From positions 12,130 through 76,129 of the forward strand of contig CACYYS010000001.1 in the NCBI GenBank assembly GCA_902778725.1: a DNA stretch of 64,000 nucleotides. Reading direction: 5' to 3'. How positions within the stretch are numbered: the stretch's first letter is position 1; every line of letters begins with the position of its first letter. The DNA is from an uncultured Ruminococcus sp. (lineage in GTDB: Bacteria > Bacillota > Clostridia > Oscillospirales > CAG-272). The notes beneath the pieces are model-generated. The model searched no databases, had not been told where the DNA came from, and saw only the letters and a program-made list of their open reading frames with translations. Shown here one piece after another: positions 1 through 64,000 of this stretch. A program made the position numbers and the translations under genes.

Positions 1-109
1 GGATGACGGCAAAGAGACGGGTTTGTTTCATCGGGGACCTCCTGAAAAGGTTTCTGCCATTAAGATACCACAAAAGCGCCGGAAAAGCAATGCTTTTCCG
101 GCGCATTTT

Positions 110-748
110 TCATTTTTCCAGATAGCGGAGCGCCGCGTCGAGGTAAAGCTCCACCTCCGCGGAGGAGGAGAAGTCGTCCTGCGCGAGGATCTCGCCCCGC
201 AGCAGCTTCTGGCAGAGGGCGGTGATCCCGTGGGTAAAGGTCCGGTAGAAGAGCGCGGGATCCACGCCCGCGCGCAGCGAGCCGTCCGCCACGCCCCGCC
301 GGTAGGCGGCCTCAAAGAGCGGGTAATAGTCCCCGATGCTCCGCTCGTACTCGTAAAGCTCGCTCTTTTTTACCCCCGAGGCGAGGATAAAGCGGTCAAA
401 ATCCTCGAGGAAGAGGAGAAAGCTTTTGTGGTCGCGGCAGAGGGTGCGGTAGACGCCGAGCATTGCGGCGACCTGCTCCCGCCCGGTGCGGGAGGAGTCC
501 GCGTCCTTCAGCACTTCTTCAAAGAGCGCGCGCAGATCGCTCCAGAGGAGGATGCCCGCGCGGATCAGGATCGCCTCCTTTGTGCCGAAGTAACGGTAGA
601 GGGAGGCGACGCCGATCTCCGCCGCCTCGGCGATGTCGGTCATCTTCACCGCTTCCACTCCCCGCGAGAGGAAAAGCTGCGCAGCGGCGAAAACCGCTTC
701 GTTTTCCCTTGTTTTTCTCAGGTTTTCCTGATATTTTTCGTATTTCAT
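110..748 (-). CDS. TetR/AcrR-family transcriptional regulator
   Basis: ORF 110..871 trimmed to the ATG at 748 (MKYEKYQENL). N-terminal HTH AAAQLFLSRGVEAVKMTDIAEAAEIGVASLYRYFGTKEAIL is typical of TetR_N. Divergent from the 843..2291 gene. Confidence 0.85.
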   Translation of the reverse strand: MKYEKYQENLRKTRENEAVFAAAQLFLSRGVEAVKMTDIAEAAEIGVASLYRYFGTKEAILIRAGILLWSDLRALFEEVLKDADSSRTGREQVAAMLGVYRTLCRDHKSFLLFLEDFDRFILASGVKKSELYEYERSIGDYYPLFEAAYRRGVADGSLRAGVDPALFYRTFTHGITALCQKLLRGEILAQDDFSSSAEVELYLDAALRYLEK

Positions 749-769
749 CTTGACTTTCCGTTTCCGCTG

Positions 770-806
770 TGATATTCTTAATATCAGCTTGATAGTTATA
801 CTATCA
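770..806. promoter_or_regulatory. Two tandem 17-bp palindromes, candidate TetR operators
   Basis: TGATATTcttAATATCA (770-786) and TGATAGTtatACTATCA (790-806) read directly. The second contains the -10 (TAGTAT, minus strand, 798-803) of a TTGACA(821-826)-17-TAGTAT promoter for the TetR gene. Confidence 0.6.
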
Positions 807-842
807 CAAAATCGCTTTCTTGTCAAGCGGAAAAGAGGAAAT

Positions 843-2291
843 ATGGAACGCTCCAAGGTCATTTTCGGCAACGAGATCCGCGCAAAGGACTACCGCAAGG
901 CGGTAAAAAGCAAGAAAAAGTATGAAAAAAAGTTCGGCAGCGACGAGGGGAAGACCTTTGTCTTCTCGGCGGAGGAGAACCCGGTGATCGGAGAGCCGCT
1001 CGGGGTAAAGAACCTGACGCTCTCCGGCGGCGAGCCCGTCTCCTTTGAGGAGAACGCGCTGATCGTCGGCAACATCCGCATGGGCTACGGGCATTACCGC
1101 ATCTCGATGGCGATCGCCTCGGCGGCGCACGCGCTCGGGTACGTTCCCTACTGGCTCGATCTCAACTCCTTCCCCGGCACGGCGGCGACCGGCATCATCT
1201 CCCATCAGAACGACCTCTACTCCCTCGGCTCCCGCCTCTCGCAGAAGTTTTCGCTTTTCAACAAGCTCGTCTGGGAGCCGATCAACTCGGAGGGCTTCCG
1301 CAAGCTCAGCTACAACGCCGCGGACCAGAAAAACGCGGAGCTGATGGCGCCGCTGCTTGCCGGACTGCCGAAGGGGATCCCCTACGTCGCCACCCACGCG
1401 TGGCCCGCGCAGGCGGCGATCCACGCGGGGCTCACGCGCGTCGTCAACGCGATCCCGGATAACTGGCCGATGGCGCTGCACCTCGCGGAGGGGAGCGTCC
1501 ATACGGTCCAGACCCCTTCCGCCTATCTCGGATACCTCACCCTGCGCGGGATGGACGAAAAGCGCGCCCTCTCCCCGATGCCGGCGGAGGCGATCCGCGA
1601 GGTCGGGCATTATGTGGACGACGAATTCGTGAAAAACATCGCCGCGGACAACGCCCGGCGCCTGGCGCGGGCGGAGGCGGGGGAGCCCCGCCGGTTCCTT
1701 CTCACCGTCGGCGGCGCCGGCGCGCAGCAGAAGCTCTTTGAGGAGATCGCCGCGCACCTGCTCCCGAAGGTAAAGGAGGGGAAGGTCACGCTGCTTGTCA
1801 ACGTCGGCGACCACAAAAACGTCTGGGAGGAGATCGCCGCGCACGTCCCGGGGCTCGCCGGGGCGGCCGAATTCCACGAAGACGACTACGAAACGGTGAA
1901 AAACACCCTCGCCCCGGACGCAAAGCTCTCCGGCGTGCAGGTCTACTGCAACAAAGAGATCTTCGCCGCCGTCTACCTGACCAACCTTCTGATGCGGGTG
2001 ACGGACTTCCTTGTCACCAAGCCGAGCGAGCTTGCCTTCTACCCGGTCCCCAAGCTGATGATGCGCCGCGTGGGCGGCCACGAGGCCTGGGGCGCGATCA
2101 CCGCCGCCGAGCTCGGCGACGGGACGTTTGAGTGCGACCGTACCGACGAGATCCTGGCGATGCTCGACCGGATGACGGAGACCCCGGACATCCTGCGGTA
2201 TATGTGCGGGAGGATCGAAAAAGCCGACCGCATCGGCGCCTACAACGGCGCGTACGAGGTCGTCCGGCTTGCCGCCGGCGCCGCCCGCTGA
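843..2291 (+). CDS. Hypothetical protein, possibly a GT-B fold glycosyltransferase (MGDG-synthase/UgtP-like); product uncertain
   Basis: ORF 750..2291 trimmed to the ATG at 843 (MERSKVIF) after AAGAGGAAAT. GNIRMGYGHYRISMAIASAAHALG and LLTVGGAGAQQKLFEEI resemble the N- and C-lobe motifs of MGDG-synthase-type enzymes. This is similarity by eye only. Confidence 0.5.
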   Translation: MERSKVIFGNEIRAKDYRKAVKSKKKYEKKFGSDEGKTFVFSAEENPVIGEPLGVKNLTLSGGEPVSFEENALIVGNIRMGYGHYRISMAIASAAHALGYVPYWLDLNSFPGTAATGIISHQNDLYSLGSRLSQKFSLFNKLVWEPINSEGFRKLSYNAADQKNAELMAPLLAGLPKGIPYVATHAWPAQAAIHAGLTRVVNAIPDNWPMALHLAEGSVHTVQTPSAYLGYLTLRGMDEKRALSPMPAEAIREVGHYVDDEFVKNIAADNARRLARAEAGEPRRFLLTVGGAGAQQKLFEEIAAHLLPKVKEGKVTLLVNVGDHKNVWEEIAAHVPGLAGAAEFHEDDYETVKNTLAPDAKLSGVQVYCNKEIFAAVYLTNLLMRVTDFLVTKPSELAFYPVPKLMMRRVGGHEAWGAITAAELGDGTFECDRTDEILAMLDRMTETPDILRYMCGRIEKADRIGAYNGAYEVVRLAAGAAR

Positions 2292-2333
2292 CAAAAAAGA
2301 AAACCCTGAAAATATATTTGACGGAGGAACATC

Positions 2334-4148
2334 ATGCAAAAGAAACCGGAAGCTCTCTATATTGACGAGGTATTTCCTGTTAACAAAAGGAACATCGGCA
2401 TCTGTATTCTCTTATCGATTATTACATGTGGAATTTACGGAATATATTGGCAGTATTTGCTCGTAAAAAACACAAAAATAATCAAAAAAGAAGAATCAAG
2501 CTGCACAGGGGAAATGCTGTGCCTGATATTCGTTCCTTTTTACTTTCTTTATTGGTTTTTTACCAGAGGTAAAATCATAAAGGATGAATTTGCAAAATAC
2601 GGTTATTCTGCTACCGGAAACGAGATTGCCTACTTAGTTCTCAACATTTTCGGTTTGGGCATTGTCTCTATGGCAATCATGCAAAACGATTTCAACTCGT
2701 TGCCGTCTGAGTTTACCCAATCAATTCAGCGAAACTACAGGAAACCGATCAAACCGATCACAAACAAGGTACTCTGGATCTTCGCCGTCGGGCAGCTCGG
2801 CTGGAGCCTGCTCTCCGGCATCATCTCCACCTGGCTCGTCCACCTGTACGCGGGCAACGTCGGGCTCGGCGGGACCAACGGCATTTTCAGCACGCTGATC
2901 ACCCAGGCGCCGATCCTCGCGTCCCTCACCCTTTTCGGGGTGATCACCGCGGTCGGCCGTCTCTTTGACGCGGTCACCGACCCGCTGATCGCCAGCTGGT
3001 CCGACCGTTCGGATTTCAAGGGCGGACGCCGCATCCCGTTCATGAAGGCGATCGCCGTCCCCTTCGCCGCGATCACCGTCGCCGTCTTCTGCGTCCCCGT
3101 GACCTCCTCGGTCGCCTTCAACGATACGATGATCTTCATTCTGCTGATGCTTTTCTACCTTTTCATGACGATCTACTGCACCCCCTATAACGCCCTGATC
3201 GCCGAGCTCGGAGACACGCAGGAGCACCGCATCAACGTTTCCACCTACATTTCCTTTACCTATATCGCCGGCTTCTCGCTTGCGACCTTCATGCCCAACC
3301 TCGCCGGGATGCTCGAGGGGATCGCCGGCAGCCAGGCGGCGTCCATCCGCCTCGCCATCGGCGTGATGTGCGCGATCGCCGCGATCGCGATGATGATCCC
3401 CGCCTTCTATATCAAGGAGCGCGACTATATCGACTCCAAACCGGTGAAGACCCCGGCGTTCAAGTCGCTGGTCGCCACCTTCGGCAACGGGCAGTTCCGC
3501 CGTTTCGTTTACGCGGACGTGATCTACTTCTTCGCCGTCACCCTCTTCCAGACGGGCCTTGCGGATTTTGAGACCAATCTGATGGGGATCGGCTCCGACC
3601 AGACCTTCCTTCTGACCGTCCTTATGACGGTCGTCAGCCTTGCGCTTTATCCCGTCGTCAACCGCCTCGCGCCGAAAGCGGGGAAGAAGACGCTGATCGT
3701 CGTCGGCTTCTTCAGCTATGCCGCCGTCTTTTTCATCACCTCGATCTCGAACGCGCCCTTCTTCGGCTATCTGATCGCGGTGCTGGCCGGCGTCCCGATG
3801 GCGATCCTCGGGATCCTGCCGCAGGCGTGCGTCGCCGACGTCTCGGAGCTGAGCACTCTGGAGACCGGCGAGGACCGCAGCGGGATGTTCTTTGCCGCCC
3901 GGACCTTCGCGATGAAGATGGGGCAGGCGCTCTCGATGCTGATCTATACCTCTCTCACCGTCTCCCGTCTGACGGAGAGCGGGACAAAGGTCGTCAGCGA
4001 GGGGCAGTACCGCACCGTCGCCGTCGTCGCCACCGTCGCCTGCCTGATCGGCGCCTTCCTCTTCTTCCTCTACGGGGAGAAGCGGATCCTCTCCCGCATC
4101 CGGGAGCTGCGCGCCGCGAAAAAGGCGGAAGCGACGGAGGAGAACTGA
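2334..4148 (+). CDS. DUF4234-like two-TM module fused to a GPH-family (MelB/YicJ-type) glycoside:cation symporter
   Basis: ATG at 2334 is preceded by GGAGGA. The N-terminus ILLSIITCGIYGIYWQYLLVKN matches the DUF4234 hallmark. From about aa 145, GQLGWSLLSG...FDAVTDPLIASWSDRSDFKGGRRIPFM is GPH-family. It is one continuous ORF with no RBS at the internal Met codons. Confidence 0.8.
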   Translation: MQKKPEALYIDEVFPVNKRNIGICILLSIITCGIYGIYWQYLLVKNTKIIKKEESSCTGEMLCLIFVPFYFLYWFFTRGKIIKDEFAKYGYSATGNEIAYLVLNIFGLGIVSMAIMQNDFNSLPSEFTQSIQRNYRKPIKPITNKVLWIFAVGQLGWSLLSGIISTWLVHLYAGNVGLGGTNGIFSTLITQAPILASLTLFGVITAVGRLFDAVTDPLIASWSDRSDFKGGRRIPFMKAIAVPFAAITVAVFCVPVTSSVAFNDTMIFILLMLFYLFMTIYCTPYNALIAELGDTQEHRINVSTYISFTYIAGFSLATFMPNLAGMLEGIAGSQAASIRLAIGVMCAIAAIAMMIPAFYIKERDYIDSKPVKTPAFKSLVATFGNGQFRRFVYADVIYFFAVTLFQTGLADFETNLMGIGSDQTFLLTVLMTVVSLALYPVVNRLAPKAGKKTLIVVGFFSYAAVFFITSISNAPFFGYLIAVLAGVPMAILGILPQACVADVSELSTLETGEDRSGMFFAARTFAMKMGQALSMLIYTSLTVSRLTESGTKVVSEGQYRTVAVVATVACLIGAFLFFLYGEKRILSRIRELRAAKKAEATEEN

Positions 4149-4151
4149 CGG

Positions 4152-5780
4152 ATGGGAGACTTCCGGTTTTCCTCACTCCGGCTCCGGTTCCGGGACGGGG
4201 AGCGGCGGGACGCCGTCCTGCGTGAGAGCGGGCGCGTCGGCGCGCTCTCGGCCGATCTGCGGGCGGACGGAGAGGGGATCGGCCTCACCCTCGCGCCCGA
4301 GGGGGAGGCGACGCTGGAGAGCGTTTCGGCGCTCTTCGATTTCACCTTCCGGCCGGACGACCGCCTCTTCTTAAACGGCTACCAGAGCTGGACCGACAGT
4401 TATGAGCATACCGCGGGGGAGCGGATCCGTCCCCTCGGAGCGCTGCCCCGGATGCTCGACGGACGTTTCGGCTTTTCCGCCTACGGAGATTACCGCTTCA
4501 CAAAGACCGAGCGCAGGCGCGGACGGCTGCACGGCTTTTCCTACGCCTACGTCCGGCGGGGCGCGGAGTGGATCCTCTTCGGCTCCCTCGCGGAGGACAG
4601 CGGCTTTACCGTGATCCGCTTCCACACCGACCGGAACTGCATCCTGTTTGAAAAAGAGTGCGCCGGCCGCCGCCTGACCGCTCCCTACCGCGCGCTCTCC
4701 GTGCGCGTCTACCGCGGCGCGGAGGACGAGGTGTTCGACGCGTACTTTGCCGACCTCGGGATAGAAAAGACCGGCAAACGGCGCGTGGACGGCTACACGA
4801 GCTGGTACAACCGTTATCAGAACATCAGCGAGGAGAGCGTCACGGAGGATCTCGCCGGCTTTGCCGCGCAGAGCGAAAAGCCGGACTTCTTCCAGATCGA
4901 CGACGGCTATCAGACCGCCGTCGGCGACTGGCTCTCCGTCGATGAAAAAAAGTTCCCCCGCGGGATGGCGCCGATCGCGGAGAGGATCCGCGCGGCGGGC
5001 ATGACGCCGGGGATCTGGCTCGCGCCCTTTGCGGCGGAGCGCACCTCACGGCTGGTCGCCGAGCATCCCGACTGGCTGCTTCGCGGGGAGGACGGCAAGC
5101 CCGTCTTCGCCGGCGGCAACTGGTCCGGCTTCTATGCGCTCGATCTCGACCGCCCGGAGGTCGTCTCCTATCTCGAGCGGGTCTTTTCCGCCGTGATACG
5201 CGAATGGGGCTACCGGCTCCTCAAGCTCGATTTCCTCTACGCCGCCTGCCTTGTTCCGACCCCGGACGCCACGCGCGGCGAGCGGATGGCAAAGGCGGTC
5301 GACCTCCTCCTCCGGCTCACCGAGGGCGCGGAGATCCTTGCGTGCGGCGTGCCGCTCGCCTCCGTCTTCGGCAAGGTCGCCTACTGCCGGATCGGCTGCG
5401 ACGTGGCGCTCTCCTTCGACGGAGATTTCTACCTCCGTCCGATGCACCGGGAGCGCCCCTCGACCAAGTTCTCGCTCCTCAATACCCTTTACCGCCGGCA
5501 GCTGAACGGCCGCGCCTTCCTCTCGGATCCGGACGTCTTCCTTTTGCGGGACGACAATATGGAGATGACCCCGGAGGAGCGGAAGACCCTGCTCACCCTC
5601 AACGCTCTCTGCGGCGGCGTGCTCTTTACCTCCGACAACGTCGGCGCCTATTCCGACGAAAAAAAGCGCCTGCTCCGGGAGGCGAAAAAGCTTACCCCCG
5701 CCGATCTCCTCTCGGTGGAGAGGGAGAAGAAGACCGTTACCGTCTCCTATACTGGCGGAACGCTGACGCTCAAGCTCTGA
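4152..5780 (+). CDS. Alpha-galactosidase-like glycoside hydrolase (GH36/clan GH-D type)
   Basis: DGYTSWYNRYQNI...FFQIDDGYQTAVGDWLSVDEKKFPRGMAPIAERIRAAGMTPGIWLAPF and GYRLLKLDFLY are melibiase-type motifs. It starts 3 nt after the sugar symporter. Confidence 0.75.
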   Translation: MGDFRFSSLRLRFRDGERRDAVLRESGRVGALSADLRADGEGIGLTLAPEGEATLESVSALFDFTFRPDDRLFLNGYQSWTDSYEHTAGERIRPLGALPRMLDGRFGFSAYGDYRFTKTERRRGRLHGFSYAYVRRGAEWILFGSLAEDSGFTVIRFHTDRNCILFEKECAGRRLTAPYRALSVRVYRGAEDEVFDAYFADLGIEKTGKRRVDGYTSWYNRYQNISEESVTEDLAGFAAQSEKPDFFQIDDGYQTAVGDWLSVDEKKFPRGMAPIAERIRAAGMTPGIWLAPFAAERTSRLVAEHPDWLLRGEDGKPVFAGGNWSGFYALDLDRPEVVSYLERVFSAVIREWGYRLLKLDFLYAACLVPTPDATRGERMAKAVDLLLRLTEGAEILACGVPLASVFGKVAYCRIGCDVALSFDGDFYLRPMHRERPSTKFSLLNTLYRRQLNGRAFLSDPDVFLLRDDNMEMTPEERKTLLTLNALCGGVLFTSDNVGAYSDEKKRLLREAKKLTPADLLSVEREKKTVTVSYTGGTLTLKL

Positions 5781-5793
5781 AAAAAAGGAAAAA

Positions 5794-5830
5794 AGCCGTC
5801 TCACGGTTCCGTGAGACGGCTTTTCTGCGT
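5794..5830. terminator. Bidirectional intrinsic terminator
   Basis: AAGCCGTCTCACGG-ttc-CGTGAGACGGCTT, with an A-run upstream and a T-run downstream. Lies between convergent genes. Confidence 0.75.
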
Positions 5831-5854
5831 TTTTTTGCCGCATGGCGAGACGCT

Positions 5855-6157
5855 TCAGCCGACGTTTTTCATGAACGAGGTCCCGAGCCAGATCAAAAGG
5901 ACCATCGAGACGGGCAGCAGGATCAGCGCGGCGGTCATGCTCCACAGCCCCGCGAGCGCGCTGAGCGCGGGGGAGAGCGAAACGAGCGCGATCACCTTTG
6001 CAAGCTGCGCCGCGTACCGCCGGGGATCCTTCGGCTTTACCGACTGTCTCGCGCGGATCGGGAGCATCTTATAGTCCTTTGTCAGCGCCAAAAGTCCGGC
6101 GTAGAGCAGGATCGCCCCCGCAAAGATCCCCATCAGGATCGAATAGCCGTATTCCAT
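5855..6157 (-). CDS. Small membrane protein (about 3 TM), probable last gene of the zinc-ribbon operon
   Basis: 100-aa ORF with a GGAGG 6 nt before the ATG at 6157. Hydrophobic segments ILMGIFAGAILLYAGLLAL, VIALVSLSPALSALAGLW and AALILLPVSMVLLIWL. No convincing terminator in the 71-nt gap after 6229. Confidence 0.6.
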   Translation of the reverse strand: MEYGYSILMGIFAGAILLYAGLLALTKDYKMLPIRARQSVKPKDPRRYAAQLAKVIALVSLSPALSALAGLWSMTAALILLPVSMVLLIWLGTSFMKNVG

Positions 6158-6228
6158 AACAGACCTCCGGAATAAGGGAAAACCGTACCGGCGCCGCGGA
6201 TCAAAGCCCGAGCCTTGCCGTGATCCGG

Positions 6229-8568
6229 TCAGTCGTCGTCTTCCAGGGAGTTTTTGATTTCGTCCGCCGCAAACGCGCCCGCGGCTTCCTTGACGCCCTC
6301 TTTTGTCACTTCGGAATCGAGCAGGTGACCGACGACCTCTCCGCCGCCTTCGCCTATGACCGCGTCTCCGACTTTCCCGCCGACCAAATCAACGGTTTTG
6401 TCGACAGCGAAGTTCAGCGCGCCCTGCTTGGCGGCCTTGTTGCCTTCTTTAAGGGCTTTTTCCAGGCTTTTGCCTCTTGCGAGAGAATCCGTTGTTGCGG
6501 CGATACCGTCGCCGGTCACGTTGGCGGTCCCTTCCGCGGCGAAGCCGACAACGCCTCCGCCCGCCCAGTCGCTCGCGTGATTCTTGGCGATCTCGGCGCT
6601 GGTTTTAACGGTCGCGGCCGACATCGCGCCCGAGAAGGATTTTTCGCCCGTGGCGACTTCCATCAACCCCTGACCGTAAGCCTTGCCGGCTTGGTAACCG
6701 TCCTTGACCAGCTTTGCGGTGCCGGTCTTATCGAACTTTTCGAGCACGTCAAGCGCAACGTCGGCGGCTTTTTCGGTCTGCTTTGCGGTCTTATAACCCG
6801 CGTCCATGTATTCCGCCCGGCCCTCGGCTTCGGCGCCTTTCTGATAATCGTCCATCTGATCTCTTATCACGGCTTTTCTGACGTCTTTTTCATCGCCGAC
6901 GAATACGCCGTGATTGGCGCCGACCTTCTTCACATAAGCGTCGTGTTCGGCGTTTTCTCTTTCCTTTTTCTCCGCGGCCTCCCGTTCGGCGCGCGCCTCG
7001 GTGCTGTAGAAGGACTCGTCCTGATTTGCGGCGCGCTGCTCCTCGGCGGCTTTTTTCGCCTGCGCCGCGTCTTTACGGATCAGGCCCGCGTTTTCGGCGC
7101 GGCTGTCAAGCGCGTCCTTCAGCTCCGTTTCGGTATAAGTCGCACCGGTCAGCGGGTTCGTATAGGTACCGTCTCCGTTTGAGACGTAGGTATTCTGTTC
7201 TCCGGTGGCGGGGTCGCGCGTTACAAGATCGCCGTCGCCGTCGCGTGTGATATAGGGCCCCAGATCGCTGTGATCCGCCGGCGCGGGCGCGTCAAGGTCC
7301 TCCGCCGCGGTCCCGGCAGCCTCCACAGCGGAGCTGCCCGCCGCGGACGCCGCGCTGCCGGCGGCTCCGCCGAGCGCGGAGCCGGCGATGCCTCCTCCCG
7401 CTCCGACGAGGACGGTCGTGACACTTACCACAACAACACCGATCGCGGATCCCGGCTGATCAAGATAATCCGGATTATGCACCAGCTTTTGCCGTATCAC
7501 ACGGTCGGCGTAGTCGATATCGCCGTCTCTGTCGAAATCCATCATATCGGGAAACGGCTGACCGTATTTGTTCGTCTGACCGTTGTGGTAGGTGAGACGG
7601 CCGTTGTACATGACGTAGGCATCGTCATCCCCTTCCTCCGCGGCGACGGGCAGCGAGAAAAACGGCGCCAGAGTCAAGCCGAACATCAGCACAAGCGCAG
7701 CGATCGCGGCGGCTTTTTTGCCCTTCCCGTTTATCAGGATCGAAGATACGATCCCGGCCGCGAGCAGTAAGGCGCCGACGGAGAAAATGATGATCGGATA
7801 TCTGGCGAAGGTGATCGGGAAAGAAACGGCGAAACCGGCCGACACACCCGTAAGGAGTCGGCTTACGGCGGTTCTCGACGGCGCTTTTCCCTTTGAAAGC
7901 TTGCCGACAAGCGTAAAAACAAGGGAGAAGAGGACGCCGCTCTGGCTGCCCGCCGCGCGTATCGCGGCGACGGCGCCGACGATCGCCGCCGCGCTGTTGA
8001 TCGGCGCGGACGTGATATTGAAGAACCAGTACAGAAGGATCCCGGCGCCGCCTCCGATCAGATACGGCGATACGGCGGAAACCCCTGTTACGGCCGCTCC
8101 CTTGAAGCCTTTTTTCATTCCCTTGAACGGATTTTGCTTATTGACGAGCGCAAGCACGAACGAGTTTACGACAGCGACGAACAGCGCTTTGCCGAAAATG
8201 CCGCCGATCGCGCCGAAGAGACCGCCGTACATCCCGCCGTTTGAATAGGTGAGCGTATAGAGGAACCTGAGCGCCGGGATATTGGCGCCGAGCCCGGACA
8301 TCAGCGAGAAAACCGTCCATATTACCGACAGCACGATGGCGGGGATCAGCTTTTTGGGGTGCTTGAAGAAATCGATGATCTGCTCCTTCCATTCGGCGAA
8401 AAATCCGGTTTTCGTCTGATTGGCGGACCCTCCTTCCCGTTTCGGTTTCTGCTGAGGCTGCCGCGTCTGCGCCTGCGGCGCGGCCGGCGCGGCCTGCGTG
8501 CCGCATACGGGGCAGAATCTTGCGCCTTCCTCCAATTCCTTGCCGCATTTTTGACAGAATTTTGCCAT
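6229..8568 (-). CDS. Zinc-ribbon / polytopic membrane / long C-terminal coiled, Ala-Gly-rich protein (779 aa), function unknown
   Basis: ORF 6229..8694 trimmed to the ATG at 8568 (MAKFCQKCGKELEEGARFCPVCG) with an AAGGAGAG RBS. It has a Q/P linker, a glycine-rich multi-TM domain, a DFDRDGDIDYAD loop, a further TM, and then about 370 aa rich in A/E/K/G. Confidence 0.8.
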   Translation of the reverse strand: MAKFCQKCGKELEEGARFCPVCGTQAAPAAPQAQTRQPQQKPKREGGSANQTKTGFFAEWKEQIIDFFKHPKKLIPAIVLSVIWTVFSLMSGLGANIPALRFLYTLTYSNGGMYGGLFGAIGGIFGKALFVAVVNSFVLALVNKQNPFKGMKKGFKGAAVTGVSAVSPYLIGGGAGILLYWFFNITSAPINSAAAIVGAVAAIRAAGSQSGVLFSLVFTLVGKLSKGKAPSRTAVSRLLTGVSAGFAVSFPITFARYPIIIFSVGALLLAAGIVSSILINGKGKKAAAIAALVLMFGLTLAPFFSLPVAAEEGDDDAYVMYNGRLTYHNGQTNKYGQPFPDMMDFDRDGDIDYADRVIRQKLVHNPDYLDQPGSAIGVVVVSVTTVLVGAGGGIAGSALGGAAGSAASAAGSSAVEAAGTAAEDLDAPAPADHSDLGPYITRDGDGDLVTRDPATGEQNTYVSNGDGTYTNPLTGATYTETELKDALDSRAENAGLIRKDAAQAKKAAEEQRAANQDESFYSTEARAEREAAEKKERENAEHDAYVKKVGANHGVFVGDEKDVRKAVIRDQMDDYQKGAEAEGRAEYMDAGYKTAKQTEKAADVALDVLEKFDKTGTAKLVKDGYQAGKAYGQGLMEVATGEKSFSGAMSAATVKTSAEIAKNHASDWAGGGVVGFAAEGTANVTGDGIAATTDSLARGKSLEKALKEGNKAAKQGALNFAVDKTVDLVGGKVGDAVIGEGGGEVVGHLLDSEVTKEGVKEAAGAFAADEIKNSLEDDD

Positions 8569-8669
8569 GATCGATCTCTCCTTTATCGGTTGTTTTTCAG
8601 GTTGCCCAATGCGAGGCGGCGTTTTTCCGGGAGAAAAGTCTTCCTTTCCGGCCGCTTCTTCCGCCCGCT

Positions 8670-9404
8670 TTACTTCAGCAGGGGCAGATCGCATTTTTTA
8701 CACCGGTCGGCCTCAACGGGATTTTTTGTTCCGCAGTTCACGCAGGCGAGATACGGCGCACGGGATTTATCGTACAGCTCATACGGGAAAGGGAACTGCG
8801 GATGATATCGGAAGCGGTCGCCGATCTCCAGGTAGTTGTACGCCCAGAGCTGCGATCCCTCGTATTCGACGATCTTCTTTTTCTTTCCGTCGGCCGTTCT
8901 CACGACGGTGATATATTCGGTGATACGCTCACGGGAATCCGAGGTTCCGTGACGGTAGGTATCGCGGGAGCTCTTGTCGATCACCGTCGCTTCGTAGGTG
9001 TTCTTTGCGCGTTCCCTGATGAAACTGAAAAGCGCGAAAACAAGGAACACCGCCGAAACGATCCCGCCGATCATCGCCGCCTGAGCGATCTCCATCTGAT
9101 CGCTGACGACGCTGTAGATCACAAAGCCGATCAGCGGTAGCGGAACGAGGAAGAAGGCGAAGACGCCCGCCGCCTTGCGGTTTTTCTTGACGGCGGCGAG
9201 GATCTCCGGGTGGTTCACCCGGTCCGAGAACCCCGGCGCGGGGATCCCCTGCCGTACGGCGCCGGTCCCGGCGCAGGCGGGCGCTCCGTACGCGGGAGCG
9301 CCGTTCGGCTGCGCCGGCGCGGCGTTTTGCGCCGCGCCGCAGTTCGGGCAGAATTTAGTGTTTTCCTCTGTTGGCGCTCCGCAGTTCTGACAGAATTTTG
9401 ACAT
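8670..9404 (-). CDS. Double zinc-ribbon membrane protein (244 aa), function unknown
   Basis: MSKFCQNCGAPTEENTKFCPNCG at the N-terminus and CVNCGTKNPVEADRCKKCD at the C-terminus. Two TM segments lie between them. AAGGAGGGA RBS before the ATG at 9404. Confidence 0.8.
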   Translation of the reverse strand: MSKFCQNCGAPTEENTKFCPNCGAAQNAAPAQPNGAPAYGAPACAGTGAVRQGIPAPGFSDRVNHPEILAAVKKNRKAAGVFAFFLVPLPLIGFVIYSVVSDQMEIAQAAMIGGIVSAVFLVFALFSFIRERAKNTYEATVIDKSSRDTYRHGTSDSRERITEYITVVRTADGKKKKIVEYEGSQLWAYNYLEIGDRFRYHPQFPFPYELYDKSRAPYLACVNCGTKNPVEADRCKKCDLPLLK

Positions 9405-9440
9405 ATCGTTCCCTCCTTGGTTCTTTCATTCTTTGGTTCC

Positions 9441-12400
9441 TTAATTCTTTGCCGGCGGGAGCGGGGGGTCCTTTGGCACATCGATTACGGATGCTGAGAA
9501 TGGCACGCTTCCGTATAACTCATTGAAAAGATATGCGAAGAAGCCGCCTTCGGCTATGATCTGTCCCGTTTTCGATATCGCGTCGGACAGCGCTTTGTTC
9601 ACGTCGACCGCGCACTCGTAGTTTTTATTGTTTACTTCAAAGTAGAACGTAACGATCAGATGACCGTCTGAGTTGAATTCAAATCCGTTCTGCGACGAAA
9701 TAAACTTGTCGTGGATCTTGGTGTCGAGTTCCACAAGTTTGTCGATCCCCATACCGAACAGACCGTCGAGGTACTTGCGAAGTATTTCCGATCTCGTCAG
9801 TCCGTCGACCGCGCGCAGATCGAGCAGCGTCGCCGACGAACCGAGATGCTTGCTGACGAACGAGCCGCACCACGCGCTCAGTTTGGCGCGGAAGCCGGGG
9901 CATTTTTTTAGCGCGGCGTCGAACAGATGACCCGCTGCAGCTTTCAGACCCGTTGCCGTCGTATCCGCGAAACCGTGGACTATCGCTCCGTAAAGATCGA
10001 ACTTGTTCTCCTCGCGCAGCGTCATATAAAAGTTCTTTATCGAAGCGAATGCGAAATACGCGCCGAGCGTATACGCCGCCTGCTTCCAGTTTGCGAAGCT
10101 GATATTGCCGGATACGAAGTTGTCGAATATCGCGAACACGTTTTTGCTGAAGTTGAAATTATCGGGGTTTACGGATTGGCCGCGCATCCAGCACGCCACT
10201 GTCTCGCCAATCGCCTCGGCGAGAAAGTCCTTCGTCGGCGATATTATCGCGTCCGCGACGGGACCGGCGTACATATTCACGAGTATCGAAAAGGCGCAGT
10301 CGCCGAAGAATTTTGCCCATTCAAGGTAATCTATGATGACGTCGTATACCTTGGCTTCGTCCTGGCTCTTCATACTCTGGATCGTCCAGTAGGTCATATA
10401 CTGGCGTACGATCCATTTGCTCGTGAGCCTCAGCTCTTCGGTCGTACAGCGCGGATCCTCGGCAAGACTTGCGAGACGTTTGAGCAGATCGTCCTTGTTT
10501 TCCGGCAGGGAGAATTTTTCGATGCGTCCTTTCAGCTTATCGTATTCCTCTTCCCATCCCGCCATCGGGTCGAAATCTTTGCCGCGCAGTCTCAGCGGTA
10601 TATCGGCTTTATATTCTTCGCCGTCATATTCTGCGGTGCAGGGAAGCAATACGATGAAGAACTTCCCGTCGTCCGGCTCGCAGAGCGTTGAATTCGGCTC
10701 GAAATCGTAGGTGAACTTTTCGTTCAGAATACCGTACGACTCTTTATATTCAAATTTCTCCGCGATCGACTGTTCCTTGTCGGCGCGCATTCCGAGCCCG
10801 CCCGCGCCCTTGAGCTTTTCAAACTTGTATTCGGCTTCCTTCGGGTCGATGATCGCCTTGTCCTTGCCGGTGTGGGCGAGCGTGAATTTGATCTCGGAAA
10901 CCTGCCACTTTTTGTCGAGATCGCCGGCGTATTCCTTTTCGTACGCCTGCACGCGGACGTATTTGACGCTGTTCTTCTTGCCCTCCTGCGTGGAGGAGAC
11001 CGTGATCCCCTCGGGATAGAGAGTCACCGTGACGTAGCCCTTGACCGGCTCCTTTTCGCCCTCGACCGCGACGCGGATCTCGAAGTTCCTGTCCTTCGGC
11101 TTCTCGAAGATATCGTGATCCGGCTCGGGCTTGGTGTTGTTCTTTACGTTCATCCGGTAGACCGCCGGCCGGTCGGTCAACTCGAACTCCACGTCAAACT
11201 CGCCCGGGTTGACGGCGGTGATGTCGGAGAGCTTGGGTGCCGTCGGCGCGTCCACTATCGCAAAGCGCTCCGTATAGGTAAATCCGTCGCCGGGGATCGC
11301 GTCGATGCCGCATCCGCTGCCGTACAGCGTCCCGTCGGATTCGTCGATGAATTTGAGCTGAGGACCGTCGACCACCCGGAAAACGACGGTGTTGGTAAAG
11401 CTGCCGCCCTCTCCCGTAAAGGTAAAGGTGATGCTCGCCGTGTCCTTATCGTATTCTTTCGGCACGCTGACCGTCGCCTCGCAGTAGCGTCCGGCGAGCG
11501 CGGCGCCGTGCACGGTCATGCCGTCGGCGGAGACTGCGATCAGCGCGGTCAGATCGCCGCGGTCCCGCTCGGCCGTCCCCTCGACCTCCGCCATCCTCGC
11601 GCGGATCACCACGGGCTTGTCGCCGCCGCGTCTTATCGCGTCGCCGAAGTCCTTCTGCACGTACATCTTGTACGTTTTCTGCGTTCTCTTTTTATCGTCG
11701 GCGCCGCCGGACGCCGCCGCCGCGCCCGCGACCGCCGCGCCGCCGCCCAAGACGCCGATCACGATCGCCGCGGGGACGGATACGCCGCCGTCCTCGCCGG
11801 GGTCCGTCTCGGCGTGCTTGGTAACGCCCGCGATATTGAAGCCCTCGTAAGTGATCGGTTCGTCCGCTTTGACCTCCGGCATCATACTGTACAGAGTCGG
11901 CGCCATGGCGACAGTCGCCTTCCATTTTTCCATCATATCGTTGTACAGATCCACCGCTTCTTTTTTGGGGCTTACCAGGCCGATCTTGTGGCCGGTCAGC
12001 CGGTTAAGCAGCACATGATTTACGGTATATGCGTCAGAGATCCCGGGAATGCGGGTATAGTAGTAGTATTCGTAGGTTTCCTGAGTCGATTCGTACTTCA
12101 ATTCCTCGATCAGCGTAGAACCGCCTTCGTGGTACTTGAGTCTTTTATAGGTTTCCTTGGGTGAATCGTCCCATAAGCTGTGGTAGGCGACAAGGATACT
12201 GTCTCCGCCGCCCTGGCGCTCCACGGTTATGGTATTTCTCTCGTCTGTATTAGCCTCTTTTTCCTTATTCCATTCTTCGTACTGATTCTGCGCCGCATCC
12301 TCCATTGTGGGGGTGTTGCCGTATTTCATATGATAGAGGGTGATATGCGGCTGATTCGCCACCACGTAGCCGTAACAATACGCTTCCGTTTCCCCCGGCT

Positions 12401-12881
12401 GAAGACCCTTGTTCTCCCTGCTGAAATCCTCGTAGTAGTATTGATACTGATATTCGTTGATATAGTCGTCGACCATATTGTCCTTGACGTCATTGCGCCC
12501 GGCCGAGAAGTCCGCAACGTAATATCTGTACTTGCGGCCCGGCGTATACAGGCTCGTATATGCGGAGGGGAGTTTATAGGTGAGATGGACCTTCTGCTCA
12601 AACAGGCGGTACCCCGGTTTCTCCTTGGCGTCCCGGGCGTTGAACAGATAGTAAAGCAAAAGCTTCTCGCCTGTATCCGTAACCTTGTCCGGGTACGTGT
12701 CGCCCCAGTAGAAGTCCAGTTCAAAATTGTTCCGCGTTTCCGCCCTGACTTCATAATTGGGATTGTTGATGAATTTGTCATAATTGAAGAGGTCCGCCGC
12801 AAGCGAGGGGAATGCGAGATACGGGACGGTCAGGAACGCCGCGAACGCGCCGCACAACAGTTTCAGCAGGATCTTTTTCAT
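9441..12881 (-). CDS. Large exported/membrane protein (1146 aa), no recognisable domain
   Basis: ORF 9441..13244 trimmed to the ATG at 12881, which gives a signal peptide MKKILLKLLCGAFAAFLTVPYLAFPSLAADL. Mid-chain TM VPAAIVIGVLGGGAAVAGAAAA is followed by DDKKRTQK. The ATGA start/stop overlap with the upstream gene supports this start. Confidence 0.8.
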   Translation of the reverse strand: MKKILLKLLCGAFAAFLTVPYLAFPSLAADLFNYDKFINNPNYEVRAETRNNFELDFYWGDTYPDKVTDTGEKLLLYYLFNARDAKEKPGYRLFEQKVHLTYKLPSAYTSLYTPGRKYRYYVADFSAGRNDVKDNMVDDYINEYQYQYYYEDFSRENKGLQPGETEAYCYGYVVANQPHITLYHMKYGNTPTMEDAAQNQYEEWNKEKEANTDERNTITVERQGGGDSILVAYHSLWDDSPKETYKRLKYHEGGSTLIEELKYESTQETYEYYYYTRIPGISDAYTVNHVLLNRLTGHKIGLVSPKKEAVDLYNDMMEKWKATVAMAPTLYSMMPEVKADEPITYEGFNIAGVTKHAETDPGEDGGVSVPAAIVIGVLGGGAAVAGAAAASGGADDKKRTQKTYKMYVQKDFGDAIRRGGDKPVVIRARMAEVEGTAERDRGDLTALIAVSADGMTVHGAALAGRYCEATVSVPKEYDKDTASITFTFTGEGGSFTNTVVFRVVDGPQLKFIDESDGTLYGSGCGIDAIPGDGFTYTERFAIVDAPTAPKLSDITAVNPGEFDVEFELTDRPAVYRMNVKNNTKPEPDHDIFEKPKDRNFEIRVAVEGEKEPVKGYVTVTLYPEGITVSSTQEGKKNSVKYVRVQAYEKEYAGDLDKKWQVSEIKFTLAHTGKDKAIIDPKEAEYKFEKLKGAGGLGMRADKEQSIAEKFEYKESYGILNEKFTYDFEPNSTLCEPDDGKFFIVLLPCTAEYDGEEYKADIPLRLRGKDFDPMAGWEEEYDKLKGRIEKFSLPENKDDLLKRLASLAEDPRCTTEELRLTSKWIVRQYMTYWTIQSMKSQDEAKVYDVIIDYLEWAKFFGDCAFSILVNMYAGPVADAIISPTKDFLAEAIGETVACWMRGQSVNPDNFNFSKNVFAIFDNFVSGNISFANWKQAAYTLGAYFAFASIKNFYMTLREENKFDLYGAIVHGFADTTATGLKAAAGHLFDAALKKCPGFRAKLSAWCGSFVSKHLGSSATLLDLRAVDGLTRSEILRKYLDGLFGMGIDKLVELDTKIHDKFISSQNGFEFNSDGHLIVTFYFEVNNKNYECAVDVNKALSDAISKTGQIIAEGGFFAYLFNELYGSVPFSASVIDVPKDPPLPPAKN

Positions 12882-13810
12882 GCTTTCGCCCCCTTTCCGA
12901 ATTTGACGACGCCCGTCGCCTGCAGGATCATTATCACGCCGCCGCCGGCAAACAGCAGACCGCCGAAAATGAGCAGAATAAGCTTGACGCCGGTCATTCC
13001 GAGCAAAGCCGCCGCCGCAAAACCGGCGGCAAGCCCGCGGACGATCCCCGAAACGTTCGGGTGCGACGCGTTTTTGCTCTTTGTGAACGATCCGAGCAGC
13101 TGCCGTAAAAATCCGCCGGACAGCGCCGCTCTCGCCGCGAGGAACGCCGCCGCGATCCCGCCCATAAAAGAGGCGCGGGTCGCCCCGCCGGAGATGAATA
13201 AGTAGAGAAGCATTGCCGCGCCGATCCCGCAGAGATACGCCCACAGCGTATCAAGCGAGACGCCGAAGGCGCCCTTGACCGTCTCCCCGAAGGACCGCTT
13301 CACGCCGCCCTTGCGGGTAAAGAGCCCGATCAGCGAGACGAGCGCGCCGGCGAAGATCCCTTTGCCGACGATCCCGCCGACGGCGCCGATGACGCCGCCC
13401 GACGTCCCGCCGCCCGCAAAGGTGAGGAAGGAGAGGATCCGCGTCGGAAACGGGTTTACTCCGCACGCCTGCAGAACGTTCAAAACGAGCCACACGAGAG
13501 CCAGCGCGAGCGCGGGGATCAGACGCTTCGGGTCCTTTACCGCCGCGCCGACAGAGGAGAAGAACGATTTCAGACCCGCTCCGATCACTCCGCCCGGTTC
13601 CGAAATCGCGTTCGATACGGCTCTCGCCGCGGTATCGGCGACCGCGCCGCACGCCGCCTCGCCCGAAAAAGCCGGAGCGGTAAAGTTGAATTTCTGCGGC
13701 TCCGGCGGCTGCTGCGCCGGGCCGTCCGGTACGCCGCCGATCGCGCTCCCGCATTTGCCGCAGAAGCGCGCGGTATCCGCCAGCTCGTTTCCGCATTTCG
13801 GACAGAACAT
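12878..13810 (-). CDS. Zinc-ribbon / glycine-rich polytopic membrane protein (310 aa), function unknown
   Basis: MFCPKCGNELADTARFCGKCG, then a Pro-rich linker and a multi-TM domain paralogous to aa 68-300 of the 6229..8568 product. GGAGG RBS before the ATG at 13810. Confidence 0.85.
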   Translation of the reverse strand: MFCPKCGNELADTARFCGKCGSAIGGVPDGPAQQPPEPQKFNFTAPAFSGEAACGAVADTAARAVSNAISEPGGVIGAGLKSFFSSVGAAVKDPKRLIPALALALVWLVLNVLQACGVNPFPTRILSFLTFAGGGTSGGVIGAVGGIVGKGIFAGALVSLIGLFTRKGGVKRSFGETVKGAFGVSLDTLWAYLCGIGAAMLLYLFISGGATRASFMGGIAAAFLAARAALSGGFLRQLLGSFTKSKNASHPNVSGIVRGLAAGFAAAALLGMTGVKLILLIFGGLLFAGGGVIMILQATGVVKFGKGAKA

Positions 13811-13847
13811 AAAACGCCTCCTCTATGATCAGACAGATTATAAAAAT

Positions 13848-13876
13848 ATTATACTAAAGGGAACGGAACGTCTCAA
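13848..13876 (-). promoter_or_regulatory. Candidate SigA-type promoter of the zinc-ribbon operon
   Basis: Minus strand reads TTGAGA (13871-13876), a 17-nt spacer, then TATAAT (13848-13853), about 40 nt upstream of the ATG at 13810. Confidence 0.55.
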
Positions 13877-13889
13877 GGATTGCCTCGGC

Positions 13890-13904
13890 ATTGTCATTGA
13901 CAAT
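13890..13904. promoter_or_regulatory. Perfect 15-bp palindrome ATTGTCAtTGACAAT in the divergent control region
   Basis: Read directly. It lies between the two divergent promoters, so it is a candidate operator. Confidence 0.5.
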
Positions 13905-13920
13905 TTTTCAGGCAAAACCC

Positions 13921-13949
13921 TTGATTTCCGGAAGGATCCGGGCTATACT
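13921..13949 (+). promoter_or_regulatory. Candidate promoter of the double-HTH regulator
   Basis: TTGATT (13921-13926), 17 nt, TATACT (13944-13949). The ATG at 13984 follows a GGAGAAGGGG RBS. Confidence 0.55.
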
Positions 13950-13983
13950 GGACGTGACCGACAGAAACGGAAAGGAGAAGGGG

Positions 13984-15795
13984 ATGTTCCGGCAAAGGAT
14001 AAAAGAGTTACTCTCTCTGCTCGGGGTCGGCTCGGCCGACCTTGCGCGCCTCGCGGGGTGCGACCAGTCGCATATCAGCCGGATGGTCAGCGGCGCCCGC
14101 GTACCGAAAAACGGCGGCGCCGGCGCGTGGCGCCTGGTGCAGGGCGTCTATCTCTGCGCCGACGAAAAGGGGATGGTCAACGCGCTCTGCGACCTTGTTT
14201 CCTGCGGCGACCGGGGAGACGCCGACGCCGTCCGGCGGGCGGTGATGCTTTATCTCTACAAGGGGGAGGCGCCGCGCGGGGCGGGAGCGCCGAGGGAGAA
14301 GACGCCCTACCGCGCCTTCGGGGAGAGGCTCGGCGCCGTCATGGATCTGACCGGGCTCTCGAACATCCGCCTCGGCAAAGCCCTCAATCTCGATCCCTCC
14401 TACGTCAGCCGCTTCCGCAACGGCTTCCGCTCGCCGAAAGCGAATCCGAAGACGATGAGCGATCTCTGCCTCTTTCTGCTCGACCGGACCTTTGAACAGG
14501 GCAAGGAGGGGGAGCTGGCGCGCCTGACGGGCGAGCCGGTCGAAGAGTTTTCCGACCGGGAGAAGGCGGCGGAGATCCTCTATCTCTGGCTTTACAGCAA
14601 CGACGGAGGGGACAGCGGCCCCCTCGTGGAAAGGTTGATCGACCAGATCGGCTTCTTCTCCGCAAAGGTCAAAAAGCCGCCGCTCTCCTTTGAGGCGGCG
14701 GCGGACACGGAGATCCTCGCGGATACGGCGGAGACCTATTACGGAAGGGAGGGACTGCGGCGCGCGGTCATCCGCTTCCTCGGCAGCGTCATCCGGCGGG
14801 GGGAGCGGGAGCTCTTCCTCTATTCCGACCAGAATATGGACTGGATGGTCTCCGATCCTCTTTTCCGCGCAAAATGGGCGACGCTGATGGCGCTCTCCGT
14901 CGCCGGAGGCGTGAAGATCACCATCATCCACAACATCAACCGCGATCTCTCCGAGATGGCGTCGGCGATCGAGAGCTGGCTGCCGCTCTATCCCTCCGGC
15001 AGGATCCGTTCCTACTACTGCAAAACGCCGCACCGGCCGCGTTTTTCCGCCACGCTTTTCCTCTGCCCGGGCTGCGCCTGCATCTTTGGCTGCAACGTGA
15101 TCGGCGCGGAGGACGGGACGGGGATGTACCGCTACGATACCGACCCCGCGCAGCTTGCGGCGCACGGGGCGGCGTACCGCGAGCTGCTCTCCCGCTCCGG
15201 GGAACTGGTCAGGGTGTACCGGACGTCGGATCTCACGTATCCGGAACGGCGGGACGGTTCCGCGTTCGCCGTTTTCGGCGGCGCGCTCTCCCTCGCCACG
15301 ATGCCGGAGGAGGTCCTGCGTTCCGCGCTCGGGCGCAGCGGAGCGGACGAAGAGAGGAAAAAATACCTTCTCCGGCTCCGGGAGGAACGCTTCGCTTTTC
15401 TGAAGCGGAGCGCGGAGCGGGGCGGTTTTCACGAATACGCGCCCGTGGCGGCGGCGGAGGCGCTCCCGGGCGGCTCGGTCCGGATGGATCTGCCGGAGCT
15501 TTCCGTTTCCTACACGCCGCGGGAGTACGCGGCGCACGTCCGCCGCGTCATCGGGATCTCGGAGGAGCTGGTCGGCTACCGGTTCTATATTCTGCCGGAA
15601 GCGCCGTTCGAGGACGTGAAGGTCCTTATTTCCGACAGCGCCGTCGCCGTTTCCCGCCTGCGGGAGCCCTACCTCACCTTCCTCTTCGAGCATCCGGATC
15701 TCTGCCGCGCCTTTCTCGCTTACGCCGCGCGGATCCGGGATCAGTACAGCCAGGACAAGCTGACGACAAAGCGTATCCTCGAACGCTTCCTTTGA
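13984..15795 (+). CDS. Transcriptional regulator with two XRE-type HTH modules and a large unassigned C-terminal domain (603 aa)
   Basis: ORF 13891..15795 trimmed to the ATG at 13984 (MFRQRIKELL). HTH1 is LGVGSADLARLAGCDQSHISRMVSGARVP and HTH2 is TGLSNIRLGKALNLDPSYVSRFRNGFRSP. Confidence 0.75.
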   Translation: MFRQRIKELLSLLGVGSADLARLAGCDQSHISRMVSGARVPKNGGAGAWRLVQGVYLCADEKGMVNALCDLVSCGDRGDADAVRRAVMLYLYKGEAPRGAGAPREKTPYRAFGERLGAVMDLTGLSNIRLGKALNLDPSYVSRFRNGFRSPKANPKTMSDLCLFLLDRTFEQGKEGELARLTGEPVEEFSDREKAAEILYLWLYSNDGGDSGPLVERLIDQIGFFSAKVKKPPLSFEAAADTEILADTAETYYGREGLRRAVIRFLGSVIRRGERELFLYSDQNMDWMVSDPLFRAKWATLMALSVAGGVKITIIHNINRDLSEMASAIESWLPLYPSGRIRSYYCKTPHRPRFSATLFLCPGCACIFGCNVIGAEDGTGMYRYDTDPAQLAAHGAAYRELLSRSGELVRVYRTSDLTYPERRDGSAFAVFGGALSLATMPEEVLRSALGRSGADEERKKYLLRLREERFAFLKRSAERGGFHEYAPVAAAEALPGGSVRMDLPELSVSYTPREYAAHVRRVIGISEELVGYRFYILPEAPFEDVKVLISDSAVAVSRLREPYLTFLFEHPDLCRAFLAYAARIRDQYSQDKLTTKRILERFL

Positions 15796-15811
15796 AAAAT
15801 GCGAAAAAAAG

Positions 15812-15848
15812 AAAAGGGACAGGAGAAATATCCTGTCCTTTTCTGTTT
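15812..15848. terminator. Bidirectional intrinsic terminator
   Basis: AAAGGGACAGGA-gaaata-TCCTGTCCTTTT between convergent genes. Confidence 0.7.
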
Positions 15849-15857
15849 TCCGGAGCG

Positions 15858-17510
15858 TTATCTCCGCCCGGTCTTGACCAGCTGCGCCGAGAGCGCGGCA
15901 AAGACGGCGCCGAGCGCGAGGGAGAGGAGGGCGGAGCCGAGCGCCGCGGGGAGCATCGCCTCAAAGACGATCCCGAGGATCGCGGGGATCGCGATCGGCG
16001 CGAGACCGAAGTAGAGGAAGGAGACGGTGACGACCGATTTGAAGGTCTTGGCGACTCCCTCCGGGATCGCAAAATCGAGGAAAACGCCGACCGACGACGC
16101 GTAAAAGTTGACGCCGAGGGAGAGGAGGAGCCAGACGAGCGCCTCGGCGGGGAAGCCGAGCGCCGCCGCCGTGACGAGATAGGCGGGGAGGAGGTCGAGC
16201 AGGTTCTTCACGAATCCGGCGCAGAGCGACCAGGCGATCTTGGAGAGGGGGGAGGCGGGGACGAGGAAGAACCAGTCCTTCCGGCTGTCCTCGGCAAAGG
16301 GATTGCCGAGGGAGGTGTAGAAGGAGACGAAGGAGACGAGCAGTCCGAAGGGGAGGAAGCTGCCCGAGCGGATTACGGTCTTTTCGAGGAAGATCGCCCC
16401 GGCGGCGATCACGAGATAGGTGATCGCGGATTTGGTGAAAAAGCCGAGCGTCGCAAAGCGGCGGCGGTTGTAGAGGGCTTTGGCAAAGTAGGCGCGCGCC
16501 CCCTCGCCGGCGGGCAGCCTGTCGCGCAGGATCCTGTCGCCCCGGTCCGGTTTTTTGCGTTTGACGATGCCGCCCTCCGCCGCGGAAGCGAGCGCGGCGG
16601 CCGTCTCCTCGCTTTTCGCCTGCGCGTCCTCGTAGAAATCCGCCTTGATCCGCCAGATGAAGAAACAGACGGCGGGGAGGAAGAGGACGAGCGCTGCCAA
16701 AAAGAGGAGCGCGGGGAGGGTCTCTCCGGCGGCGGCGTGATAGCAGAGCCCCTTCAGCCATCCGGCGACGGGGATCAGCCGCGCCGGCAGCGTGCAGAAG
16801 AAGCGGCCGCCCGCCTCGAGCAGCCCGGCCATCTCAAACGGGATGCCGGAAGTCTTCCACCAGAGGAGGAAGGGGAAGAGGACGAGCGCGATCACGCCGT
16901 AGACGGTCCAGCGGACGTACTTTTTGACGCGGGGGTAGGTGGAGGCGAGGGTGTAGATGAAGACGCCGAGCAGTTTGGAATAAAAGAGGAGGAAGAGCCA
17001 CGCGCCGAAGAGCGCGACCCCCGCCATGGGCGGGAGATCCATCCCCCGGACGATGTTCGGGATCTGGAACGCCATATAGCCGCTGGCAAAGACCGCGGCG
17101 CCGAGCTGCAGCAGGAGCCGGAACATCAGGACCGACTGCGGCTTTGCGGGCGCGGGGAAGAGGAGCGTGGTATCGGCGGGCAGGAAGATCTGGCTCCCGC
17201 TCTTGTCTCCGGTGAGGGCGTCGATCACAAGGACGACGAGCGCGATCCCGCCGACGGCGAGCTCAAGGAGGATCAGCCCCTCCTCGCGCGAGAGGCCGGA
17301 AGGATCCTCCGGCTCCGGCTCGGTCTCGACTTCCTCCGGGGGCTCGCCGATCCCTTCTTCGACCGCCCCGCCGAGGAAGGAGAGCCCCACCCCGAGCAGG
17401 ATGCCGAAGAGGAAGCAGGCGAGGATGAAGACGATCACCCACGTCTTGAAAAGCTTTTTCAGCTGATTTTTGAAGGAATGGAGCGCGTAGAAAAAGAAGA
17501 GACGCGTCAT
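15858..17510 (-). CDS. Putative ABC exporter membrane component (multi-TM, 550 aa)
   Basis: MTRLFFFYALHSFKNQLKKLFKTWVIVFIL... with many TM segments. ATGA overlap with the upstream ATPase gene. Confidence 0.7.
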   Translation of the reverse strand: MTRLFFFYALHSFKNQLKKLFKTWVIVFILACFLFGILLGVGLSFLGGAVEEGIGEPPEEVETEPEPEDPSGLSREEGLILLELAVGGIALVVLVIDALTGDKSGSQIFLPADTTLLFPAPAKPQSVLMFRLLLQLGAAVFASGYMAFQIPNIVRGMDLPPMAGVALFGAWLFLLFYSKLLGVFIYTLASTYPRVKKYVRWTVYGVIALVLFPFLLWWKTSGIPFEMAGLLEAGGRFFCTLPARLIPVAGWLKGLCYHAAAGETLPALLFLAALVLFLPAVCFFIWRIKADFYEDAQAKSEETAAALASAAEGGIVKRKKPDRGDRILRDRLPAGEGARAYFAKALYNRRRFATLGFFTKSAITYLVIAAGAIFLEKTVIRSGSFLPFGLLVSFVSFYTSLGNPFAEDSRKDWFFLVPASPLSKIAWSLCAGFVKNLLDLLPAYLVTAAALGFPAEALVWLLLSLGVNFYASSVGVFLDFAIPEGVAKTFKSVVTVSFLYFGLAPIAIPAILGIVFEAMLPAALGSALLSLALGAVFAALSAQLVKTGRR

Positions 17511-18271
17511 GACGGGGCACCCTCTCCGGCGTCGGGGCCTTCCGGCGCGTCAAAAACGACCTCTCCGTTCTCGGAGCGGTGCTCGGTGATCGCAAAGAAG
17601 AGCTCCTCCAGCGTGCGCCCCTCCGCGTCGAGCTCGGCTTTGGTCACGTTGGCGCGGATCCGGCCGGTCTGCATGATCAGCGCCCGGTCCCAGAGCTCGG
17701 TGACGCTGTCGATGATATGGGTGCTGACAAGCAGCGTGCTGCCGGCGGCGCGCAGCTCGGAGATCACGTTTTTCAGCTCCTTGATCGCGTGCGGGTCGAG
17801 CCCGATCATCGGCTCATCCATGATGAGGAGCTGCGGCCGGGTCACGAGCCCGAGGATCAGGTTCAGCTTCTGCTGCATCCCCTTGGAGAGCTCGTCCCCG
17901 AATTTCTTTTTCTTGTCCGCGAGCTCAAAGCGCTCAAAGAGCTCGTCGGCGTATCCCTGATAGTCCTTCAGCCTGTAGGCGCGGGCGATGAACTCCACGT
18001 GCTCGGAGACGGTGAGGTTGGGATAGAGGGAGGGGATCTCCGGGACGTAGCCGAAGAGGCGCTTCGCCTCGACCGACTTGTTGTAGAGCCCGTCGATCGC
18101 GATCTCGCCCGTGTAGCGCAGGACGCCGATCACCGATTTGAGGACCGTGCTTTTCCCGGCGCCGTTCGGCCCGAGCAGGACGGTCACCGATCCCCGGTCG
18201 AGGGAAAAGGTGACGTCGTCGCAGGCAAAGACCTTGCCGTATTTTTTGGTAATGTGAGAAACTTGCAGCAT
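17507..18271 (-). CDS. ABC transporter ATP-binding protein
   Basis: ORF trimmed to the ATG at 18271 (MLQVSHITKKYG) with an AAGGAG RBS. Walker A GPNGAGKST, signature LSKGMQQK, Walker B LLIMDEP. Confidence 0.9.
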   Translation of the reverse strand: MLQVSHITKKYGKVFACDDVTFSLDRGSVTVLLGPNGAGKSTVLKSVIGVLRYTGEIAIDGLYNKSVEAKRLFGYVPEIPSLYPNLTVSEHVEFIARAYRLKDYQGYADELFERFELADKKKKFGDELSKGMQQKLNLILGLVTRPQLLIMDEPMIGLDPHAIKELKNVISELRAAGSTLLVSTHIIDSVTELWDRALIMQTGRIRANVTKAELDAEGRTLEELFFAITEHRSENGEVVFDAPEGPDAGEGAPS

Positions 18272-18281
18272 AAAAACTCCT

Positions 18282-19304
18282 TCAAACTTGCTGTTCATCA
18301 TCTGCCGTATCGTTTTCAATCGCCAGATCCGCCAACTCTTTCAATTTGCTTTGCAACAGCTTTTTATCCGGCAGATTGAGTTTATAATCCGAAACCAGCG
18401 TCGGCGACAAGCTTCTGCTCAAGGCGTATTCCACAACCGCATCGTCCTTACTTGCGCAGAGGATCAATCCTACGCTCGGGTTTTCGTTCGGCTTTTTTAC
18501 ATCTCTGTCAAGCGCTTCCAGATAAAAGTTTATTTGTCCGATATGCTCCGGTTTGAATTTTCCTATCTTCAGTTCGATGGGCACCAGACAGGAAAGCGCG
18601 CGGTTGTAGAACAGCAGGTCAATATAAAAATCCTGTCCGCCGACTTGTACCCGGTATTCTTCGCCGATAAAGGTAAAGTCTTTGCCAAACTCCAAAATAA
18701 ACTGTTTCAGATTCCGGATGATCGCTTTTTTGAAATTCTGCTCCGAATACTGCTCCGGCAGATCAAGAAATTCCAATACGTAAGTATCCAGGATCCTGTT
18801 ACGGACGTTTTTCGGGACCGATTCCGGCGGTTGTTTTCCGGAGGATAGCAGATACCGCTCATAATAAGCGCTGTCGAGCTGCCGCTCCAGTTCGCGCGAG
18901 GAATAGCGTTCTTTTGCCGCCAATGCCACATAAAAGTCCCGCTCTTCCTTGCTTTTCGCTTTCGACAGAATCATCAAATGATTCGTCCAGCTGATTTGTG
19001 TCAGCAGTGCGGACACAATTTCATCGCCGCGATACGTTTCATAGAATTGCTTCATCCTGTACAGTCCGCGGCGCGTAAACCCTTTCACGGTCGGCGCGAT
19101 CCTGGAAATGTAGTCGGCAACTTCATCGATTGTTTTGTCGCCGAAAGAGGATTTGGCACAAAGCTCCGAAAGGTAGTTGCCGACCTCCCAGTACATGCGG
19201 ATCAGTTCCGCGTTGACGGCATTCAGCGCCCGGCCTTTTGCGTTTTCAATGATAGAGATGATCGCGCCGAAATCACGGCTGTTTGAGATCGGCTCCTTTG
19301 ACAT
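18282..19304 (-). CDS. YhcG/DUF1016-type PD-(D/E)xK nuclease-domain protein
   Basis: MYWEVGNYL...ISWTNHLMILSKAKSKEERDFY...RELERQL...YIDLLFYNRALSCLVPIELKIGKF. Visibly lower GC (28/60 in a sampled line) than its neighbours. Confidence 0.75.
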   Translation of the reverse strand: MSKEPISNSRDFGAIISIIENAKGRALNAVNAELIRMYWEVGNYLSELCAKSSFGDKTIDEVADYISRIAPTVKGFTRRGLYRMKQFYETYRGDEIVSALLTQISWTNHLMILSKAKSKEERDFYVALAAKERYSSRELERQLDSAYYERYLLSSGKQPPESVPKNVRNRILDTYVLEFLDLPEQYSEQNFKKAIIRNLKQFILEFGKDFTFIGEEYRVQVGGQDFYIDLLFYNRALSCLVPIELKIGKFKPEHIGQINFYLEALDRDVKKPNENPSVGLILCASKDDAVVEYALSRSLSPTLVSDYKLNLPDKKLLQSKLKELADLAIENDTADDEQQV

Positions 19305-19367
19305 GGAATCACTCCTTTGGATTCACGATGGCCCGTTCGTTATCCGCCCGTTTATCGCAGGCGTCCG

Positions 19368-20030
19368 TCAGAAAAGCTTTTTGACCTCGCTGTAGATCTC
19401 GTCGGCGAGGACGCCGACCGGGAGGGAGGCGGGAAGGACGCGGATGTTCTGCGCGGGGTCGAGACGCTTCACGGCGTCGAAGACGGAGAGATATTTTTCC
19501 CTTGCGGCGGCGAGCATATCGGCGCCCCGCTCGTAGATCTCGGTCTCCCCTTTGCGCTTTCTGATCCGGGCGAGGGACTCCTCGGGGGAGAGATCGAGGA
19601 AGACGCAGAGATCCGGCCGGACGATATCGGGGCAGGAGAGGTGGGCGGAGAGGATCCAGTCAAGGTTCCCGGGGTTGCCCTGATAGACGGCGGTGGAATA
19701 GTAGTAGCGCGCGCAGATGACGTCGGTCCCCCCGTCGAGGAACCGCCGGATCCCGAGCGCGGGGTCGGTGTTATGGGCGACGCGGTCGGCGAGGAAGAGC
19801 GCGGCGAGCGCGGTGTCGGAGTAGACGGTCTTCCCGCGCAGCGCGTCCCCGATCAGACGCCCCGCCGGCGTGGGGACGTGGTCCGCCTTGCAGGTCGGCT
19901 CGCTCGTGACGAAGGCGCGGCGGCCGTCCGCCTCCAGCCGCGCCCGGAGGAGGGAGAGCTGGGTCGTTTTCCCGCAGCCGTCGATCCCCTCGAAGACGAT
20001 CAGCCTGCCGCGGCGGTTTTCTTCTTTCAT
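19368..20030 (-). CDS. tmk: Thymidylate kinase
   Basis: GRLIVFEGIDGCGKTTQLSLL P-loop. ATGA overlap with the cysS stop. Confidence 0.85.
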   Translation of the reverse strand: MKEENRRGRLIVFEGIDGCGKTTQLSLLRARLEADGRRAFVTSEPTCKADHVPTPAGRLIGDALRGKTVYSDTALAALFLADRVAHNTDPALGIRRFLDGGTDVICARYYYSTAVYQGNPGNLDWILSAHLSCPDIVRPDLCVFLDLSPEESLARIRKRKGETEIYERGADMLAAAREKYLSVFDAVKRLDPAQNIRVLPASLPVGVLADEIYSEVKKLF

Positions 20031-21463
20031 TTTGTTTCCCCTACCGTGAACTTCGTTCCCTGCGGGGTGTCGGTCAGCGTGACGCCCTCGGCGGCGAGCG
20101 CGGCGCGGATGGCGTCCGCCTCGGCGTAGTTTTTTGCCGCTTTGGCGGCCTTGCGCGCCTCGATCCGTTCGAGGATATGCAGGATGAAGGGATCCGCCGC
20201 GTCGGCGGCCGGGTCGGCGTTTTTCTTTTCCTTTTCCGCGCGGGCGGCGTCGAGCAGCCCGAGGGAGAGCACTTCGTCAAACTCCGCGATAAGCTCGCGC
20301 TTCGCCCGGCCGGAGAGGTCGGCTTTGAGGGTGTCGTAGAGCGCGGTCAGCGCAAGGGAGGTGTTGAGGTCGTTTGAGAGCGCCTCGCGGAAGGCGGCGC
20401 GGCAGCGCTCCGCCTCCTCGCCGCCCGGCGCGCCGTCCTCCGGCAGCGCCGCGATGCGGGAGACGAGCCGGTCGTAGGTCGCCTGCGCGTTGTCGAGATT
20501 CTCAAAGGAGAAGGTCAGCGTGCGGCGGTAGTGCGAGCCGAGGCAGAAGAGCCGGTAGGCGAGCGGCGCGTAGCCCTTTTCCTCGAGCAGGGAGACGGTG
20601 AGGAACGCTCCCTTCGACTTGCTCATCTTGCCGGACTGATCGTTGAGATGCAGGACGTGGAACCACCAGTTGCACCATTTGTGCCCGAGGTAGGCCTCGC
20701 TCTGCGCGATCTCGTTCGTGTGATGGGGGAAGGCGTTGTCGATCCCGCCGCAGTGGATGTCGATCCGCTCGCCGAGATATTTGGTCGAGATGGCGGAGCA
20801 CTCGATGTGCCAGCCGGGATAGCCGACGCCCCAGGGAGAGTCCCATTTCAGCTCCTGGTCTTCAAACTTGGATTTTGTGAACCAGAGGACAAAGTCGGTC
20901 TTGTTGCGCTTGGCGAGGTCCTTTTCCACTCCCTCGCGCACGCCCTCGGCCAGATCCTCCTCCTTGAAGTCGTGGAAAACGTAATAGCGCTCCAGCTTCG
21001 AGGTGTCGAAATAGACGTTCCCCTCCGAGAGGTAGGCGTAGCCCTTCTCGATCAGCCCCTCCACCATCCGGATAAAGTCGGGGATGCAGGAGGTCGCGGG
21101 GACGACGGTGTCGGGCCGGCGGATGTTGAGCTTTTCGCAGTCGGCGAAGAAGGCGTCGGTGTAATAGCGCGCGATCTCCATCACCGTTTTGTGCTCGCGT
21201 TTTGCGCCCTTGAGCATCTTGTCCTCTCCGGTGTCGGCGTCGCTTGTGAGATGCCCGACGTCGGTGATGTTCATCACCCGGTTTACCTCGTAGCCGAAGT
21301 ACCGGAGGGTTTTTTCCAGCACGTCCTCCATAATGTAGGAGCGGAGGTTGCCGATATGGGCAAAGTGATAGACGGTCGGGCCGCAGGTGTACATGGCGAC
21401 CCTGCCCGGCGTGTTGGGGACGAATTCTTCCTTTTGTCTGGTCAGAGAGTTGTAGAGCTGCAT
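20027..21463 (-). CDS. cysS: Cysteine--tRNA ligase
   Basis: ORF trimmed to the ATG at 21463 ([14 protein letters not shown]). [20 protein letters not shown] (HIGH-type motif) and KMSKSKG (KMSKS). Confidence 0.95.
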
Positions 21464-21464
21464 A

Positions 21465-22550
21465 TCATTCTTCTTCCTTGTTTTTGCATTCGGGAACGTC
21501 GGTTCCCGTGTTCCGTGCGTTTTCCAGGCGGGCGACGCGTTCTTCCAGCCGGGCAAGCTCCGCCGCGACCGGGTCGGGGACGTGGATCTGGTCGAGATCG
21601 CTCTGCTCGACGCGGTGATTGGCGACCGAAACGACCTTGGCGGGGATGCCGACGCAGGTGCTGTCCGGCGGGACCTCCTTGAGGACCACGGCGCCGGCGG
21701 CGATCTTGGAGTTGTCCCCGACGGTGAAGGGGCCGAGGACCTTCGCCCCCGCCCCGACCATCACGTTCCGGCCGAGGGTGGGATGGCGCTTGCCGGTGTC
21801 CTTGCCGGTGCCGCCGAGGGTCACGCCCTGATAGATCGTGCAGTCGTCGCCGATCTCGGCGGTCTCCCCGATCACAACGCCGCTGCCGTGGTCGATCACC
21901 AGCCCCCGTCCGATCTTCGCGGCGGGATGGATCTCGATCCCGGTGAAGAATTTTGCGGTCTGGCTCAGCGCCCGCGCTGAGAAGGAAAAGCCCCGCGTGT
22001 GCAGCGCGTGCGCGGCGCGGTGCGCCAGCAGCGCGTGAAAGCCCGAGTAGAGCAGCGCCACCTCAAGGTCGGAGGACGCCGCGGGGTCCCTGTCGCGGAA
22101 GGCTTTGATGTCGTAGCGGATCCGGGAGAGTACGTCCTCCGCCTTCCCGCGGGCGGCGTTCGCCTTTTCTCCGGCGGCCCTCGCCGCCCGAAGCGCCGTC
22201 TCCCGCAGGGCGTCGGCGTCGCGTTCTTTTGCCGCTTTCAGCGTCCGGTCGAGCGCTCCGGCGGCGGCTCGGGCCCGTGCCGCCGCCGCTTTTTTCATCG
22301 CGGCAAGGCGCGGCTGCGCCTGCGCGGCGAGGGTCTCCGCGCGCTGCGCGGCGGCGTTGGCGGCCCGCCGCAGCTCCGGCGCCTTTTCGGACGCGAACGC
22401 GCGCGCGGCGGAAAGGAGCTTTTCCGCTCCTTCGCGGATCTCCTTGCCGGGGGAAACGGCGGAGGGTCCCTTTTCCGCGGTCCCGGTTTTTTCTTCTTCT
22501 TTTGCTTCGGAGATCTCCTCCGGGCGGGGGTCCGGGCGTGTGTTTTCCAT
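21465..22550 (-). CDS. cysE: Serine O-acetyltransferase with an N-terminal extension of about 141 aa (A/E/K/R-rich)
   Basis: From aa ~142, RIRYDIKAFRDRDPAA...FTGIEIHPAAKIGRGLVIDHGSGVVIGETAEIGDDCTIYQGVTLGG (hexapeptide repeats). ATG at 22550 has a GGAGAAAG RBS. Confidence 0.85.
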   Translation of the reverse strand: MENTRPDPRPEEISEAKEEEKTGTAEKGPSAVSPGKEIREGAEKLLSAARAFASEKAPELRRAANAAAQRAETLAAQAQPRLAAMKKAAAARARAAAGALDRTLKAAKERDADALRETALRAARAAGEKANAARGKAEDVLSRIRYDIKAFRDRDPAASSDLEVALLYSGFHALLAHRAAHALHTRGFSFSARALSQTAKFFTGIEIHPAAKIGRGLVIDHGSGVVIGETAEIGDDCTIYQGVTLGGTGKDTGKRHPTLGRNVMVGAGAKVLGPFTVGDNSKIAAGAVVLKEVPPDSTCVGIPAKVVSVANHRVEQSDLDQIHVPDPVAAELARLEERVARLENARNTGTDVPECKNKEEE

Positions 22551-22605
22551 ATCGTGTTCTCTTTCTCCGTAACGGATCGAAAAGTTTCAGTCTCTTTATC
22601 AATCT

Positions 22606-22635
22606 ATTATATATCAGTCCCTCTGTTTTTGTCAA
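22606..22635 (-). promoter_or_regulatory. Candidate promoter of cysE-cysS-tmk
   Basis: Minus strand reads TTGACA (22630-22635), 18 nt, TATAAT (22606-22611). The leader is about 50 nt with no riboswitch-sized structure. Confidence 0.5.
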
Positions 22636-22691
22636 TATCAAGCGTTCGGGGCGTTTTTTGCAAGTTCGACAAACAAAAAATGCAAAAACCC

Positions 22692-22720
22692 TTGACAAAC
22701 CGCCCGGCCGGTGCTATACT
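22692..22720 (+). promoter_or_regulatory. Promoter of the T-box leader
   Basis: TTGACA (22692-22697), exactly 17 nt, TATACT (22715-22720). Confidence 0.7.
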
Positions 22721-22736
22721 GCAAAAAAAGAACAAA

Positions 22737-22990
22737 CCGATGATCGGGAAGAGTAGCAGCGCAGAGAGCCTCCAGAGAGCCGCGGCGGGTGGGATGCGGC
22801 AGGTGTACGGCGTTGTGAATGGACCCGTGAGGGCGTCCGAAAGCGCAAGCGAGTAGCAGACGACGGCTGGCGGCCGTGATCCCGCCGTGCATATCGTGGG
22901 TATGCGTAAGAGGGCGCGCAAGCGCCAAGCAGGGTGGCACCGCAGAAGCAGCGCTTCTGTCCCGGCAGACGGGACGGATGCGCTTTTTTT
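22737..22990 (+). promoter_or_regulatory. T-box riboswitch leader, probable Trp (UGG) specifier
   Basis: Stem I elements GAUGAUCGGGAAGAGUAG and AGAGAG. Specifier-loop context GAA-UGG-A (UGG at 22820-22822). T-box sequence AGGGUGGCACCGC (22931-22943). Terminator 22951-22983 plus a T-run to 22990. A competing hairpin CAGAAGC/GCTTCTG spans 22943-22959. Confidence 0.75.
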
Positions 22991-23113
22991 CGTCCTGAAG
23001 GAAAGGAGAACAAAATGGAACGCAACGAAAAACGATGGCGGCGCGGGAATCTGTTTTTTCCCGCCGCGCACACACGCATAAAATAAAAAAAGAAAAAAGA
23101 AAGGGCACACGCC

Positions 23114-24088
23114 ATGAAAAACCAAATGAAAAAAATCTTCTCTCTCCTTGCAGCCGCGATCCTCCTCCTCTCCTCTCTCGCGCTTTTCTCCTGCGAGAAG
23201 ACCCTCCCCGTGATCGGGATCAACCAGTACGCCCAGCACCCCTCGCTCGATAACTGCCGCACCGGCTTCCTCGCCGGGCTCGCGGAAGCGGGGCTGACCG
23301 AAGGCAAGGACTTCTCCGTCGACGTGCAGAACGCCGGCGCCGACGATAATCTCAACGCCCAGATCGCCTCGACCTTCGCGTCGAAGAACGCCGCGCTGAT
23401 GGTCGGCATCGCCACGCCCTCCGCGATGGCGTGCTTCAACGCCGCCGAAGAGAAGGACATCCCCGTCGTCTTCATCGCCGTCACCGATCCCGCTGCCGCT
23501 TCCCTCACCGAAGGGAACGTCACCGGCACCTCCGACCGTCTCCCCGTCACGGCGCAGCTCGAGCTGATCCGCAAACTCCAGCCGGACGCAAAGACGATCG
23601 GCATCCTCTATACCCTCAGCGAGCCGAACTCCGTTTCCGCGATCGCGGAATATAAGGAAAAAGCCCCCTCCTACGGTTTCACCATCGAGGCCGTCGGCGT
23701 CGCCGCCCAGTCCGAGGTCCCGCTGGCGACCGACAGCCTGATCGCCAAAAAGGTCGACTGCTTCTCCAACCTGACCGATAACGGCGTCGTCGACGTGCTC
23801 GACTCCATCCTCGAAAAGACCAACGCCGCCGGCATCCCCGTTTACGGCAGCGAGGTGGAGCAGGTCAAAAAGGGCTGCGTCGCCTCCGCCGGCATCGACT
23901 ACTACAAGCTCGGGATCCAGACGGGCAAGCTCGCCGCAAGGATCCTCCGGAGAGAGGCGAAGGCCGCCGACATCCCCTTTGAGGCGGTCACCGAGTACGA
24001 GATCTATCTCAACGAAACGGCCTGCGGCGAGCTGGACGTCTCCGTCCCCGCCGACGTCGCCGCCTCCGCCGTGAAGGCGGACGCCTGA
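23114..24088 (+). CDS. ABC transporter substrate-binding lipoprotein (COG2984 / ABC_sub_bind family; putative Trp/Tyr uptake system)
   Basis: Lipobox LALFSC. GINQYAQHPSLDNCRTGFLAGL...MVGIATPSAMA...PVVFIAVTDP is typical of this family. Confidence 0.8.
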   Translation: MKNQMKKIFSLLAAAILLLSSLALFSCEKTLPVIGINQYAQHPSLDNCRTGFLAGLAEAGLTEGKDFSVDVQNAGADDNLNAQIASTFASKNAALMVGIATPSAMACFNAAEEKDIPVVFIAVTDPAAASLTEGNVTGTSDRLPVTAQLELIRKLQPDAKTIGILYTLSEPNSVSAIAEYKEKAPSYGFTIEAVGVAAQSEVPLATDSLIAKKVDCFSNLTDNGVVDVLDSILEKTNAAGIPVYGSEVEQVKKGCVASAGIDYYKLGIQTGKLAARILRREAKAADIPFEAVTEYEIYLNETACGELDVSVPADVAASAVKADA

Positions 24089-24106
24089 TCCCGAGGGAAA
24101 ACGCTC

Positions 24107-25000
24107 ATGCTTGACGTTCTCATATCGGCCCTGACGCAGGGACTCATCTACGCGCTCCTCTGCTACGGGCTCCTGATCTCCTATAAGATCCTCGACTTCC
24201 CGGATCTGACGGTGGACGGCAGCTTCCCGCTCGGCGCCGCCGTCACCGCCCTCCTGATCACAAACGGCGTCCATCCCCTCCTCACCCTCCCCGTCGCCAT
24301 GCTGGCGGGGGCGCTCGCCGGGCTCGCGACCGGGCTGATCCACGTCTGCCTGAAGGTGCGGGATCTGCTCGCCGGCATCATTACGATGACCGCCCTCTTC
24401 TCGATCGACCTCAAGATCGCCGGCTCCAACCTCCCCATCCCCCGCGGCGTCGACACGCTCTTCACCCTCCCCGCTCTCGACGCGCTGCTCGGCTCCGTCT
24501 CCCTCTCGGGCAAAAAGCTGATCGTCTCCTTTGTGATCGCGCTGCTCTTCAAATTCCTGCTCGATCTCTACTTTCGCACCGGCAGCGGGATGCTCCTGCG
24601 CGCGGCGGGCGATAACCCGGTCCTCGTCACCTCCCTCGCTAAAAGCGAGGGAAAAGCCAAGATCCTCGGGCTCGTCCTCTCCAACTCCCTCGTCGCCCTC
24701 TGCGGCGCCGTCGTCTGCCAGGAGCAGCGCTCCTTTTCCAGCACGATGGGCACGGGACAGATGGTCCTCGGGCTTGCCTCGGTCATCATCGGGCTCACCG
24801 TCTTCAAAAAGCTCTCCTTCGTCAAGCTGACCACCGCCGCCCTCGTCGGCAGTATCCTCTATAAATTCTGCATCCAGGCGGCGATCCTCGCGGGGCTCGA
24901 CCCGAGCCTTCTCAAACTGATCACGGCGGTCCTCTTCCTCGCGATCCTCGCCGTCGGCTCGTTTGAGAGACGCAGGAAGGGAGGCGGCGCCCGTGCTTGA
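24107..25000 (+). CDS. ABC transporter permease (COG4120-type)
   Basis: 297-aa polytopic protein (LTQGLIYALLCYGLLISYKILDFPDLTVDGSFPLGAA) immediately after the binding protein. Confidence 0.8.
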   Translation: MLDVLISALTQGLIYALLCYGLLISYKILDFPDLTVDGSFPLGAAVTALLITNGVHPLLTLPVAMLAGALAGLATGLIHVCLKVRDLLAGIITMTALFSIDLKIAGSNLPIPRGVDTLFTLPALDALLGSVSLSGKKLIVSFVIALLFKFLLDLYFRTGSGMLLRAAGDNPVLVTSLAKSEGKAKILGLVLSNSLVALCGAVVCQEQRSFSSTMGTGQMVLGLASVIIGLTVFKKLSFVKLTTAALVGSILYKFCIQAAILAGLDPSLLKLITAVLFLAILAVGSFERRRKGGGARA

Positions 25001-25766
25001 AGTACGCGATATCCGCAAGATCTATAATCCCGGAGACGTCACCGAGATCTGCGTCTTCGACGGCTTTTCCCTCACCGTGCCGGACGGGGAGTTCCTCTCC
25101 ATCGTCGGCAGCAACGGCAGCGGGAAGACCTCGCTTCTCAATCTGATCTGCGGCAGCATCCGCCAGGACGCCGGCAGCATCCTCGTCGGCGGGGAGTCCG
25201 TCGACCGGGAGAAGGACTACGTCCGCGCCCGCCGCATCGGCCGCGTCTACCAGAACCCCGCCCTCGGCACCTGCCCGCAGATGACCATCCTCGAGAACCT
25301 CTCCCTCGCCGACGGCAAGGGAGGACGCTTCGGGCTCGCCTTCGGCGTCCGGAAGAACCGGATCGCGGCTTACCGCGAGATGCTCCGCGATCTCGGCCTC
25401 GGCCTCGAGGATAAGCTCTCGGTCAAGGTCGGCTCCCTCTCGGGCGGCCAGCGCCAGGCGCTCGCCCTCCTCATGGCGACGATGACCCCCATCGATTTTC
25501 TCATCCTCGACGAGCATACCGCCGCCCTCGACCCCCGCACCGCCGAGACGATCATGCTCCTCACCGACCGCCTCGTGCGGGAAAAACGCCTCACCGCCAT
25601 GATGGTCACCCATAACCTCCGATACGCCGTCGAGTACGGCTCCCGCCTCATCATGCTCGACCGCGGAAAGATCGTCTTCGACTGCGCCGGCGAGGAGAAG
25701 AAAAACCTCAGGACCGAGGACGTCCTCGACCTCTTCAACCGCATCAGCGTCGAATGCGGGAATTAG
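24993..25766 (+). CDS. ABC transporter ATP-binding protein (COG1101-type)
   Basis: The track ORF starts at TTG 24963. GTG at 24993 has a GGAGG 8 nt upstream and overlaps the permease stop, so it is preferred. Walker A GSNGSGKTS, LSGGQRQ, Walker B FLILDEH. Confidence 0.85.
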   Translation: MLEVRDIRKIYNPGDVTEICVFDGFSLTVPDGEFLSIVGSNGSGKTSLLNLICGSIRQDAGSILVGGESVDREKDYVRARRIGRVYQNPALGTCPQMTILENLSLADGKGGRFGLAFGVRKNRIAAYREMLRDLGLGLEDKLSVKVGSLSGGQRQALALLMATMTPIDFLILDEHTAALDPRTAETIMLLTDRLVREKRLTAMMVTHNLRYAVEYGSRLIMLDRGKIVFDCAGEEKKNLRTEDVLDLFNRISVECGN

Positions 25767-25780
25767 AAGGAAAAAGAAAC

Positions 25781-26008
25781 CTACTTTTCTGAAGAAAAGT
25801 AGGCAAAAGACTTCCTTTTCTGAAGAAAAGGAAGCAAAAGACTTTTTGAAGGGACAGGGAGCAGAAGGGAGTGCGAACACAGACGCTCCTTTCCCAAAAG
25901 CCGCCCATAAGGATGGGCGGCTTTTTCGTTTCGCTCGGGGGAGCGTGTTCATTTCCTCCCTCGGATCAAAAAACGCCCGATACGGCCCGGGCGTTTTTTG
26001 GGTTGAGC
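25781..26008 (+). repeat. Modular hairpin intergenic repeat, copy A (forward arm)
   Basis: CTACTTTTCtgaaGAAAAGTAG, CTTCCTTTTCtgaaGAAAAGGAAG, AAAAGCCGCCCataaggatGGGCGGCTTTTT and AAAAAACGCCCgatacggcccGGGCGTTTTTT modules. Near-identical to 29150-29345. Confidence 0.85.
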
Positions 26009-26336
26009 GACCCGCTGCGGATGGAGTCCTGTCTGCCTCCCTCCCGAGGGCCCGAATCCCCAAAAGGTCCTCCGGACCTTTCCGGGGACCCCGACGGGCC
26101 GGGGGACCGCTTGCGGTGGAAGGAGTTTTTCCTCTCTGTCGTTTCTCCTGTGTTTCTCCCTCCTTCCCTAACTCCTTCAGTCGCCTACGGCGACAGCTCC
26201 CTCAAGAGGGAGCCTTCTCCCGCTCCTTTTCTCTTTGTAGGTCGGGAACCGCCGCTTGCCTCCGGCGAGCGGCATCGAATACCGCCGCGTGGCGAAGACG
26301 CGCGGCATAAAAAATCCCCCGCCGTTTTGTCAAAAC

Positions 26337-26455
26337 AAAAAGCCGCCCCATCCTTACCGGGGCGGCTTTTGGGGGAGGAGCGTCTGTGTTCGCGCTTTCT
26401 CTGCTCCCTGCCCCTTCAAAAAGTCTTTTGCCTACTTTTCTTCAGAAAAGTAGGT
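26337..26455 (-). repeat. Modular hairpin intergenic repeat, copy A' (inverted arm)
   Basis: Reverse complement of the 25781-25925 modules (AAAAGCCGCCCC...GGGGCGGCTTTTGG...CCCCTTCAAAAAGTCTTTTGCCTACTTTTCTTCAGAAAAGTAG). Confidence 0.85.
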
Positions 26456-26532
26456 CTTTCCTTTTTCTTAACCTTTTTCCTGCTTGTTTCTTTCGTGAAA
26501 AAAGAGTACAATAAAGAAAAAAGGAGGCGGAC

Positions 26533-27237
26533 ATGGCAAACATTCTGATCTGTGACGACGAGCCCTCGATCGTCAAGGCGCTGCGCATTTATCTTTCTTC
26601 CGAGGGGTATCGCCTCTTTGAGGCGCCGGACGGCAAAAAAGCGCTGGAGATCCTGCGGCGGGAGGAGATCCATCTTGTGCTGCTGGACATCATGATGCCG
26701 GAGATGGACGGGATCTCGGCGCTTGCGGCTCTGCGCGAGGAGAGCAACGTACCGGTGATCCTGCTGACCGCCAAGAGCGAGGACGCGGACGTGATCCTCG
26801 GGCTGACCGTCGGCGCCGACGACTACGTCACCAAACCCTTCAACCCGGCGGAGCTGATCGCGCGGGTGCGCTCCTGTCTGCGCCGCTATCTGCAGCTTGG
26901 CGGCGGCGGGGAGCGGGAGGGGGTGCTTTCCTGCGGCGGGCTGGAGCTGGACGACCGCTCCAAGCGCGTCACGCTGGACGGGACGCAGCTCTCTCTCACG
27001 CCGACCGAGTACGGGATCCTGAAGCTCCTTCTGGAGCATCCGGGGCGGGTCTTCTCCCCGGAGGAGATCTACCGCCGCGTCTGGGGCGGCGACCCGCTCG
27101 GCGGGGAAAAGACCGTTGCCGTCCATATCCGCAATCTCCGTACCAAGATCGAGATCGACCCCTCCCGGCCCCGGATGCTGAAGGTCGTTTGGGGGCAGGG
27201 CTACAAAATGGAAAAGGAGCCTACCCATGGATCGTGA
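26533..27237 (+). CDS. OmpR-family response regulator
   Basis: MANILICDDEPSIVKAL...LVLLDIMMPEMDG receiver domain plus a winged-helix C-terminus (LTPTEYGILKLLLEHPGRVFS...VWGQGY). AAGGAGG RBS. Confidence 0.9.
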   Translation: MANILICDDEPSIVKALRIYLSSEGYRLFEAPDGKKALEILRREEIHLVLLDIMMPEMDGISALAALREESNVPVILLTAKSEDADVILGLTVGADDYVTKPFNPAELIARVRSCLRRYLQLGGGGEREGVLSCGGLELDDRSKRVTLDGTQLSLTPTEYGILKLLLEHPGRVFSPEEIYRRVWGGDPLGGEKTVAVHIRNLRTKIEIDPSRPRMLKVVWGQGYKMEKEPTHGS

Positions 27238-29128
27238 CCAAGCAAAAAAAGAAAGGAAAGGATATCCCTTTTTCCTCAAAGCCGCGGCGTTTTTCTTTGC
27301 GCTGCTCTTTCTCTTCACCGCGGCGCTCTCAGCGCTGGCCGCCGCCTTCTGCTTTGCGGCGGACCTGTACGGCGAGCCGTCCGCCGACGCGGCGGAGGAG
27401 AAGCTCCTCGCCGAGCTCGGAGAGCGGGACCTCAACCGTGCGATCGAAAACTATCTTGCGGCGTACGGGGCTTCCTCGGTGATGGCTGCCGACGCCCGCA
27501 TCAATCCCCGGCCGGGCAGCCGCCTCGCCTACGCCGTGACCGACGTCCACGGCGGCGTCCTCTCCGGCGACCTGGAGGGGAGGGAAGGGACGGAGCTCGC
27601 CCGCCGGAGCTTCTACGTTACGCTCCCGCGGGGTGCGATGCAGACGCGCTGGATGGTCCTCTTCCTTTTGGACGGACCTGCGATGCTCGATCCGTACGCC
27701 GTGTTCGGCTTCGGCGTGCGCGCGGCGTATACCCTCCGCTACGCCGTCTACGCGATCTTCCTCCTCTCCCTCCTCTTCGCCGTCCTCCTGCATCTCTTCC
27801 TTTTGCGGGCGGCGGGCAGGAGACGTGCGGGTGGGGAGCCGCAGACCGGCTTCTGGCAGCGGATCCCTTTCGATCTCCTCACCGCTGTTGCCGTCCTCGC
27901 CGTTCTTTTTGTTCTCTACGGCGCCTCCCGCCTCCCGCGAAACGCTGAGGCGATCCCCTTCCCGCTCCTGCTTGCGCTCCCGGCCGTGCTTTTCCTCTTT
28001 TTCGCCGCGCTGTGGCTTTTGTGGACGGTCGACCTCGCCCTGCGGATCAAAACGCACACCCTCCTCGCCCGCACGCTCCTTTATCTGATCTTTGTGCGGG
28101 GGATCTGGGGCGGCCTGCACGCGATCGCTCTTGTGCCGCGCACCGTCCTTCTCTTTCTCCTCTTTTCCGCGGCGGAGCTCGTTCTGGTGTGGAAGGAGTT
28201 TTCCTACCGCTCCTACGTCCTGCCCGCGTGGTTTTTCCTGCATTTGATCGCCTTTCTGTATATCCTCTGGTGGGCCGTCTCGATGAAAAAACTGAAACAG
28301 AGCGGGGAGGCGCTCGCCTCGGGCGATCTCTCCTACCGTACGGCCGTTTCCCGGATGCCGCGGGATCTCGCCCGCCACGGAGAAAAGCTCAACAGCATCT
28401 CCGCCGGCGTCGCGGACGCGGTGGAGCGGCAGTTAAAAAGCGAGAGGATGAAGACCGAGCTGATCACCAACGTCTCCCACGATCTGAAAACGCCGCTCAC
28501 CTCCCTCGTCTCCTACGCAGACCTGATCGCCGCCGAACCGACCGAAAATCCGAAGATCACCGAATACGCCGGGGAACTGACCCGTCAGTCCGCCCGGATG
28601 AAAAAACTGATCGAGGATCTCGTCGAGGCGTCAAAGGCGTCCTCCGGCAATCTGGAGGTCGTCCTCGCGCCGACCGACCTGTCCGTCCTGATCGCGCAGA
28701 GCGCCGCCGAGTACGAGGAGCGCTTTGCCGCGCGGGGGCTCTCCCTCCTGGTGCGGGAGCCGGAGGAGCCGCTCTCCGTCCTCGCGGACGGACGGCGCCT
28801 GTGGCGCGTCTTTGACAACCTCCTCGGCAACGCCGCCAAGCACGCGGCGCCGGACTCCCGCGTCTACCTCGACGTGAAGAGAGAGGAGAACTACGCCGTC
28901 CTCACCTTCAAGAACGTCTCGGAGGCGCCGCTGAATATCCCCGCCGAGGAGCTGACCGAACGCTTTGTGCGCGGGGACAGCGCCCGCTCCGGCGAGGGCA
29001 GCGGCCTCGGACTCGCGATCGCCAAAAGCCTCACCGAACTGCAGAACGGCTTTTTCCGCGTCGAGATCGACGGGGACCTCTTCAAAGCCGTCGTCTCCCT
29101 CCCCCTCGCTCTCTACTTTTCTGAATAA
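27227..29128 (+). CDS. Sensor histidine kinase with a multi-TM N-terminal region
   Basis: H-box ELITNVSHDLKTPLTSL, N box DNLLGNAAKHA, G box GSGLGLAIAKSL. Overlaps the regulator gene by 11 nt. Confidence 0.9.
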   Translation: MDRDQAKKERKGYPFFLKAAAFFFALLFLFTAALSALAAAFCFAADLYGEPSADAAEEKLLAELGERDLNRAIENYLAAYGASSVMAADARINPRPGSRLAYAVTDVHGGVLSGDLEGREGTELARRSFYVTLPRGAMQTRWMVLFLLDGPAMLDPYAVFGFGVRAAYTLRYAVYAIFLLSLLFAVLLHLFLLRAAGRRRAGGEPQTGFWQRIPFDLLTAVAVLAVLFVLYGASRLPRNAEAIPFPLLLALPAVLFLFFAALWLLWTVDLALRIKTHTLLARTLLYLIFVRGIWGGLHAIALVPRTVLLFLLFSAAELVLVWKEFSYRSYVLPAWFFLHLIAFLYILWWAVSMKKLKQSGEALASGDLSYRTAVSRMPRDLARHGEKLNSISAGVADAVERQLKSERMKTELITNVSHDLKTPLTSLVSYADLIAAEPTENPKITEYAGELTRQSARMKKLIEDLVEASKASSGNLEVVLAPTDLSVLIAQSAAEYEERFAARGLSLLVREPEEPLSVLADGRRLWRVFDNLLGNAAKHAAPDSRVYLDVKREENYAVLTFKNVSEAPLNIPAEELTERFVRGDSARSGEGSGLGLAIAKSLTELQNGFFRVEIDGDLFKAVVSLPLALYFSE

Positions 29129-29466
29129 AAGCCGTACTTTTCTGAAGACTTCCTTTTCTGAAGAAAAGGAAGCAAAAGACTTTTTGAAGGGGCAGGGAGC
29201 AGAGGGAGCGCGAACACAGACGCTCCTTCCCCAAAAGCCGGGCGATACGGATGCCCGGCTTTTTCCTTTCGCTCGGGTAAGCGCGTTCATATCCTCCCTC
29301 GGGTCAAAAAACGCCCGATACGGCCAGGGCGTTTTTCGGTTTGAGAGTTTTTGCGTAGGCGGCGGGAGATGTTCGATGCCTCTCGCCGCGCGGCGAAGAC
29401 GCGCGCATAAATAATCTCCCGCCGTTTTGTCAAAACAAAAAGCCGCCCATCCTTATGGGCGGCTTT
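29113..29466 (+). repeat. Modular hairpin intergenic repeat, copy B
   Basis: Same module order as copy A, plus the GGCGAAGACGCGCGCATAAATAATCTCCCGCCGTTTTGTCAAAACAAAAAGCCGCCC module also found at 26290-26350. Its first hairpin overlaps the kinase stop codon (29126-29128). Confidence 0.85.
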
Positions 29467-29517
29467 TGCTTAGATCCACCGGGAAAAAGGCGGGGAAGCG
29501 GTCTTCTGTGAGGGACT

Positions 29518-30684
29518 CTAACGGGGAGCTGCCGCGTCGAGCGAATCGCGGAGGCGGGAGAAGAGAAGAGAGCTTTTCTCGCCGGCGGCTTTTTCTGCGG
29601 CGGCTTGGCAGGATCGGCGAAGAGAGGAAAGCTCCTGCTCCCGGAGCTTCCGGTCCCGGGAGGCGGCCCGCGTTAAAACGGAAAGATAGGAGAGGCGCAG
29701 CTCCGGGGAGGGCTCTTTTGCGATCCCTTTTTCGGCAAGTTCCTCAAAGAGAGAAGCAAGGACGGGGGAAAGATCCTCGCGCTCCCAAAGCGCCTGCAAG
29801 CCGTTGAAGTAGGTTTTGACGGCGTTAAACCCCGCCAGATCGCCTCCGTAAGCCATAAGATCGCCGAAAAGCGGATAGTCGAGACAGGTGAGCAGGAGCT
29901 CTTTGGTGGAGAGGCGCGGGAGGACGTCCTCGGGGATCCGGCAGGCAAGCTCGATCTCGCCGTGATCCAGCTGCTTCCAGCGCTCCGGCGTTTTTTGCGG
30001 AGTGACCGGGTACTCGTACCGGCCGTCCGCGGCGCTGTGCGCGAGCGGAGAGACTGCGGTTTTATCCGGCGCGGAGAGCCGTTGAACGAGAGAGAAAAAA
30101 GCAACGGCGTCGTTATGGCTCGCCCGGCTGTCGGCTGCGAGCGCGCGGCAGGAGGAGAGGATTGAAGCAAGGTCGGCGTCGGTGATCTTTCCGTCTTCGG
30201 CCGCCGAGCAGACCAGCGCGGAGAGAAAGCGCGGATACAGTTCTCTCAGACTTTCCTCCTCCGGGCGTTTTTCGGAGAAGAAGTCGGCAAAAAAATCAGC
30301 GAGAGCAGGAGAAAGATCCTCGCGCTCCCAAAGCGCCTGCAAGCCGTTGAAGTAGGTTTTGACGGCGTCAAACCCCGCCAGATCGCCTCCGTAAGCCATA
30401 AGATCGCCGAAAAGCGGATAGTCAAGACAAGTGAGCAGGAGCTCTTTGGTGGAGAGGCGCGGGAGGACGTCCTCGGGGATCTGATTGGCGAGCTCGATCT
30501 CGCCGTGATCCAGCTGCTTCCAGCGCTCCGGCGTCTTTTGCGGAGTGACCGGGTACTCGTATCGGCCGCTCGCAGAAGAAACATCTTTCCGCCCGAGAGA
30601 AAAGGCGCCGACGGCGAGCCCTATGGGGATCAAAAGATCAAAGACGAGGATCAAACAAAAAAGGCGGTTTGTTTTCTCTTTCAC
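29518..30684 (-). CDS. Membrane-anchored protein with an internally duplicated ~88-aa module, function unknown
   Basis: GTG start at 30684. N-terminal TM LFCLILVFDLLIPIGLAVGAF. GRYEYPVTPQKTPERWKQLDHGEIEL...LQALWEREDLSP occurs twice (aa 40-127 and 221-308). Confidence 0.7.
   Translation of the reverse strand: MKEKTNRLFCLILVFDLLIPIGLAVGAFSLGRKDVSSASGRYEYPVTPQKTPERWKQLDHGEIELANQIPEDVLPRLSTKELLLTCLDYPLFGDLMAYGGDLAGFDAVKTYFNGLQALWEREDLSPALADFFADFFSEKRPEEESLRELYPRFLSALVCSAAEDGKITDADLASILSSCRALAADSRASHNDAVAFFSLVQRLSAPDKTAVSPLAHSAADGRYEYPVTPQKTPERWKQLDHGEIELACRIPEDVLPRLSTKELLLTCLDYPLFGDLMAYGGDLAGFNAVKTYFNGLQALWEREDLSPVLASLFEELAEKGIAKEPSPELRLSYLSVLTRAASRDRKLREQELSSLRRSCQAAAEKAAGEKSSLLFSRLRDSLDAAAPR
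29761..30567 (-). repeat. Intragenic direct repeat, two ~264-bp near-identical copies with a 543-bp period
   Basis: 29761-30024 versus 30304-30567. For example CGCCGTGATCCAGCTGCTTCCAGCGCTCCGGCG is present at 29958 and at 30501. Confidence 0.85.
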
Positions 30685-30867
30685 GGCGCGGCTCCTTTCC
30701 GTTTTTGCTTGTTTACAGATCCAGCATAGCAGAAAAAATCGGGTTTTGCAAGTTTCGGGAGAAATCTTTTGTTTTTCTTAAACTTTCTTTAAATAGTTTC
30801 CTGTTTTTTTTTGCTTTCTCCCGCTTGCCACGGAAAAAACGCGATGCTGAGACGCTGCGGGCCGGGG

Positions 30868-30934
30868 GGAGGATATGAACACGCTCCCCCGAGCGAAAGG
30901 AAAAAGCCGCCCAAGCGTACCGGGCGGCTTTTTT
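30868..30934 (-). repeat. Modular hairpin repeat, partial copy C (left flank of the low-GC island)
   Basis: GGAGGATATGAACACGCTCCCCCGAGCGAAAGGAAAAAGCCGCCCAAGCGTACCGGGCGGCTTTT. Near-identical to 33839-33903. Confidence 0.85.
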
Positions 30935-30990
30935 GCAATGGATAGTGCGTTCGCAGCAAGACAAACAGAAGAAGAAAAAGAGAAAGCGAG

Positions 30991-32124
30991 TTACTGGTTA
31001 TTTCCTTTTGATTCATAATACTTAATCGCGGTTTTGGTTTTCCTTATTTTGGCTATCATGATTGATATGATGGTTGCTGAAACTATAATTCCAAAAATGG
31101 CGAGTAATAAAAACCAATTTTCGAGAGATTTTGTTTCTATATACGCGCCGAGAAGGATAACGGACAAATACATAAGGAATAAACCGCCGGCAAGGCCCCA
31201 TTTTAAATTGGTTTTCTTTGTTTTTAGATTGTTGATTGTTTGCTTGGAAATTATGGCTTCTTCAGAATCATAAAAATCTTTTATAGTTGCGTTTTCAGTT
31301 TTCAGAAGCGGTGCCAGCAGTTTTTTATCGTTTTCCCAAATGGAAGAATTGTCAAAGTTACCAAAGTATCGGAATTTAAAAAACTCGATAAAGGAAGCAA
31401 AAAAACTCTCCGGAGCTTCGTGATAGCTCGTTATTTGCAAGGCAGAGAAGCGATCTATCACTTTATCAGCGAGAAATCGGATCGCCCCTTGCATATTCGC
31501 GTTTGCAGTAGACAGTTCCGTTTTTGACTGGATGGAATACCCGATCGAATCCAATATGCTGTTGCTATATTCTATATTCTGCTGCAACTGAGTTTTTTCC
31601 AAATCGGTCACTTTCTCTATGCGTGCCTGGTAGTTTTCCTGAAGCATATCGCGAATCTTTGAAAAAGCCTCTGCGGAGAATGCAAAGAATTCTGCAGTCT
31701 CTCCTGCCTGCTCGTGCATTGCTTTGAAAGCGTCATCAAAGTATACTATGGTATTATCCAGCGGTTTTCGAGTTGAATCTTTTTGTTTTCCAAGAGACAG
31801 ACCGGCGTAAAGCAGAGCCTTGCTGTTTTGCGGGTCGGCATTCAGAATATCAACAAAAATATCGTATGCTTTCTCTCCGTCTCCGCGTTCGTAAAGCCTT
31901 TTTGCATTAGCGAATTTGTTGTCAATTTCACTCAAATGATCGATTTTTACCGGTCCTTTTATTTCCCCATCCCAAAGCAAAAGATTTTTCGCTTCTTCAG
32001 TGGAATACTTTGTTCCGCAGAAGTCGCATATAAAAAAACCGTTCTCCTTTGTTAAAGAAGAATTACCGCACATTTCGCACTTCAAGGAACCATTGTTTTC
32101 TCCTTCTTTGTTGAAAAAACTCAC
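30991..32124 (-). CDS. Zinc-ribbon / TPR-like / C-terminal 2-TM protein (377 aa), function unknown
   Basis: LKCEMCGNSS...FICDFCGTKY ribbon. AKRLYERGDGEKAYDIFVDILNADPQNSKALLYAGLSL is TPR-like. C-terminal TMs WGLAGGLFLMYLSVILLGAYI and WFLLLAIFGIIVSATIISIMIA. Sampled line is 37% GC. GTG start with no clear RBS. Confidence 0.65.
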   Translation of the reverse strand: MSFFNKEGENNGSLKCEMCGNSSLTKENGFFICDFCGTKYSTEEAKNLLLWDGEIKGPVKIDHLSEIDNKFANAKRLYERGDGEKAYDIFVDILNADPQNSKALLYAGLSLGKQKDSTRKPLDNTIVYFDDAFKAMHEQAGETAEFFAFSAEAFSKIRDMLQENYQARIEKVTDLEKTQLQQNIEYSNSILDSIGYSIQSKTELSTANANMQGAIRFLADKVIDRFSALQITSYHEAPESFFASFIEFFKFRYFGNFDNSSIWENDKKLLAPLLKTENATIKDFYDSEEAIISKQTINNLKTKKTNLKWGLAGGLFLMYLSVILLGAYIETKSLENWFLLLAIFGIIVSATIISIMIAKIRKTKTAIKYYESKGNNQ

Positions 32125-32142
32125 TTTTTTACAAGATAAGAT

Positions 32143-33255
32143 TCATTCGCCCTTAATTTCGTCCAAAAGTTTCCCGATTTTGATTTTTCCCGAATAAGCA
32201 AGCGCGTTTCTGCAATCGTCAAGTCGGTATTTTTCACCGGAGTAATAATCATCCGGTTTGATATAGACCCAGCATTCGTCTTTCCAGATTTCGGAATGGA
32301 CTTCTTCCAGCTTTTCGCATCTTAAATACAGGTTTTTATCGACGCAGACCCATGCGACCGTTTTTGGGTTTTCCCCTTTTGTCCCGATGAATAGCAAGAC
32401 GTGATTGCCCGCTTTTTGTATCACCTCTTGCTCCGGGGTATCAACGAAGATGTATTTGCTTGTGTCAAAATCCAAAAAACGCCGCAAATATGCTTTTTGG
32501 ATGGCTTTTTGGATACTTCCGTTCTTGTCTCCGTTCAGATCCAGCAAGGAGACCAGCGCGCACAGATTATCTGTTACGGCAAAGGTTTTATCCAAGCCAA
32601 TGGCTTCCATGACGGCTTTCTCTTCTTTGCTCGTTTTGCACATTTCGTTCAGCACCTCCTGATATTGCTCGAGGATTCTTTTAAGACCGGGGTCGATATG
32701 TTCGAGCTCGGCTACTTTTTTCAGCCAAAGGGAAATGTGTTTTTCGAAGGAAAGAAGGACAATACACTTTTTATCAAGTCGATTGCCAACGCTTTGCAGA
32801 GAAGGCATCCAGCCAGTCGGGGTGAGGTAGTAAATCTTTTTGTCGGTATACTTTTTTGTTTCAAAGTAATAATGGTAATAGTCCGCTAATTGGACGTTTT
32901 GATCGCCGGCCCATATTTTTACTTCAATGGGATAAACGTGTTCGTCGTTGCGGATTACAATATCAACACGTCGATTGTCTGTTATCACCTCTTCCAAAGT
33001 TACCGTGGCGGTCGGGGAAGGGGATGTATCAAGCCCCAGAACATACCAAAAGAACAGGCAAAGGGGAGCAAGTCCGAGTCCGTGTTTTCCGTTTGGAGAG
33101 AGAAGTGAGGCGATAAAACGGCAGGTGTGCACTTCTTTCCATTCTATTTGTAGCGCCTGAAAGATGTTGTAAGAGGAAGCGCTTTTTTGCGGTGTTTTCG
33201 TCAGCCTTTGTGTGACGGAAATATCATACAGAAGCGACTTTATTTTGTTTAGCAT
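32143..33255 (-). CDS. PD-(D/E)xK nuclease superfamily protein (PDDEXK_4-like), 370 aa
   Basis: YNIFQALQIEWKEVHTCRFIASLLSPNGKHGLG and RRVDIVIRNDEHVYPIEVKIWAGDQ (D...E-x-K core). The ATG at 33255 is preferred because the upstream ATG at 33330 lies inside the -10 box of the predicted promoter. Confidence 0.7.
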   Translation of the reverse strand: MLNKIKSLLYDISVTQRLTKTPQKSASSYNIFQALQIEWKEVHTCRFIASLLSPNGKHGLGLAPLCLFFWYVLGLDTSPSPTATVTLEEVITDNRRVDIVIRNDEHVYPIEVKIWAGDQNVQLADYYHYYFETKKYTDKKIYYLTPTGWMPSLQSVGNRLDKKCIVLLSFEKHISLWLKKVAELEHIDPGLKRILEQYQEVLNEMCKTSKEEKAVMEAIGLDKTFAVTDNLCALVSLLDLNGDKNGSIQKAIQKAYLRRFLDFDTSKYIFVDTPEQEVIQKAGNHVLLFIGTKGENPKTVAWVCVDKNLYLRCEKLEEVHSEIWKDECWVYIKPDDYYSGEKYRLDDCRNALAYSGKIKIGKLLDEIKGE

Positions 33256-33328
33256 ATCCTGCTTTTCTCCGCATTTGTTTTTTTGTCTGCAGATTGCGGT
33301 TTTGTTGTGTTCAAATGAGATCTTTTTC

Positions 33329-33357
33329 ATTATATCTGTATTACAGATAAAAGTCAA
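33329..33357 (-). promoter_or_regulatory. Promoter of the nuclease operon with an embedded palindromic operator
   Basis: Minus strand reads TTGACT (33352-33357), 17 nt, TATAAT (33329-33334). The spacer contains the palindrome TATCTGTAtTACAGATA (33333-33349). A third half-site TACAGATAT is at 33367-33375. Confidence 0.6.
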
Positions 33358-33406
33358 TATCTTTTTTACAGATATTCTAAAATAAAACAAAAAGGAGGCG
33401 AGGTAT

Positions 33407-33622
33407 ATGGTTTTCAAAAATCTCCGGGCGATCCGGGAGGATCGCGACCTCCGGCAGGCGGATCTGGCAAAGGTGCTGAACGTCTCGCAGAACACCTATT
33501 CGCAATATGAAAACGGTGTGATCTCGCTGACGGCGGAAACGTTGATCAAGCTTGCTCGGTTTTACGGGGTCAGCGTGGATTATCTGCTCGATCAGACGTC
33601 GGATCCGACCCCCTATCGCTGA
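33407..33622 (+). CDS. XRE-family HTH transcriptional regulator (71 aa)
   Basis: LRQADLAKVLNVSQNTYSQYENGVISLTAETLIKLARFYGVSVDYLL. AAGGAGG RBS. Divergent from the nuclease gene. Confidence 0.9.
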   Translation: MVFKNLRAIREDRDLRQADLAKVLNVSQNTYSQYENGVISLTAETLIKLARFYGVSVDYLLDQTSDPTPYR

Positions 33623-33689
33623 AAGCCGGCCTGTACGCGGGTCGGCTTTTTCTTTTAAAAAAAACGGCAGGAGCAAGTTCAATGTCGCA

Positions 33690-33987
33690 CATCGGATGCG
33701 GCGGGAGGTAAACCCCCGCCCTACAGCAGATCGGACGGAAAAGGCTTTCCTCTCGGGGGAGGCTGACAGGACTCCTTCCGCCGAGGGGCGCTCAAACCGA
33801 AAAACGCCCTGGCCGTATCGGGCGTTTTTCGACCCTCGGGAGGATATGAACACGCTCCCCCGAGCGAAAGGAAAAAGCCGCCCATCCGTACCGGGCGGCT
33901 TTTGGGGGAGGAGCTTCTTTGAATGCGCTTTTTCTTTTCCCTGCCCCTTCAAAAAGTCTTTTGCTTCCTTTTCTTCAGAAAAGGAAG
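33690..33987 (-). repeat. Modular hairpin intergenic repeat, copy D (right flank of the low-GC island)
   Basis: Reverse-orientation copy of the copy A/B modules. The last hairpin CTTCCTTTTCttcaGAAAAGGAAG (33964-33987) abuts the pyrR stop codon. Confidence 0.85.
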
Positions 33988-34536
33988 TCATTCCAGGATC
34001 GAGACTTTTTCCTCGCCGTCGCGTTCGGCGAGGCGGACGGAGATCTGTTCGCTGTGGCGGGTGGGGACGTTTTTGCCGACGTAATCGGGGCGGATGGGCA
34101 GTTCCCGGAGTCCGCGGTCGATGAGGACGGCGAGCTGGACGGAGTCGGGTCTCCCCTTATCAAAGAGCGCGTCGATGGCGGCGCGGGCGGTCCGGCCGGT
34201 ATAGATGACGTCGTCGACGAGGACGACGTGGAGCCCGTCGGGGGAGAAGGGGAGGTCGGTGCCGGATAGGGTAGGCTGAGGGGAGCGTCTGGAGAGGTCG
34301 TCCCGGTAGAAGGTGATGTCGAGGGTGCCGAAGAGGGGGCGGACGCCCTCGATGGCTTCCACGCGGTCGCAGATGCGGCGGGCGAGGTCGGCGCCCCGGC
34401 GCTGGATGCCGACGACGGCGACGCGGTCGACCCCTTTGTTGCGCTCGAGGATCTCGTGGGAGATACGGGTGACGGAGCGGCCGATGGCGGCCTCGTCCAT
34501 GATCACGGCTTTTTCTCTGCGGTTGTTTTGCTGCAT
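33988..34536 (-). CDS. pyrR: Bifunctional pyr operon regulator / uracil phosphoribosyltransferase PyrR
   Basis: ORF trimmed to the ATG at 34536 (MQQNNRREKAVIMDEAAI). ISHEILERNKG...VVGIQRRGADLA...LDITFYRDD...VVLVDDVIYTGRTARAA (PRPP motif). Confidence 0.9.
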   Translation of the reverse strand: MQQNNRREKAVIMDEAAIGRSVTRISHEILERNKGVDRVAVVGIQRRGADLARRICDRVEAIEGVRPLFGTLDITFYRDDLSRRSPQPTLSGTDLPFSPDGLHVVLVDDVIYTGRTARAAIDALFDKGRPDSVQLAVLIDRGLRELPIRPDYVGKNVPTRHSEQISVRLAERDGEEKVSILE

Positions 34537-34547
34537 GGCGCGTCCTC

Positions 34548-35189
34548 TCAGGCGTTTTCCCCGTCCGGCTCCCGGCGGTTTGCGATCATCACGCCGGCGT
34601 AGGGGAGGGTGAGGATCCAGTCGCAGAAGATGTGCCACTCGGGGAGCTTGTGGGCGCGGCGGGCGTAATAGATATTGGAGAGATTTTCGTAATTGAGGGT
34701 GACGGTGCGGAGCTGGTTGAAGCTGGAGGGCAGGAGCTGGATCAGCTCGTGCCAGAGGGCGCGGTCCTTCGTCTCGTTATATTTCTGCCGGACCTCCTCG
34801 AGATAGGCGAGGAGCGAGTCGAGCTGCGCGAGGCCGGCGGGGGAGAGCCGGTCGCAGGAGAACATCTCACGGGAGAAGGGGTAGGACTGGATCTTGTGCA
34901 TGGTGCTGGTGGAGTTGGCGACGGTGCCGACCTTGTAGGTATCGAACTCCTTCCACCAGTAGAGGGGCGCGGTGATATCGACGGAGACGAAGATCTGGCG
35001 GATGAATTTGCGATGGTCGGTGCCGGCGGAGCAGAGGCGGGCGGCGAGGGAGAGATCGTTTTCTCCGAGGACGTACTCGCCTTTTTCATTGTAGGCGCTG
35101 TCGCTTTTTGCCCAGGAGTTGAGGGGATTGCGCGCGCCGCGCATCGCGTTCTCAAGGTTCATCACGGAGGTGCGTTCGATCAGGATCAT
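34548..35189 (-). CDS. ThyX-fold (flavin-dependent thymidylate synthase-like) protein lacking the RHR / SxRY motifs
   Basis: DHRKFIRQIFVSVDITAPLYWWKEFDTYKVGTVANSTSTMH aligns by eye with ThyX [39 protein letters not shown]. RHR is replaced by TYK and S-x-RY by S-T-MH. ATGA overlap with the AraC stop. Confidence 0.55.
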   Translation of the reverse strand: MILIERTSVMNLENAMRGARNPLNSWAKSDSAYNEKGEYVLGENDLSLAARLCSAGTDHRKFIRQIFVSVDITAPLYWWKEFDTYKVGTVANSTSTMHKIQSYPFSREMFSCDRLSPAGLAQLDSLLAYLEEVRQKYNETKDRALWHELIQLLPSSFNQLRTVTLNYENLSNIYYARRAHKLPEWHIFCDWILTLPYAGVMIANRREPDGENA

Positions 35190-36028
35190 GGCAGTTCCTT
35201 TCCGGCGTGTTCCGCCTGCTTGGGGGTTTTCCCCGTATATTTCTTATAGATGCGGTAGAAGTGTGAGGTATCGTAAAAGCCGAGGGTCTCGGCGATCAGA
35301 TCGGTGGTCCAGAGGGAGGAGGAGAGCAGCTCCTGGGCCTTGCGGACGCGGAGACGGTTGCGGTATTCGGAGGGGGAGAGCCCGCCGGAGAACTGCTTGA
35401 AGCGGGCGCGGAAATAGCTCTCGCTGAGGAAGCACATCCGCGCGAGTTCGGCGACGGAGAGGTCGGCGGCGGGGTTGTCCTCGAGGGCGCGGACGGCGGG
35501 GGTGAGATTCTCGAATCCGAGGCGGGCGCTGTCCGCGGAGAGGGAGGAGAAGAGGCGGGCGAAGACGGAGAAGCAGCAGCTCTTCATCTCCGCGGGGGTG
35601 GAGGAGGGACGGATGAAGCAGTCGAACGCCGCCCGGAAGGCGCGTCCGAGGGAGCCGGAGCGGTCCTCGGAGAAGGCGAGGGGAGAGTCGTTTACTACAA
35701 GGCGGCAGCCGGCGGCGTCGGTGAGGCGGAAGCGGATGCAGAAGGTCTGCCCCGTCCCGCCGCCGGCGTGCGTTTCCGAGAGGTAGGGGGTCTTTTCCGC
35801 GATGAAGACGGCGCCGGGGGAGGAGAGGGAGACGACGGGGTCCTTTTTTCCGGGAACGTAGATGTTTTTCCCGCCCTCCGCGGTATAGGAGAGGATGTTC
35901 TCCCCTCTGCCGCCGGAGAGGTAGTTGTTGCGGTTGCCGTCCTCCCAGCGGCGGGAGACGGCCGCCGCCGCCCCGACGTTGAAGTCGGTGCGCGCCAGCT
36001 CGGCGAAGGTGAGGGCCCGTTCCGTCAT
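35186..36028 (-). CDS. AraC-family transcriptional regulator
   Basis: Only the last 280 aa of the 1224-aa track ORF are credible. ATG at 36028 has a GAGGTG RBS. C-terminal LSVAELARMCFLSESYFRARFKQFSGGLSPSEYRNRLRVRKAQELL...IAETLGFYDTSHFYRIYKKYTGKTP. Confidence 0.85.
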   Translation of the reverse strand: MTERALTFAELARTDFNVGAAAAVSRRWEDGNRNNYLSGGRGENILSYTAEGGKNIYVPGKKDPVVSLSSPGAVFIAEKTPYLSETHAGGGTGQTFCIRFRLTDAAGCRLVVNDSPLAFSEDRSGSLGRAFRAAFDCFIRPSSTPAEMKSCCFSVFARLFSSLSADSARLGFENLTPAVRALEDNPAADLSVAELARMCFLSESYFRARFKQFSGGLSPSEYRNRLRVRKAQELLSSSLWTTDLIAETLGFYDTSHFYRIYKKYTGKTPKQAEHAGKELP

Positions 36029-36145
36029 AGTCACCTCGTGAAAACCGTCGATTTTTACAATCGCATCATCATTTATTACATTGTAAACCATTTTGCGCCG
36101 GATTACAATAGGATTGCTAAATTTTCCTTTCAGGAGGTATATGCT

Positions 36146-37540
36146 TTGCTTTCTTATCGGATCAAGCTCGGCATCGTTCCGGTCAGGCGCGACGTAACGC
36201 CCCGTCCCGGCATCTTCAACTGGGAGGTGGCGGAGCGCCGCGGCCGCGAGCTGACCGAGACGGTCATCGCCCGGTACGGCGACGAACAGACGGAATTTGT
36301 CGATATCAAGGGGATCAACCCGGTCGACGTCATGATCAACGAGGACGACGCGCAGAAGATCATCGAGCGCTTTACGGCGGAGAAGGTGGACGGCGTGTTT
36401 TTCATCAACGCGAACTTCGGCAACGAGGAGGCGATCGGCGTGGTCGCCGCGGCGCTGAAGGTCCCGGTCTGCATCTGGGCGCCGCTCGACGACCGGTTCG
36501 ACGCGGACGGGATGCGCTATACAGACAGCCAGTGCGGCATCTTCGGCGTCAGCCGGATGCTGCAGCGGCGCAACGTCCCCTTCTCTCATATCGAGACCTG
36601 CCGGGTGGATTCCCCGGCGTTCGCGCGGGATCTCACCCGCTTTGAGAACGTCGTATGCATGGTCCGCAACTTCCGCACGCTGAAGGTGGCGCAGGTCGGG
36701 ATGCGTCCGCGTCCCTTCTGCTCGGTCATCTTCAACGAGGGGGAGCTGATGCGCAAGTTCGACATCCGCACCATCCCGATCAACCTCGCCGTCATCATCG
36801 ACAAGTACAACCGGATCCTCGAGACGAGAAAAGAGGAGCTGGAGAAGGGCAAGGAGCTGCTCCTCTCCCGCTACGAGATGGACGATCTCACCCCCCCGCT
36901 GCTCGAGAAGGTCTACGCCTTTGTGCTGCTTTACGAGGAGATCTTTGAGGAGTACGGCGTCGGCGCGATCTCGGCGGAGTGCTGGACGGCGATGCAGCTC
37001 GCGGTTGGCGCGATGCCCTGCACGGCGTACAGCGTGCTGGCGGACAAGGGGTATCTGATCAGCTGCGAGAGCGATATGCACGCGGTGATCACGATGGTTC
37101 TGCTCGCCTCCGCCACGAGAGGGAGGAAGATCCCCTTCCTCGGTGAGTTCACCGTCCGCCATCCGGAGAACGAGAACGCCGAGCTGCTCTGGCACTGCGG
37201 GCCGTTCGCCTATTCCCTGAAGGCGCCGGACAGCAAGGCGAAGAACGTCAATATGCGCCAGTGGTTCCGTGTGAATGACGGCTCCTACACCGTCGCGCGC
37301 TTTGAGGAGGACAACGGCGTTTACCGCATCCTCAACGGCACGGCGAAGGCGACGACCGGCCCCTACACCTTCGGCACCTACCTCTGGGCGGAGTTCGACG
37401 GACTCAAGCGCTGGGAGGACAAGCTGATCGACGGGCCCTACATCCACCACTGTGTGGAGGTGGAGGGGGACGTCACCGCCGAGATCGCGGAGTTTTGCCG
37501 CTACATCCCCATGCTGGAAAACGATCCGATGGATCGCTGA
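36146..37540 (+). CDS. L-fucose/L-arabinose isomerase-family sugar isomerase
   Basis: No ATG in frame. TTG at 36146 lies 8 nt after AGGAGG (36132-36137). YLISCESDMHAVITMVLL and the overall layout resemble FucI-family proteins. A promoter-like TTGTAA-17-TACAAT is at 36081-36109. Confidence 0.65.
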   Translation: MLSYRIKLGIVPVRRDVTPRPGIFNWEVAERRGRELTETVIARYGDEQTEFVDIKGINPVDVMINEDDAQKIIERFTAEKVDGVFFINANFGNEEAIGVVAAALKVPVCIWAPLDDRFDADGMRYTDSQCGIFGVSRMLQRRNVPFSHIETCRVDSPAFARDLTRFENVVCMVRNFRTLKVAQVGMRPRPFCSVIFNEGELMRKFDIRTIPINLAVIIDKYNRILETRKEELEKGKELLLSRYEMDDLTPPLLEKVYAFVLLYEEIFEEYGVGAISAECWTAMQLAVGAMPCTAYSVLADKGYLISCESDMHAVITMVLLASATRGRKIPFLGEFTVRHPENENAELLWHCGPFAYSLKAPDSKAKNVNMRQWFRVNDGSYTVARFEEDNGVYRILNGTAKATTGPYTFGTYLWAEFDGLKRWEDKLIDGPYIHHCVEVEGDVTAEIAEFCRYIPMLENDPMDR

Positions 37541-37561
37541 CAAATAGAAAAGGAGAAAAAA

Positions 37562-38986
37562 ATGACAGATTTCCTCTTTACCCAGGTGCTGACGGAGCTT
37601 GAGGACGCCGTCGGCCGTGAGAACTGTTCCACCCGGGACATCGACAAGCTGACCCACGGGGTAGACTACTTCTGGCTCTCCCGTATGTGGGCGGACCGCG
37701 GGCTGCGGATGCCGGAGGCGGACTACATCGTCTCCCCGAAGAACGCACAGGAGACCTCCGCGGTCCTCAAGATCGCAAACTACTACAAGATCCCCGTCAC
37801 CACCTGGGGCGGCGGCGGCGGAACGCAGGGGGGCGCCATCCCCGTGGCGGGCGGCATCCTGCTCGATACCAAGCGGATGGACGCGATCACCGATTTCAAC
37901 GAAAAGGGGATGTACATCGAGTGCGGCGCCGGCACGATCTACAAGCACCTTGAGTGGAAGGCGAACGAGCGCGGCTACGCGACGATGCACTATCCGTCCT
38001 CCCTCACCTGCTCCACGGTCGGCGGGTTCCTCGCCCACCGCGGCATCGGCGTCGTCTCCACCAAGTACGGCAAGATCGACGATATGGTCCTGCAGATGGA
38101 GGTCGTCCTGCCGGACGGCACGATCATCCACACCTCTCCCGCGCCCAAGCACGCGGCGGGTCCGGACCTCAACCAGATCTTCATCGGCTCCGAGGGCACG
38201 CTCGGCGTGATGACCAAGGCCCAGATGCGCATCTACGATATGCCGGAGGAGCGGCGCTTCCGCGGCTTCCTCTTCCGCAATATGTCCGACGCGTTCGACG
38301 CGGCGCGCGAGCTTCTGCAGAAGTTCAAGCCCAGCGTGATGCGTCTCTACGACCCGGCGGAGACCGCCTCGCTGATCAAAAAGATCGTCGGCGTGGAGCG
38401 CGACGGCGCCTTCATGAACGTGGCGATCGAGGGCGTCTCCGAGATGGTCGAGCTCGAGCAGAAGATCCTGCTCTCCACCTTTGAGAAGTACGGCGCCGAG
38501 GACCTCGGCAGCGAGTACGGGGAAAAATGGTGGAAGGAGAAGATCACCTTCTTCTATCCCGGCCATATGATGGATCTGCCGCAGATGTTCGGCACGATGG
38601 ACACCATCGCCCCCTACGGCAAGATCGAGGAGATCTACTGGGCGATGAAAAAGGCGATCGAAACGAACTTCCCGCAGGCGAAGTTCATCGCGCATTTCTC
38701 CCACTGGTACGAGTGGGGCGCGATGGTCTACGACCGCTTCATCGTGGACGGCAAGGACGTTCCGACCGACCCGAAGGAGGCGATGCGCCTGCACAACGCG
38801 ATCTGGAACTGCGGCGTCCGCACGGCGATCGCGCACGGGGGCGTCGTCAACGACCATCACGGCGTGGGCATCAAGCTCGGCCGCCTAATGAAGGAGCAGT
38901 ACGGCCCCGCGATGAAGGTCTTTGAGGGACTGAAGAGAGAGCTGGATCCGAACGGGATCATGAACCCGTTCAAGCTCGGACTGTAA
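37562..38986 (+). CDS. FAD-binding oxidoreductase (GlcD / FAD-linked oxidase family)
   Basis: IVSPKNAQETSAVLKIANYYKIPVTTWGGGGGTQGG...STVGGFLAHRGIGVVSTKYG...HHGVGIKLGRLM. Confidence 0.85.
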   Translation: MTDFLFTQVLTELEDAVGRENCSTRDIDKLTHGVDYFWLSRMWADRGLRMPEADYIVSPKNAQETSAVLKIANYYKIPVTTWGGGGGTQGGAIPVAGGILLDTKRMDAITDFNEKGMYIECGAGTIYKHLEWKANERGYATMHYPSSLTCSTVGGFLAHRGIGVVSTKYGKIDDMVLQMEVVLPDGTIIHTSPAPKHAAGPDLNQIFIGSEGTLGVMTKAQMRIYDMPEERRFRGFLFRNMSDAFDAARELLQKFKPSVMRLYDPAETASLIKKIVGVERDGAFMNVAIEGVSEMVELEQKILLSTFEKYGAEDLGSEYGEKWWKEKITFFYPGHMMDLPQMFGTMDTIAPYGKIEEIYWAMKKAIETNFPQAKFIAHFSHWYEWGAMVYDRFIVDGKDVPTDPKEAMRLHNAIWNCGVRTAIAHGGVVNDHHGVGIKLGRLMKEQYGPAMKVFEGLKRELDPNGIMNPFKLGL

Positions 38987-38998
38987 GGAGGAACGAGA

Positions 38999-40090
38999 AT
39001 GTCATTTTCAAGTAAATGCCGCGAAACGGCGGACGCCTGCCGTTTCTGCTGGATGTGCCGCCATATCTGCCCGATCGGCAACACGACGGGGCAGGAGAGG
39101 AACACCGCCCGCGCCCGCGCCCTTTCCCTCTCGCTTGTCGGGAGAGGGGCGGCGGAGCTGAAGGGCGACCTTGTGCAGAACGTCTATGAGTGCGCGCTCT
39201 GCCGCGCCTGCACCGAGGACTGCAAGACCGGATGGGATCCGGTGATCTTCACCCGGGAGGCGCGCCGCGAGGCGGTGCTCGCGGGCGAGGAGCCGGAGGC
39301 CGTCCGTCTCCTGCTGGAGACCTACGGGAAGACCGGCCATATCTACGGCGCGGAGCCGAAGAACAAGGCGTTTTCCGACGCCGCGCGCCGTCACGCCGCA
39401 AAGACCGACACCCTCCTTTACCTCGGCAGCGACGTCCGGCATTTCGCCAAGGACAAGGCCCTCGGCGCGATCGCGCTCCTCGAGCGGGCAAAGGTCTCCT
39501 TCACCGTGCTTGAGAAGGAGCCGGAGAGCGGACGGCAGCTTTCCTTCCTCTGCGGGGACACCAAGGAGACCCGCGACGCGATGCAGGCGGCGGCGGAGCT
39601 GTACTCCGGCTATAAGACCGTCGTCTTCTACGATCCGGAGGATGCCCGCACCGCAAAGCAGGACGCGCCGGAGCTCGGGATCACCGCTAAGGCGAAGCTT
39701 GTGACCTTCCCCGCGTATCTCGAGACCCTGATCGGCAAAAAGCTGAAGGTCAAAAAGAGCGAAAACGTCTACACCTTCCAGGATCCGGCGGCGCTTGCCC
39801 GCGCGCTGGAGGACGTTTCCTCCGCCCGGGCGGTCCTCGCCGCCTGCGGAGAACTGAAAGAGATGCTCCTCGCGGGCAAAGAGACGGTGCTGGCGGGCGA
39901 TCTGATCCTGGATCGCTACCTGCACGAGGTCGTGCTCGGGATGGCGAGGAGGAGATGGGACGAGGCCGTCAACATGGGCGCAAGGACCCTCGTTACGGCG
40001 GACACCGCCGAATATCTCGCCCTCTCGGCGACAAAGCCGAAGGGCGTGCGCGTCATCACGCTGGAGGAGGCTGTTGCGGAATGCTTGTAA
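38999..40090 (+). CDS. (Fe-S)-binding protein with two ferredoxin-type cluster motifs
   Basis: CRFCWMCRHICP and CALCRACTEDC (CxxCxxCxxxC). Sits beside the FAD oxidase, as in GlcD/GlcF-like pairs. Confidence 0.7.
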   Translation: MSFSSKCRETADACRFCWMCRHICPIGNTTGQERNTARARALSLSLVGRGAAELKGDLVQNVYECALCRACTEDCKTGWDPVIFTREARREAVLAGEEPEAVRLLLETYGKTGHIYGAEPKNKAFSDAARRHAAKTDTLLYLGSDVRHFAKDKALGAIALLERAKVSFTVLEKEPESGRQLSFLCGDTKETRDAMQAAAELYSGYKTVVFYDPEDARTAKQDAPELGITAKAKLVTFPAYLETLIGKKLKVKKSENVYTFQDPAALARALEDVSSARAVLAACGELKEMLLAGKETVLAGDLILDRYLHEVVLGMARRRWDEAVNMGARTLVTADTAEYLALSATKPKGVRVITLEEAVAECL

Positions 40091-40914
40091 GTCTGAGAGA
40101 GATCCTTTGCGAAGCGGAAAAGGGCGGCTACGCCGTCCCCGCCTTCAACGTCTATAATATGGAAACGGTCATGGGGGTCCTGCACGCCGCGGAGGCGGCC
40201 CGCTCCCCCGTGATCATGCAGATCTATTCCCGTCTCTTCGATTCGGAGAACGGGAAATTCGCGGGCGCGAACATCCTCGCCGCCGCAAAGTACGCGACCG
40301 TCCCCGTCGCCTTCCACCTCGACCACGGCGCCACCGAGGCGCAGGTCATCGGCGCGCTGGACGCCGGCGCGACCGGCATCATGATCGACGCGTCCAAACT
40401 GGAGTTTGACGACAACGTCGCTGTGACGCGAAAGATCGTCGCGCGCTGCAAGGCGGCGGGCGATATCGCCGTCGAGGGGGAGCTCGGCCACGTCGGGACC
40501 ACCAAGGAGGAGATCGGCGACAACTATACCGAGCCGGAGGCCGCCCGCCGCTTTGTGGAAAAGACGGGGGTCGAAGCGCTCGCCGTCGCCGTCGGAACGG
40601 CGCACGGCCGGTACAAAAAGGCGCCCAAGCTGGCGATCGAGCGGACCCGCGAGATCAAAAAAGCGGCCGGCGTCCCGCTTGTGCTGCACGGCGGCAGCGG
40701 CGTGCCGGACGAGGAGATCCGCGCCGCGATCGGAGCGGGGATCCGGAAGGTGAACTTCTCCACCGACCTCTGCTACTCCTTCCTCGATACCGTCTTTGCG
40801 ACCAGCCGCGAGTGGGTCGGCATCGACCTCTTCATGCGGGACGCCGTCAAGGCGGTCGAGGATTTTGCGCTCTCGAAGATCGCGGTTCTCGGCTCCGCCG
40901 GACAGGCAAAATAA
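40081..40914 (+). CDS. Class II ketose-bisphosphate aldolase family protein (IolJ/GatY-like)
   Basis: ORF trimmed to the ATG at 40081 (MLVSLREILCEAEKGGYAVPAFNVYN). LDHG, GELGHVG, VGTAHG and VLHGGSG motifs. Confidence 0.85.
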   Translation: MLVSLREILCEAEKGGYAVPAFNVYNMETVMGVLHAAEAARSPVIMQIYSRLFDSENGKFAGANILAAAKYATVPVAFHLDHGATEAQVIGALDAGATGIMIDASKLEFDDNVAVTRKIVARCKAAGDIAVEGELGHVGTTKEEIGDNYTEPEAARRFVEKTGVEALAVAVGTAHGRYKKAPKLAIERTREIKKAAGVPLVLHGGSGVPDEEIRAAIGAGIRKVNFSTDLCYSFLDTVFATSREWVGIDLFMRDAVKAVEDFALSKIAVLGSAGQAK

Positions 40915-40924
40915 GGAGAGGGAT

Positions 40925-41833
40925 ATGGCAAGGATCGTCGGCATCGGCGCAAACGTACACGACACCCTGATCACCCTGCCCGCCTACCCCGCGGAGGATA
41001 CCAAGCTCCGCGCGGAGAGGAGCATGGAGGTCGGGGGCGGCCCCTGCGGCACCGCGCTCGTCGCGGCGGCCAAGCTCGGCGCGGACTGCGCCAGGCTCGG
41101 GCAGCTCGCGCTCGACCGGGGCGGGGATTTTCTCGCCGCGGATATGGCGCGCTGGGGCGTGGACGTCTCCCTGGCAAAGAGGAGGGAAGGGACCTCCTTC
41201 TCCTCCTGGATCTGGCTCTCGGCGGCGTCGGCGACGCGCACCTGCGTCTTTGACCGCGGCACCCTCCCGCCGCTCATCCTCGACCCCGCGCAGAAGGAGG
41301 CGATCGCCTCGGCGGATCTCCTGCTGCTCGACGGCAACGAGATGGCGGCGGCGATCGAGGGGGCGAAGATCGCCCGGGAAAACGGCGTCAAGGTCCTGCT
41401 CGACGCGGGCGGCCGCTACGCGGGGATCGAAGAGCTGCTCCCGCTCGTCGACCTTCTGATCCCGAGCGAGGAGTTCGCCCTCGGGATCACGGGGAAAACC
41501 TCGGTGCGCGAGGCGGCGAGTGAGCTTCTTCGCCGTTTTGCGCCCGAGACGCTCGTGATCACCTGCGGCAAGGAGGGCGGCGTCATCCTCGATAAAAAGG
41601 GATACCGCTCCTACCGGGCGTACAAGGTCAAGGCGGCGGATACCAACGGCGCGGGCGACGTTTTCCACGGCGCGTACGCCTACGCCTTTACCGCGGGCAG
41701 AGGAGGAGCGGACGAGTGCGCCGCCTTCGCCTCCGCCTGCTCGGCTCTCAAATGCACCGGCGCGGGCGGCGCCCGGCAAAGCACGCCGACCCTGCCCGAG
41801 CTGGAAAAATTTATCAAGGAGAATGAAAGATGA
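40925..41833 (+). CDS. PfkB-family carbohydrate kinase (IolC-like)
   Basis: ORF trimmed to the ATG at 40925 (MARIVGIG) after AAGGAGAGGG. DTNGAGDVFHGAY motif. Confidence 0.85.
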   Translation: MARIVGIGANVHDTLITLPAYPAEDTKLRAERSMEVGGGPCGTALVAAAKLGADCARLGQLALDRGGDFLAADMARWGVDVSLAKRREGTSFSSWIWLSAASATRTCVFDRGTLPPLILDPAQKEAIASADLLLLDGNEMAAAIEGAKIARENGVKVLLDAGGRYAGIEELLPLVDLLIPSEEFALGITGKTSVREAASELLRRFAPETLVITCGKEGGVILDKKGYRSYRAYKVKAADTNGAGDVFHGAYAYAFTAGRGGADECAAFASACSALKCTGAGGARQSTPTLPELEKFIKENER

Positions 41834-42618
41834 AACTCAAAAAGCACTGGAACGGTCAGTACGGCAAGTCCGCGTTCATCAAAAACGGCACCCTCGGCAT
41901 GATCGAGCTGGATATGCTCAAGCTCCGCGAGGGCGAGCAGAAGCATTATTATGAAACGGATAACAAGGAGTACGGTCTGATCATCCTCGGCGGCAAATGC
42001 TCGGTCGTCGGAGAGGGATTCGCCTTTGAGCATATCGGCAAGCGGAAAAACGTCTTCGACGGGCCCGCCGCCTCCGTCTATCTGCCGAGAAACTGCGACT
42101 TCACCGTGACGGCGGAGGAGGGCGAGGTCGAGATCGCCGTCGCCAAATGCCCGGCGGAAAAGGATTTCCCGCCCAAACTCGTCAACCCCGAGGACGTCAT
42201 CATCAAGCACCTCGGCAAGGACGGCTGGAAGAGGGAAGCGCACTTCAACATCGACGAACGGCTCGACGCCAACCTGATCTATATCGGAGAGGCGTGGACC
42301 GAGGGCGGGATGTGGTCCTCCTATCCGCCGCATAAGCACGACGACAACAATATGCCGGAGGAGTCCTTCATGGAGGAGCTGTACTTCTACCGCTTCGACA
42401 AGCCCACCGGCTTCGGCATCCAGCGCGTCTACACCAAGGAGGGGGACATCGACGAGACCTACACCGTCAAAAACGACGACGCCGTCGAGATCCCGCGCGG
42501 TTATCACCCCTGCACCTGCGCGCCGGGCTATAAGCTCTACTACCTCTGGATCATGGCGGGCAAGATCCGCGGCTTCAACATGACCACGGACGAAGACCAC
42601 AAGTGGCTGAACAAGTAA
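41830..42618 (+). CDS. 5-deoxy-glucuronate isomerase (IolB) family cupin
   Basis: GMWSSYPPHKHDDNNMPEESFMEELYFYRF...GYHPCTCAPGYKLYYLWIMAG. ATGA overlap with the kinase gene. Confidence 0.75.
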   Translation: MKLKKHWNGQYGKSAFIKNGTLGMIELDMLKLREGEQKHYYETDNKEYGLIILGGKCSVVGEGFAFEHIGKRKNVFDGPAASVYLPRNCDFTVTAEEGEVEIAVAKCPAEKDFPPKLVNPEDVIIKHLGKDGWKREAHFNIDERLDANLIYIGEAWTEGGMWSSYPPHKHDDNNMPEESFMEELYFYRFDKPTGFGIQRVYTKEGDIDETYTVKNDDAVEIPRGYHPCTCAPGYKLYYLWIMAGKIRGFNMTTDEDHKWLNK

Positions 42619-42637
42619 AAGACGAAAGGGCGTTTCG

Positions 42638-44116
42638 ATGAAATACCTTCTCGGCGTTGACTTCGGCGGCGGGTCGTCGAAGGCGACGCTTCTCGCGGAG
42701 GACGGGACGGTCGCGGCGGAGAACGCCGTCGAGTATCCGACCCGCTACCCCGCTCCCGGACAGGTGGAGCAGGACCCGGACGACTGGTACGCCGCCACGG
42801 CGGAGAACGTCCGCGCCCTCATGGAGAAGAGCGGCGTCTCCCCCTCGGAGATCGCCGCGCTCTCCCTCGACGCCGCCACCCATACCGCCGTGCTCTGCGG
42901 GGAGGACTGCCGTCCCCTCCGCCCGGCGATCTATTGGACGGACACCCGCTCCGCGCCGATCGCGGCGCGCCTGCGGGAGGAGTGCGGCGAGCGGATCTTC
43001 TCCCTCGCGCTCTCCCGTCCCGATCCGATCTGGACCCTCCCGCAGCTGATCTGGGTGCGGGAGAACGAGCCGGAGATCTTTTCCGGGATCCGGCACATCT
43101 TCTTTGCAAAGGACTACGTCCGCCACCGCATCACGGGCGACTTTCTTACCGACAGCATCGAGGCGCAGGGCTCCATGCTCTGGGATAACGGCGCCGGCCG
43201 CTGGTCGGAGTTCCTCTGCTCGCTCGCCGGCGTCCCGGCGGCGGTCCTGCCGCGCGTCGTCCGTCCGACCGATCTTGCCGGGACCGTCACGGCGGAGGCG
43301 GCGCGGGAGCTGGGTCTTCCGCAGGGGCTCCCCGTCCTTGCCGGGATGACCGACACGGCGGCGGAGGTCTTTGCTTCCGGCGCCGTCGAACGCGGGAATA
43401 TGACGGTCAAGCTGGCGACCGCCGGCCGGATCTGCGTCATCACCGACCGCGCTTATCCCTCCGATTACCTCATCAACTACTCGCATATCTCCGACGGGCT
43501 CTGGTATCCCGGCACGGCGACCAAGGCATGCGCCTCCTCGCTTCGCTGGTTCCGCGATACCTTCGGGGACGGGACGGACTACCCGGCGCTCGACCGCCTT
43601 GCGGCGGAGACCCCTGCCGGAGCGGACGGTCTGCTCTATCACCCCTATCTCAACGGCGAGCTCACCCCCTACGCCGACCCGCAGCTCTGCGCCTCTTTCA
43701 CCGGCTTCCGCGCCGGGCACACGAAGGGGCACTTTGTGCGCGCGGTGATGGAGGGCGTGGCGCTCTCGCTCCTCGACTGTCTCCGGGCGCTCGACTCCCT
43801 CGGTCTGCCGCGGGACGGCAGGGCCGCCCTGATCGGCGGCGGGGCAAAGAGCCCCCTCTGGCGGCAGATCGTCGCCGACGCGCTCGGGATGGAGCTGGAG
43901 GTCCGCCGCTCAAGCGACTCCTCCCTCGGCTCCGCGATGCTCGCGGGCGTCGCCGCCGGGGTCTGGAACACGCCCGCGGACGCGGCGCGCGCCTGCTCCG
44001 TTACCGTCGCGGCCGCCTCCCCGGATCCCGCCCGCACCGAGCTTTACGCAAGCCTCTTTGAAAAGTATAAGGTCATCCACGACGCGCTCGCGCCCGTTTA
44101 CCGCGGCGCAAGATAA
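42638..44116 (+). CDS. FGGY-family sugar kinase (xylulokinase-like)
   Basis: MKYLLGVDFGGGSSKATL...QDPDDWY...HPYLNGELTPY...GGGAKSPLWRQIVADALG. Confidence 0.85.
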   Translation: MKYLLGVDFGGGSSKATLLAEDGTVAAENAVEYPTRYPAPGQVEQDPDDWYAATAENVRALMEKSGVSPSEIAALSLDAATHTAVLCGEDCRPLRPAIYWTDTRSAPIAARLREECGERIFSLALSRPDPIWTLPQLIWVRENEPEIFSGIRHIFFAKDYVRHRITGDFLTDSIEAQGSMLWDNGAGRWSEFLCSLAGVPAAVLPRVVRPTDLAGTVTAEAARELGLPQGLPVLAGMTDTAAEVFASGAVERGNMTVKLATAGRICVITDRAYPSDYLINYSHISDGLWYPGTATKACASSLRWFRDTFGDGTDYPALDRLAAETPAGADGLLYHPYLNGELTPYADPQLCASFTGFRAGHTKGHFVRAVMEGVALSLLDCLRALDSLGLPRDGRAALIGGGAKSPLWRQIVADALGMELEVRRSSDSSLGSAMLAGVAAGVWNTPADAARACSVTVAAASPDPARTELYASLFEKYKVIHDALAPVYRGAR

Positions 44117-44125
44117 GGAGACGGA

Positions 44126-45493
44126 ATGAAAAAACGGAAGGTCCTCGTCCTTGTCAAGCCGGTCGGCGGAGAGATCACACCCTTTGACGGGGCGGCTCTG
44201 GAAGCCGCCCTTTCCCTTGAGGGGGCGGAGGTCACCGTCCTCTCGATGGCGCCTCCCGCCTCCCGTGACGCGCTTACCGCGCTCACCCGCCTCGGCGATC
44301 TGCGCGTGATCCTCCTCTCCGACCCTCTCTACGCCGGCTCGGACACGCTGGCGACCGCGCGGATCCTCTGCGCGGCGCTCGACCGGATCCCCCATGATCT
44401 GATCTTCTGCGGCCGCCAGTCCACCGACGGGGATACCGCCCAGGTCGGTCCCTGCCTCGCCGCGCTCCGCGGCGTCCCGGCTCTGACCAACGCGATGGAG
44501 ACGCCCGTCCTCACCGGAAAAACGGTCTCGGTCCGCACCCGCTTCGGCAGGGAGAAGGCGCCTTTGCCCGCTCTCCTGACCTTCGAGCGGTTCACGGTGC
44601 TCCGCGCTCCCTCCATCTTCTCCCGCGCGCGGGAGATCGAGCTCTGGGACAACAAAACGGTCGGCGCGGATCCCGCCCTCTGCGGGCTGGAGGGCTCTCC
44701 CACCCGCGTCCTCGAGGCAAAGGAAAACGAGGGAGGAAGACGCTCCTGCCGCTTCATCGCCCCGGAGGAGCTGCCCGCTCTCCTCAAAGAGCTTTCGGGG
44801 AGAGGGGCAAAAGAGGAGATCTGGCCCGAGGCGGAGCGCAAGCTCCCCCATATCGCCGTGGTCGGCGAGCGGCCGTACCGCCGCGCCGCCGCCGTCGCGG
44901 AGCGTGTTTCGGTGATCCGGGAGACGGAGCCCGAGGCGATTTTGCGGGAGGTGGAGCGCCTCGCTCCCTCCGCCGTCCTCTTTCCCGCCGATCTCTGGGG
45001 CAGGCGCACCGCGCCCGCTCTGCAGGCGCGCCTCGGCTGCGGCCTCTGCGCCGACTGCACCGACCTGAAAACCGACGGCAGGACTCTCTTCCTTTACCGC
45101 CCTGCCCGCTCCGGCAACGTGATCGCAAAGATCGTCTCCGCCGGGCTCCCGCTCGCTACCGTCCGCTGCCCGGAGGCCTCCGGCGACCTGATCGTCGCCG
45201 CCGGCCGGGGTGTTTCCGGGGAGCTTGACCGCGTCCAGGCCTTTTCCGACTCGCTCGGCGCCGAGCTCTGCTGCTCCCGCCCCCTCGTCGACGACGGGCT
45301 CCTTCCTTACGAGCGGCAGGTCGGGCTCACCGGCCGCACCGTTACCCCCTCCGTTTACCTCGCCATCGGGATCTCCGGCGCCGTCCGCCATACCTGCGCG
45401 ATCGAGAACGCGGGAACGGTCGTCGCCTGGAACCCCGACCGCTCCGCCCGCATCTTCGACTGCGCCGACTACGGGATCGCCGCGCCGTTTTGA
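44126..45493 (+). CDS. Fused electron-transfer flavoprotein: EtfB-like N-half plus EtfA-like C-half in one 455-aa polypeptide
   Basis: N-half VLVKPV...AALEAAL...LLSDPLYAGSDTLATARIL...CGRQSTDGDTAQVGPCLA is EtfB-like. C-terminus QVGLTGRTVTPSVYLAIGISGAVRHTCAIENAGTVVAWNPDRSARIFDCADYGI is the EtfA FAD-domain signature. Confidence 0.75.
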   Translation: MKKRKVLVLVKPVGGEITPFDGAALEAALSLEGAEVTVLSMAPPASRDALTALTRLGDLRVILLSDPLYAGSDTLATARILCAALDRIPHDLIFCGRQSTDGDTAQVGPCLAALRGVPALTNAMETPVLTGKTVSVRTRFGREKAPLPALLTFERFTVLRAPSIFSRAREIELWDNKTVGADPALCGLEGSPTRVLEAKENEGGRRSCRFIAPEELPALLKELSGRGAKEEIWPEAERKLPHIAVVGERPYRRAAAVAERVSVIRETEPEAILREVERLAPSAVLFPADLWGRRTAPALQARLGCGLCADCTDLKTDGRTLFLYRPARSGNVIAKIVSAGLPLATVRCPEASGDLIVAAGRGVSGELDRVQAFSDSLGAELCCSRPLVDDGLLPYERQVGLTGRTVTPSVYLAIGISGAVRHTCAIENAGTVVAWNPDRSARIFDCADYGIAAPF

Positions 45494-45509
45494 AGGAAAC
45501 GGGGGAACG

Positions 45510-45750
45510 CCTTCTTTTCTGAAGAAAAGCAGGCACCTGCTTTTCTAAAGAAAAGTAGGCAAAAGACTTTTTGAAAAGGAAGACAGAGAGCGAACAAACA
45601 GAACAGAGGCCAAAACGCCGGTCGGTAAGTCTGACCGGCGTTTTGTTATGGCAAAAGTCAAAACCCGCAAAGAGAAGGCGTCTCAAACGCGCCGATCCGC
45701 CGCCCCGCGAAAGGAAAAGCCGGCCCGCTTGTGCGGGTCGGCTTTTTTTC
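45510..45750 (+). repeat. Modular hairpin intergenic repeat, diverged copy E
   Basis: CTTCTTTTCTGAAGAAAAGCAGG, GCTTTTCTAAAGAAAAGTAGGCAAAAGACTTTTTGAA, AAAACGCCGGTCggtaagtctGACCGGCGTTTT and AAAGCCGGCCCGCttgtGCGGGTCGGCTTTTTTT. The last hairpin serves as a bidirectional terminator. Confidence 0.75.
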
Positions 45751-47670
45751 TCAGATCTGATTTCCGGCAAACTGGGTCATGTAGAGCTCGTAGTATTTTC
45801 CCTTCTTTTCGAGCAGCTCCTCGTGGTTTCCGGTCTCGATGACGCGGCCGTGATCCATCACGACGATCTTGTCTGCGTCCCGCACGGTGGAGAGCCGGTG
45901 CGCGATGATCAGGCTCGTGCGGTTTGCCATCAGCCGGACCATCGCGTCCTGGATCCGCTTTTCCGTCCGGGTATCGACGGAGGAGGTCGCCTCGTCGAGG
46001 ATCAGGATCTTCGGGTCGGCGAGGACGGCGCGGGCGATGGCGAGCAGCTGCCGCTCGCCCTGCGAGAGGGAGGCGCCGGCGTGCTTGAGGTAGGTGGCGT
46101 ACTGCTCCGGCAGCCGCTCGATGAAGTAGGCGGAGTTGCTCGCTTCCGCCGCCCGGCGCATCTCCTCCTCGCTCGCTTCCGTGTTCGCGTAGCGGATGTT
46201 CTGCTCGACCGTATCGGAGAAGAGGACGGTATCCTGCAGGACGATCGCGGTGTTTTTGCGCAGGGAGTCGCGGGTGTAGTCGTAGATATCGACGCCGTCG
46301 ATATAGATGTGTCCGGAGTCCGGCGGATAGAAGCGCATGAGGAGGTTGACGACGGTGGTCTTGCCGCTGCCGGTCGCGCCGACGAGGGCGATCTTCTCTC
46401 CCGGGCGGACGTCGAGATCGAAGTCAAAGAGGACCTGCTTGCCGGGGATGTAGGAGAAGTTGACCTTCTCAAAGCGGATGTCGCCGCGGATCTTTTCCAT
46501 CGGTTTTTCCCCGCGGTTATCCTCGTCCGGCTGATCCATCAGCTCGAACACGCGCTCCGCGCCGGCGATCGCCGTCTGGACCGAGCCGTAGAGCTGGGCG
46601 ATCTCGTTGATCGGGCGGGAGAACTGCTTTGCGTAGATGATGAAGGCGGAGATCGTGCCGATCGTGATCATCCCCTTGAGGGCGAAGAACCCGCCGAACG
46701 CCGCCACGATGACAAAGCCGATGTTGGAGATGCAGTTCATCACGGGGCCCATCGAGCCGCCGAGGATGTCCGCCTTGATCCCGACGGTGCGCAGCTCGTC
46801 GGAGGCGGCGTTGAATTCCGCGATCACGTCGTCTTCCTTGTTATAGGCGACGGTGGAGCGGAACCCGGTGATCATCTCCTCCGCGTGGCCGTTGAGGGCG
46901 CCGAGGGCGCCGCTGCGGCGGCGGTAGAGCTTGCGCATCACGCCGGAGAGCTTTTTTGTGACAAGGACGGTCAGCACCACCGTCACGAGAGAGATCAGGG
47001 TGAGCTGCCAGCAGTGCCAGAGCATCACGGCGACCGTGCCGACCACGGTCAGCACGCCCGAGACGAGCGAGCCGAGGCTCTGGGAGACCGTGTCGCTGAC
47101 GTTTTCCACGTCGTTGGTCATCCGGCTCATCACGTCGCCGTTCGAGTGGGTGTCGAGATAGGCGATGGGGAGCCGGTCGATCTTTTCAAACAGATCGTGC
47201 CGCATCCGCTTGACGGTCCGTTGGCTGAGATGGGCGGCGGTGAGGGTCTGCGAGAGGGTGAAGAGGACCCGCACGCCGTAGACGGCGGCGAGCAGGATCA
47301 GCGTGCGCGGGAGGGAGTCAAAACTCTTTTCGGAGATGCGGTCGATCGCCGAGCCCTGCAGGGAGGGGGCGATCAGCGCCGTGACGGTCACGGCGATCAC
47401 CGAGAAAAAGAGGAGCAGGATCAGCCCGGACTCGCGCCCGAAGTAGCGCAGCAGCCGCCGGAGCGTCTTTTTGAGATCCTTCGGCTTTTCCACCGCGGCC
47501 GCCATCCGCGCGCCGGGACCGCCGCGGCCTCCGCCCGGCCGACCGCGCAGGTCGACGGTGTTCGTCTTCTGCGGCGCGGCGTCCTTTTTTGCGTAGGAGA
47601 CCTCCTGAGTCGCGCGCCCGGTCTCAAAGCCGCGCGGGAGCGCGGTCTTGTTTTCTCCGTTTTGCGTCAT
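45751..47670 (-). CDS. ABC transporter ATP-binding/permease fusion (type I exporter half-transporter)
   Basis: Six-TM domain plus GATGSGKTT, LSQGERQ and ILILDEATS. ATGA overlap with the upstream paralogue. Confidence 0.9.
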   Translation of the reverse strand: MTQNGENKTALPRGFETGRATQEVSYAKKDAAPQKTNTVDLRGRPGGGRGGPGARMAAAVEKPKDLKKTLRRLLRYFGRESGLILLLFFSVIAVTVTALIAPSLQGSAIDRISEKSFDSLPRTLILLAAVYGVRVLFTLSQTLTAAHLSQRTVKRMRHDLFEKIDRLPIAYLDTHSNGDVMSRMTNDVENVSDTVSQSLGSLVSGVLTVVGTVAVMLWHCWQLTLISLVTVVLTVLVTKKLSGVMRKLYRRRSGALGALNGHAEEMITGFRSTVAYNKEDDVIAEFNAASDELRTVGIKADILGGSMGPVMNCISNIGFVIVAAFGGFFALKGMITIGTISAFIIYAKQFSRPINEIAQLYGSVQTAIAGAERVFELMDQPDEDNRGEKPMEKIRGDIRFEKVNFSYIPGKQVLFDFDLDVRPGEKIALVGATGSGKTTVVNLLMRFYPPDSGHIYIDGVDIYDYTRDSLRKNTAIVLQDTVLFSDTVEQNIRYANTEASEEEMRRAAEASNSAYFIERLPEQYATYLKHAGASLSQGERQLLAIARAVLADPKILILDEATSSVDTRTEKRIQDAMVRLMANRTSLIIAHRLSTVRDADKIVVMDHGRVIETGNHEELLEKKGKYYELYMTQFAGNQI

Positions 47671-49388
47671 TGTTCGTCCTCCTTGAGCTGAGAGAAGCAG
47701 ATATCCCGGTAAACGGGGGAAGACTGCATCAGTTCTTCATGCGTGCCGCAGGCGGCGATCCTGCCGTTGTCGAGCACGGCGATCCGGTCGGCGCCGCGCA
47801 CGGAGGCGATCCGCTGCGCGATGATGATCTTGGTCGTGTCCGGCCTCGTCTCCTCCAGCGCGCGGTAGAGCTTCGCTTCCGTCGAGAGGTCGAGGGCGGA
47901 GGTGGAGTCGTCAAAGATCATGATCTCCGCGTCCTTGAGCACGGCGCGGGAGAGCGCGATGCGCTGCTTCTGCCCGCCCGAGAGGGAGTGGCCGCCCTCC
48001 GTCACCTGTGTGTAGTAGCCTTCCGGCGTCGCACAGATGAAGTCGTCCGCCTGGGCGATTTCGGCGGCGCGTTTGATCTCCCACGGATCGGCGCCGTCCT
48101 TGCCCCAGCGGATGTTCGCCTCGATCGGGCGGCAGTAGAGCTCCGCCTTCTGCGGGACCATCGCGATCTTTGCGCGCAGGGCCCCCAGGTCGTAGTCGCG
48201 GACGTTCACTCCGTCGACCAGCACCTCCCCCTCCGTCGCGTCGTAAAAGCGGGGGATCAGATCGATCAGCGTGCTTTTCCCGCTGCCGGTGGAGCCGAGG
48301 ATGGCGACCGTCTCGCCTTTGTTTACCTTCAGATCCACTCCCTCCAGTACCTTTTTCCCGCCGGAGGAGGGATAGGAGAAGCTGACGTTTTTGAATTCGA
48401 TCTCGCCGGTCCTCCCGCCCGTATCGCCGGCAAACCCGCCGTCCCGGATCAGCTCCGGCTCGTCGAGGACCTCGCGGATCCGCTTGGCGGAGGCGAGGGC
48501 GCGGGTGAAGGTCTGGAAGACCATGATCATCGACATCAGACCCATGAGCAGCATCGAAAGATAGGTGATCGCCGCCATGATCGCGCCGGGACGGAGCGGA
48601 AGACCTTCCTCCACGGTGCGTCCGCCGATCCAGATCACCGCGACCACGCAGGCGTTGAGGATGATATTGATGATCGGGGAGAGGAAGGCGAGGATCGTCG
48701 CCACGCGCAGGTTGGTGGAGCAGAGCAGGTCGTTGGCAAGGTCGAAGCGGGAGAGCTCGTGCTCCTCCTTGACGTAGGCTTTGACCACCCGCGCGCCCGC
48801 CACGTTCTCCTGCATGACGTTGTTCACCCCGTCCAGCCGCGCCTGCACGACCCCGAAGAGCGGGGTCGCCATCCGGAGGAAGATCGCGGCGGCGCCGACG
48901 ATCAGCGGCAGGGCGACCGCGGCGACGAGCGCAAAGCGGGGAGACTGCTGATAGAGCATGACGATCCCGCCGAGGAACATCAGCCCGGAGCGCACCACCA
49001 TCCGGATGGACATATGGACCATCTGCTGGACCTGGGTCACGTCGTTGGTAAGGCGGGTGACGAGGGATCCGGTGGAGATCTTGTCGATCTGCCGGAAGGA
49101 GAGGTGCATGATCTTCGAGAAGAGATCCTTGCGCAGGTCGTTTGCATAGTTCTGGGCGGCGAGATTGGCGAACACGCCCGAGAGGATCCCGCAAAGCCCG
49201 CCGAAGAGGACGAGCAGGATCATCCGGATGCCGACGGTCAGGATCAGCTGCATGTTGCCCTCGAGGACGCCGTCGTCGACGATCTTTGCCATCAGGTGGG
49301 GCTGCAGGAGGTCCATAAAGATCTCGCCCATCATCATGATCGGGGCGAGGATGCACCATTTGCGGTATTTTTTGAGGTATTTCAGCAT
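47667..49388 (-). CDS. ABC transporter ATP-binding/permease fusion (partner half-transporter)
   Basis: MLKYLKKYRKWCILAPIMM..., GSTGSGKST, LSGGQKQR, IMIFDDSTS. Confidence 0.9.
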   Translation of the reverse strand: MLKYLKKYRKWCILAPIMMMGEIFMDLLQPHLMAKIVDDGVLEGNMQLILTVGIRMILLVLFGGLCGILSGVFANLAAQNYANDLRKDLFSKIMHLSFRQIDKISTGSLVTRLTNDVTQVQQMVHMSIRMVVRSGLMFLGGIVMLYQQSPRFALVAAVALPLIVGAAAIFLRMATPLFGVVQARLDGVNNVMQENVAGARVVKAYVKEEHELSRFDLANDLLCSTNLRVATILAFLSPIINIILNACVVAVIWIGGRTVEEGLPLRPGAIMAAITYLSMLLMGLMSMIMVFQTFTRALASAKRIREVLDEPELIRDGGFAGDTGGRTGEIEFKNVSFSYPSSGGKKVLEGVDLKVNKGETVAILGSTGSGKSTLIDLIPRFYDATEGEVLVDGVNVRDYDLGALRAKIAMVPQKAELYCRPIEANIRWGKDGADPWEIKRAAEIAQADDFICATPEGYYTQVTEGGHSLSGGQKQRIALSRAVLKDAEIMIFDDSTSALDLSTEAKLYRALEETRPDTTKIIIAQRIASVRGADRIAVLDNGRIAACGTHEELMQSSPVYRDICFSQLKEDEQ

Positions 49389-49389
49389 A

Positions 49390-49839
49390 TCAGAGAAGTT
49401 CCCCCTCTCTCTTCTTTTCTTCGCGGATCACGGCGCGGACCGTCCCCAGGGCGGCGCGCAGCTCCGCCTCTTTTCCCGGGGTGAGCGCCTCCGTGATCAG
49501 CGCGTCCGTCCCGTGCAGGATATCCCGCACGTAGGCGGAGGCGGCGAGCCCCCGGTCGGTGAGGTAGAGGCGGGCGCAGCGCCCGTCCTCCGCGTCCGTC
49601 TCCCGCCGCAGATAGCCGTCCCGCAGCATATCCTTGACCGTGCGGGAGATCGCCGCGCCGGACACGCCGTGGAAATCCGCGATCTCCTTCTGCCCGGCGC
49701 CCGGGTGGCGGGAGAGATAGATGACGACCGGCCGGTACGCGTCGGAAATGCCAACGCGGCCCGCCACGCTCTGCGTGTACTCGCGCCACTCGCGGAAGAC
49801 CGCGCCGACAAGCATCATCAGCGTTTTTTCCTCTTTCAC
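49390..49839 (-). CDS. MarR-family transcriptional regulator
   Basis: YRPVVIYLSRHPGAGQKEIADFHGVSGAAISRTVKDMLRDGYLRRETDAEDGRCARLYLTDRG winged helix. The start is uncertain: GTG at 49839, or ATG at 49818 or 49815. Confidence 0.85.
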   Translation of the reverse strand: MKEEKTLMMLVGAVFREWREYTQSVAGRVGISDAYRPVVIYLSRHPGAGQKEIADFHGVSGAAISRTVKDMLRDGYLRRETDAEDGRCARLYLTDRGLAASAYVRDILHGTDALITEALTPGKEAELRAALGTVRAVIREEKKREGELL

Positions 49840-49863
49840 TCTTTCATAATGCTCCTTTCAAAA

Positions 49864-49916
49864 TAATTAACTAATTAACTATCCGGCATTATAGCACGCC
49901 CCGCCGCGCCTGTCAA
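49864..49916 (-). promoter_or_regulatory. Consensus promoter plus AT-rich repeat (candidate MarR operator)
   Basis: Minus strand reads TTGACA (49911-49916), 17 nt, TATAAT (49888-49893), followed by AGTTAATTAGTTAATTA (49864-49881, tandem TAATTAAC units on the + strand). Confidence 0.65.
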
Positions 49917-49969
49917 CCTTTTTGAGGGAAAACCCGGTTTTCTTCAAAAAAGACCGCGTTTTTCCGGAA

Positions 49970-50040
49970 AAAGAAGAAAAAGCCGGGCAAAACGACGCCC
50001 GGCTGCGGAGAAAGGCGCGTCCGGGAACGCGCCTTTCTCC
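49970..50040 (-). terminator. Two tandem intrinsic terminators after the GH4 gene
   Basis: GGAGAAAGGCGCG...CGCGCCTTTCTCC (50007-50040) and AGCCGGGC...GCCCGGCT (49981-50004), followed by a T-run on the minus strand. Confidence 0.7.
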
Positions 50041-50071
50041 GTGTTGAATTCCGATTTTTTCTTTCAGGGGG

Positions 50072-51400
50072 TCACCGGTACTCCGGCAGATAGTCGCCGT
50101 GGGCGGCGATCAGGTCGTCGCAGAGCGCTACGATCTCGTCGACGGTCAGTTCGGCGGCGGCGTGCGGATCCATCATCGCCGCCTGGTAGATCGCGTCCTT
50201 TTTCCGGGTGACGGCGGCCTCGATTGTCAGCAGCTGCACGTTGATCTGCTGCAGATTGAGCGCGGCGAGCTGGAGCGGGAGCCTGCCGACGACGGTGGGG
50301 TGGATCCCCGCCCGGTCTACCATACAGGGTACCTCTACGCACGCTTCGCGCGGGAGGTTTTCGATCAGTCCGTCGTTTAAGACGTTGCCGCCGATGCGGA
50401 AGGGAGTGTCGGTCACGACGGCGTCCATGATATAGGAGGCGTACTCTCTTGTGCGCTTATGGGAGACGTTGTTGTCAAGGTAGCTGCTGCGCGCTTCCTT
50501 CCAGCGTTCGATCTGCCGGACGCAGCGGCGGGGATACTCGTCGAGGGGGATGCGGTAGCGGTCGATCAGCTCCGGGTGAGCCTTTTTGATAAAGAAGCTG
50601 TTGTACTCCGCGTTATGCTCGGAGGATTCGGTGCAGTAGTACCCGAGACGGCGGATATACTCAAAGCGCACGAGATCCTTTTCGGTCTTTTCGTTGGTAT
50701 CGCCCTCCAGCGCGGCGATCGCGCGGCGGCGGACCTCCGGATAAAGATCGGTCCCGTCCGCGTCCTCCAGTTCAAGCAGCCACGCCATATGGTTGATGCC
50801 CGCGATCTTCTCGCGGATCGGCTCCGTGTAGGGGATCTCCAGTTTGCCGAGCAGTCCGCGGGAGCAGACCTGGACCGAGTGACAAAGCCCGACCGAGGCG
50901 ATCGGAGTATACCGCAGGAGGAACCCGGTGAGAGACGCCATCGGATTGGTGTAGTTGAGGAAGAGGGCGCGCGGGCAGACCGCCTCCATATCCTCCGCGA
51001 AATCGGCGAGCACCGGGATGGTGCGCAGCGCGCGGAAGATCCCGCCGATCCCGTGCGTGTCGCCGATCGTCTGCCGGAGGCCGTACTTCTTCGGGATCTC
51101 AAAGTCGATCACGGTGGAAGGCTCGTAACCGCCCACCTGGATCGCATTGACGACAAAGTCCGCCCCGCGCAGCGCGTCCCGCCGGTTTTCCGTTCCCAGG
51201 TATTTTGCCACACGGGCGCGGTTTTCGTTTATGTTGCGGTTGAGGGAGGAAACCATGATATAGGACTCCTCCAGACGCTCGGGGTCGATGTCGTAAAGAG
51301 CAATGTCAAAATCGCGGAGAGAGGGCGTCATCATCAGATCGCCGAGGACGTTTTTGGCGAATACGGTGCTCCCCGCGCCCATAAAGGTCACTTTGCTCAC
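50072..51400 (-). CDS. melA: GH4 family alpha-galactosidase
   Basis: GTG at 51400 follows AAAGGAGA (VSKVTFMGAGSTVFAKNVLGD). By eye it follows the E. coli MelA pattern along most of its length (QVGGYEPSTVIDFEIPKKYGLRQTIGDTHGIGG, GLCHSVQ, GINHMAW, ESSEHNAEY). Confidence 0.85.
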   Translation of the reverse strand: MSKVTFMGAGSTVFAKNVLGDLMMTPSLRDFDIALYDIDPERLEESYIMVSSLNRNINENRARVAKYLGTENRRDALRGADFVVNAIQVGGYEPSTVIDFEIPKKYGLRQTIGDTHGIGGIFRALRTIPVLADFAEDMEAVCPRALFLNYTNPMASLTGFLLRYTPIASVGLCHSVQVCSRGLLGKLEIPYTEPIREKIAGINHMAWLLELEDADGTDLYPEVRRRAIAALEGDTNEKTEKDLVRFEYIRRLGYYCTESSEHNAEYNSFFIKKAHPELIDRYRIPLDEYPRRCVRQIERWKEARSSYLDNNVSHKRTREYASYIMDAVVTDTPFRIGGNVLNDGLIENLPREACVEVPCMVDRAGIHPTVVGRLPLQLAALNLQQINVQLLTIEAAVTRKKDAIYQAAMMDPHAAAELTVDEIVALCDDLIAAHGDYLPEYR

Positions 51401-51485
51401 GTTCGGTCTCCTTTCGATCTTCTTTTTCTGTTTATCATTATATATACGGCCGGGGAAAAAAGCAATATCAAATCCGGCTTTCCCC

Positions 51486-51514
51486 TTGACAAACGGGAAA
51501 AAAGGTTTTATAAT
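51486..51514 (+). promoter_or_regulatory. Consensus promoter upstream of lexA
   Basis: TTGACA (51486-51491), 17 nt, TATAAT (51509-51514). Confidence 0.7.
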
Positions 51515-51545
51515 AAAACCACAAGTTTCGTTATAGGAGGATGCC

Positions 51546-52157
51546 ATGCGGACGATGCGGGAGGAAAATCTCCGGAAGCTGAAGGAGTATCTCGAACGGT
51601 ACGTGGCGGAGCACAACGGCGTCTCCCCCGCGCTCGGGGAGATCTCCGCCTATATGGGGATGGTGAAGTCGACGGCTTACCGCCACGTTCTGGAGCTGGA
51701 GCGGCGGGGCGAGATCCGCTACGCCGGGAAGAACACGCTGGAGCTGCGCGGCCAAAAGACGATGCGCGTCGCCTTCCGGCGGGTGCCGGTGATCGGCGAG
51801 ATCGTCTGCGGCTCGCCGGACGAGCAGGAGGAAAAAGTCGAGGGCTATCTCGCCGTGCCGGAGGAGTGGACCGGGGGGGAGTGCTTCCTTTTGCGCGCGT
51901 ACGGGGATTCGATGACCGGCGTCGGGATCGACGAGGGGGATCTTGTGCTCGTCCGGCGCGCGGAGACCGCGCAGAGCGGACAGATCGTCGTCGCCCTGAC
52001 CGAAAACGGCACGACCCTCAAGCGTATCTTTTTCGATCGCGGCAAGCCCCGTCTGCACGCGGAAAACGCCGCATATCCCCCGGAGCGGGCGGACTTTTTC
52101 CCCGCGCGTCTCTCGGTCCAGGGGATCGCTCTCAAGGTCATCAAGGACGTTACGTAA
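51546..52157 (+). CDS. lexA: LexA repressor (S24 peptidase)
   Basis: N-terminal winged helix (EISAYMGMVKSTAYRHVLELERRGEIRY). VPVIGEIVCGSP cleavage-region context. GDSM (catalytic Ser) and VVALTENGTTLKR (Lys). Confidence 0.9.
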   Translation: MRTMREENLRKLKEYLERYVAEHNGVSPALGEISAYMGMVKSTAYRHVLELERRGEIRYAGKNTLELRGQKTMRVAFRRVPVIGEIVCGSPDEQEEKVEGYLAVPEEWTGGECFLLRAYGDSMTGVGIDEGDLVLVRRAETAQSGQIVVALTENGTTLKRIFFDRGKPRLHAENAAYPPERADFFPARLSVQGIALKVIKDVT

Positions 52158-52175
52158 GGCGGTGAGAAAGAAAAA

Positions 52176-52400
52176 ATGGAAAAGACCTCAACGCGCTGTC
52201 AGACCCCGCGGAAGATCCCCGTGGCGCGCTGCCCCGTCTGCCGCCGCAGCATCGTCTACTCGGACGACGGGCGGGACAGGATCCGCGTCTCCGTCGCCGC
52301 CGCCCCGCCGGACTACCACGGCCGGACGGTAATGTGCGCCAAATGCAAGACCATGCTGGTCATCTCGGAAAAAGAGAAAGAGAACGCCCCGCTTTTCTGA
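52176..52400 (+). CDS. Small four-Cys zinc-ribbon protein (74 aa), co-oriented 18 nt after lexA
   Basis: CPVCRRS...x37...CAKCKT. Followed by a terminator. The RBS is weak, so coding status is moderate. Confidence 0.5.
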   Translation: MEKTSTRCQTPRKIPVARCPVCRRSIVYSDDGRDRIRVSVAAAPPDYHGRTVMCAKCKTMLVISEKEKENAPLF

Positions 52401-52425
52401 AAAGCGGGGCGCTTTCGCCCTTTTT
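52385..52425 (+). terminator. Intrinsic terminator
   Basis: CGCCCCGCTTTT-ctga-AAAAGCGGGGCG, followed by T-rich sequence. Confidence 0.7.
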
Positions 52426-52482
52426 GCGGCGCCGGACGGCGGGTCGGAGAACGGAAAAAACAGGAAAAGTTTGTTTTTTCTA

Positions 52483-52511
52483 TTGACAGTATTCCTTTTT
52501 GGGAATATAAT
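52483..52511 (+). promoter_or_regulatory. Consensus promoter of the toxin-antitoxin pair
   Basis: TTGACA (52483-52488), 17 nt, TATAAT (52506-52511). Confidence 0.7.
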
Positions 52512-52522
52512 AGGAACGGAGA

Positions 52523-52888
52523 ATGCGGGGTGAAAACTTGTTTGACATTATATTTTACAGACTGCCGAACGGAAAACAGCCGGTCAGAGAGTTCCTTGAC
52601 TCACTTGATATAAAAATGAGAGTCAGCGCACTTGACGAACTCAAATTATTGGAAGAATTCGGAAATCAGTTGAAGTCGCCGCACTCAAAACCCATCGGCG
52701 ACGGGTTGTTTGAACTCAGAATAAAATTCTCAAGCAATATATCGAGGATCTTCTACTTTTTCCAATCCGGCAAAAAGATCGTCGTGACCAACGGCTTTGT
52801 CAAAAAAACAAACAAAACGCCGCCAGGCGAAATCGAAAAAGCGAAAAAATACAAAACCGATTATGAAAAGAGAAAAACCGATGAATGA
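52523..52888 (+). CDS. Type II toxin, RelE/ParE superfamily (Gp49/HigB-like)
   Basis: IIFYRLPNGKQPVREFLDSL...KPIGDGLFELRIKFSSNISRIFYFFQSGKKIVVTNGFVKKTNKTP. An alternative TTG start is at 52538. Confidence 0.8.
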   Translation: MRGENLFDIIFYRLPNGKQPVREFLDSLDIKMRVSALDELKLLEEFGNQLKSPHSKPIGDGLFELRIKFSSNISRIFYFFQSGKKIVVTNGFVKKTNKTPPGEIEKAKKYKTDYEKRKTDE

Positions 52889-53153
52889 TCTCAAAGAATA
52901 TCTCAACGAACAACTGAAGAATGAAGAATTCAAAAAAGAATACGAGGCTTCACGCGCGGCTTATGAAGTCAAAAGAGCTCTGGTCGCGGCGAGGATCGGG
53001 CAGAACATGACCCAGAAAGATCTGTCCGAGCGGTCCGGCATTCGTCAATCGAACATCAGCAGGATCGAAAGCGGCAAAACAAGCCCGACGCTGGATACGC
53101 TTCAGGCTCTGGCGGAGGGAATGGGGAAAAAACTCGTGGTGCTGTTTGAATGA
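52881..53153 (+). CDS. Type II antitoxin, XRE-HTH (HigA-like)
   Basis: ATG at 52881 overlaps the toxin stop by 8 nt. MTQKDLSERSGIRQSNISRIESGKTSPTLDTLQALAEGMG. Confidence 0.85.
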   Translation: MNDLKEYLNEQLKNEEFKKEYEASRAAYEVKRALVAARIGQNMTQKDLSERSGIRQSNISRIESGKTSPTLDTLQALAEGMGKKLVVLFE

Positions 53154-53187
53154 TCAGCGGATGGAAAGCCGATCCTTGCCAAAACGC

Positions 53188-53223
53188 AAAAACGCCGGTC
53201 GGGCGTCGCCCGACCGGCGTTTT
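53188..53223. terminator. Bidirectional intrinsic terminator
   Basis: AAAACGCCGGTCGGGC-gtc-GCCCGACCGGCGTTTT between convergent genes. Confidence 0.75.
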
Positions 53224-53239
53224 GTCTGTCCGGAAAGGA

Positions 53240-54646
53240 TCAGTCTTTCTTCTTGCCGGAGAGGATGATGTTGGTAAGGATACCGAGGATCAGCGCGCAG
53301 GCGACTTCGGTGATGGTGACCTTGCCGAAGCTGAGGGTCATTCCGCCGACGCCGGCGATCAGGATGACCGAGACCGGGAAGAGGTTGCGGTTGTCGCCCA
53401 GATCCACGTTCTGGATCATCTTGAGACCGGAGACCGCGATGAAGCCGTAAAGGGCTATGCAGACGCCGCCCATCACGCAGGAGGGGATGGTGGCGAGCAG
53501 GGTGGTGAAGGGGGCGATGAAAGCGGAGGCTATGGCGAGGATCGCGGTCGTGAGGATGGTCACGACGGAGGCGTTGCCGGAGATGGCGACGCAGCCGACC
53601 GATTCCCCGTAGGTGGTGTTCGGGCAGCCGCCGAAGAAGGCGCCCGCGATCGATCCTACGCCGTCTCCGAGGAGCGTGCGGGAAAGACCGGGATCGGTGA
53701 GAAGGTCGGACTCAATGATGGAGGAGAGGTTCTTGTGGTCGGCGATATGCTCGGCAAAGACCACGAACGCCACGGGGATGTAGGCGACGGCGATCGTGCC
53801 GATGTACGCGGGATTTTCCTTCAGGGCGGCAAGGCTCTCTTTGCTGAAGGCTTTGAGGAAGGAGAAGTCGGGGAGCCATTCCATGGCGGCGAACTTCGAA
53901 AAATCGATGATCTGGAGCGCGGGGATGTCGGCGGAGTTGCCGATGGCGGTGAGGATCGCCGCGACGGCGTAGCCGGCGGCTATCCCGATGATGAAGGGGA
54001 TGAGCTTCATCATTTTCTTGCCGTAGACCGACGAGATCATGGTGACGGCGAGGGTCACGAGTCCGCAGATCAGGCAAAGATAGATGTTGGCGTTCTGTAC
54101 CTGGGAGGTGACCTCCTCGACGACAGCGGTACCTTCTTCGGTGAGCGTCGCGACTTTTTCGACCACCGGAGAGGTGACGGCGCCTTTGAAGAGATCGCCG
54201 ACGGCGTTGCCGGCGAGAGAAAGTCCGATGATGGCGACGGTGGGACCGATCACGACGGCGGGCATGATTTTGTTGATCCAGTTGACGCCGGCGAATTTAA
54301 CGATGATCGCGATGACCACGTAGACGAGACCGGCAAAGGCGGCGCCGACGATCAGGCCGAGGTAACCGAGAGCGGTGACCGACGCAGCGCCGGCGAACGC
54401 CGCGAACATCGAGCCGAGGAAAGCGAAGGACGAGCCGAGGAAGACGGGGCTTTTGAACTTGGTGAAGAGCAGGTAGACAAGGGTGCCGACGCCCGCGCCG
54501 AAGAGGGCGGCGGACTGGGACATCCCGTTGCCGACGATGGAGGGGACCGCGATGGTCGCCGCGAGGATGGCGAGCAGCTGCTGGAACGCGAAGACGATGG
54601 TTTTGCCGAGCGAGGGTTTGTCTTTGACGCCGTAGATCAGTTTCAT
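53240..54646 (-). CDS. uraA: Uracil permease (NCS2 family)
   Basis: FAEHIADHKNL...LLTDPGLSRTLLGDGVGSIAGAFFGGCPNTTYGESVGCVAIS parallels E. coli UraA AEHVGHL...LLRDPGLHRS...GFFGSTPNTTYGENIGVMAIT. AGGAGGA RBS. Confidence 0.85.
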   Translation of the reverse strand: MKLIYGVKDKPSLGKTIVFAFQQLLAILAATIAVPSIVGNGMSQSAALFGAGVGTLVYLLFTKFKSPVFLGSSFAFLGSMFAAFAGAASVTALGYLGLIVGAAFAGLVYVVIAIIVKFAGVNWINKIMPAVVIGPTVAIIGLSLAGNAVGDLFKGAVTSPVVEKVATLTEEGTAVVEEVTSQVQNANIYLCLICGLVTLAVTMISSVYGKKMMKLIPFIIGIAAGYAVAAILTAIGNSADIPALQIIDFSKFAAMEWLPDFSFLKAFSKESLAALKENPAYIGTIAVAYIPVAFVVFAEHIADHKNLSSIIESDLLTDPGLSRTLLGDGVGSIAGAFFGGCPNTTYGESVGCVAISGNASVVTILTTAILAIASAFIAPFTTLLATIPSCVMGGVCIALYGFIAVSGLKMIQNVDLGDNRNLFPVSVILIAGVGGMTLSFGKVTITEVACALILGILTNIILSGKKKD

Positions 54647-54684
54647 AAATCCTCCTGTTTTTCATCTTCTCGCACGCCGGACGT

Positions 54685-54717
54685 AAAAAACCGTCCCGCC
54701 GCAAACCGGCAAGACGG
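54685..54717 (-). terminator. Leader-region intrinsic terminator (attenuator) about 40 nt upstream of the uracil permease start
   Basis: Minus strand reads CCGTCTTGCCG-gtttg-CGGCGGGACGG (11 bp including 2 G-U pairs) followed by TTTTTT. It lies downstream of a TTTACA(54828-54833)-17-TACAAT(54805-54810) promoter. Confidence 0.6.
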
Positions 54718-54890
54718 CGTACTCCCGCAAAAAACAGGGGAAACGGAAGATATGGGCATCTTGCGTGCATCGCGGTGCATGCTTAAAGATTGATTTCGTT
54801 TGTTATTGTAGCACTCTTTTGTCGGCTTGTAAAGGAATTTCGGGAAAAAAGTCAAATTCAGCCTTTTGCACAAAAGGAGGGGAAAAGAAA

Positions 54891-54925
54891 ACGGCTTTTT
54901 GAGGGCGCAGCCGTCAAAAAGCCGT
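54891..54925 (-). terminator. Intrinsic terminator after thiI
   Basis: ACGGCTTTTTGA...TCAAAAAGCCGT with a T-rich tail on the minus strand. Confidence 0.65.
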
Positions 54926-54930
54926 AAGGA

Positions 54931-56100
54931 TCAGAAGAGGGAGACCGTCTCGAGCGCGGCGTAGGCGCGCGCGGCGAGAGCGGGGAAGTCGAGCTTTCCC
55001 TCCTCCGCGAGGAGTTTCGCGAGCTCCGGGCGGGTCTTGGGGTGGCGGGGGGTGAAGACGGTGCAGCAGTCCTCGTACGGTTCGATCGAGGTGTCGAAGG
55101 TCCCGATCCGGCGCGAGACGGTGACGATCTCCTCCTTGTCAAGCCCGATGCAGGGACGGAAGACGGGGAGGGTGACGATCCCGCCGGTCGCGGCGAGGGC
55201 GGGGGTCGTCTGGCTCGCGACCTGGCCGAGGCTCTCTCCGGTGATCAGGGCGCCGGCGTCGTTCTCGCGGGCGTAGCGCTCCGCGAGATGCATCATAAAG
55301 CGCCGCAGCAGCAGCGTGAAGTAGTCCTCGTCGCAGGTATCGCGGATCGCCTCCTGGATCTCCGTGAGGGAGAGAACGGCGGCGCGGCGCGCGCAGGTGT
55401 AGGGAGAGATCAGGCGGGCGAGGCGCATCACCTTTTCCCGCGCCCGCTCGCTGGTGTAGGGGAAGCTGTCAAAGTGCAGGGGCAGGATCTGCATCCCGCG
55501 CTTCGCCATCATATAGCCGGCGACGGGGCTGTCGATCCCGCCGGAGAGCAGCAGCACGCCCCGCCCGCTCGAGCCGACGGGGATGCCGCCGGCGGCCTTT
55601 TCCTGCGGGCCGTGCAGGCAGGCGTAGCGGTCGCGCACCTCGACCCGGATCATCACATCCGGCCGCTCGAGGTCGACCTTCAGGCGCGGGAGCGCCTCGA
55701 GGATCACGCCGCCGACGCGGGCGGCGATCTCCGGGCTCTTCCAGGGGAAGGACTTGTCCGAGCGCTTCGCCTCCACGCCGAAGGTGCGGCAGCCGGCGAG
55801 CCGCTCCGGCAGGTATTCCCGCGCGGCGGCGAGGATCGCCTCCGGGGTCTTGTCACAGACGACCGCGCGCACGGCGGCGTTGATGCCGAACACGGTCAGG
55901 ACCGAGGAAAACATCCCCTCAAGGTCGGAGGCGTCGCTCTGCGGCTCGAGGGAGACGGTGCTCTGCGAGACGCGGACGTCAAAGCCGCCGTGCCGGGCGG
56001 CGCGGCGCCGGAGCTCCCGCGAGAGCAGCGCTTCAAAATGCGGACGGTTCGCGCCCTTTAAGATGATCTCGCCGTATTTGCAGAGGATGATCTCTTTCAT
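54931..56100 (-). CDS. thiI: tRNA 4-thiouridine synthase ThiI
   Basis: MKEIILCKYGEIILKGANR (ferredoxin-like/THUMP N-terminus) and LLLSGGIDSPVAGYMMAKRG PP-loop. Confidence 0.9.
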   Translation of the reverse strand: MKEIILCKYGEIILKGANRPHFEALLSRELRRRAARHGGFDVRVSQSTVSLEPQSDASDLEGMFSSVLTVFGINAAVRAVVCDKTPEAILAAAREYLPERLAGCRTFGVEAKRSDKSFPWKSPEIAARVGGVILEALPRLKVDLERPDVMIRVEVRDRYACLHGPQEKAAGGIPVGSSGRGVLLLSGGIDSPVAGYMMAKRGMQILPLHFDSFPYTSERAREKVMRLARLISPYTCARRAAVLSLTEIQEAIRDTCDEDYFTLLLRRFMMHLAERYARENDAGALITGESLGQVASQTTPALAATGGIVTLPVFRPCIGLDKEEIVTVSRRIGTFDTSIEPYEDCCTVFTPRHPKTRPELAKLLAEEGKLDFPALAARAYAALETVSLF

Positions 56101-56101
56101 C

Positions 56102-56917
56102 TCAGACGTCCCTTTCCGGTGTGAAGTAGGTCCCCCGGGCGCTCCCGTCGAGGACGGAATAGAGCACGTCGGGATCGCTGCCGCGGGTCAGGACCATCGG
56201 GATGCCGGCGGAGAGGGCGATCTCCGCCGCCTCCAGCTTGCTCTTCATCCCGCCGGTCCCGCCGGCGGTGCCGGCGCCGCCCGCAAAGGACAGCAGCTCC
56301 GGGGTGATCTCGCTCACCCGTTCGATCAGGCGGGCGGACGGGTCCTTGCGGGGGTCGGCGGTGTAAAAACCGTCGCTGTCGCTGAGGTTGACGAGCAGGT
56401 CGGCGTCCACGAGCGCCGCGACGTAGGCGGAGAGGGTGTCGTTATCGCCGAAGGAGAGCTTGTCCCCGCCCGAGAGCTCGAGCTGGGCGCTGGAGACGGG
56501 GTCGTTTTCGTTGACGATGGGCAGGCAGCCGAGCTCAAAGAGCAGACGGAAGGTCTGCTCGGCGGAGGCGCGGCGCTCGGGATTGTCGATCACGTCCTTG
56601 GTGAGCAGCAGCTGCGCGACCGTCTGTCCGTAGTCGGAGAAGAAGCTTTCGTAGATCTTCATCAGCTCCCCCTGACCGATCGCGGCGAGCGCCTGCTTTT
56701 CGGCGACGCCGGAAGGACGGCGGTCGAGGCCGAGCCGGGCGATCCCGGCGCCGACGGCGCCGGAAGAGACGAGCACGATCTCGCGCCCTTCGTTTTTGAG
56801 GTCGGAGAGGACGCGGGCGAGCGCCTCGATCCGGCGGAGGTTGAGGCGGCCGGTGTCGTGGGAGAGGGTGGAGGTCCCCACTTTGACGACCAGCCGGGAG
56901 AGTTCGGGATGTTTCAC
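56102..56917 (-). CDS. proB: Glutamate 5-kinase (short form without a PUA domain)
   Basis: GTG start. LVVKVGTSTLSHDTGRLNLRRI...VLVSSGAVGAG...FGDNDTLSA. Confidence 0.9.
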   Translation of the reverse strand: MKHPELSRLVVKVGTSTLSHDTGRLNLRRIEALARVLSDLKNEGREIVLVSSGAVGAGIARLGLDRRPSGVAEKQALAAIGQGELMKIYESFFSDYGQTVAQLLLTKDVIDNPERRASAEQTFRLLFELGCLPIVNENDPVSSAQLELSGGDKLSFGDNDTLSAYVAALVDADLLVNLSDSDGFYTADPRKDPSARLIERVSEITPELLSFAGGAGTAGGTGGMKSKLEAAEIALSAGIPMVLTRGSDPDVLYSVLDGSARGTYFTPERDV

Positions 56918-57098
56918 GGCGGCACCCTTTCTTTCAGCAAAAAAACGCAGAATTTTTCGGAAAGCTATTTTCTTTTCCTTTTTTATCGTGTATAATAGAT
57001 TTCACACGGAAAAAAGGGGAAAGGCTCCTCTTTTTTATCCTTATTATAGCCGTCGGACGGACAAAATGCAAGACCTTTGCGGAGATCGGAGGAGCAAA

Positions 57099-59210
57099 AT
57101 GGCGGAAACGGGCAAAAAAAACGCGCGTTTGCCGGAGTTGCTTGCTCCCGCCGGCTCCTTTGAGGCGCTCCGCGCCGCGGTCGCGGCGGGAGCGGACGCC
57201 GTCTATTTCGGCGGCAGGGAGTTTTCCGCCCGCGCGGGCGCGGAAAATTTTGACCGCGAGGGCCTGATCCGCGCGATCGCCTATTGCCGCGAGCGCGGCG
57301 TGAAGACCCACGTCACCGCCAACACCGTCGTCCTCGACCGGGAGCTCGACGACTGGCTCTCCTTCGGGGAGTTTCTCTGGCAGGCGGGAGCGGACGCCCT
57401 GATCTGCGCCGATCCCGGCGCGGCGGCGGAACTGGCGCGCAGACTGCCGGACCTTCCCCTGCACGCAAGCACGCAGGCGGGCGTCTCCGATACCGGCGCC
57501 GCCTCGCTCCTCGCCTCTCTCGGTTTTTCCCGCGTCGTGCTCGCGCGCGAGCTGCCGCTCTCCGACATCCGCCGGATCACGGCGGACGCGGGGATAGAGA
57601 CCGAGATCTTCATCCACGGGGCGCTCTGCGTCTCGGTATCGGGACAGTGTCTCTTTTCCTCCCTCGTCGGCGGACGGAGCGGCAACCGCGGGCGCTGCGC
57701 CCAGCCCTGCCGGCTCCCGTACGGGGATTCCTACCCCCTCTCGCTCAAGGATCACTGTCTCGCCGCCTTTATCCCGGAGATCATCGCCTCGGGCGTCGCC
57801 TCCCTCAAGATCGAGGGCAGGATGCGCTCGCCCGATTACGTTTACGGCGTCGTTTCCGTCTATCGCCGCCTGCTCGACGAGGGCAGGGGAGCCGACCGGC
57901 GGGAGCTGGACGAGCTGGCGCGCTGCTTTTCCCGCAGCGGCTTTACTTCCGCTTATTTTACCGGCGCCGACCGCGGCGATATGCTCGGCGTGCGCACGGA
58001 GGAGGACAAGGCGAAGACCGCCTCCCTCCGCCGCCCCGGGCGGGAAGAGGAAGCGCCGGAGATCCCCGTTTTTCCCCTTCGGCCTTTGCCGGAGACGGCG
58101 GGAGGACCGCTTGTCCTCCCCGCGCCGGAAACGCGCCGGGAGCGCCGCGTTTCTCTCTGCTTTACCTCGCCGGAACAGGCGGAGAGCGTCCTTCCCCTGA
58201 GCGACCCGGCCGGGCGGGTCTTCTCCTACCTGCCGGTAAAAGAGTACCTGCGCGCCGCCGGGGAGCGGGGCGTCAAGCCCTGCGGCGTCTCCGGCGTGTC
58301 GCTGCCCGCCGTCTTCTCCGAGGGGGAGCGGGAGGAGCTGCGCCGGGAGTTGGAGAAGGCGAGGCTCGCCGGCGCCGAACGGGCGCTCGCGCAGAGCCTC
58401 GGCGGTCTCGTTCTCGCGCGTTCCTGCGGCTTTGCGGTCGATACCTCCTTCCGCTTCAACGTGACCAACACCCTCACCGCTCTGCTGCTCCGGCGGCTGG
58501 GCGCCGGGGAGATCACCCTCTCGCCGGAGCTGACCCTGCCCGCGGCGCGGGATATCTGCCGCCGCGTGCCGGCGTCGGTCGTCACCTACGGCAGGATCCC
58601 CCTGATGCTGCTCTCCCGGTGCCTGCTCCGCGACGCGCCGGGCGCCGGATGCGTCGCCTGCGGGAGCGGGCGGGCGCTGACGCGGCCCTATCAGCTCCGC
58701 GACCGGACGGGCGCCCGTTTCCCCGTCCTGCCGGAGTACCGGCACCGCAATCTTCTGCTCAACTCCTGCCCGACCTATCTCGGCGACAGGAAAAAGGACC
58801 TGGCGGAGAACCGCCTTGACGGCGCGGCGCTGCTCTTCTTTTCCGAGAGCGGGGAGGAGTGCGCCGGGATCCTCGCCCGCTATGCGGCGGGGGAGGCGCT
58901 CGACGGCCCGGTGCGCCGCGCGGGCGTGCGTTTTTCACAGACGGAACGCGCCCCCGCGGGAAAAGAAAAAAACAGACCCGAAAGGAACCGTTATGGGAAA
59001 AGTATTCGGAATCGATATGGGGACCTCGAACACCCTCCTCTACGTCAAGGGGAAGGGGATCCGCATCCGGGAGCCGTCCGTCGTGGCGGTCGACCAGCGC
59101 GAGAGCCGGATCCTCGCGGTCGGCGACATGGCAAAGATGATGCTCGGCAAAACGCCGGGAGACAAGCGCGCCTGCCGTCCGATCCGCGGCGGGGTCGTGG
59201 CGGATTTTGA
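57099..59210 (+). CDS. Peptidase U32 family protein (with a DUF3656-like C-terminal region); the 3' end is questionable
   Basis: ATG at 57099 follows GGAGGAGC. PELLAPAGSFEALRAAVAAGADAVYFGG...HVTANTVV...IFIHGALCVSVSGQC...RGRCAQPCR...LKIEGRM. The ORF has no stop until 59208, 218 nt into mreB. Confidence 0.75.
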   Translation: MAETGKKNARLPELLAPAGSFEALRAAVAAGADAVYFGGREFSARAGAENFDREGLIRAIAYCRERGVKTHVTANTVVLDRELDDWLSFGEFLWQAGADALICADPGAAAELARRLPDLPLHASTQAGVSDTGAASLLASLGFSRVVLARELPLSDIRRITADAGIETEIFIHGALCVSVSGQCLFSSLVGGRSGNRGRCAQPCRLPYGDSYPLSLKDHCLAAFIPEIIASGVASLKIEGRMRSPDYVYGVVSVYRRLLDEGRGADRRELDELARCFSRSGFTSAYFTGADRGDMLGVRTEEDKAKTASLRRPGREEEAPEIPVFPLRPLPETAGGPLVLPAPETRRERRVSLCFTSPEQAESVLPLSDPAGRVFSYLPVKEYLRAAGERGVKPCGVSGVSLPAVFSEGEREELRRELEKARLAGAERALAQSLGGLVLARSCGFAVDTSFRFNVTNTLTALLLRRLGAGEITLSPELTLPAARDICRRVPASVVTYGRIPLMLLSRCLLRDAPGAGCVACGSGRALTRPYQLRDRTGARFPVLPEYRHRNLLLNSCPTYLGDRKKDLAENRLDGAALLFFSESGEECAGILARYAAGEALDGPVRRAGVRFSQTERAPAGKEKNRPERNRYGKSIRNRYGDLEHPPLRQGEGDPHPGAVRRGGRPAREPDPRGRRHGKDDARQNAGRQARLPSDPRRGRGGF

Positions 59211-60003
59211 CATCGCCGCCGGGATGCTGGAGTATTTCTTCCGCAAGGAGGCGGGGGGCGCGATGATCCTCTCCCGTCCCCGCGCGATCGTTTCCGTCCC
59301 CTTCGGCGCCACCAGCACGGAAAAGCTTTCCTTTTACCAGGTCGCCAGCCGCGCGGGCGCAAAAAGCGTCGGATTTGTCCCGGAGCTCCTCGCCGCCGCC
59401 CTCGGCTGCGGGATGCGCATCGAGGAGCCGAAGGGCAAGATGATCGTCAACATCGGCGGCGGGGCCACCGAGGCGGCGGTCCTCTCCTTCGGCGGGGTCG
59501 TCCTCGCCAACTCCGTCCGGGTCGGCGGAGAGACCTTCGACAACGCCATTTCCAATTTCCTGCGCCGCAAATACGGCGTGGCGATCGGGGACGTGACGGC
59601 GGAGCAGCTCAAGATCCAGGTCGGCAGCGTCCTGCCGGGCGGGGAGGAGCGCTCGCTCGAGGTGCGCGGCAGGAATATGCGCAGCTGCGGCCGGCCGATC
59701 AGCATCACGGTGATGACCTCCGAGATCATGGACACCCTGCGCGGACCCGCCTCGCAGATCATCGAGTGCATCCGCACCACCTTCGAGCGCACGCCGCCCG
59801 AGCTGTGCGCCGATATCTATGAAAGCGGTCTCGTCCTGACCGGCGGCGTCTCGATGCTGCGCGGGCTCGGCGAGCTGATCGAAAAGCGCACGGGCATCCG
59901 CACCCTCACCGTCAAAAAGCCGCTGGATTCGGTCGCGGCGGGGCTCGGCGTCATCATCGAAAAGGACGATCCCTACGGCGTGATCGAGAACATCGACCGC
60001 TGA
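58993..60003 (+). CDS. mreB: Rod shape-determining protein MreB
   Basis: ORF trimmed to the ATG at 58993. GIDMGTSNTLLYVKGKGI...EPSVVA...PIRGGVVADFD...VNIGGGATEAAVLS. Confidence 0.9.
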   Translation: MGKVFGIDMGTSNTLLYVKGKGIRIREPSVVAVDQRESRILAVGDMAKMMLGKTPGDKRACRPIRGGVVADFDIAAGMLEYFFRKEAGGAMILSRPRAIVSVPFGATSTEKLSFYQVASRAGAKSVGFVPELLAAALGCGMRIEEPKGKMIVNIGGGATEAAVLSFGGVVLANSVRVGGETFDNAISNFLRRKYGVAIGDVTAEQLKIQVGSVLPGGEERSLEVRGRNMRSCGRPISITVMTSEIMDTLRGPASQIIECIRTTFERTPPELCADIYESGLVLTGGVSMLRGLGELIEKRTGIRTLTVKKPLDSVAAGLGVIIEKDDPYGVIENIDR

Positions 60004-60041
60004 CGGCGGGAGAAAAAGAGAAAAAGAAAAGGAGAGGGAAG

Positions 60042-60920
60042 ATGGCGCAGTTTTTCAAATCGAAGACCTTTATCGTGCTGCTGTGCGTCGCGCTGGTCGC
60101 GGTGATCGTCCCCTCCGTGCTTTCCGCCGTCGGGGCGGGCTTTGCCGTGCGGGACGCCGTCAATACCGTCCTCACCCCCGTCCGGTCGTTTTTTGTCTGG
60201 ATCGGGGACGGGATCGGCGGATTTTTTGAGTATTTCGGCGAGTTCGACCGCATCCGCGCGGAGAACGACGAGCTGCGCATCAAGCTCGAACAGGCGAACG
60301 ATCAGCTCTACGCCGCCCGCGTCGCCGGAGAGGAGAACGAGTGGCTCCGGTCCTTCCTCGGTCTCCGGCGCGAGCATACCGACTACCGCTTCCAGGACGC
60401 GATGATCGTCGGCAGGGAGAGCGGCAACTACATGACCGTCTTTACCCTCAACGCGGGGACTCTGCAGGGGGTCGCCGTCAATATGCCGGTCGTGACCGAG
60501 CGGGGCGTGGTCGGCGCCGTCACCGAGGTGGGGCTGACCTGGAGCAAGGCGACCACCGTGATCGAGTACGGCTCCTCCGTCGGCGTTTACTGTGAGCGCA
60601 GCGGCGCGGTCGGGATCGCGGAGGGGACCTACGAGCTGCGCTCGCGCTCCCTCTGCCGCGTCAACTATCTCGGCGAGACCGCCGACGTCGCCGTCGGAGA
60701 CCGGTTCTTTACCAGCGGGCTCGGCAACGTCTATCCGCGAGGGATGTGCCTTGGGGAGGTCAGCCGCATCTACGCCGACGAGTACGGCCGCGGGATGATC
60801 GCGGAGCTAACCCCGGCGGTGGATCTCAGCTCTCTCTCCCGCGTGATGATCGTCACCTCCTACGAGAGCGTCGCGGACGCGCCGCCGGCGTCCTCCGCGG
60901 AGACGGAGGCGGCGGCATGA
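60042..60920 (+). CDS. mreC: Rod shape-determining protein MreC
   Basis: N-terminal TM, coiled coil RAENDELRIKLEQANDQL, then a beta-rich C-domain (VVTERGVVGAVTEVG). Position is between mreB and mreD. Confidence 0.85.
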   Translation: MAQFFKSKTFIVLLCVALVAVIVPSVLSAVGAGFAVRDAVNTVLTPVRSFFVWIGDGIGGFFEYFGEFDRIRAENDELRIKLEQANDQLYAARVAGEENEWLRSFLGLRREHTDYRFQDAMIVGRESGNYMTVFTLNAGTLQGVAVNMPVVTERGVVGAVTEVGLTWSKATTVIEYGSSVGVYCERSGAVGIAEGTYELRSRSLCRVNYLGETADVAVGDRFFTSGLGNVYPRGMCLGEVSRIYADEYGRGMIAELTPAVDLSSLSRVMIVTSYESVADAPPASSAETEAAA

Positions 60921-61447
60921 TCCGCGCGATCCGCTCCGCCCACCTTTGGCGCGCGCTCCGCTACACGCTGCTCTTTCTCTTCCTCGTGATGACGGAGACG
61001 GTCCTGCTCCCCCGCGTCGTGCCGGATCCGGTCGTGCCGGATCTGATCCTGTGCGCGGTGATCGCCGTCGGCATGGCGGAGGACGAAAAGACCGCGGGGA
61101 TCTGCGGCGTGTGCGCCGGGTTCCTTATCGACGCGGTCGGCACGGTCGGACTCTCCCTCTCCCCCCTTTACTATATGCTCTGCGGGTACGTCACCGGCGT
61201 TTTTGCGCGTACGCTGCTCAACCGCAATTTCCCCTCCTATCTCGTCTATATGCTCGCCGCCTGCGTGACCCGCGCGGGCTATACGCTGCTCCTGATCCAG
61301 TTCGATCAGGCGGACTGCCCGCTCGATCTCGCGTTTGCGGAGATCCTTGCGCCGGAGTTTCTCTGGACGATGCTCGCGTCTCCTCTCCTTTACCTGATCG
61401 TCGCGCTCCCGCTCGCCAAGAGGAACCGCCGGGAGCTGAAGAACTGA
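60917..61447 (+). CDS. mreD: Rod shape-determining protein MreD
   Basis: ORF trimmed to the ATG at 60917 (ATGA overlap with the mreC stop). 176-aa polytopic protein in the canonical position. Confidence 0.75.
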   Translation: MIRAIRSAHLWRALRYTLLFLFLVMTETVLLPRVVPDPVVPDLILCAVIAVGMAEDEKTAGICGVCAGFLIDAVGTVGLSLSPLYYMLCGYVTGVFARTLLNRNFPSYLVYMLAACVTRAGYTLLLIQFDQADCPLDLAFAEILAPEFLWTMLASPLLYLIVALPLAKRNRRELKN

Positions 61448-61454
61448 GGCTGTT

Positions 61455-63554
61455 ATGAAACGCACCAACCCTTTCCGTTATCTTTTCCTCGGCGGACTGT
61501 TTTTCATCGTCTGCCTTGTTTTTGCGGTCAGGCTGGCGCGCTATCAGCTCGCGGGGACCGACCGGTACGACTACGCCCGCATCGGCACCTACACCCGGCG
61601 GGAGACGGTCACGGCGCAGCGCGGCGAGATCCTCGACCGCAACGGCGTGCCGCTGGTCACCAATTCCTACTATTATAACGTCCTGCTCGACTACGGCAGG
61701 ATGCCGGACGACGCCGAGGGCTTCAACCGGGTGATCCTCTCGGTCGTCCGCTCCGCCGCGCGCTGCGGAGAGACGGACAAGCTCACCGGAACGAACTGGC
61801 CCCTCGCGCTTGAAGCGGGGAAGCGGGTCTTTACCGCGGATTATCAGCCGGAAGGGAAGTACCGCGAGCGCCTGATCCGTCTCCTGCGGGATCTCGGCTA
61901 TGAAAAAAAGCAGAAAAAAAGCGACCCCGACCGCCCGGCGGAGGAAGCGACCCCCGACGCGGTCTACGAATTCCTCCTTTCGCGCTACAAGCTGGTCGAC
62001 GGGGACGGGGCGGCGCTCTATACGCCGGAGGAGCAGGAGATCCTGCTCGCCCGCCGGTACGATCTCGGTTTTATCAGTTTTTCCCCCGTCAACAGCTACA
62101 CCTTCGCGGAGCGCGTCAGCGCGCGCTTCATGACCCTTGTCACCGAGGGGGGCGAGACGGGCGTCCTCCTGCAAAAGAAGTTCGAGCGCGTCTACCGTTA
62201 CCCCGGCTACGCCTCGCACATCCTCGGCAGGATGGGCAGCATCACCGAGGAGACGGCGGATTATTATAAGGAAAAAGGCTACGCCCTCGACGAGCCGGTC
62301 GGCGTTTCGGGCGCGGAGAAGGTCTTTGAGGACTATCTGCGCGGCAAGGACGGCGTCCGGGTGATCCGGGAGGACTCCTCCGGCAATATTGTGGATCAGT
62401 ATATGGAGAAGGAGCCGGAGCCGGGGAAGGATATCCGGCTGACGATCGATATCGAACTGCAGAAGATCGCGGAGGACAGTCTCGCCGCGCAGATCGTCTC
62501 CATCGCGGAGAGCGCGCTTGAAAAGCCGGGCGAGCTGGACGGCGAGGACGCGGACGCCGGAGCGTGCGTCGCCCTGTCGCCGAAGACGGGGGAGGTGCTG
62601 GCGATCGCCTCCTGCCCGACCTACGACCTCTCGACCTTTGTCGAGGATCTCCCCGCGCTGCTCGGGGACGGGCGCACCCCCCTCGTCAACCGCGCCCTGA
62701 ACGGTCTCTATCCGCCGGGCTCCACCTTCAAGCCCGCTACGGCGGCGGCGTCCCTCGCCGACGGCGTCATCACCCCCTACACGGTCATCAACGATACCGG
62801 GATCTACGACTACTACGAGGACTATCAGCCCCGCTGCTGGTCCTACTGGATGTACGGTTACGCCCACGGGCAGCAGACGGTCGTCGACGCGATCCACAAC
62901 TCCTGCAACTACTTCTTCTTTGAGTGCGGCAGGCGCCTGACGATCGAGCGGCTCAACTACTACTGCCGCGGCTTCGGCCTCGGGGAGCCGACGGGCGTGG
63001 AATACCCGGAGGCGACGGGGATCCTCGCGGGGCCCGCCTACGTGGAGTCGAGCGGGCTCGGCACCTGGAGCCCGGGCGACACGCTGCAGGCGGCGATCGG
63101 CCAGTCCTACAACACCTTTACCCCCATCCAGATCGCGACCTACCTCGCCACGCTCGTCAACAACGGCACGCGCTACCGCTCCCACCTGCTCTACGGCGTC
63201 TACCGCTACGGCACGGGGGAGGAGCTCTCGCGCACGCAGACGGAGGTCGTCAGCCGCCTCAATATCTCCTCCGACGTCATCGACGTCGTCAAGGAAGCGA
63301 TGAAAAACTCGGAGGAGAACGGCTCCACCGCCGCGATCTTCCGGAATTACCCGATCACGATGGGCGGCAAGACCGGCACGGCGCAGATCACCAAGACCTC
63401 CTCGGATAACGGGGTGTTCGTCGCCTTCGCTCCCCTCGAGGAGCCGGAGGTCGTGATGGCGGCGGTGATCGAGCACGCCGCCTCCGGCACGCCGATCGGC
63501 GCCGTGGCAAAGGACATCTTCGATTTTTACTTCCATTTGAACGGCGGTGAATGA
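61455..63554 (+). CDS. mrdA: Penicillin-binding protein 2 (class B transpeptidase)
   Basis: N-terminal TM. STFK (GSTFKPAT), SCN (HNSCNYFF) and KTGT (GGKTGTAQ) motifs. Follows mreCD. Confidence 0.9.
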   Translation: MKRTNPFRYLFLGGLFFIVCLVFAVRLARYQLAGTDRYDYARIGTYTRRETVTAQRGEILDRNGVPLVTNSYYYNVLLDYGRMPDDAEGFNRVILSVVRSAARCGETDKLTGTNWPLALEAGKRVFTADYQPEGKYRERLIRLLRDLGYEKKQKKSDPDRPAEEATPDAVYEFLLSRYKLVDGDGAALYTPEEQEILLARRYDLGFISFSPVNSYTFAERVSARFMTLVTEGGETGVLLQKKFERVYRYPGYASHILGRMGSITEETADYYKEKGYALDEPVGVSGAEKVFEDYLRGKDGVRVIREDSSGNIVDQYMEKEPEPGKDIRLTIDIELQKIAEDSLAAQIVSIAESALEKPGELDGEDADAGACVALSPKTGEVLAIASCPTYDLSTFVEDLPALLGDGRTPLVNRALNGLYPPGSTFKPATAAASLADGVITPYTVINDTGIYDYYEDYQPRCWSYWMYGYAHGQQTVVDAIHNSCNYFFFECGRRLTIERLNYYCRGFGLGEPTGVEYPEATGILAGPAYVESSGLGTWSPGDTLQAAIGQSYNTFTPIQIATYLATLVNNGTRYRSHLLYGVYRYGTGEELSRTQTEVVSRLNISSDVIDVVKEAMKNSEENGSTAAIFRNYPITMGGKTGTAQITKTSSDNGVFVAFAPLEEPEVVMAAVIEHAASGTPIGAVAKDIFDFYFHLNGGE

Positions 63555-64000
63555 TGAAAAAGGAAACGGAAACAGAAAAAAAGGCGGCGCTCGCCGCCGC
63601 CGTGTCCGCGCGGCTGACGGAGCGCTATCCCGCGGCGGAGTGCGCCCTCCGGTACGGGGGGGATGCGTGGCGGCTGCTTGTGATGGGCAGGCTCTCCGCT
63701 CAGTGCACCGACAAGAGAGTGAACGAAGTCTCCCCTGCGCTTTTCGCGGAGATCCCGACCCCCGCGGCGGCAGCCGCGGCGCCGGTCGGTCGGATCGAGG
63801 AGCTGATCCGCTCCTGCGGGCTTTACCGTACCAAGGCAAGGAACATCCGGGACTGCGGCGCCGTCCTCACCGAACGTTTCGGCGGGCGGGTGCCGGAGAG
63901 CGAGGAGGATCTTCTCTCCCTGCCCGGCGTCGGCCGCAAGATCGCCAATCTCGTGCGGGGGGATCTCTGGCGCCGGGGAGGCGTGGTCGTCGATACGCAT
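63551..64000 (+). CDS. nth: Endonuclease III (partial, runs off the window end)
   Basis: Not in the ORF track because the ORF is open-ended. My translation from the ATG at 63551 gives MMKKETETEKK...WRLLVMGRLSAQCTDKRVNEVSPALF...GLYRTKARNI...LLSLPGVGRKIANLV (HhH-GPD). Confidence 0.8.
   Translation, partial: MMKKETETEKKAALAAAVSARLTERYPAAECALRYGGDAWRLLVMGRLSAQCTDKRVNEVSPALFAEIPTPAAAAAAPVGRIEELIRSCGLYRTKARNIRDCGAVLTERFGGRVPESEEDLLSLPGVGRKIANLVRGDLWRRGGVVVDTH

What the first reader, a model, noticed from the sequence alone, without database searches (positions are those of the whole stretch)
7669..8367. Glycine-rich polytopic domain duplicated between the first and fourth genes of the operon
Seen: aa 68-300 of the 6229..8568 product align by eye with aa 91-310 of the 12878..13810 product (DNA 12881-13540). 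The first reads FKHPKKLIPAIVLSVIWTVFSLMSGLGANIPALRFLYTLTYSNGGMYGGLFGAIGGIFGKALFVAVVNSFVLALVNKQNPFKGMKKGFKGA... and the second reads VKDPKRLIPALALALVWLVLNVLQACGVNPFPTRILSFLTFAGGGTSGGVIGAVGGIVGKGIFAGALVSLIGLFTRKGGVKRSFGETVKGA.... My rough estimate is one third identical, with conserved GxxxG-type glycine zippers.
Inference: both proteins are a zinc ribbon plus linker plus this domain. The operon therefore carries two diverged paralogues that could form a heteromeric membrane core. Glycine-zipper-rich TMs are typical of channel-like assemblies.
Basis: seen in the sequence. Interest (0 to 1): 0.6.

Follow-up and report, generated by a model that had tools for sequence, protein, structure and literature searches.

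The report
Unannotated six-helix membrane domain, duplicated
Two genes of one operon share a real, ancient, so far unnamed six-helix membrane domain behind a zinc ribbon; in dozens of genomes this domain sits directly in front of, or is fused to, a large signal-peptide protein (sometimes an RHS toxin), so it looks like the fixed membrane partner of a modular surface or effector protein system whose function is unknown.

Summary
Residues 69-286 of the 779-aa product (6229..8568, "A") and 92-310 of the 310-aa product (12878..13810, "D") are homologous. They share 36% identity over 213 pairs, and 45 of the 77 identities are not Gly or Ala. Domain-only, composition-adjusted BLASTP gives E=2e-5, and profile-profile comparison gives E=9e-34 over 223 columns.

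Both proteins are a zinc ribbon, a linker and a roughly 230-aa domain of six predicted membrane helices. This domain matches nothing in Pfam, NCBIfam, PADLOC, PHROGs or PDB.

The "heteromeric core" reading is not what comparative genomics suggests. In 79 related loci there are 70 stand-alone genes for this domain. Each is followed on the same strand by a large partner: the family of window gene "B" (40 cases), the family of A's own C-terminal part (16), or others (11), four of which are RHS-repeat proteins. The usual junction is a 4-nt ATGA overlap, as between D and B here.

The window therefore carries two parallel modules, D+B (split) and A (fused). All partners share a signal peptide, a variable outer domain, an Ala/Gly-rich hydrophobic helix and an interchangeable C-terminal payload.

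My best guess is that the domain docks or handles that helix. Function and topology of the payload remain untested.

The parts
12878..13810 (-). Gene D, 310 aa: zinc ribbon (aa 2-23), Pro/Ala-rich linker, amphipathic helix, and six predicted membrane helices (aa 92-310).
   Evidence: Pfam Zn_Ribbon_1 E=4.5e-9. More than 147 homologues, with no other Pfam domain. AlphaFold2 model with pLDDT 65 is all-helical after residue 72. Hydropathy and K/R distribution fit an N-in/C-in topology with 6 TM helices.
12881..13537 (-). Shared six-helix domain, copy in D (aa 92-310).
   Evidence: Columns invariant across both families: PK before helix 1, W in helix 1, and GGxxGGxxGxxGGxxGK in helix 2.
9441..12881 (-). 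Gene B, 1146 aa, partner of D. It has a signal peptide (aa 1-28), a variable outer domain (to about aa 360), an Ala/Gly-rich hydrophobic helix (aa 367-390), four Ig-like beta-sandwiches (about aa 400-770), a helical region (about aa 775-1050) and a small beta domain.
   Evidence: Its ATG overlaps D's TGA as ATGA. 100 homologues, none with a Pfam domain; the C-terminal 70% is conserved and the N-terminus is variable. AlphaFold2 gives pLDDT 80-90 for aa 400-800. Foldseek matches are tandem Ig/cadherin-like domains only.
8670..9404 (-). Gene C, 244 aa: zinc ribbon, 2 TM helices, a small beta-rich domain and a second zinc ribbon. It is a recurrent accessory gene.
   Evidence: Pfam Zn_Ribbon_1 matches twice; DUF2500 is only faint. 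C-like genes are present in 15 of the 79 related loci.
6229..8568 (-). Gene A, 779 aa: a fusion of an A-type zinc-ribbon/six-helix protein with its partner protein.
   Evidence: 126 homologues. In 16 loci the two halves are separate adjacent genes, for example L049, L066 and L078.
7711..8364 (-). Shared six-helix domain, copy in A (aa 69-286).
7639..7725 (-). Internal signal-peptide-like segment of A (aa 282-310): KGKK, a hydrophobic core, then PVAA|EE.
   Evidence: Hydropathy. The same n-h-c layout with a V-[FS]-A-A-[ED] end is seen in most of the 137 fused family members examined. Cleavage is inferred, not shown.
7444..7638 (-). Short outer segment of A (aa 311-375) with the conserved motif GRLTYxNGxxNKxGQPFPDxMDFDxDGDIDYAD.
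   Evidence: Conserved in A-family sequences, while the flanking outer region varies from about 70 to more than 600 aa. The acidic DxDxDG loop is read directly from the sequence.
7357..7443 (-). Ala/Gly-rich hydrophobic helix of A (aa 376-404), the counterpart of B aa 367-390.
   Evidence: It is the only stretch where the A-C and B profiles align (E=0.014, not significant).
6232..7356 (-). C-terminal 'payload' of A (aa 405-779): a DPxTGxxxYxxNGDGTYTNPxTGATYT hairpin motif, a charged coiled coil, and a Gly/Ala-rich helical region.
   Evidence: No significant Pfam or PDB match; the best PDB hit is CdiA at E=0.34. Homologous to separate genes in L049 (E=2e-22) and, through L049, to L056.
5855..6157 (-). 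Gene S, 100 aa, three predicted TM helices, the last gene of the operon.
   Evidence: Hydropathy. S-like genes follow B-family genes in L009 and L024. No family match.
13848..13876 (-). Promoter-like site TTGAGA-17-TATAAT upstream of D.
   Evidence: 11 of 12 consensus matches. AGAGGAGG lies 7 nt before D's ATG. This is a consensus match only.
5789..5826 (.). Strong bidirectional terminator-like hairpin after gene S.
   Evidence: 17-pair stem with 8 GC pairs and a T tract.
13984..15795 (+). Divergent regulator, about 603 aa, with two XRE-type HTH motifs and a large C-terminal domain.
   Evidence: Pfam HTH_31 and HTH_3. 58% identical to the divergent gene in L001. Present next to the module in 9 loci.

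Best explanation
The shared region is a genuine, old and unannotated membrane domain of about 230 residues. It has six predicted helices and an N-in/C-in topology, and is preceded by a cytoplasmic zinc ribbon and a disordered linker.

It is the constant half of a two-part module. The other half is a large 'cargo' protein that is encoded immediately downstream, typically with an ATGA stop/start overlap, or is fused to the domain. Every cargo has the following parts:
- a signal peptide;
- a variable outer domain;
- a conserved juxtamembrane motif ([H/D]-x-G-P) followed by an Ala/Gly-rich hydrophobic helix with a Gly/Ser/Ala tail;
- an interchangeable C-terminal payload, which can be B-type (Ig-like domains plus helices), A-C-type (coiled coil plus Gly-rich helices) or an RHS-repeat cocoon.

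The window carries two such modules in one operon: D+B as split genes, and A as a fused gene.

Inferred mechanism: the six-helix domain uses its invariant glycine-zipper helix (GGxxGGxxGxxGGxxGK) to bind the cargo's Ala/Gly-rich helix in the membrane. In this way it would dock, assemble or hand over the cargo, for display or release. Co-translation (coupling or fusion) would put the two together at the same membrane site. In fused forms the retained V-x-A|A-E site suggests that signal peptidase separates the two halves.

Shown: homology, architecture, synteny, coupling, fusion and payload swapping.
Inferred: physical contact, the role of the zipper, cleavage, and the effector-like purpose.
For: - Homology of the two copies.
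- The family is real and fairly broad. It has 576 representatives at 50% clustering with E<=1e-3 and 217 with E<=1e-30, always as a single copy per protein. Of 337 full-domain proteins examined, 194 are stand-alone and 137 fused.
- It is found in Clostridia, Bacilli, Syntrophomonadaceae and methanogenic archaea.
- Of 70 stand-alone genes, 67 have a same-strand downstream gene: B family 40, A-C family 16, other 11. 31 of the 40 B junctions are -4 nt overlaps, and the window's D/B junction is ATGA.
- Domain subtype tracks partner type: D-type with B 34 times, A-type with A-C 17 times plus 2 fused.
- The fusion works as a Rosetta stone. Window A equals the two adjacent genes of L049, L066, L078 and others.
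- Payloads are swapped on one N-terminal module. The RHS-type cargo of L035 and the A-C-type cargo of L056 share 41% identity over 309 N-terminal residues (E=5e-34) but have different C-terminal parts.
- Four cargos are RHS proteins, with RHS_repeat up to E=1.8e-85, DUF6531 in all four, and the RHS core domain detected in L035, the only complete one.
- All cargo classes carry the Ala/Gly-rich helix.
- There are no conserved Asp, Glu, His, Ser or Cys in the domain, only Gly, Pro, Lys, Trp and Thr, which argues for a structural rather than enzymatic role.
- The signal-peptidase-like motif is kept at fusion junctions.
Against: - No direct evidence of contact between the domain and the cargo helix.
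- The AlphaFold2 model of D is mediocre (pLDDT 65), and the cargo helix region of B is below 50.
- Topology of the payload is unresolved. If the Ala/Gly-rich helix spans the membrane, the payloads, including the RHS cocoons and B's Ig-like domains, are cytoplasmic. That fits poorly with display or delivery.
- In B the helix is followed by KKRxxK, which suggests that side is inside. In the A-C and RHS types both flanks are acidic.
- The window's own payloads (B and A-C) are conserved, not polymorphic. They contain no known toxin domain, and no immunity gene has been identified.
- RHS cargos are a minority: 4 of 70, from related lineages.
Confidence: 0.45

Rival explanations
1. One reading: D and the N-terminal part of A assemble with each other into a heteromeric, channel-like membrane core. 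Glycine zippers would mediate the tight helix packing typical of pores.
For: - Both copies are in one operon here and in a close relative, L084, which has D-B-C-x-A.
- The invariant glycine zipper with a Lys in helix 2 is present in both families.
- Glycine zippers are frequent in channel-forming proteins; this is established knowledge and was not tested here.
Against: - Most loci contain one subtype only: 34 D-type/B pairs and 17 A-type/A-C pairs.
- Fused A-type genes occur alone in L085 and L086.
- Loci with two copies are D-B-D-B tandems, that is duplicated modules.
- There is no fold or sequence similarity to any channel: Foldseek against PDB gives E>1, and the best PDB profile hit is otopetrin at E=0.11.
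Confidence: 0.12
2. Transmembrane sensing module. The cargo proteins would be receptors whose variable outer domains bind environmental or cell-surface ligands. The six-helix protein with its cytoplasmic zinc ribbon would relay or gate the signal, with the adjacent regulators as output.
For: - In B and A the outer domains are variable while the parts after the hydrophobic helix are conserved.
- A conserved divergent two-HTH regulator is found in 9 loci, and a membrane-bound LuxR/GerE regulator in 20 loci.
- K/R residues after B's helix place its conserved part in the cytoplasm.
Against: - No recognisable signalling domain (kinase, cyclase, anti-sigma) in any component.
- RHS cocoons as receptor output domains would be without precedent.
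- The regulators differ between lineages, so they are not part of the core.
Confidence: 0.2
3. Membrane-anchored suicide or defence device. The payload (RHS-encased toxin or membrane-active helices) would be held inside the cell and released when the outer domain detects phage or a competitor.
For: - The predicted topology, if the Ala/Gly helix spans the membrane.
- Carriage on mobile DNA. 18.9 kb is 99.93% identical between Robinsoniella and Anaerotignum, next to a MobL relaxase, a Toprim protein and a coupling protein. A serine recombinase and TnpV are present in L085.
- Several copies per genome in some MAGs.
Against: No match to any PADLOC defence model except HTH noise. No hits in phage or plasmid collections. 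No defence genes were recognised next to the window's operon, where the flanking genes are a sugar transporter, a melibiase and an ABC exporter.
Confidence: 0.1
4. The similarity is an artefact of Gly/Ala-rich, hydrophobic composition rather than common descent.
For: The domains are 12-18% Gly, and the raw GxxxG count in D is no higher than in shuffles.
Against: Composition-adjusted E=2e-5 without the zinc ribbon. z=12.8 against local-composition shuffles. 45 non-Gly/Ala identities. hhalign E=9e-34 with collinear invariant residues.
Confidence: 0.01

Closest known systems
Rhs/polymorphic effectors with N-terminal transmembrane helices and a cognate accessory gene encoded just upstream (T6SS prePAAR effectors with Eag/DUF1795 chaperones; from my own knowledge)
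   Same: A constant N-terminal module containing hydrophobic helices, an interchangeable C-terminal payload that can be an RHS cocoon, and a dedicated small partner gene immediately upstream.
   Different: There is no PAAR, no DUF1795 and no T6SS, and the hosts are monoderm Firmicutes and archaea. The partner here is itself a polytopic membrane protein with a zinc ribbon. The cargo also has a Sec-type signal peptide. The payloads in the window are conserved and contain no known toxin domain.
Polymorphic toxin systems of Gram-positive bacteria (Zhang et al. 2012, PMC3482391; S8-PTS, PMC9424270)
   Same: The same modular logic (trafficking region plus swappable C-terminus), RHS-bearing members, and carriage on mobile elements.
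   Different: None of the described trafficking types was recognised here, whether Sec-only, T7SS LXG/WXG, PrsW-linked or S8 peptidase. No immunity gene was identified. The S8-PTS paper describes a different N-terminal domain and a peptidase that is absent here.
Glycine-zipper membrane proteins (Pfam Gly-zipper families; pore formers such as the T7SS toxin TelE, 10.1101/2022.09.07.506920)
   Same: A position-invariant GxxxGxxxG-type zipper in a hydrophobic helix.
   Different: No Pfam glycine-zipper family matches at E<=1. The domain has six helices and is not a secreted toxin tail. The zipper carries an invariant Lys.
Zinc-ribbon-headed membrane proteins of Firmicutes and archaea (Pfam PF13240 Zn_Ribbon_1 fused to TM regions)
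   Same: An N-terminal CxxC...CxxC ribbon above the Pfam cut-off, followed by a low-complexity linker and TM helices.
   Different: PF13240 describes only the first roughly 23 residues. It says nothing about the 230-residue domain, which has no model of its own.

Membership tests
Pfam PF13240 Zn_Ribbon_1 | Score above the gathering cut-off (25 bits) with four Cys in a CxxC...CxxC arrangement | tested here: met
   A scores 34.7 bits over aa 4-24. D scores 36.2 bits over aa 2-23. C scores 36.7 bits with two stretches.
Any curated family covering the six-helix domain (Pfam-A, NCBIfam, PADLOC, PHROGs, PDB sequences) | A significant profile match over the domain | tested here: not met
   No hit over the domain in Pfam at E<=1, NCBIfam at E<=0.1, PADLOC, or PHROGs (ribbon-only hits). 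The best PDB profile search hit is E=0.11. Ten distant family members also show nothing.
Known membrane folds (solved structures) | Foldseek match with E<=0.001 to a PDB chain | tested here: inconclusive
Pfam glycine-zipper families (Gly-zipper_Omp, Gly-zipper_YMGG, Rick_17kDa_Anti) | A profile match | tested here: not met
   Absent from the hmmscan output at E<=1 for A and D.
Polymorphic toxin system | A constant N-terminal region combined with alternative C-terminal domains among relatives | tested here: met
   This is met in related loci. L035 (RHS) and L056 (A-C type) share the N-terminal module (E=5e-34) but have different C-termini. Within the window's own B and A families the C-termini are conserved.
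Polymorphic toxin system | A recognisable toxin domain at the C-terminal tip | tested here: not met
   No toxin domain was found in A or B or after the RHS core of L035 at E<=0.01.
Polymorphic toxin system | A cognate immunity gene immediately downstream that neutralises the toxin | not testable with these tools
   Candidates exist: gene C after B and gene S after A, and S-like genes follow B-family genes in L009 and L024. Nothing shows that they confer immunity.
T6SS prePAAR/Eag effector-chaperone pairs | A PAAR or prePAAR motif in the effector and a DUF1795 chaperone | tested here: not met
   Neither domain appears in any protein scanned.
Holins | A small protein (under about 150 aa) with 1-4 TM helices, next to an endolysin, in a phage context | tested here: not met
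   D is 310 aa with six helices. No lysin is adjacent, there are no PHROG holin hits, and there is no match in 50,697 phage records.

The most novel reading that the evidence does not exclude
The zinc-ribbon/six-helix protein is the core of a previously unknown, Sec-assisted handling pathway of monoderm bacteria and some archaea for large effectors. It would receive the cargo's Ala/Gly-rich helix from the translocon and keep it from acting as a stop-transfer anchor, or turn it into a releasable anchor. Payloads such as RHS cocoons would then reach the cell surface and neighbouring cells. That would make it a Gram-positive and archaeal counterpart of contact-dependent delivery systems, spread by conjugative elements.
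Probability: 0.2. Interest if true: 0.85.

Novelty: new variant of a known kind. Interest (0 to 1): 0.6.

Why it matters
It is not known how large RHS-type and other modular proteins with internal hydrophobic helices are handled in Gram-positive bacteria and archaea outside the T7SS. This family gives a concrete, testable candidate for that role.

The family is compact and invariantly co-encoded or fused with its partner. It has about 576 sequence clusters, is present in gut and rumen Clostridia and in methanogens, and is carried on a conjugative element shared almost identically by two genera.

It also removes about 230 residues of "hypothetical membrane protein" from the unknown pile by defining a domain, its boundaries, its invariant residues and its obligatory neighbour. 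If the module instead proves to be a sensor or a defence device, it would still be a new architecture.

Tried and rejected
- Family scans gave only zinc-ribbon or HTH hits: Pfam, NCBIfam, PADLOC and PHROGs on all operon proteins, and Pfam on ten distant domain carriers.
- PDB searches found nothing significant: the domain profile and A's C-terminal 380 aa (CdiA at E=0.34, not significant).
- Structure searches were uninformative. The D model has no PDB match with E<1. The B model gives only generic tandem Ig-like matches in PDB and BFVD.
- tblastn of D against plasmid and phage collections gave no match.
- No internal 3+3 repeat in the six-helix domain (hhalign probability 0.8%).
- No homology between the B and A-C payloads. 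Only the hydrophobic helix aligns, at E=0.014.
- GxxxG enrichment as a raw count is not significant in D.
- The search for related loci with the mixed alignment failed because no stretch was conserved enough. The D-family alignment worked.
- Two literature searches and one paper found no description of this domain or module.
- I considered and dropped several roles. An enzyme (sortase, protease or insertase-like) is unlikely because no polar catalytic-type residues are invariant. An anti-sigma factor is unlikely because there is no ZAS or RsgI_N domain.
Full report
WHAT IS THERE

The minus strand between 13876 and 5789 carries one operon. It starts at a promoter-like site (TTGAGA-17-TATAAT, 11 of 12 matches) and an AGAGGAGG ribosome-binding site. 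The genes, in order of transcription, are:
- D: 12878..13810, 310 aa
- B: 9441..12881, 1146 aa
- C: 8670..9404, 244 aa
- A: 6229..8568, 779 aa
- S: 5855..6157, 100 aa

A strong hairpin terminator at 5826..5789 ends the operon. D's stop codon and B's start codon overlap as ATGA. A regulator of about 603 aa with two HTH motifs is transcribed divergently.

CHECK OF THE OBSERVATION

The evidence for homology is:
- Full-length BLASTP of A against D gives E=3e-11.
- Without the zinc ribbons, composition-adjusted BLASTP gives E=2e-5, 36% identity over 116 ungapped residues.
- Smith-Waterman scores exceed all shuffles. z is 26 for global shuffles and 12.8 for shuffles that keep local composition. The weaker second half alone gives z of 6.4-7.8.
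- The alignment covers A 69-286 and D 92-310. It has 213 pairs and 77 identities, 45 of them not Gly or Ala.
- Profiles of the two families align over 223 columns with probability 99.9% and E=9.4e-34.
- Columns invariant in both families are a Pro-Lys before helix 1, a Trp in helix 1, a Thr in the first outer loop, and GGxxGGxxGxxGGxxGK in helix 2.

The paralogy is therefore real and is not a composition artefact. One correction applies: the shared domain ends at about A residue 286, and residues 287-310 are a different element (see the section on A as a fusion).

ANATOMY OF THE DOMAIN

Both proteins begin with a Pfam Zn_Ribbon_1 motif that scores above the cut-off. A Pro/Gln/Ala-rich linker and an amphipathic helix follow.

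Hydropathy gives six hydrophobic segments. K/R-rich loops alternate with K/R-poor ones in the pattern expected for N-in/C-in. The AlphaFold2 model is all-helical but only moderately confident, with pLDDT 65.

There is no internal repeat. No Asp, Glu, His, Ser or Cys is invariant, so an enzymatic role is unlikely.

Nothing known matches the domain. Pfam, NCBIfam, PADLOC, PHROGs, PDB sequences and Foldseek against PDB all gave no significant match over it.

THE FAMILY

D has at least 147 relatives and A at least 126. The only names their sources give them are "zinc-ribbon domain-containing protein" and similar generic labels.

A profile of the shared domain finds 576 cluster representatives among 1.84 billion (217 of them at E<=1e-30). 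The domain always occurs as one copy near the N-terminus. Of 337 full-length domains examined, 194 are stand-alone and 137 are fused to long C-terminal extensions.

Species-level genomes with the domain include rumen and gut Clostridia, Bacilli and Syntrophomonadaceae. Cultured carriers are Robinsoniella peoriensis, Anaerotignum sp. MB30-C6, Sedimentibacter hydroxybenzoicus and Methanoculleus chikugoensis; the other archaeal carriers (Methanoculleus, Methanocorpusculum) are MAGs.

THE DECISIVE CONTEXT

I called ORFs in the 79 loci and classified them with HMMs. There are 70 stand-alone domain genes. The next gene on the same strand is:
- a B-family gene in 40 cases;
- a gene homologous to the C-terminal part of A ("A-C") in 16 cases;
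- another large gene in 11 cases, most of them with a signal peptide.

31 of the 40 B junctions are -4 nt overlaps. Domain subtype follows partner type: D-type with B 34 times, and A-type with A-C 17 times plus 2 fusions.

Loci with two copies are D-B-D-B tandems (L001, L008, L011). Fused A-type genes occur without any D-type gene (L085, L086). A close relative keeps the window's order D-B-C-x-A (L084).

The window therefore holds two parallel modules. A heteromer of the two paralogues is not a general feature of the family.

A IS A FUSION

After the six-helix domain, A has a segment with the complete layout of a signal peptide: KGKK, a hydrophobic core, and PVAA|EE. Most of the fused family members examined show the same layout, ending in V-[FS]-A-A-[ED]. 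I infer that signal peptidase may separate the two halves.

Downstream of that segment come, in order:
- a short outer segment with a conserved DxDxDG-containing motif;
- an Ala/Gly-rich hydrophobic helix;
- a conserved payload of about 375 residues, with a coiled coil and Gly-rich helices, that has no known relatives.

THE CARGOS

B has a signal peptide, a variable and poorly predicted outer domain, and an Ala/Gly-rich helix followed by KKRxxK. Next come four confidently modelled Ig-like sandwiches, a helical region and a small beta domain.

Four of the "other" cargos are RHS proteins: L035, L045, L068 and L071. They show RHS_repeat up to E=1.8e-85 and DUF6531, and L035, the only complete one, also has the RHS core.

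All cargo classes share the same N-terminal layout. The non-B classes also share an H-A-G-P-L motif before the Ala/Gly-rich helix and a GGSxGSAGGAxAGA tail after it.

The N-terminal module of an RHS cargo (L035) is 41% identical over 309 residues to that of an A-C-type cargo (L056; E=5e-34), while their C-terminal parts differ. L056's payload is in turn homologous to that of L049, and L049's to that of window A. One N-terminal module with alternative payloads is the design of polymorphic effectors.

B and A-C themselves are not detectably related beyond the hydrophobic helix.

MOBILITY AND ACCESSORIES

An 18.9-kb stretch with the A-type module is 99.93% identical between Robinsoniella and Anaerotignum. 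It lies beside a MobL relaxase, a Toprim/DUF3991 protein and a type-IV coupling protein.

Genes that recur in such clusters are:
- a membrane-bound LuxR/GerE regulator (20 loci);
- a 172-187-aa protein (20 loci);
- a DUF4352 lipoprotein;
- C-like proteins, with two zinc ribbons flanking two TM helices and a small beta domain (15 loci).

There was no match in the plasmid or phage collections.

HOW IT MOST LIKELY WORKS

What is shown: the six-helix protein and the cargo are made together and stay genetically inseparable.

What I infer: the invariant glycine-zipper helix of the domain packs against the cargo's Ala/Gly-rich helix, and the domain thereby docks or processes the cargo in the membrane.

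Whether the payload ends up outside or inside cannot be decided from sequence. Outside would mean display or delivery, and would suit RHS and Ig-like domains. Inside would mean a sensor or a suicide device, and is suggested by the K/R residues after B's helix.

I give the docking-partner model 0.45, a sensor 0.2, the D-A heteromeric channel 0.12, and a defence device 0.1.

COMPARISON WITH KNOWN SYSTEMS

The logic resembles polymorphic or Rhs effectors that have their own upstream accessory gene. No defining component of T6SS, T7SS, CDI, S8-PTS or PrsW-type trafficking is present. The window's payloads are conserved and carry no known toxin domain, so I do not file it as a polymorphic toxin system.

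VERDICT

- The domain and its obligatory partnership appear to be undescribed.
- Interest is 0.6.

Noticed in passing
L035:4572-9086, L045:2617-5631, L068:3299-5149, L071:4041-6236: RHS-repeat proteins with a signal peptide, an outer domain and an internal Ala/Gly-rich hydrophobic helix are encoded with a 4-nt overlap right after a zinc-ribbon/six-helix gene. The C-terminal roughly 230 aa of the L035 protein, after the RHS core, match no Pfam toxin domain.
   Followed up: partly
L049:1-18870 and L050:1-18870: 18.9 kb are 99.93% identical between Robinsoniella peoriensis and Anaerotignum sp. MB30-C6. The stretch carries a MobL relaxase with Sel1 repeats, Toprim/DUF3991, a coupling protein and the A-type module. 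This looks like recent transfer on a conjugative element.
   Followed up: partly
L070:8836-12960, L083:123-4240, L079/L081/L082 around 9001-13010: The D-type/B-type pair also occurs in methanogenic archaea (Methanocorpusculaceae, Methanoculleus). The G+C content of the module is close to that of its flanks, so any transfer across domains of life is not recent.
   Followed up: partly
window 8670-9404 (-): Gene C has a zinc ribbon at each end, two TM helices and a small beta-rich domain (faint DUF2500 match; DUF3592-like relatives in other loci). C-like genes recur in 15 of the 79 loci and may be a third component or an immunity-like factor.
   Followed up: partly
window 5855-6157 (-): A small three-helix membrane protein closes the operon. 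Similar genes follow B-family genes in L009 and L024. No family match.
   Followed up: partly
window 15199-15279 (+): ARAGORN calls a tRNA-Val(CAC) inside the coding region of the divergent regulator. This is probably a false positive.
   Followed up: no
window 29500-34000: An island with G+C of 0.46-0.47, against about 0.62 elsewhere. It encodes a PD-(D/E)XK_4 nuclease-family protein (32143-33495, -), a zinc-ribbon protein (30991-32124, -) and an unassigned 388-aa ORF. It is possibly acquired DNA or a defence-type island.
   Followed up: partly
window 2334-4148 (+): A sugar transporter of the MFS_2 type carries an N-terminal DUF4234 domain and is followed by a melibiase-family gene (4152-5780).
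   Followed up: no
window 12878-12881 and 31 related loci: The ATGA stop/start overlap between the six-helix gene and its cargo gene is conserved across distant lineages, which implies translational coupling.
   Followed up: yes
L049:6636-8234 and 19 other loci: A polytopic membrane protein with a C-terminal LuxR/GerE HTH precedes the module in 20 loci. It is followed by a conserved 172-187-aa membrane protein with no family match.
   Followed up: partly

What the first reader, a model, noticed from the sequence alone, without database searches (positions are those of the whole stretch)
9441..12881. 1146-aa orphan protein with a signal peptide and one mid-chain TM, translationally coupled to a zinc-ribbon gene
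Seen: the start at 12881 gives a classical signal peptide (MKKILLKLLCGAFAAFLTVPYLAFPSLA|ADL) and overlaps the upstream stop (ATGA). A Tyr/Glu/Lys-rich region of about 330 aa follows. Next comes a TM (VPAAIVIGVLGGGAAVAGAAAA) followed by DDKKRTQK, which fits positive-inside. The remaining ~750 aa contain beta-rich stretches (FTFTGEGGSFTNTVVFRVVDGPQLKF; YVTVTLYPEGITVSS) and an amphipathic or hydrophobic C-terminal third. I recognise no catalytic or adhesin motif.
Inference: a bitopic protein with large domains on both sides of the membrane could couple the cytoplasmic ribbon proteins to the cell surface.
Basis: partly seen in the sequence, partly recalled or inferred. Interest (0 to 1): 0.6.

Follow-up and report, generated by a model that had tools for sequence, protein, structure and literature searches.

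The report
Mosaic membrane protein paired with zinc-ribbon partner
The 1146-aa gene is real and has the predicted signal peptide and single membrane span, but it is not an orphan: it belongs to a large, unnamed family from uncultured rumen and gut Clostridia that is almost always paired with, and sometimes fused to, a zinc-ribbon six-span membrane protein, and that swaps its outer domain by recombination; its function is still unknown.

Summary
Observation confirmed. ORF 9441-12881(-) encodes 1146 aa with an SP-like N-terminus, a Tyr/Glu-rich ectodomain, one Gly/Ala-rich TM with positive-inside flanks, and an ATGA overlap with the upstream Zn-ribbon gene.

"Orphan" is wrong. There are 98 clusters at 90% identity and 577 representative clusters at 50%. 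All are unnamed and without Pfam or NCBIfam hits, and all genome loci found are from uncultured MAGs, mostly rumen/gut Clostridia.

The upstream 310-aa protein (Zn ribbon plus six glycine-zipper TM segments) lies immediately upstream in 30 of 34 complete loci, with the 4-nt overlap in 26. It is fused to the target in 7 family members.

The AF2 model puts a confident tandem Ig-like β-sandwich array (residues 400-770) and a poorly modelled all-helical domain on the predicted cytoplasmic side.

The gene is a three-part mosaic. Ectodomains fall into at least 10 unrelated classes, dS gradients run in opposite directions against two relatives, and dN/dS is about 0.03-0.3. Paralogues within one genome carry different ectodomains.

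Best reading (inferred): a two-protein transmembrane receptor or coupling complex with an exchangeable outer head. Ligand and output are unknown. Interest is moderate.

The parts
13848..13876 (-). Sigma-70-like promoter TTGAGA-17-TATAAT ahead of the four-gene operon
   Evidence: 11/12 consensus match. It is followed by GAGGAGG and the ATG of the 310-aa gene.
12878..13810 (-). Partner gene, 310 aa: N-terminal Zn ribbon plus six hydrophobic glycine-zipper segments (motif FLTFAnGGmsGG..GaiGGiiGKG), predicted N-in/C-in
   Evidence: Zn_Ribbon_1 at 36.2 bits against a cut-off of 25. Family-averaged hydropathy and conserved motifs. Exact gene call on record. Immediately upstream of the target in 30/34 loci. 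Fused to the target in 7 proteins.
12795..12881 (-). Target residues 1-29: signal-peptide-like segment (MKKILLKLLCGAFAAFLTVPYLAFPSLA|A); no lipobox
   Evidence: KD 19-mer peak of 1.95. SP-like in 78/85 members. Ala at -1 is near-invariant. It corresponds to an internal TM in the fusion proteins.
11829..12794 (-). Target residues 30-351: Tyr/Glu-rich, exchangeable ectodomain cassette
   Evidence: Composition. At least 10 unrelated classes among 85 members. No Pfam hit in any class. It is 85-91% identical to P0003/4/5, whose cores are about 60% identical. dS is 0.19 against saturated in the tail.
11685..11828 (-). Target residues 352-399: conserved acidic juxtamembrane motif PGEDGGVSVP, Gly/Ala-rich TM and basic stop-transfer
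   Evidence: Column identity of about 0.75 starts sharply at about residue 357. Charge bias. Together with the first beta-sandwich it is 64% identical to the otherwise unrelated P0091.
10572..11684 (-). Target residues 400-770: about four tandem Ig-like beta-sandwich domains, predicted cytoplasmic
   Evidence: AF2 pLDDT about 85-95. Foldseek matches to cadherin, titin, ICAM, invasin and S-layer arrays at E 1e-8 to 1e-5, with about 10% identity and low TM-scores.
9444..10571 (-). Target residues 771-1146: all-alpha domain with invariant G860/D861/A863/P882/K884, a small beta unit and the conserved C-terminal PKDPPLPP; the stop codon is 9441-9443
   Evidence: Secondary structure and low confidence. 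Invariant columns. No structural neighbour, best E 1.3. It occurs as distinct alleles: 98% identical to L058 and 50% to L060.
8670..9404 (-). Third operon gene, 244 aa: Zn ribbon, a hydrophobic region (about residues 80-135, read by eye as two TM segments), a weak DUF2500-like region and a C-terminal Zn ribbon
   Evidence: Pfam. Strong SD upstream. Homologues lie directly downstream of the target in L012, L015, L016, L027, L040, L058 and L059.
6229..8568 (-). Fourth operon gene, 779 aa: a paralogue of the partner module fused to an SP-like TM, a short ectodomain, a Gly/Ala TM and a charged cytoplasmic tail (same layout as partner plus target, but unrelated sequence after the partner module)
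   Evidence: 30% identity to the 310-aa protein, E 7e-28. No similarity to the target. Layout read from the translation. The 779-aa gene call is on record. Counterparts of about 860 aa in L001, L002 and L021.
13984..15795 (+). Divergently transcribed putative regulator with two XRE-type HTH motifs and an unknown C-terminal domain of about 400 aa (ORF from 13891; probable start MFRQRIKE at 13984)
   Evidence: HTH_31 and HTH_3 hits. PHROG repressor hits. Homologues lie divergently upstream in 9 related loci.

Best explanation
The gene encodes a type-I bitopic membrane protein: signal peptide, outer domain, one Gly/Ala-rich TM, then a cytoplasmic region of about 750 aa. It is one subunit of a two-protein membrane complex whose other subunit is the upstream Zn-ribbon six-TM glycine-zipper protein. 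The conserved juxtamembrane-TM-first-Ig module is the likely docking element that packs against the partner's TM bundle. The outer domain is an exchangeable recognition head. The cytoplasmic Ig-like array and helical domain form the conserved scaffold or output side, next to the partner's Zn ribbon. Functionally it most resembles a modular transmembrane receptor or coupling device present as a repertoire with different heads. Shown: gene structure, family, pairing and fusion, mosaic recombination, purifying selection. Inferred: topology, physical complex, docking through the TM, ligand binding and signal or force transmission. Ligand and output are unknown.
For: Architecture and topology: two hydrophobic segments, an AxA-type cleavage motif, charge of -3.1 before and +3.0 after the TM across 85 members, and 78/85 SP-like N-termini. 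The partner has six hydrophobic segments and a basic C-terminus, so N-in/C-in places the fused SP-like segment in the in-to-out orientation. Complex with the partner: immediately upstream in 30/34 complete loci with a 4-nt overlap in 26. The pairing is retained at 28% identity and in the Acholeplasmataceae loci. There are 7 independent fusion proteins, and one of them recurs at full length on several contigs. Docking module: conservation begins abruptly at residue ~357, with the TM itself about 77% column-identical. Residues 352-511 are 64% identical to P0091, whose remaining sequence is unrelated and which also sits next to a partner homologue. Exchangeable head: at least 10 unrelated ectodomain classes. 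Ecto and core identities are discordant: 91 vs 50% against L060, and 20 vs 98% against L058. dS gradients run in opposite directions and dN/dS is 0.03-0.3. Paralogues in one genome have different heads on similar cores, for example 82% core against ~25% ecto in Tb.RUG.188. Stable chromosomal gene: flanks are housekeeping genes, and there are no relatives in the phage, plasmid or viral collections.
Against: No interaction, ligand or output has been demonstrated. AF2 did not model the TM as a helix (pLDDT <50), and no dedicated topology predictor was available. Tandem Ig-like arrays are more typical of extracellular proteins. No signalling domain (kinase, cyclase, DNA-binding or sigma/anti-sigma) is detectable in any of the four operon proteins apart from the Zn ribbons. 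The helical domain has no structural neighbour and is poorly modelled. Two complete loci lack an adjacent partner; both are in multi-copy genomes.
Confidence: 0.5

Rival explanations
1. Surface adhesin or structural anchor. The outer domain binds plant fibre, host glycans or other cells, and the large cytoplasmic part together with the partner simply anchors it firmly in the membrane, with no signal being transmitted.
For: The ectodomains are aromatic-rich and acidic (Tyr 11.5%), as in many carbohydrate-binding modules. The hosts are rumen/gut fibre degraders, and several loci lie near CAZyme genes: Melibiase, CBM9, GH123, GH31 and Dockerin. The heads come in variable classes.
Against: No adhesin, CBM, SLH, Big or LPXTG signature occurs in any ectodomain class or member. 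An anchor would not need about 750 highly conserved cytoplasmic residues with invariant charged positions. The CAZyme neighbours differ from locus to locus, and these genomes are CAZyme-rich anyway.
Confidence: 0.17
2. Conflict system: phage exclusion, abortive infection or kin discrimination. The polymorphic head recognises a phage receptor-binding protein or a neighbour's surface, and the cytoplasmic domain together with the glycine-zipper partner carries out a membrane-level response.
For: Both gene ends are shuffled by recombination. Genomes carry several paralogues with different heads. The taxonomic spread is patchy and includes Acholeplasmataceae. Glycine-zipper TM bundles are a feature of channel formers (my own knowledge; motif). 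One locus lies near a DUF4368 recombinase-associated gene.
Against: There are no PADLOC or PHROG hits for the target or partner beyond the Zn ribbon. The family is not found in phages, plasmids or IMG/VR. Flanks are housekeeping genes and syntenic among relatives, not defence islands. dN/dS of ~0.24 in the ectodomain gives no average signal of positive selection.
Confidence: 0.18
3. Regulated proteolysis. The helix-poor Gly/Ala TM and the conserved PGEDGG juxtamembrane motif are cleavage sites. Ligand binding triggers shedding and then intramembrane cleavage that releases the 750-aa cytoplasmic region. This is a sub-type of the receptor model.
For: The TM is unusually conserved, rich in helix-destabilising Gly, and not modelled as a helix. 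The extracellular juxtamembrane motif is near-invariant. There is a loose analogy with RsgI and RseA type substrates (my own knowledge).
Against: No protease gene is linked to the locus. The partner has no conserved His or Asp catalytic pattern and no Rhomboid or S2P Pfam hit. The released fragment has no recognisable effector domain.
Confidence: 0.08
4. The topology is misread. The 364-394 segment is a flexible Gly/Ala linker, and the whole mature protein, including the Ig-like array, is extracellular and forms an S-layer-like or fibre protein.
For: Foldseek neighbours include S-layer proteins (SbsB, Sap), invasin and cadherins. AF2 gives no helix for the segment.
Against: The segment has a KD 19-mer mean of 2.04 and is followed by a basic cluster conserved across the family. 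The fusion proteins keep the same segment order, which fits an in-out-in path. There is no SLH, LPXTG or other wall-anchoring signal. The fold matches are generic (TM-score ~0.1, ~10% identity).
Confidence: 0.07

Closest known systems
RsgI-type anti-sigma sensors of cellulolytic Clostridia (functional analogy only, from my own knowledge)
   Same: Several paralogues per genome share a conserved TM/cytoplasmic part and differ in an exchangeable extracellular sensing domain. The hosts are fibre-degrading Clostridia.
   Different: There is no RsgI_N or any anti-sigma domain and no adjacent sigI-like gene. The orientation is opposite (N-out here, N-in in RsgI). The cytoplasmic region is about 750 aa of Ig-like and helical domains, and an obligatory six-TM Zn-ribbon partner is present.
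Zn_Ribbon_1 (PF13240) membrane proteins of Firmicutes, such as those annotated 'zinc ribbon domain-containing protein'
   Same: The partner and the two downstream operon proteins carry this N-terminal ribbon above Pfam's cut-off, and NCBI names them that way.
   Different: The target has no ribbon, except in rare fusions. The ribbon is a small and variable appendage, with none detected by Pfam in some partners and up to four copies in others. It says nothing about function. The six-TM glycine-zipper module is not in Pfam.
Tandem Ig-like / E-set arrays (cadherin, titin, invasin, SbsB and Sap S-layer proteins)
   Same: Residues 400-770 fold as about four consecutive beta-sandwiches, with Foldseek E values down to 1e-8.
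   Different: Identity is about 10% and TM-scores are 0.1-0.3. There is no sequence-family match. The array is predicted to be cytoplasmic rather than extracellular.
Mosaic surface or specificity genes that diversify by cassette exchange (phage tail fibres, polymorphic toxins, HsdS)
   Same: The gene has discordant segment histories and unrelated alternative cassettes on a conserved core.
   Different: There is no toxin, immunity, LXG, RHS or tail-fibre domain. The family is not on mobile elements. The variable cassette is N-terminal and extracellular.

Membership tests
   No Pfam or NCBIfam hit for the window protein, for 42 diverse members or for 10 ectodomain classes. The C-terminus is ...PKDPPLPPAKN, with no LPXTG followed by a hydrophobic tail. 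Only generic fold-level Ig similarity was found.
Sec signal peptide (type I) / bitopic N-out C-in membrane protein | Basic n-region, hydrophobic h-region, small residues at -3/-1; a second hydrophobic span obeying positive-inside | tested here: met
   The n-region is MKK..K, the h-region has KD 1.95, and the cleavage motif is S-L-A|A. Ala at -1 in >=90% of members. 78/85 members are SP-like, and the charge is -3.1 before and +3.0 after the TM. These are heuristics only; SignalP and DeepTMHMM were not available and cleavage was not tested.
Bacterial lipoprotein | Lipobox [LVI][ASTVI][GAS]C at the end of the signal peptide | tested here: not met
   The only Cys in the signal peptide is C10, in the context K-L-L-C. 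Position -1 is Leu and the Cys lies too close to the N-terminus.
Zn_Ribbon_1 (PF13240) - partner protein | CxxC-x(n)-CxxC ribbon scoring above the Pfam gathering threshold | tested here: met
   36.2 bits against a cut-off of 25 for the 310-aa protein, 36.7 for the 244-aa protein and 34.6 for the 779/821-aa protein. The target itself has no ribbon.
RsgI / anti-sigma transmembrane sensors | N-terminal cytoplasmic anti-sigma domain (RsgI_N or zf-HC2) and an adjacent cognate sigma factor gene | tested here: not met
   No such Pfam domains occur in any operon protein. No sigma-factor gene is among the neighbours annotated here or in L001-L005, L061 and L062.
Polymorphic toxin systems | N-terminal secretion or trafficking domain, a variable C-terminal toxin domain, and a downstream immunity gene | tested here: not met
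   No LXG, RHS, WXG or toxin domains were found. The variable cassette is N-terminal and extracellular. The C-terminal domain is predicted to be cytoplasmic, and the downstream genes are Zn-ribbon membrane proteins.
Diversity-generating retroelement (DGR) target protein | A nearby reverse transcriptase and a template/variable repeat pair | tested here: not met
   The only repeats in 5800-16000 are the three paralogous Zn-ribbon coding segments and short GC-rich matches. Variation comes from whole-cassette replacement with dN/dS ~0.24.
Known anti-phage defence systems (PADLOC-DB 2.0) | An HMM match of any component to a catalogued defence protein | tested here: not met
   No families matched the target, the partner, the 244-aa protein or the 779-aa protein. 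Only weak HTH matches were found for the divergent regulator.
Rhomboid or other intramembrane protease (for the six-TM partner) | Conserved catalytic Ser-His (GxSG ... H) or HExxH/LDG motifs in TM segments; a Pfam match | tested here: not met
   A GxSGG-like motif exists, but no conserved His appears in the family consensus and there is no Rhomboid or S2P Pfam hit.

The most novel reading that the evidence does not exclude
The pair defines a previously unrecognised class of modular two-protein transmembrane systems in anaerobic Firmicutes. A Zn-ribbon six-TM glycine-zipper hub accepts interchangeable single-pass subunits, of which at least three kinds share the layout SP, ectodomain, Gly/Ala TM and cytoplasmic domain: the target family, the P0091 family and the fused 779-aa type. 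The outer heads are swapped by recombination to retune what the cell recognises outside (polysaccharide, phage or neighbouring cell). The Ig-like array and helical domain would then be a new kind of cytoplasmic output module.
Probability: 0.3. Interest if true: 0.7.

Novelty: new variant of a known kind. Interest (0 to 1): 0.5.

Why it matters
Rumen and gut Clostridia that have never been cultured carry hundreds of versions of this large, strongly conserved gene pair, often several per genome, yet it has no name, no Pfam model and no solved or confidently modelled relative. If it is a receptor repertoire with exchangeable heads, it would be a new route by which fibre-degrading anaerobes sense or attach to their surroundings. 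It would also give the very common but functionally obscure N-terminal Zn-ribbon membrane proteins of Firmicutes a concrete partner and context. Even without a function, the family deserves a domain model: juxtamembrane-TM-Ig docking module, Ig-like array, helical GD...P.K domain, and the partner's glycine-zipper six-TM module. The conserved pairing and the fusions make a testable prediction of a heteromeric complex.

Tried and rejected
(1) Direct annotation: Pfam, NCBIfam, PADLOC, PHROGs, PDB sequences (single sequence and family profile), and a relaxed Pfam scan of 42 diverse members gave nothing beyond Zn ribbons in fusions.

(3) A second large homology search with the family profile added no new members or names. 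The ectodomain-only search found one fragment, so the cassette was not seen in any other architecture; that search scored only 368 candidates.

(4) DGR or phase-variation explanation for ectodomain diversity: no template/variable or invertible repeats. Rejected in favour of cassette recombination.

(5) Mobile-element origin: no relatives in phages, plasmids or IMG/VR.

(6) Lipoprotein: no lipobox.

(7) The longer 1267-aa GTG-initiated ORF (9441-13244) was rejected. It overlaps the partner gene, the ATG at 12881 has the SD and the signal peptide, and the 1146-aa product is the one on record.

(8) Literature searches for Zn-ribbon, glycine-zipper or transmembrane systems found nothing relevant.

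(9) CAZyme linkage was considered as a functional clue. The neighbours differ between loci, so it is treated as probable coincidence.


Full report

Yes, apart from the word "orphan". The minus-strand ORF ending at 9441 can be read from a GTG at 13244 (1267 aa), but that extension overlaps the upstream gene. The ATG at 12881 is preceded by an SD-like AAAGGGGG and overlaps the upstream stop as ATGA. The 1146-aa product is exactly the protein on record in public assemblies (P0001).

The N-terminus MKKILLKLLCGAFAAFLTVPYLAFPSLA|ADL has a basic n-region, a hydrophobic core (KD 1.95) and S-L-A at -3 to -1. It has no lipobox. Residues 30-351 are Tyr 11.5% and Glu 9.4%. The only other strong hydrophobic segment is 364-394 (KD 2.04). 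It is preceded by ETDPGEDGG and followed by DDKKRTQKTYK.

Across 85 aligned family members, 78 have an SP-like N-terminus and most have exactly two hydrophobic segments. The net charge averages -3.1 in the 15 residues before the TM and +3.0 in the 20 residues after it. SignalP and DeepTMHMM were not available, so topology remains a well-supported inference. AF2 left the Gly/Ala-rich TM unmodelled (pLDDT <50).

**2. It is not an orphan**

A search of 5.8 billion clustered proteins gave 98 clusters. Most are 1040-1190 aa and cover the C-terminal ~69% of the query. An exhaustive profile search of 1.84 billion 50%-identity representatives gave 577 proteins at E<=1e-3 and 316 at E<=1e-30. Where a source gives a name, it is "hypothetical protein". 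None of the full-length members has a precomputed Pfam domain.

All 52 loci found in GTDB species representatives come from uncultured MAGs. They are mostly rumen or gut Clostridia (Oscillospiraceae, Ruminococcus, Acutalibacteraceae, Saccharofermentans), with a few Acholeplasmataceae, Haloplasmataceae and Bacilli. That scan used only two peptide patterns, so divergent members in cultured organisms could have been missed. Several genomes hold two or three copies. The family is absent from the phage, plasmid and IMG/VR collections.

**3. Anatomy**

Conservation changes abruptly at about residue 357. The ectodomain is gappy, with ~0.2 column identity. Everything from PGEDGGVSVPAAIVIGVLG onward sits at 0.6-0.77, including the TM itself, and the extreme C-terminus PKDPPLPP is conserved.

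An AF2 model built on the family alignment has a mean pLDDT of 70.7. It gives:
- a confident run of about four β-sandwich domains at residues 400-770 (pLDDT ~85-95);
- an all-α region at 776-1051 with very long helices (pLDDT 55-85, then <50);
- a small β unit at 1075-1093;
- a mixed β/α ectodomain of moderate confidence.

Foldseek against PDB and BFVD returns only generic tandem Ig-like arrays: RET CLD, cadherins, titin, ICAM, invasin, SbsB/Sap, and phage Ig-decorated proteins. Identity is ~10% and TM-scores are low. The helical domain modelled on its own is poor (pLDDT 59.7) and has no neighbour (best E 1.3). It nevertheless carries the densest set of invariant residues (G860, D861, A863, P882, K884). 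Pfam, NCBIfam, PADLOC, PHROGs and PDB sequence or profile searches are all negative, including a relaxed Pfam scan of 42 diverse members.

**4. The partner**

The upstream 310-aa protein has an N-terminal Zn_Ribbon_1 (36.2 bits). It is followed by six family-conserved hydrophobic segments with a glycine-zipper signature (FLTFAnGGmsGG..GaiGGiiGKG) and a basic C-terminus, which implies N-in/C-in.

Using my own ORF calls and phmmer on the fetched loci, I examined 34 complete loci with at least 1 kb of upstream sequence:
- 30 have the partner immediately upstream, 26 of them with the same 4-nt stop/start overlap;
- 2 have it downstream;
- 2 have none, and both of those are in multi-copy genomes.

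The pairing persists at 28% target identity (P0088, P0089) and in the Acholeplasmataceae loci.

Seven of ~215 full-length family proteins are natural fusions with this layout: Zn ribbon, six-TM module, SP-like TM, ectodomain, conserved TM, conserved core. One fusion cluster recurs at full length on several independent contigs, so the fusions are not assembly artefacts. In the fusions the target's "signal peptide" is simply the next TM, which fits the in-out-in path.

Residues 352-511 of the target (juxtamembrane motif, TM and first β-sandwich) are 64% identical to P0091, a 1425-aa protein that is otherwise unrelated and also sits beside a partner homologue. I therefore take this module to be the partner-docking element. 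This is an inference.

**5. The operon**

A TTGAGA-17-TATAAT promoter at 13876-13848 and strong SDs frame four co-directional genes of 310, 1146, 244 and 779 aa.

The 244-aa protein has a Zn ribbon at each end and a hydrophobic region between them that I read as two TM segments. Its homologues follow the target in many loci.

The 779-aa protein begins with a paralogue of the partner module (30% identity, E 7e-28). It continues with an SP-like TM, a short ectodomain, a Gly/Ala TM and a charged tail. This is the same layout as partner plus target in one chain, with no sequence similarity to the target.

A double-HTH (XRE-type) protein is transcribed divergently here and in 9 related loci. Beyond these genes the flanks differ from locus to locus and are ordinary chromosomal genes.

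**6. Mosaic evolution**

The ectodomains of the 85 members fall into at least 10 mutually unrelated classes, none with a Pfam hit. Segment identities to the window protein are discordant:

| Locus | Ectodomain | TM-D1 | D2-D4 | Helical | Tail | Partner |
|---|---|---|---|---|---|---|
| L060 (P0005) | 91% | 85% | 74% | 50% | 32% | 67% |
| L058 (P0006) | 20% | 83% | 85% | 98% | 94% | 55% |

Synonymous divergence shows the same pattern independently of selection. Against L060, dS rises 0.19, 0.60, 1.03, 2.43 and then saturates from the 5' to the 3' end. Against L058 it falls from saturated through 1.16, 0.62 and 0.42 to 0.25. dN/dS is 0.03-0.31 in every segment.

The window gene is therefore an intragenic recombinant, and every part of it, including the ectodomain, is under purifying selection. 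No DGR-type or invertible repeats are present. Paralogues within one genome carry different heads on similar cores; in Tb.RUG.188 the core is 82% identical and the ectodomain ~25%.

**7. Interpretation**

What is shown:
- a real, expressed-looking gene in a four-gene operon;
- membership of a large unnamed family;
- obligate pairing and occasional fusion with a Zn-ribbon six-TM protein;
- a sharply bounded conserved TM-plus-cytoplasmic core;
- cassette exchange of the outer domain, and also of the helical tail.

What is inferred:
- N-out/C-in topology;
- a heteromeric membrane complex docked through the Gly/Ala TM and first Ig domain;
- an outer recognition head;
- a cytoplasmic scaffold or output.

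The closest functional analogy is a repertoire of transmembrane sensors with exchangeable heads, like the RsgI paralogues of cellulolytic Clostridia. No defining feature of that family or any other named family is met (see the membership table).

The rivals cannot be excluded with the present tools. They are a pure adhesin or anchor, a conflict or kin-recognition system, a proteolytically released cytoplasmic fragment, and a misread topology. They are ranked with their refuting experiments in the rival explanations.

**8. Verdict**

The interpretation that the protein couples the ribbon proteins to the surface is partly supported: the coupling to the ribbon gene is strong, but the partner is itself a polytopic membrane protein and the purpose of the coupling is unknown.

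On novelty, this is an undescribed family and gene-pair architecture built from familiar parts. I file it as a new variant of a known kind (a modular single-pass receptor-like membrane protein with an accessory polytopic subunit) rather than as categorically new, because no new mechanism has been demonstrated. Interest is 0.5.

Noticed in passing
window 30000-34000: A low-GC island (GC 0.46-0.47 against ~0.62 for the rest of the window). It carries a PDDEXK_4 nuclease (32143-33495, minus strand), a 377-aa protein with an Rrn7/TFIIB-type Zn ribbon (30991-32124, minus strand) and an unannotated 388-aa ORF (29518-30684, minus strand). It may be a horizontally acquired or defence-type insertion and appears unrelated to the operon studied.
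   Followed up: partly
window 15858-18319 (-) and 14874-17960 (+): An ABC exporter pair lies beyond the divergent regulator: a PF16962 ABC_export permease (550 aa) and an ABC_tran ATPase (270 aa). The 1028-aa plus-strand ORF that overlaps them has no family hit and looks like a spurious antisense ORF of this high-GC DNA.
   Followed up: no
window 18282-19304 (-): A YhcG-type PDDEXK nuclease (DUF1016_N plus YhcG_C) sits next to the ABC exporter.
   Followed up: no
window 2334-4148 (+): An MFS_2 sugar transporter carries an N-terminal DUF4234 domain and is followed by a Melibiase-family gene (4152-5780). Melibiase, CBM9, GH123 and GH31 genes also occur near the family in other loci, but not consistently.
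   Followed up: partly
L058 556-2175: In this relative the partner protein is 539 aa and carries four tandem N-terminal Zn ribbons before the six-TM module. In L062 the partner has no Pfam-detectable ribbon. The number of ribbons is therefore variable, from none to four.
   Followed up: partly
L058 6377-7006 and L059 4748-5371: A conserved membrane protein of about 208 aa with no Pfam hit follows the 244-aa-type gene in these loci, in the position where the window has the 779-aa gene. It may be an alternative fourth component.
   Followed up: no
window 8497-8568, 9333-9404, 13745-13816: The only DNA repeat family in the operon region is the three Zn-ribbon coding starts of the 779-, 244- and 310-aa genes (61-71% identical over 72 nt). 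This reflects paralogy of the ribbons.
   Followed up: yes
L044 (JAEEOC010000141.1): One family locus sits in a MAG labelled Dehalococcoidales, on a 6-kb contig with coverage 0.69. This is probably a binning contaminant rather than a real occurrence outside Firmicutes.
   Followed up: no
P0087 (638 aa): One hit pairs a 57%-identical fragment of the family (26% of the query) with a Ribosomal_L19 Pfam domain (PF01245). It is probably a chimeric gene call or a misassembly.
   Followed up: no

Follow-up and report, generated by a model that had tools for sequence, protein, structure and literature searches.

The window, the whole 64-kb stretch of DNA analyzed here, contains a family of repeats that is real, uncatalogued and non-coding, and whose kind, the intergenic mosaic repeat, is already known. 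The family is probably a lineage-restricted mosaic terminator cassette of gene 3' ends, BIME-, NIME- and BOX-like in architecture and reshaped by recombination. The units share a polarity and an order of modules, in which an A-rich flank is followed by the H1 array, a linker, T1, often a P box with T2, and a tail. The H1 array consists of one to four tandem hairpins of the form NNNN-CTTTTC-TGAA-GAAAAG-NNNN. The linker of about 60 nt opens with CAAAAGACTTTTTGAA and continues for about 45 nt more. T1, a GC-rich hairpin, has both an A-tract and a T-tract, and in the tail further small palindromic, MITE-like modules form a variable nest. The components found in the window were as follows.

25767-25779, plus strand: 5' flank of copy A, an A-rich stretch that separates the stop of the ABC-ATPase gene from the first hairpin
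25780-25834, plus strand: H1 array of copy A, two tandem hairpins by predicted fold, CCTACTTTTCtgaaGAAAAGTAGG (25780-25803) and CTTCCTTTTCtgaaGAAAAGGAAG (25811-25834)
25835-25895, plus strand: linker of copy A, beta subfamily, opening as above
25896-25926, no strand assigned: T1 of copy A, a GC-rich hairpin between an A-tract and a T-tract, by appearance a bidirectional intrinsic terminator
25929-25999, plus strand: P box (25929-25964) and terminator-like hairpin T2 (25968-25999) of copy A
26001-26336, plus strand: A-B module nest, including a tail common to copy E
26035-26225: TIR-bounded unit of about 190 nt in the A-B nest, arms GCCTCCCTC..GGAAGGAGT
26051-26100: 50-nt hairpin insert nested in the TIR-bounded unit
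26291-26324: GGCGAAGACGCGCG..CCCGCCG module in the A-B nest
26337-26454, minus strand: copy B, inverted relative to A, with T1 (26337-26370), linker (26366-26430) and H1 (26431-26454)
29112-29172, plus strand: H1 array of copy C, with a degenerate hairpin (29112-29135), a partial unit and an intact hairpin (29149-29172)
29173-29336, plus strand: linker (29173-29233), T1 (29233-29264), P (29267-29303) and T2 (29306-29336) of copy C
29337-29468, plus strand: tail of copy C, with a GGCGAAGACGCGCG module (29392-29424) and a terminal T1-type hairpin (29437-29467)
30862-30934, minus strand: partial copy D, with no modules other than T1 (30901-30934) and P (30862-30898), located 57 nt downstream of a 377-aa gene
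33699-33987, minus strand: copy E, right after the pyrR stop, with H1 (33964-33987), linker (33899-33963), T1 (33872-33903), P (33833-33869), T2 (33800-33829), tail (33749-33799) and half module TGTAGGGCGGGGGTTTACCTCCCGCCG (33699-33725)
45510-45645, plus strand: copy F, a gamma-subfamily member starting 16 nt beyond the stop of the Etf-alpha gene, with hairpins at 45510-45533 and 45536-45559 and a linker
45611-45645, plus strand: terminator hairpin of copy F, CAAAACGCCGGTCGG..CCGGCGTTTTG
45700-45749, minus strand: partial T1+P-like copy, right after the stop of a convergent ABC-transporter gene (45751-47670, minus strand)

The family is thus represented at 25.7-45.8 kb by five full copies (A, B, C, E and F) and two partial ones, and copies are absent from 1-25 kb and 46-64 kb of the window. 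All are intergenic or overlap only a stop codon. The 17-mer GCAAAAGACTTTTTGAA occurs five times in the window, against 0.00 expected from 100 shuffles. The six intervals listed in an earlier sequence-only reading all hold family sequence, and every module string that it quoted is present. Its statement that the family occupies most long intergenic regions was too strong, since about 5-6 of some 14 gaps longer than 200 nt carry it, and the near-identity over about 200 bp that it ascribed to copies A and B is in fact a copy identity of 86-89%. Overall, identity among the window copies was 84-97%: 87% over 234 nt for A and C, 89% over 199 nt for C and E, 86-87% over 209-242 nt for A and E, 86% over 143 nt for A and B, and 97% over 66 nt for D and E. 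Copy F gave 67-80% in pairwise comparison. The same reading had placed repeats at both ends of the A-B gap, which is correct, but the whole of 25765-26469 is repeat-derived; each part of the nest recurs in related loci, with a depth of at least 3 across this interval. Copy B, the only full window copy not behind a gene, has its H1 next to the promoter region of a response-regulator operon, and 35 nt of B are 100% complementary to A in this inverted pair.

Compensatory variation was observed in the hairpin stems. The 24-nt H1 hairpin with the exact core occurred 140 times in 431 kb, and its outer stem varied (CCTA/TAGG, CTTC/GAAG, CCTT/AAGG, CCTG/CAGG). Outer-stem positions were Watson-Crick paired in 87% of cases, compared with 65% after shuffling, and RNAalifold identified six pairs changed on both sides. 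Folding was equally good on the sense strand and on the antisense strand (34 of 69 copies, p = 0.93; z = -6.8 and -7.2); therefore, the element is not a strand-specific RNA.

The orientation of the cassette is sense, and it nearly touches the stop codon of the upstream gene. A same-strand ORF of at least 150 codons ended between -31 and +45 nt from the first hairpin in 57 of 70 copies, while the same test at random positions gave 9.9% (p about 7e-45). In the window, the ABC-ATPase stop (25764-25766) precedes the first hairpin at 25780, the pyrR stop (33988-33990) adjoins the hairpin at 33964-33987, and the Etf-alpha stop (45491-45493) is followed by a hairpin beginning at 45510. These coordinates agree with the earlier proposal that elements start 0-20 nt from the stops of the ABC ATPase, kinase, pyrR and Etf genes. 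The hairpin said to overlap the kinase stop was also found, the codon (29126-29128) lying inside the degenerate hairpin of copy C (29112-29135), and the near-identical relative L029 shows the same arrangement. In about 13 copies the upstream ORF runs into the H1 array and its stop codon is inside the repeat. The prediction that the family would spread beyond the window was borne out: 78 copies were collected from related genomes behind 45 distinct upstream genes, counts that are biased to occupied sites because the related loci were all fetched by element match. The upstream genes are housekeeping genes, on both strands and in conserved synteny.

The repeats most likely supply the transcription terminators of the upstream genes, as judged from sequence criteria. 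A perfect GC-rich stem, 6 bp or longer and with at least five T in the next 8 nt, was present in T1 of 54 of 69 copies, the median folding energy of T1 was -21 kcal/mol, and its distance was fixed at about 70 nt. T1 and T2 match the definition of intrinsic (Rho-independent) terminators, and a consensus scan gave matches too. The suggestion that the family provides terminators is thus upheld for the canonical features, while activity is read from sequence only. T1 and T2 would end the transcript of the upstream gene and, because both are symmetric, are proposed to stop incoming convergent transcription as well. Read on the opposite strand, H1 and its A-rich flank amount to a hairpin with a T-tract behind it and may therefore act as a back-stop. 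On the sense strand, H1 would form 3'-UTR hairpins.

Turnover at orthologous sites is rapid. With flanks 94-98% identical, such sites vary in how many hairpins they carry, in their subfamily and in their tail modules. Extra units are polymorphic as well, and an indel polymorphism distinguishes L060 from L062. Tandem [H1-linker] units join at AAAAGCCGCC|H1 or AAAAACGCC|H1, and chimeric hairpins were observed together with imperfect ones and some flipped loops. Orthologues of copy F were present in L007, L021, L025 and L068, and no orthologous site inside the clade lacked the H1-linker-T1 head, the loci having been fetched by element match. Present-day diversity probably arose mostly from recombination between copies: AAAAG/CTTTT and AAAAGCCG/AAAAACGCC microhomologies would be the sites of unequal crossing-over and of deletions, and gene conversion would swap subfamilies. 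The copies may also be places where other DNA recombines and inserts. The synteny shared with L031 (98.5% identical) stops at the H1 of copy E. An AT-rich islet is bracketed by 66-nt direct repeats, the T1+P of copies D and E (97% identity), and L050 has about 270 nt more than L063, which are likewise bracketed by duplicated T1+P. The synteny break at a copy and these two independent bracketed insertions support the hotspot that the sequence-only reading had suspected. A defence-type islet is located exactly at copies, and the foreign DNA found at copies includes a candidate defence gene (PADLOC PDC-S26).

The family is restricted to one genus-level clade of uncultured high-GC rumen Clostridia. 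Of 185,579 species genomes, only 2 contained a family 26-mer (21 loci), which was also present in 41 contigs of two metagenomes and had no matches among viral contigs. In 431 kb, nhmmer detected 86 full copies and a further 35 that had the head only. Etf-alpha homologues were 98% and 87% identical and then fell straight to 64% or less; the 62-64% relatives (GC 50-53%) are without the element and have a plain terminator 8 nt after the stop. In agreement with the statement that the repeat matched no known family, the searched plasmids and phages held nothing relevant to it and it was not found in the searched papers. A Rfam search of the whole window gave no match at the gathering score, no PyrR-binding-site match next to pyrR, and a best sub-threshold match of 32 bits against a threshold of 60, which is noise.

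The repeat is dispersed, modular and palindrome-rich, and in this sense the description REP/BIME- or MITE-like is apt, but membership of either was not established. Like the REP (PU)/BIME elements of E. coli and other Proteobacteria, including REPINs, H1 is a short, imperfect extragenic palindrome (within 20-40 nt) in many copies per genome, found at gene 3' ends and in mosaics with other short motifs; REP/BIME elements share with it proposed roles in termination and mRNA 3'-end stabilization and serve as sites of insertion and rearrangement (general knowledge; review, PMC3184786). However, there is no sequence similarity. The H1 core is AT-rich whereas the REP hairpin is GC-rich, successive H1 hairpins are direct tandem repeats rather than alternating in orientation, and the polarity of the cassette is fixed with respect to the gene before it. 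There is no conserved GTAG-type tetranucleotide (GTAG/CTAC, the RAYT cleavage signal): the H1 outer stem reads CTAC, TTCC, CTTC or CTGC, and the 5' flank is only A-rich. REPIN doublets were not found, inverted pairs occurring only as whole cassettes 0.25-0.8 kb apart. As for MITEs, a single element has H1 at one end and T1/T2 or a variable tail at the other, and TIRs are present only in paired cassettes (such as A-B, where they are TIR-like) and in the nested unit at 26035-26225. The 5' junctions show no consistent target-site duplication, the 3' end of the unit is too variable to define, and the 66-nt T1+P duplications are not transposase-type TSDs.

The BOX element of Streptococcus pneumoniae (boxA-boxB(n)-boxC) is similar in its modular order, in having an internal module in variable tandem number, and in being intergenic and strongly folding in a member of the Firmicutes (general knowledge). 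Its sequence is unrelated, however, and the variable-number module here is gene-proximal and itself a hairpin; canonical terminators lie in the cassette, and stop-codon adjacency and polarity do not define BOX. The NIME (dRS3/RS) and Correia repeats of Neisseria also form mosaic intergenic arrays of several small families, are hot spots for foreign-DNA integration and rearrangement, and include some terminators (general knowledge; PMC3898611, PMC3184786). Their sequences are unrelated too; the dRS3-like bounding 20-mers are missing here, as are the clear TIRs and TA duplication of Correia elements. Mycobacterial MIRUs resemble the present family as tandem units oriented with the transcription of flanking genes and touching or overlapping stops. 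Supply and colleagues are said to have described them in 1997 as oriented intercistronic tandem units whose copy number varies between strains. Nevertheless, MIRUs consist of direct repeats that carry small ORFs within operons rather than of hairpins followed by terminators, and they differ in sequence and phylum. Integron attC sites and gene cassettes were rejected on the housekeeping nature, location on both strands and conserved synteny of the upstream genes; no GTTRRRY boxes were seen on module inspection, and no integrase was found among 10 neighbouring ORFs.

Recombination accounts for turnover, but not for the arrival of the cassette at 45 or more unrelated genes. The original dispersal was probably aimed at the A-tract/GC "shoulder" of pre-existing terminators, which would explain why copies start just after stop codons. 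Consistent with this model, positions -12 to -3 of the 5' flank are 43-53% A, compared with a background of 19% (76 copies), and are then followed by G and C; an ordinary terminator of the window (5789-5824) reads AAAAAAGCCG..CGGCTTTT. The A-rich flank could instead be part of the element rather than its target. Moreover, targeting of symmetric terminators does not fully explain the sense polarity, and selection or a directional mechanism is also needed.

The possibility was considered that the cassette is an active non-autonomous transposon of the MITE, REPIN or PATE type, mobilized in trans by an H1-recognizing RAYT/IS200-IS605-like HUH enzyme or a DDE transposase and inserting into terminator stems. 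Paralogous copies are highly similar with subfamily structure, hairpin ends are typical of single-strand transposition substrates, and secondary copies are inserted within the left arms of T1 and T2. In addition, head-outward inverted pairs such as A-B, with complementary arms of 35-140 nt, resemble a TIR-bounded element, and related MAG contigs often break at copies, as expected of many near-identical repeats. This explanation is nonetheless unlikely. The 5' junctions have no conserved tetra- or pentanucleotide target, the ends of a single copy are dissimilar, and all observed junctions are explicable by microhomology; most copies are old, because their orthologous positions are conserved between species. 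When IS200 TnpA and E. coli RAYT served as tblastn queries against about 0.5 Mb of sequence from the clade, a weak test given that the queries were approximate, no significant match and no Y1/RAYT-like ORF was obtained. A still more doubtful reading is that the head is a mobile "3'-end cassette" of an undescribed type, aimed at terminator shoulders by hairpin-recognizing machinery that is neither RAYT- nor DDE-like; it would give host genes standard ends and be kept uniform by gene conversion, with T1+P as a landing pad for defence islets.

Selection on 3'-UTR RNA elements forming a post-transcriptional regulon, with function maintaining the similarity of the copies, appears improbable. According to this proposal, the UGAA-loop H1 arrays are sites for an RNA-binding protein or RNase, or a stabilizer. 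H1 and the linker would indeed be transcribed as 3' UTR because they lie, strictly sense-oriented, between stop codon and terminator, and the invariant CUUUUC-UGAA-GAAAAG core, the co-varying outer stems and the conservation of orthologous sites across species are all in keeping with it. However, neither a G-U over A-C bias nor an excess of sense-strand stability was found, the linker diverges into subfamilies with indels and showed no conserved structure, chimeric, imperfect hairpins and some flipped loops occur, copy B is antisense to its neighbours, and a Rfam family match is absent. Furthermore, selection alone cannot make homologous 150-nt sequences behind 45 unrelated genes.

It is very improbable that the H1 arrays are double-stranded DNA sites for a lineage-specific nucleoid-associated or regulatory protein recognizing TTTTC-N4-GAAAA, by which the repeats would organize or insulate chromosome domains at gene ends. 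The invariant 16-nt near-palindrome in tandem arrays of one to four, the strand symmetry and the numerous AAAAG/CTTTT motifs throughout the unit would fit such a role, but the co-varying outer stems argue for intrastrand pairing over a fixed duplex recognition sequence, and to our knowledge there is no candidate binding protein. Likeness to the CodY box (AATTTTCWGAAAATT) was rejected on half-site spacing. Finally, small ORFs or shared C-terminal extensions are scarcely credible: one frame is open for about 65 codons through copies C and E and some upstream ORFs end within the H1 array, as noted, but indels between copies do not come in multiples of three, the open frame is closed in the GTAGG hairpin variant, the sequence is a chain of terminator-like hairpins, and at 63% GC chance alone often produces long open frames.

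The family fragments MAG assemblies, many related contigs ending inside a copy, and it affects gene calls where upstream ORFs use a stop codon within the repeat. Copies mark synteny breaks and sites of foreign DNA, and the family sequence can serve directly as a signature of these uncultured high-GC rumen Clostridia, a clade about which little is known. The family is also a compact natural model for the genome-wide duplication and homogenization of terminators and 3'-end hairpins. If a dedicated mobilizing enzyme exists, the strict placement after stop codons would represent an unusual choice of target. If the mobile-cassette reading were true, a standard gene end, comprising stops in two or three frames, hairpins in a tandem array and a terminator that works in both directions, would have been installed on dozens to hundreds of host genes.

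Direct reading of the sequence confirmed that the six intervals named in the sequence-only reading carry the module strings quoted there, exact coordinates being taken from a regex map. Self-comparison of the window defined the following copies.

25780-26010, plus strand: copy A
26469-26333, minus strand: copy B
29112-29345, plus strand: copy C
30862-30934, minus strand: copy D (partial)
33989-33791, minus strand: copy E
45510-45645, plus strand: copy F

The same comparison gave identities of 87% for A and C over 234 nt, 89% for C and E over 199 nt, 86% for A and B over 143 nt and 97% for D and E over 66 nt; copy F matched the others at 67-80%. Copies that had been called near-identical thus measure 86-89%. 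The window contains five occurrences of the 17-mer GCAAAAGACTTTTTGAA, which was not found in 100 shuffles. The family had also been said to occupy most long intergenic regions, which is overstated, since only about 5-6 of ~14 gaps longer than 200 nt hold it, counts that are approximate because the GC3-based gene map is crude. A profile built from 69 copies gave no family match in the window outside 25.7-45.8 kb.

Every full copy is polar, with an A-rich flank followed by H1, a linker and T1, and in some copies by P and T2. H1 comprises one to four tandem AT-rich hairpins of the form NNNN-CTTTTC-TGAA-GAAAAG-NNNN and is followed by CAAAAGACTTTTTGAA and a linker of ~45 nt. T1 is a GC-rich hairpin between an A-tract and a T-tract. 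The subfamily of the window adds the P box (TTTCGCTCGGG..GTTCATATCCTCCC) and T2, a second T1-like hairpin. Further small palindromic modules, the tail, lie 3' of this head. T1 and P alone, without hairpin array or linker, are present at 45700-45749, after the stop of an ABC-transporter gene (45751-47670, minus strand), and at 30862-30934, after the stop of a 377-aa gene in an AT-rich islet; modules can therefore exist without the head. In a 'delta' subfamily, a ~110-nt unit (GGCAAAAGACTTTTTGAAAnCGGG..GCGAACAC..) is repeated two to three times in tandem behind a single H1 (related loci L009, 6510-6900, L030 and L057, collected like all L-numbered loci from other genomes or metagenomes by matching the repeat).

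All parts of the gap between A and B recur in related genomes. A TIR-bounded unit of ~190 nt at 26035-26225, with arms GCCTCCCTCnnnnGAGGGAGG..hairpin..GGAAGGAGT, contains a nested 50-nt hairpin element (CCCGAATCCCCAAAAGGTCCTCCGGACC..) at 26051-26100. As the same nesting was found in L004, L031 and L049, there are several small families of repeats that insert into each other. The module CGGCAGGAGCAAGCCCCTGCCCTACA..loop..TGTAGGGCGGGGGTTTATCTCCCGCCG occurs just after T1 in both orientations relative to the head, loop included, one in L003, L005, L010, L012 and L017 and the other in L004, L007, L015 and L020, and a half copy lies at 33699-33725 of the window. Either a small palindromic element that inserts on its own or a segment able to invert would account for this.

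On either strand, the repeats fold far better than shuffled sequences (z = -6.8 and -7.2). The variable outer positions of H1 show 87% Watson-Crick pairing vs. 65% when shuffled, and RNAalifold identified six pairs in H1 and T1 in which both positions have changed. The hairpin stems are kept by compensatory change. A strand-specific structured RNA was nevertheless rejected because both strands fold equally well (34/69 copies, p = 0.93). The linker has subfamilies with indels and no conserved structure, some hairpins are chimeric, a few loops are flipped, and the whole window had no Rfam match at gathering thresholds; at E <= 1, the region 25.7-34.1 kb gave only sub-threshold, terminator-like noise. 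Together these observations point to DNA-level palindromes or a symmetric function rather than a strand-specific structured RNA. Other readings were dismissed: copy E as a PyrR attenuator, since it is found past the end of pyrR, between genes that converge, and has no Rfam match; an integron attC site, on the lack of a GTTRRRY box in the modules inspected and of an integrase in 10 neighbouring ORFs; a CodY box, which TTTTC..GAAAA resembles, on half-site spacing; and a coding function, on non-triplet indels, frame closure and the terminator hairpins.

The position of the repeats relative to genes is strongly biased. Within -31 to +45 nt of the first hairpin, 57/70 copies have the end of a same-strand ORF of >=150 codons, vs. 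9.9% of random positions (p about 7e-45), and the gene-following copies lie behind 45 different upstream genes. About 13 ORFs terminate within the H1 array itself, using a TGA in the loop or a TAG in the stem. The stop-codon contacts described earlier for the window were correct, and the kinase stop codon (29126-29128) lies within a degenerate hairpin. Copies with no gene before them are mostly secondary units of tandem arrays, in which the left arm of the preceding T1 or T2 adjoins H1 (junctions AAAAGCCGCC/H1 or AAAAACGCC/H1). Copy B is the only full copy in the window behind no gene; it forms with A a head-outward inverted pair, an arrangement that L027, L031 and L049 also have between convergent genes.

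The suggestion that the modules supply terminators is supported as far as the features of T1 are concerned, termination itself being a prediction from sequence. Canonical features of an intrinsic terminator, defined as a perfect GC-rich stem followed by 8 nt of which at least 5 are T, were found in T1 of 54/69 copies. The median folding energy of T1 is -21 kcal/mol, and its spacing from the last H1 is constant at ~70 nt. With its A-tract T1 is symmetric and could therefore act in either direction. Likewise, positions -12 to -3 of the H1 5' flank are 43-53% A vs. a background of 19%, and the opposite strand therefore reads as a hairpin with a T-tract. The cassette would thus end the transcript of the upstream gene at its 3' end, block convergent transcription and leave hairpins in the 3' UTR. 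Ordinary terminators not belonging to the family, of the form AAAGCCG..CGGCTTTT, lie at 5789-5824, common to convergent genes, and at 33621-33651, beginning within the stop codon of an XRE gene. This form is probably the generic style of terminator in the clade, and the repeats may target it.

The 26-mer GAAAAGNNNGCAAAAGACTTTTTGAA was used to survey other genomes. In a collection of one genome per species (185,579 species) it was found at 21 loci, many of them at contig ends, all within two MAGs of uncultured Clostridia, one from goat rumen; metagenomes gave 41 contigs in two datasets and viral contigs 0 matches. In the 431 kb collected, nhmmer identified 86 full and 35 head-only copies. The sequence-only reading had named confinement to the window as evidence against a dispersed family; such confinement is not observed, since copies also occur in related genomes and metagenomes. 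The contigs of L022, L025, L029 and L031 are 96-100% identical to the window and thus represent the same species sampled elsewhere, and genes shared by the two MAGs and the window are ~90% identical. The identity of Etf-alpha homologues falls from 98% and 87% straight to <=64%. In the relatives at 62-64% (GC 50-53%), the element is absent over 13-21 kb and a plain terminator lies 8 nt past the stop. This gap, the element-free relatives and the distribution of GAAAAGNNNGCAAAAGACTTTTTGAA show that the family is restricted to one genus-level clade.

The proposal that the repeats act as an insertion hotspot gained support. Synteny between the window and L031 stops at H1 of copy E. The AT-rich islet (30935-33690, bounds approximate; 39-50% GC vs. 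~63%), in which no integrase was seen, carries the following genes.

30991-32124, minus strand: zinc-ribbon/TM gene
32143-33495, minus strand: PDDEXK_4 nuclease gene, PADLOC candidate defence family PDC-S26 (E = 6e-47)
33407-33622, plus strand: XRE HTH gene

On either side of the islet lie 66-nt direct repeats of T1+P (30867-30932 and 33838-33903, 97% identical). An independent segment, the extra ~270 nt of L050 relative to L063, is likewise bracketed by duplicated T1+P. L050 (3480-3600), unlike L063, also carries a different array, absent from the window, of 4-5 mini-hairpins whose stems of 5-8 bp all differ, with 3-nt loops and a conserved 7-mer spacer (ATTTCAT, ATATCAC or GCATCAT), a pattern of 'conserved spacer, variable palindrome'; it recurs in L005 (minus, ~30-150), L011 (minus, ~5990-6120), L012, L003 and L010. 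Elsewhere in the window, a 388-aa ORF (29518-30684, minus strand), for which Pfam gave no match and PADLOC a weak one (PDC-S48, E = 4e-7), contains a 286-nt direct repeat (29745-30030 vs. 30288-30573, 93%) that looks like a recent domain duplication.

At orthologous sites the head is retained and other features change fast. Behind pyrR there is a single hairpin in the window, but L031 has three (flanks 98.5% identical); linker subfamilies differ between L034 and L039 (flanks 97% identical); tail modules are wholly different in L005 vs. L014 and in L011 vs. L017 (flanks 94-95% identical); and L060 is longer than L062 by 243 nt. Turnover by unequal crossing-over, deletion and gene conversion would fit, because the junctions of these changes lie at AAAAG/CTTTT-type microhomologies. 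Such recombination leaves the first spread to at least 45 genes unexplained. An all-vs-all comparison of loci revealed no head-less orthologous site within the clade, only polymorphisms of tail modules and extra units. A tblastn search of ~0.5 Mb for a RAYT/IS200-like ORF, a weak test with IS200 TnpA and E. coli RAYT sequences as queries, gave no significant match. The A-tract-G-C flank, the secondary junctions in terminator arms and the terminator at 5789-5824, which reads AAAAAAGCCG..CGGCTTTT, suggest that dispersal may be aimed at the shoulder of pre-existing terminators, which would place copies just past stop codons.

MIRUs contact stop codons, and the repeats resemble them in this respect. 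The earlier likening to REP/BIME elements holds for the mosaic intergenic architecture; however, the conserved tetranucleotide and alternating orientation of REP/BIME are missing. As to MITEs, single copies lack their TIRs, and the 5' junctions show no target-site duplication that is consistent between copies. By analogy of architecture with intergenic mosaic repeats such as BIME/REP, NIME and BOX (PMC3184786), the repeats would be a further case of these known elements, to be filed with them. The sequence-only reading could match the family to none that it knew, and the family is not in the catalogues searched: like Rfam, the plasmid database and viral contigs gave no match, the phage database gave one irrelevant 47-nt match, and full-text literature searches with core sequences and MAG identifiers returned 0 papers. 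The family is real, uncatalogued and lineage-specific, with an unusually strict polarity.
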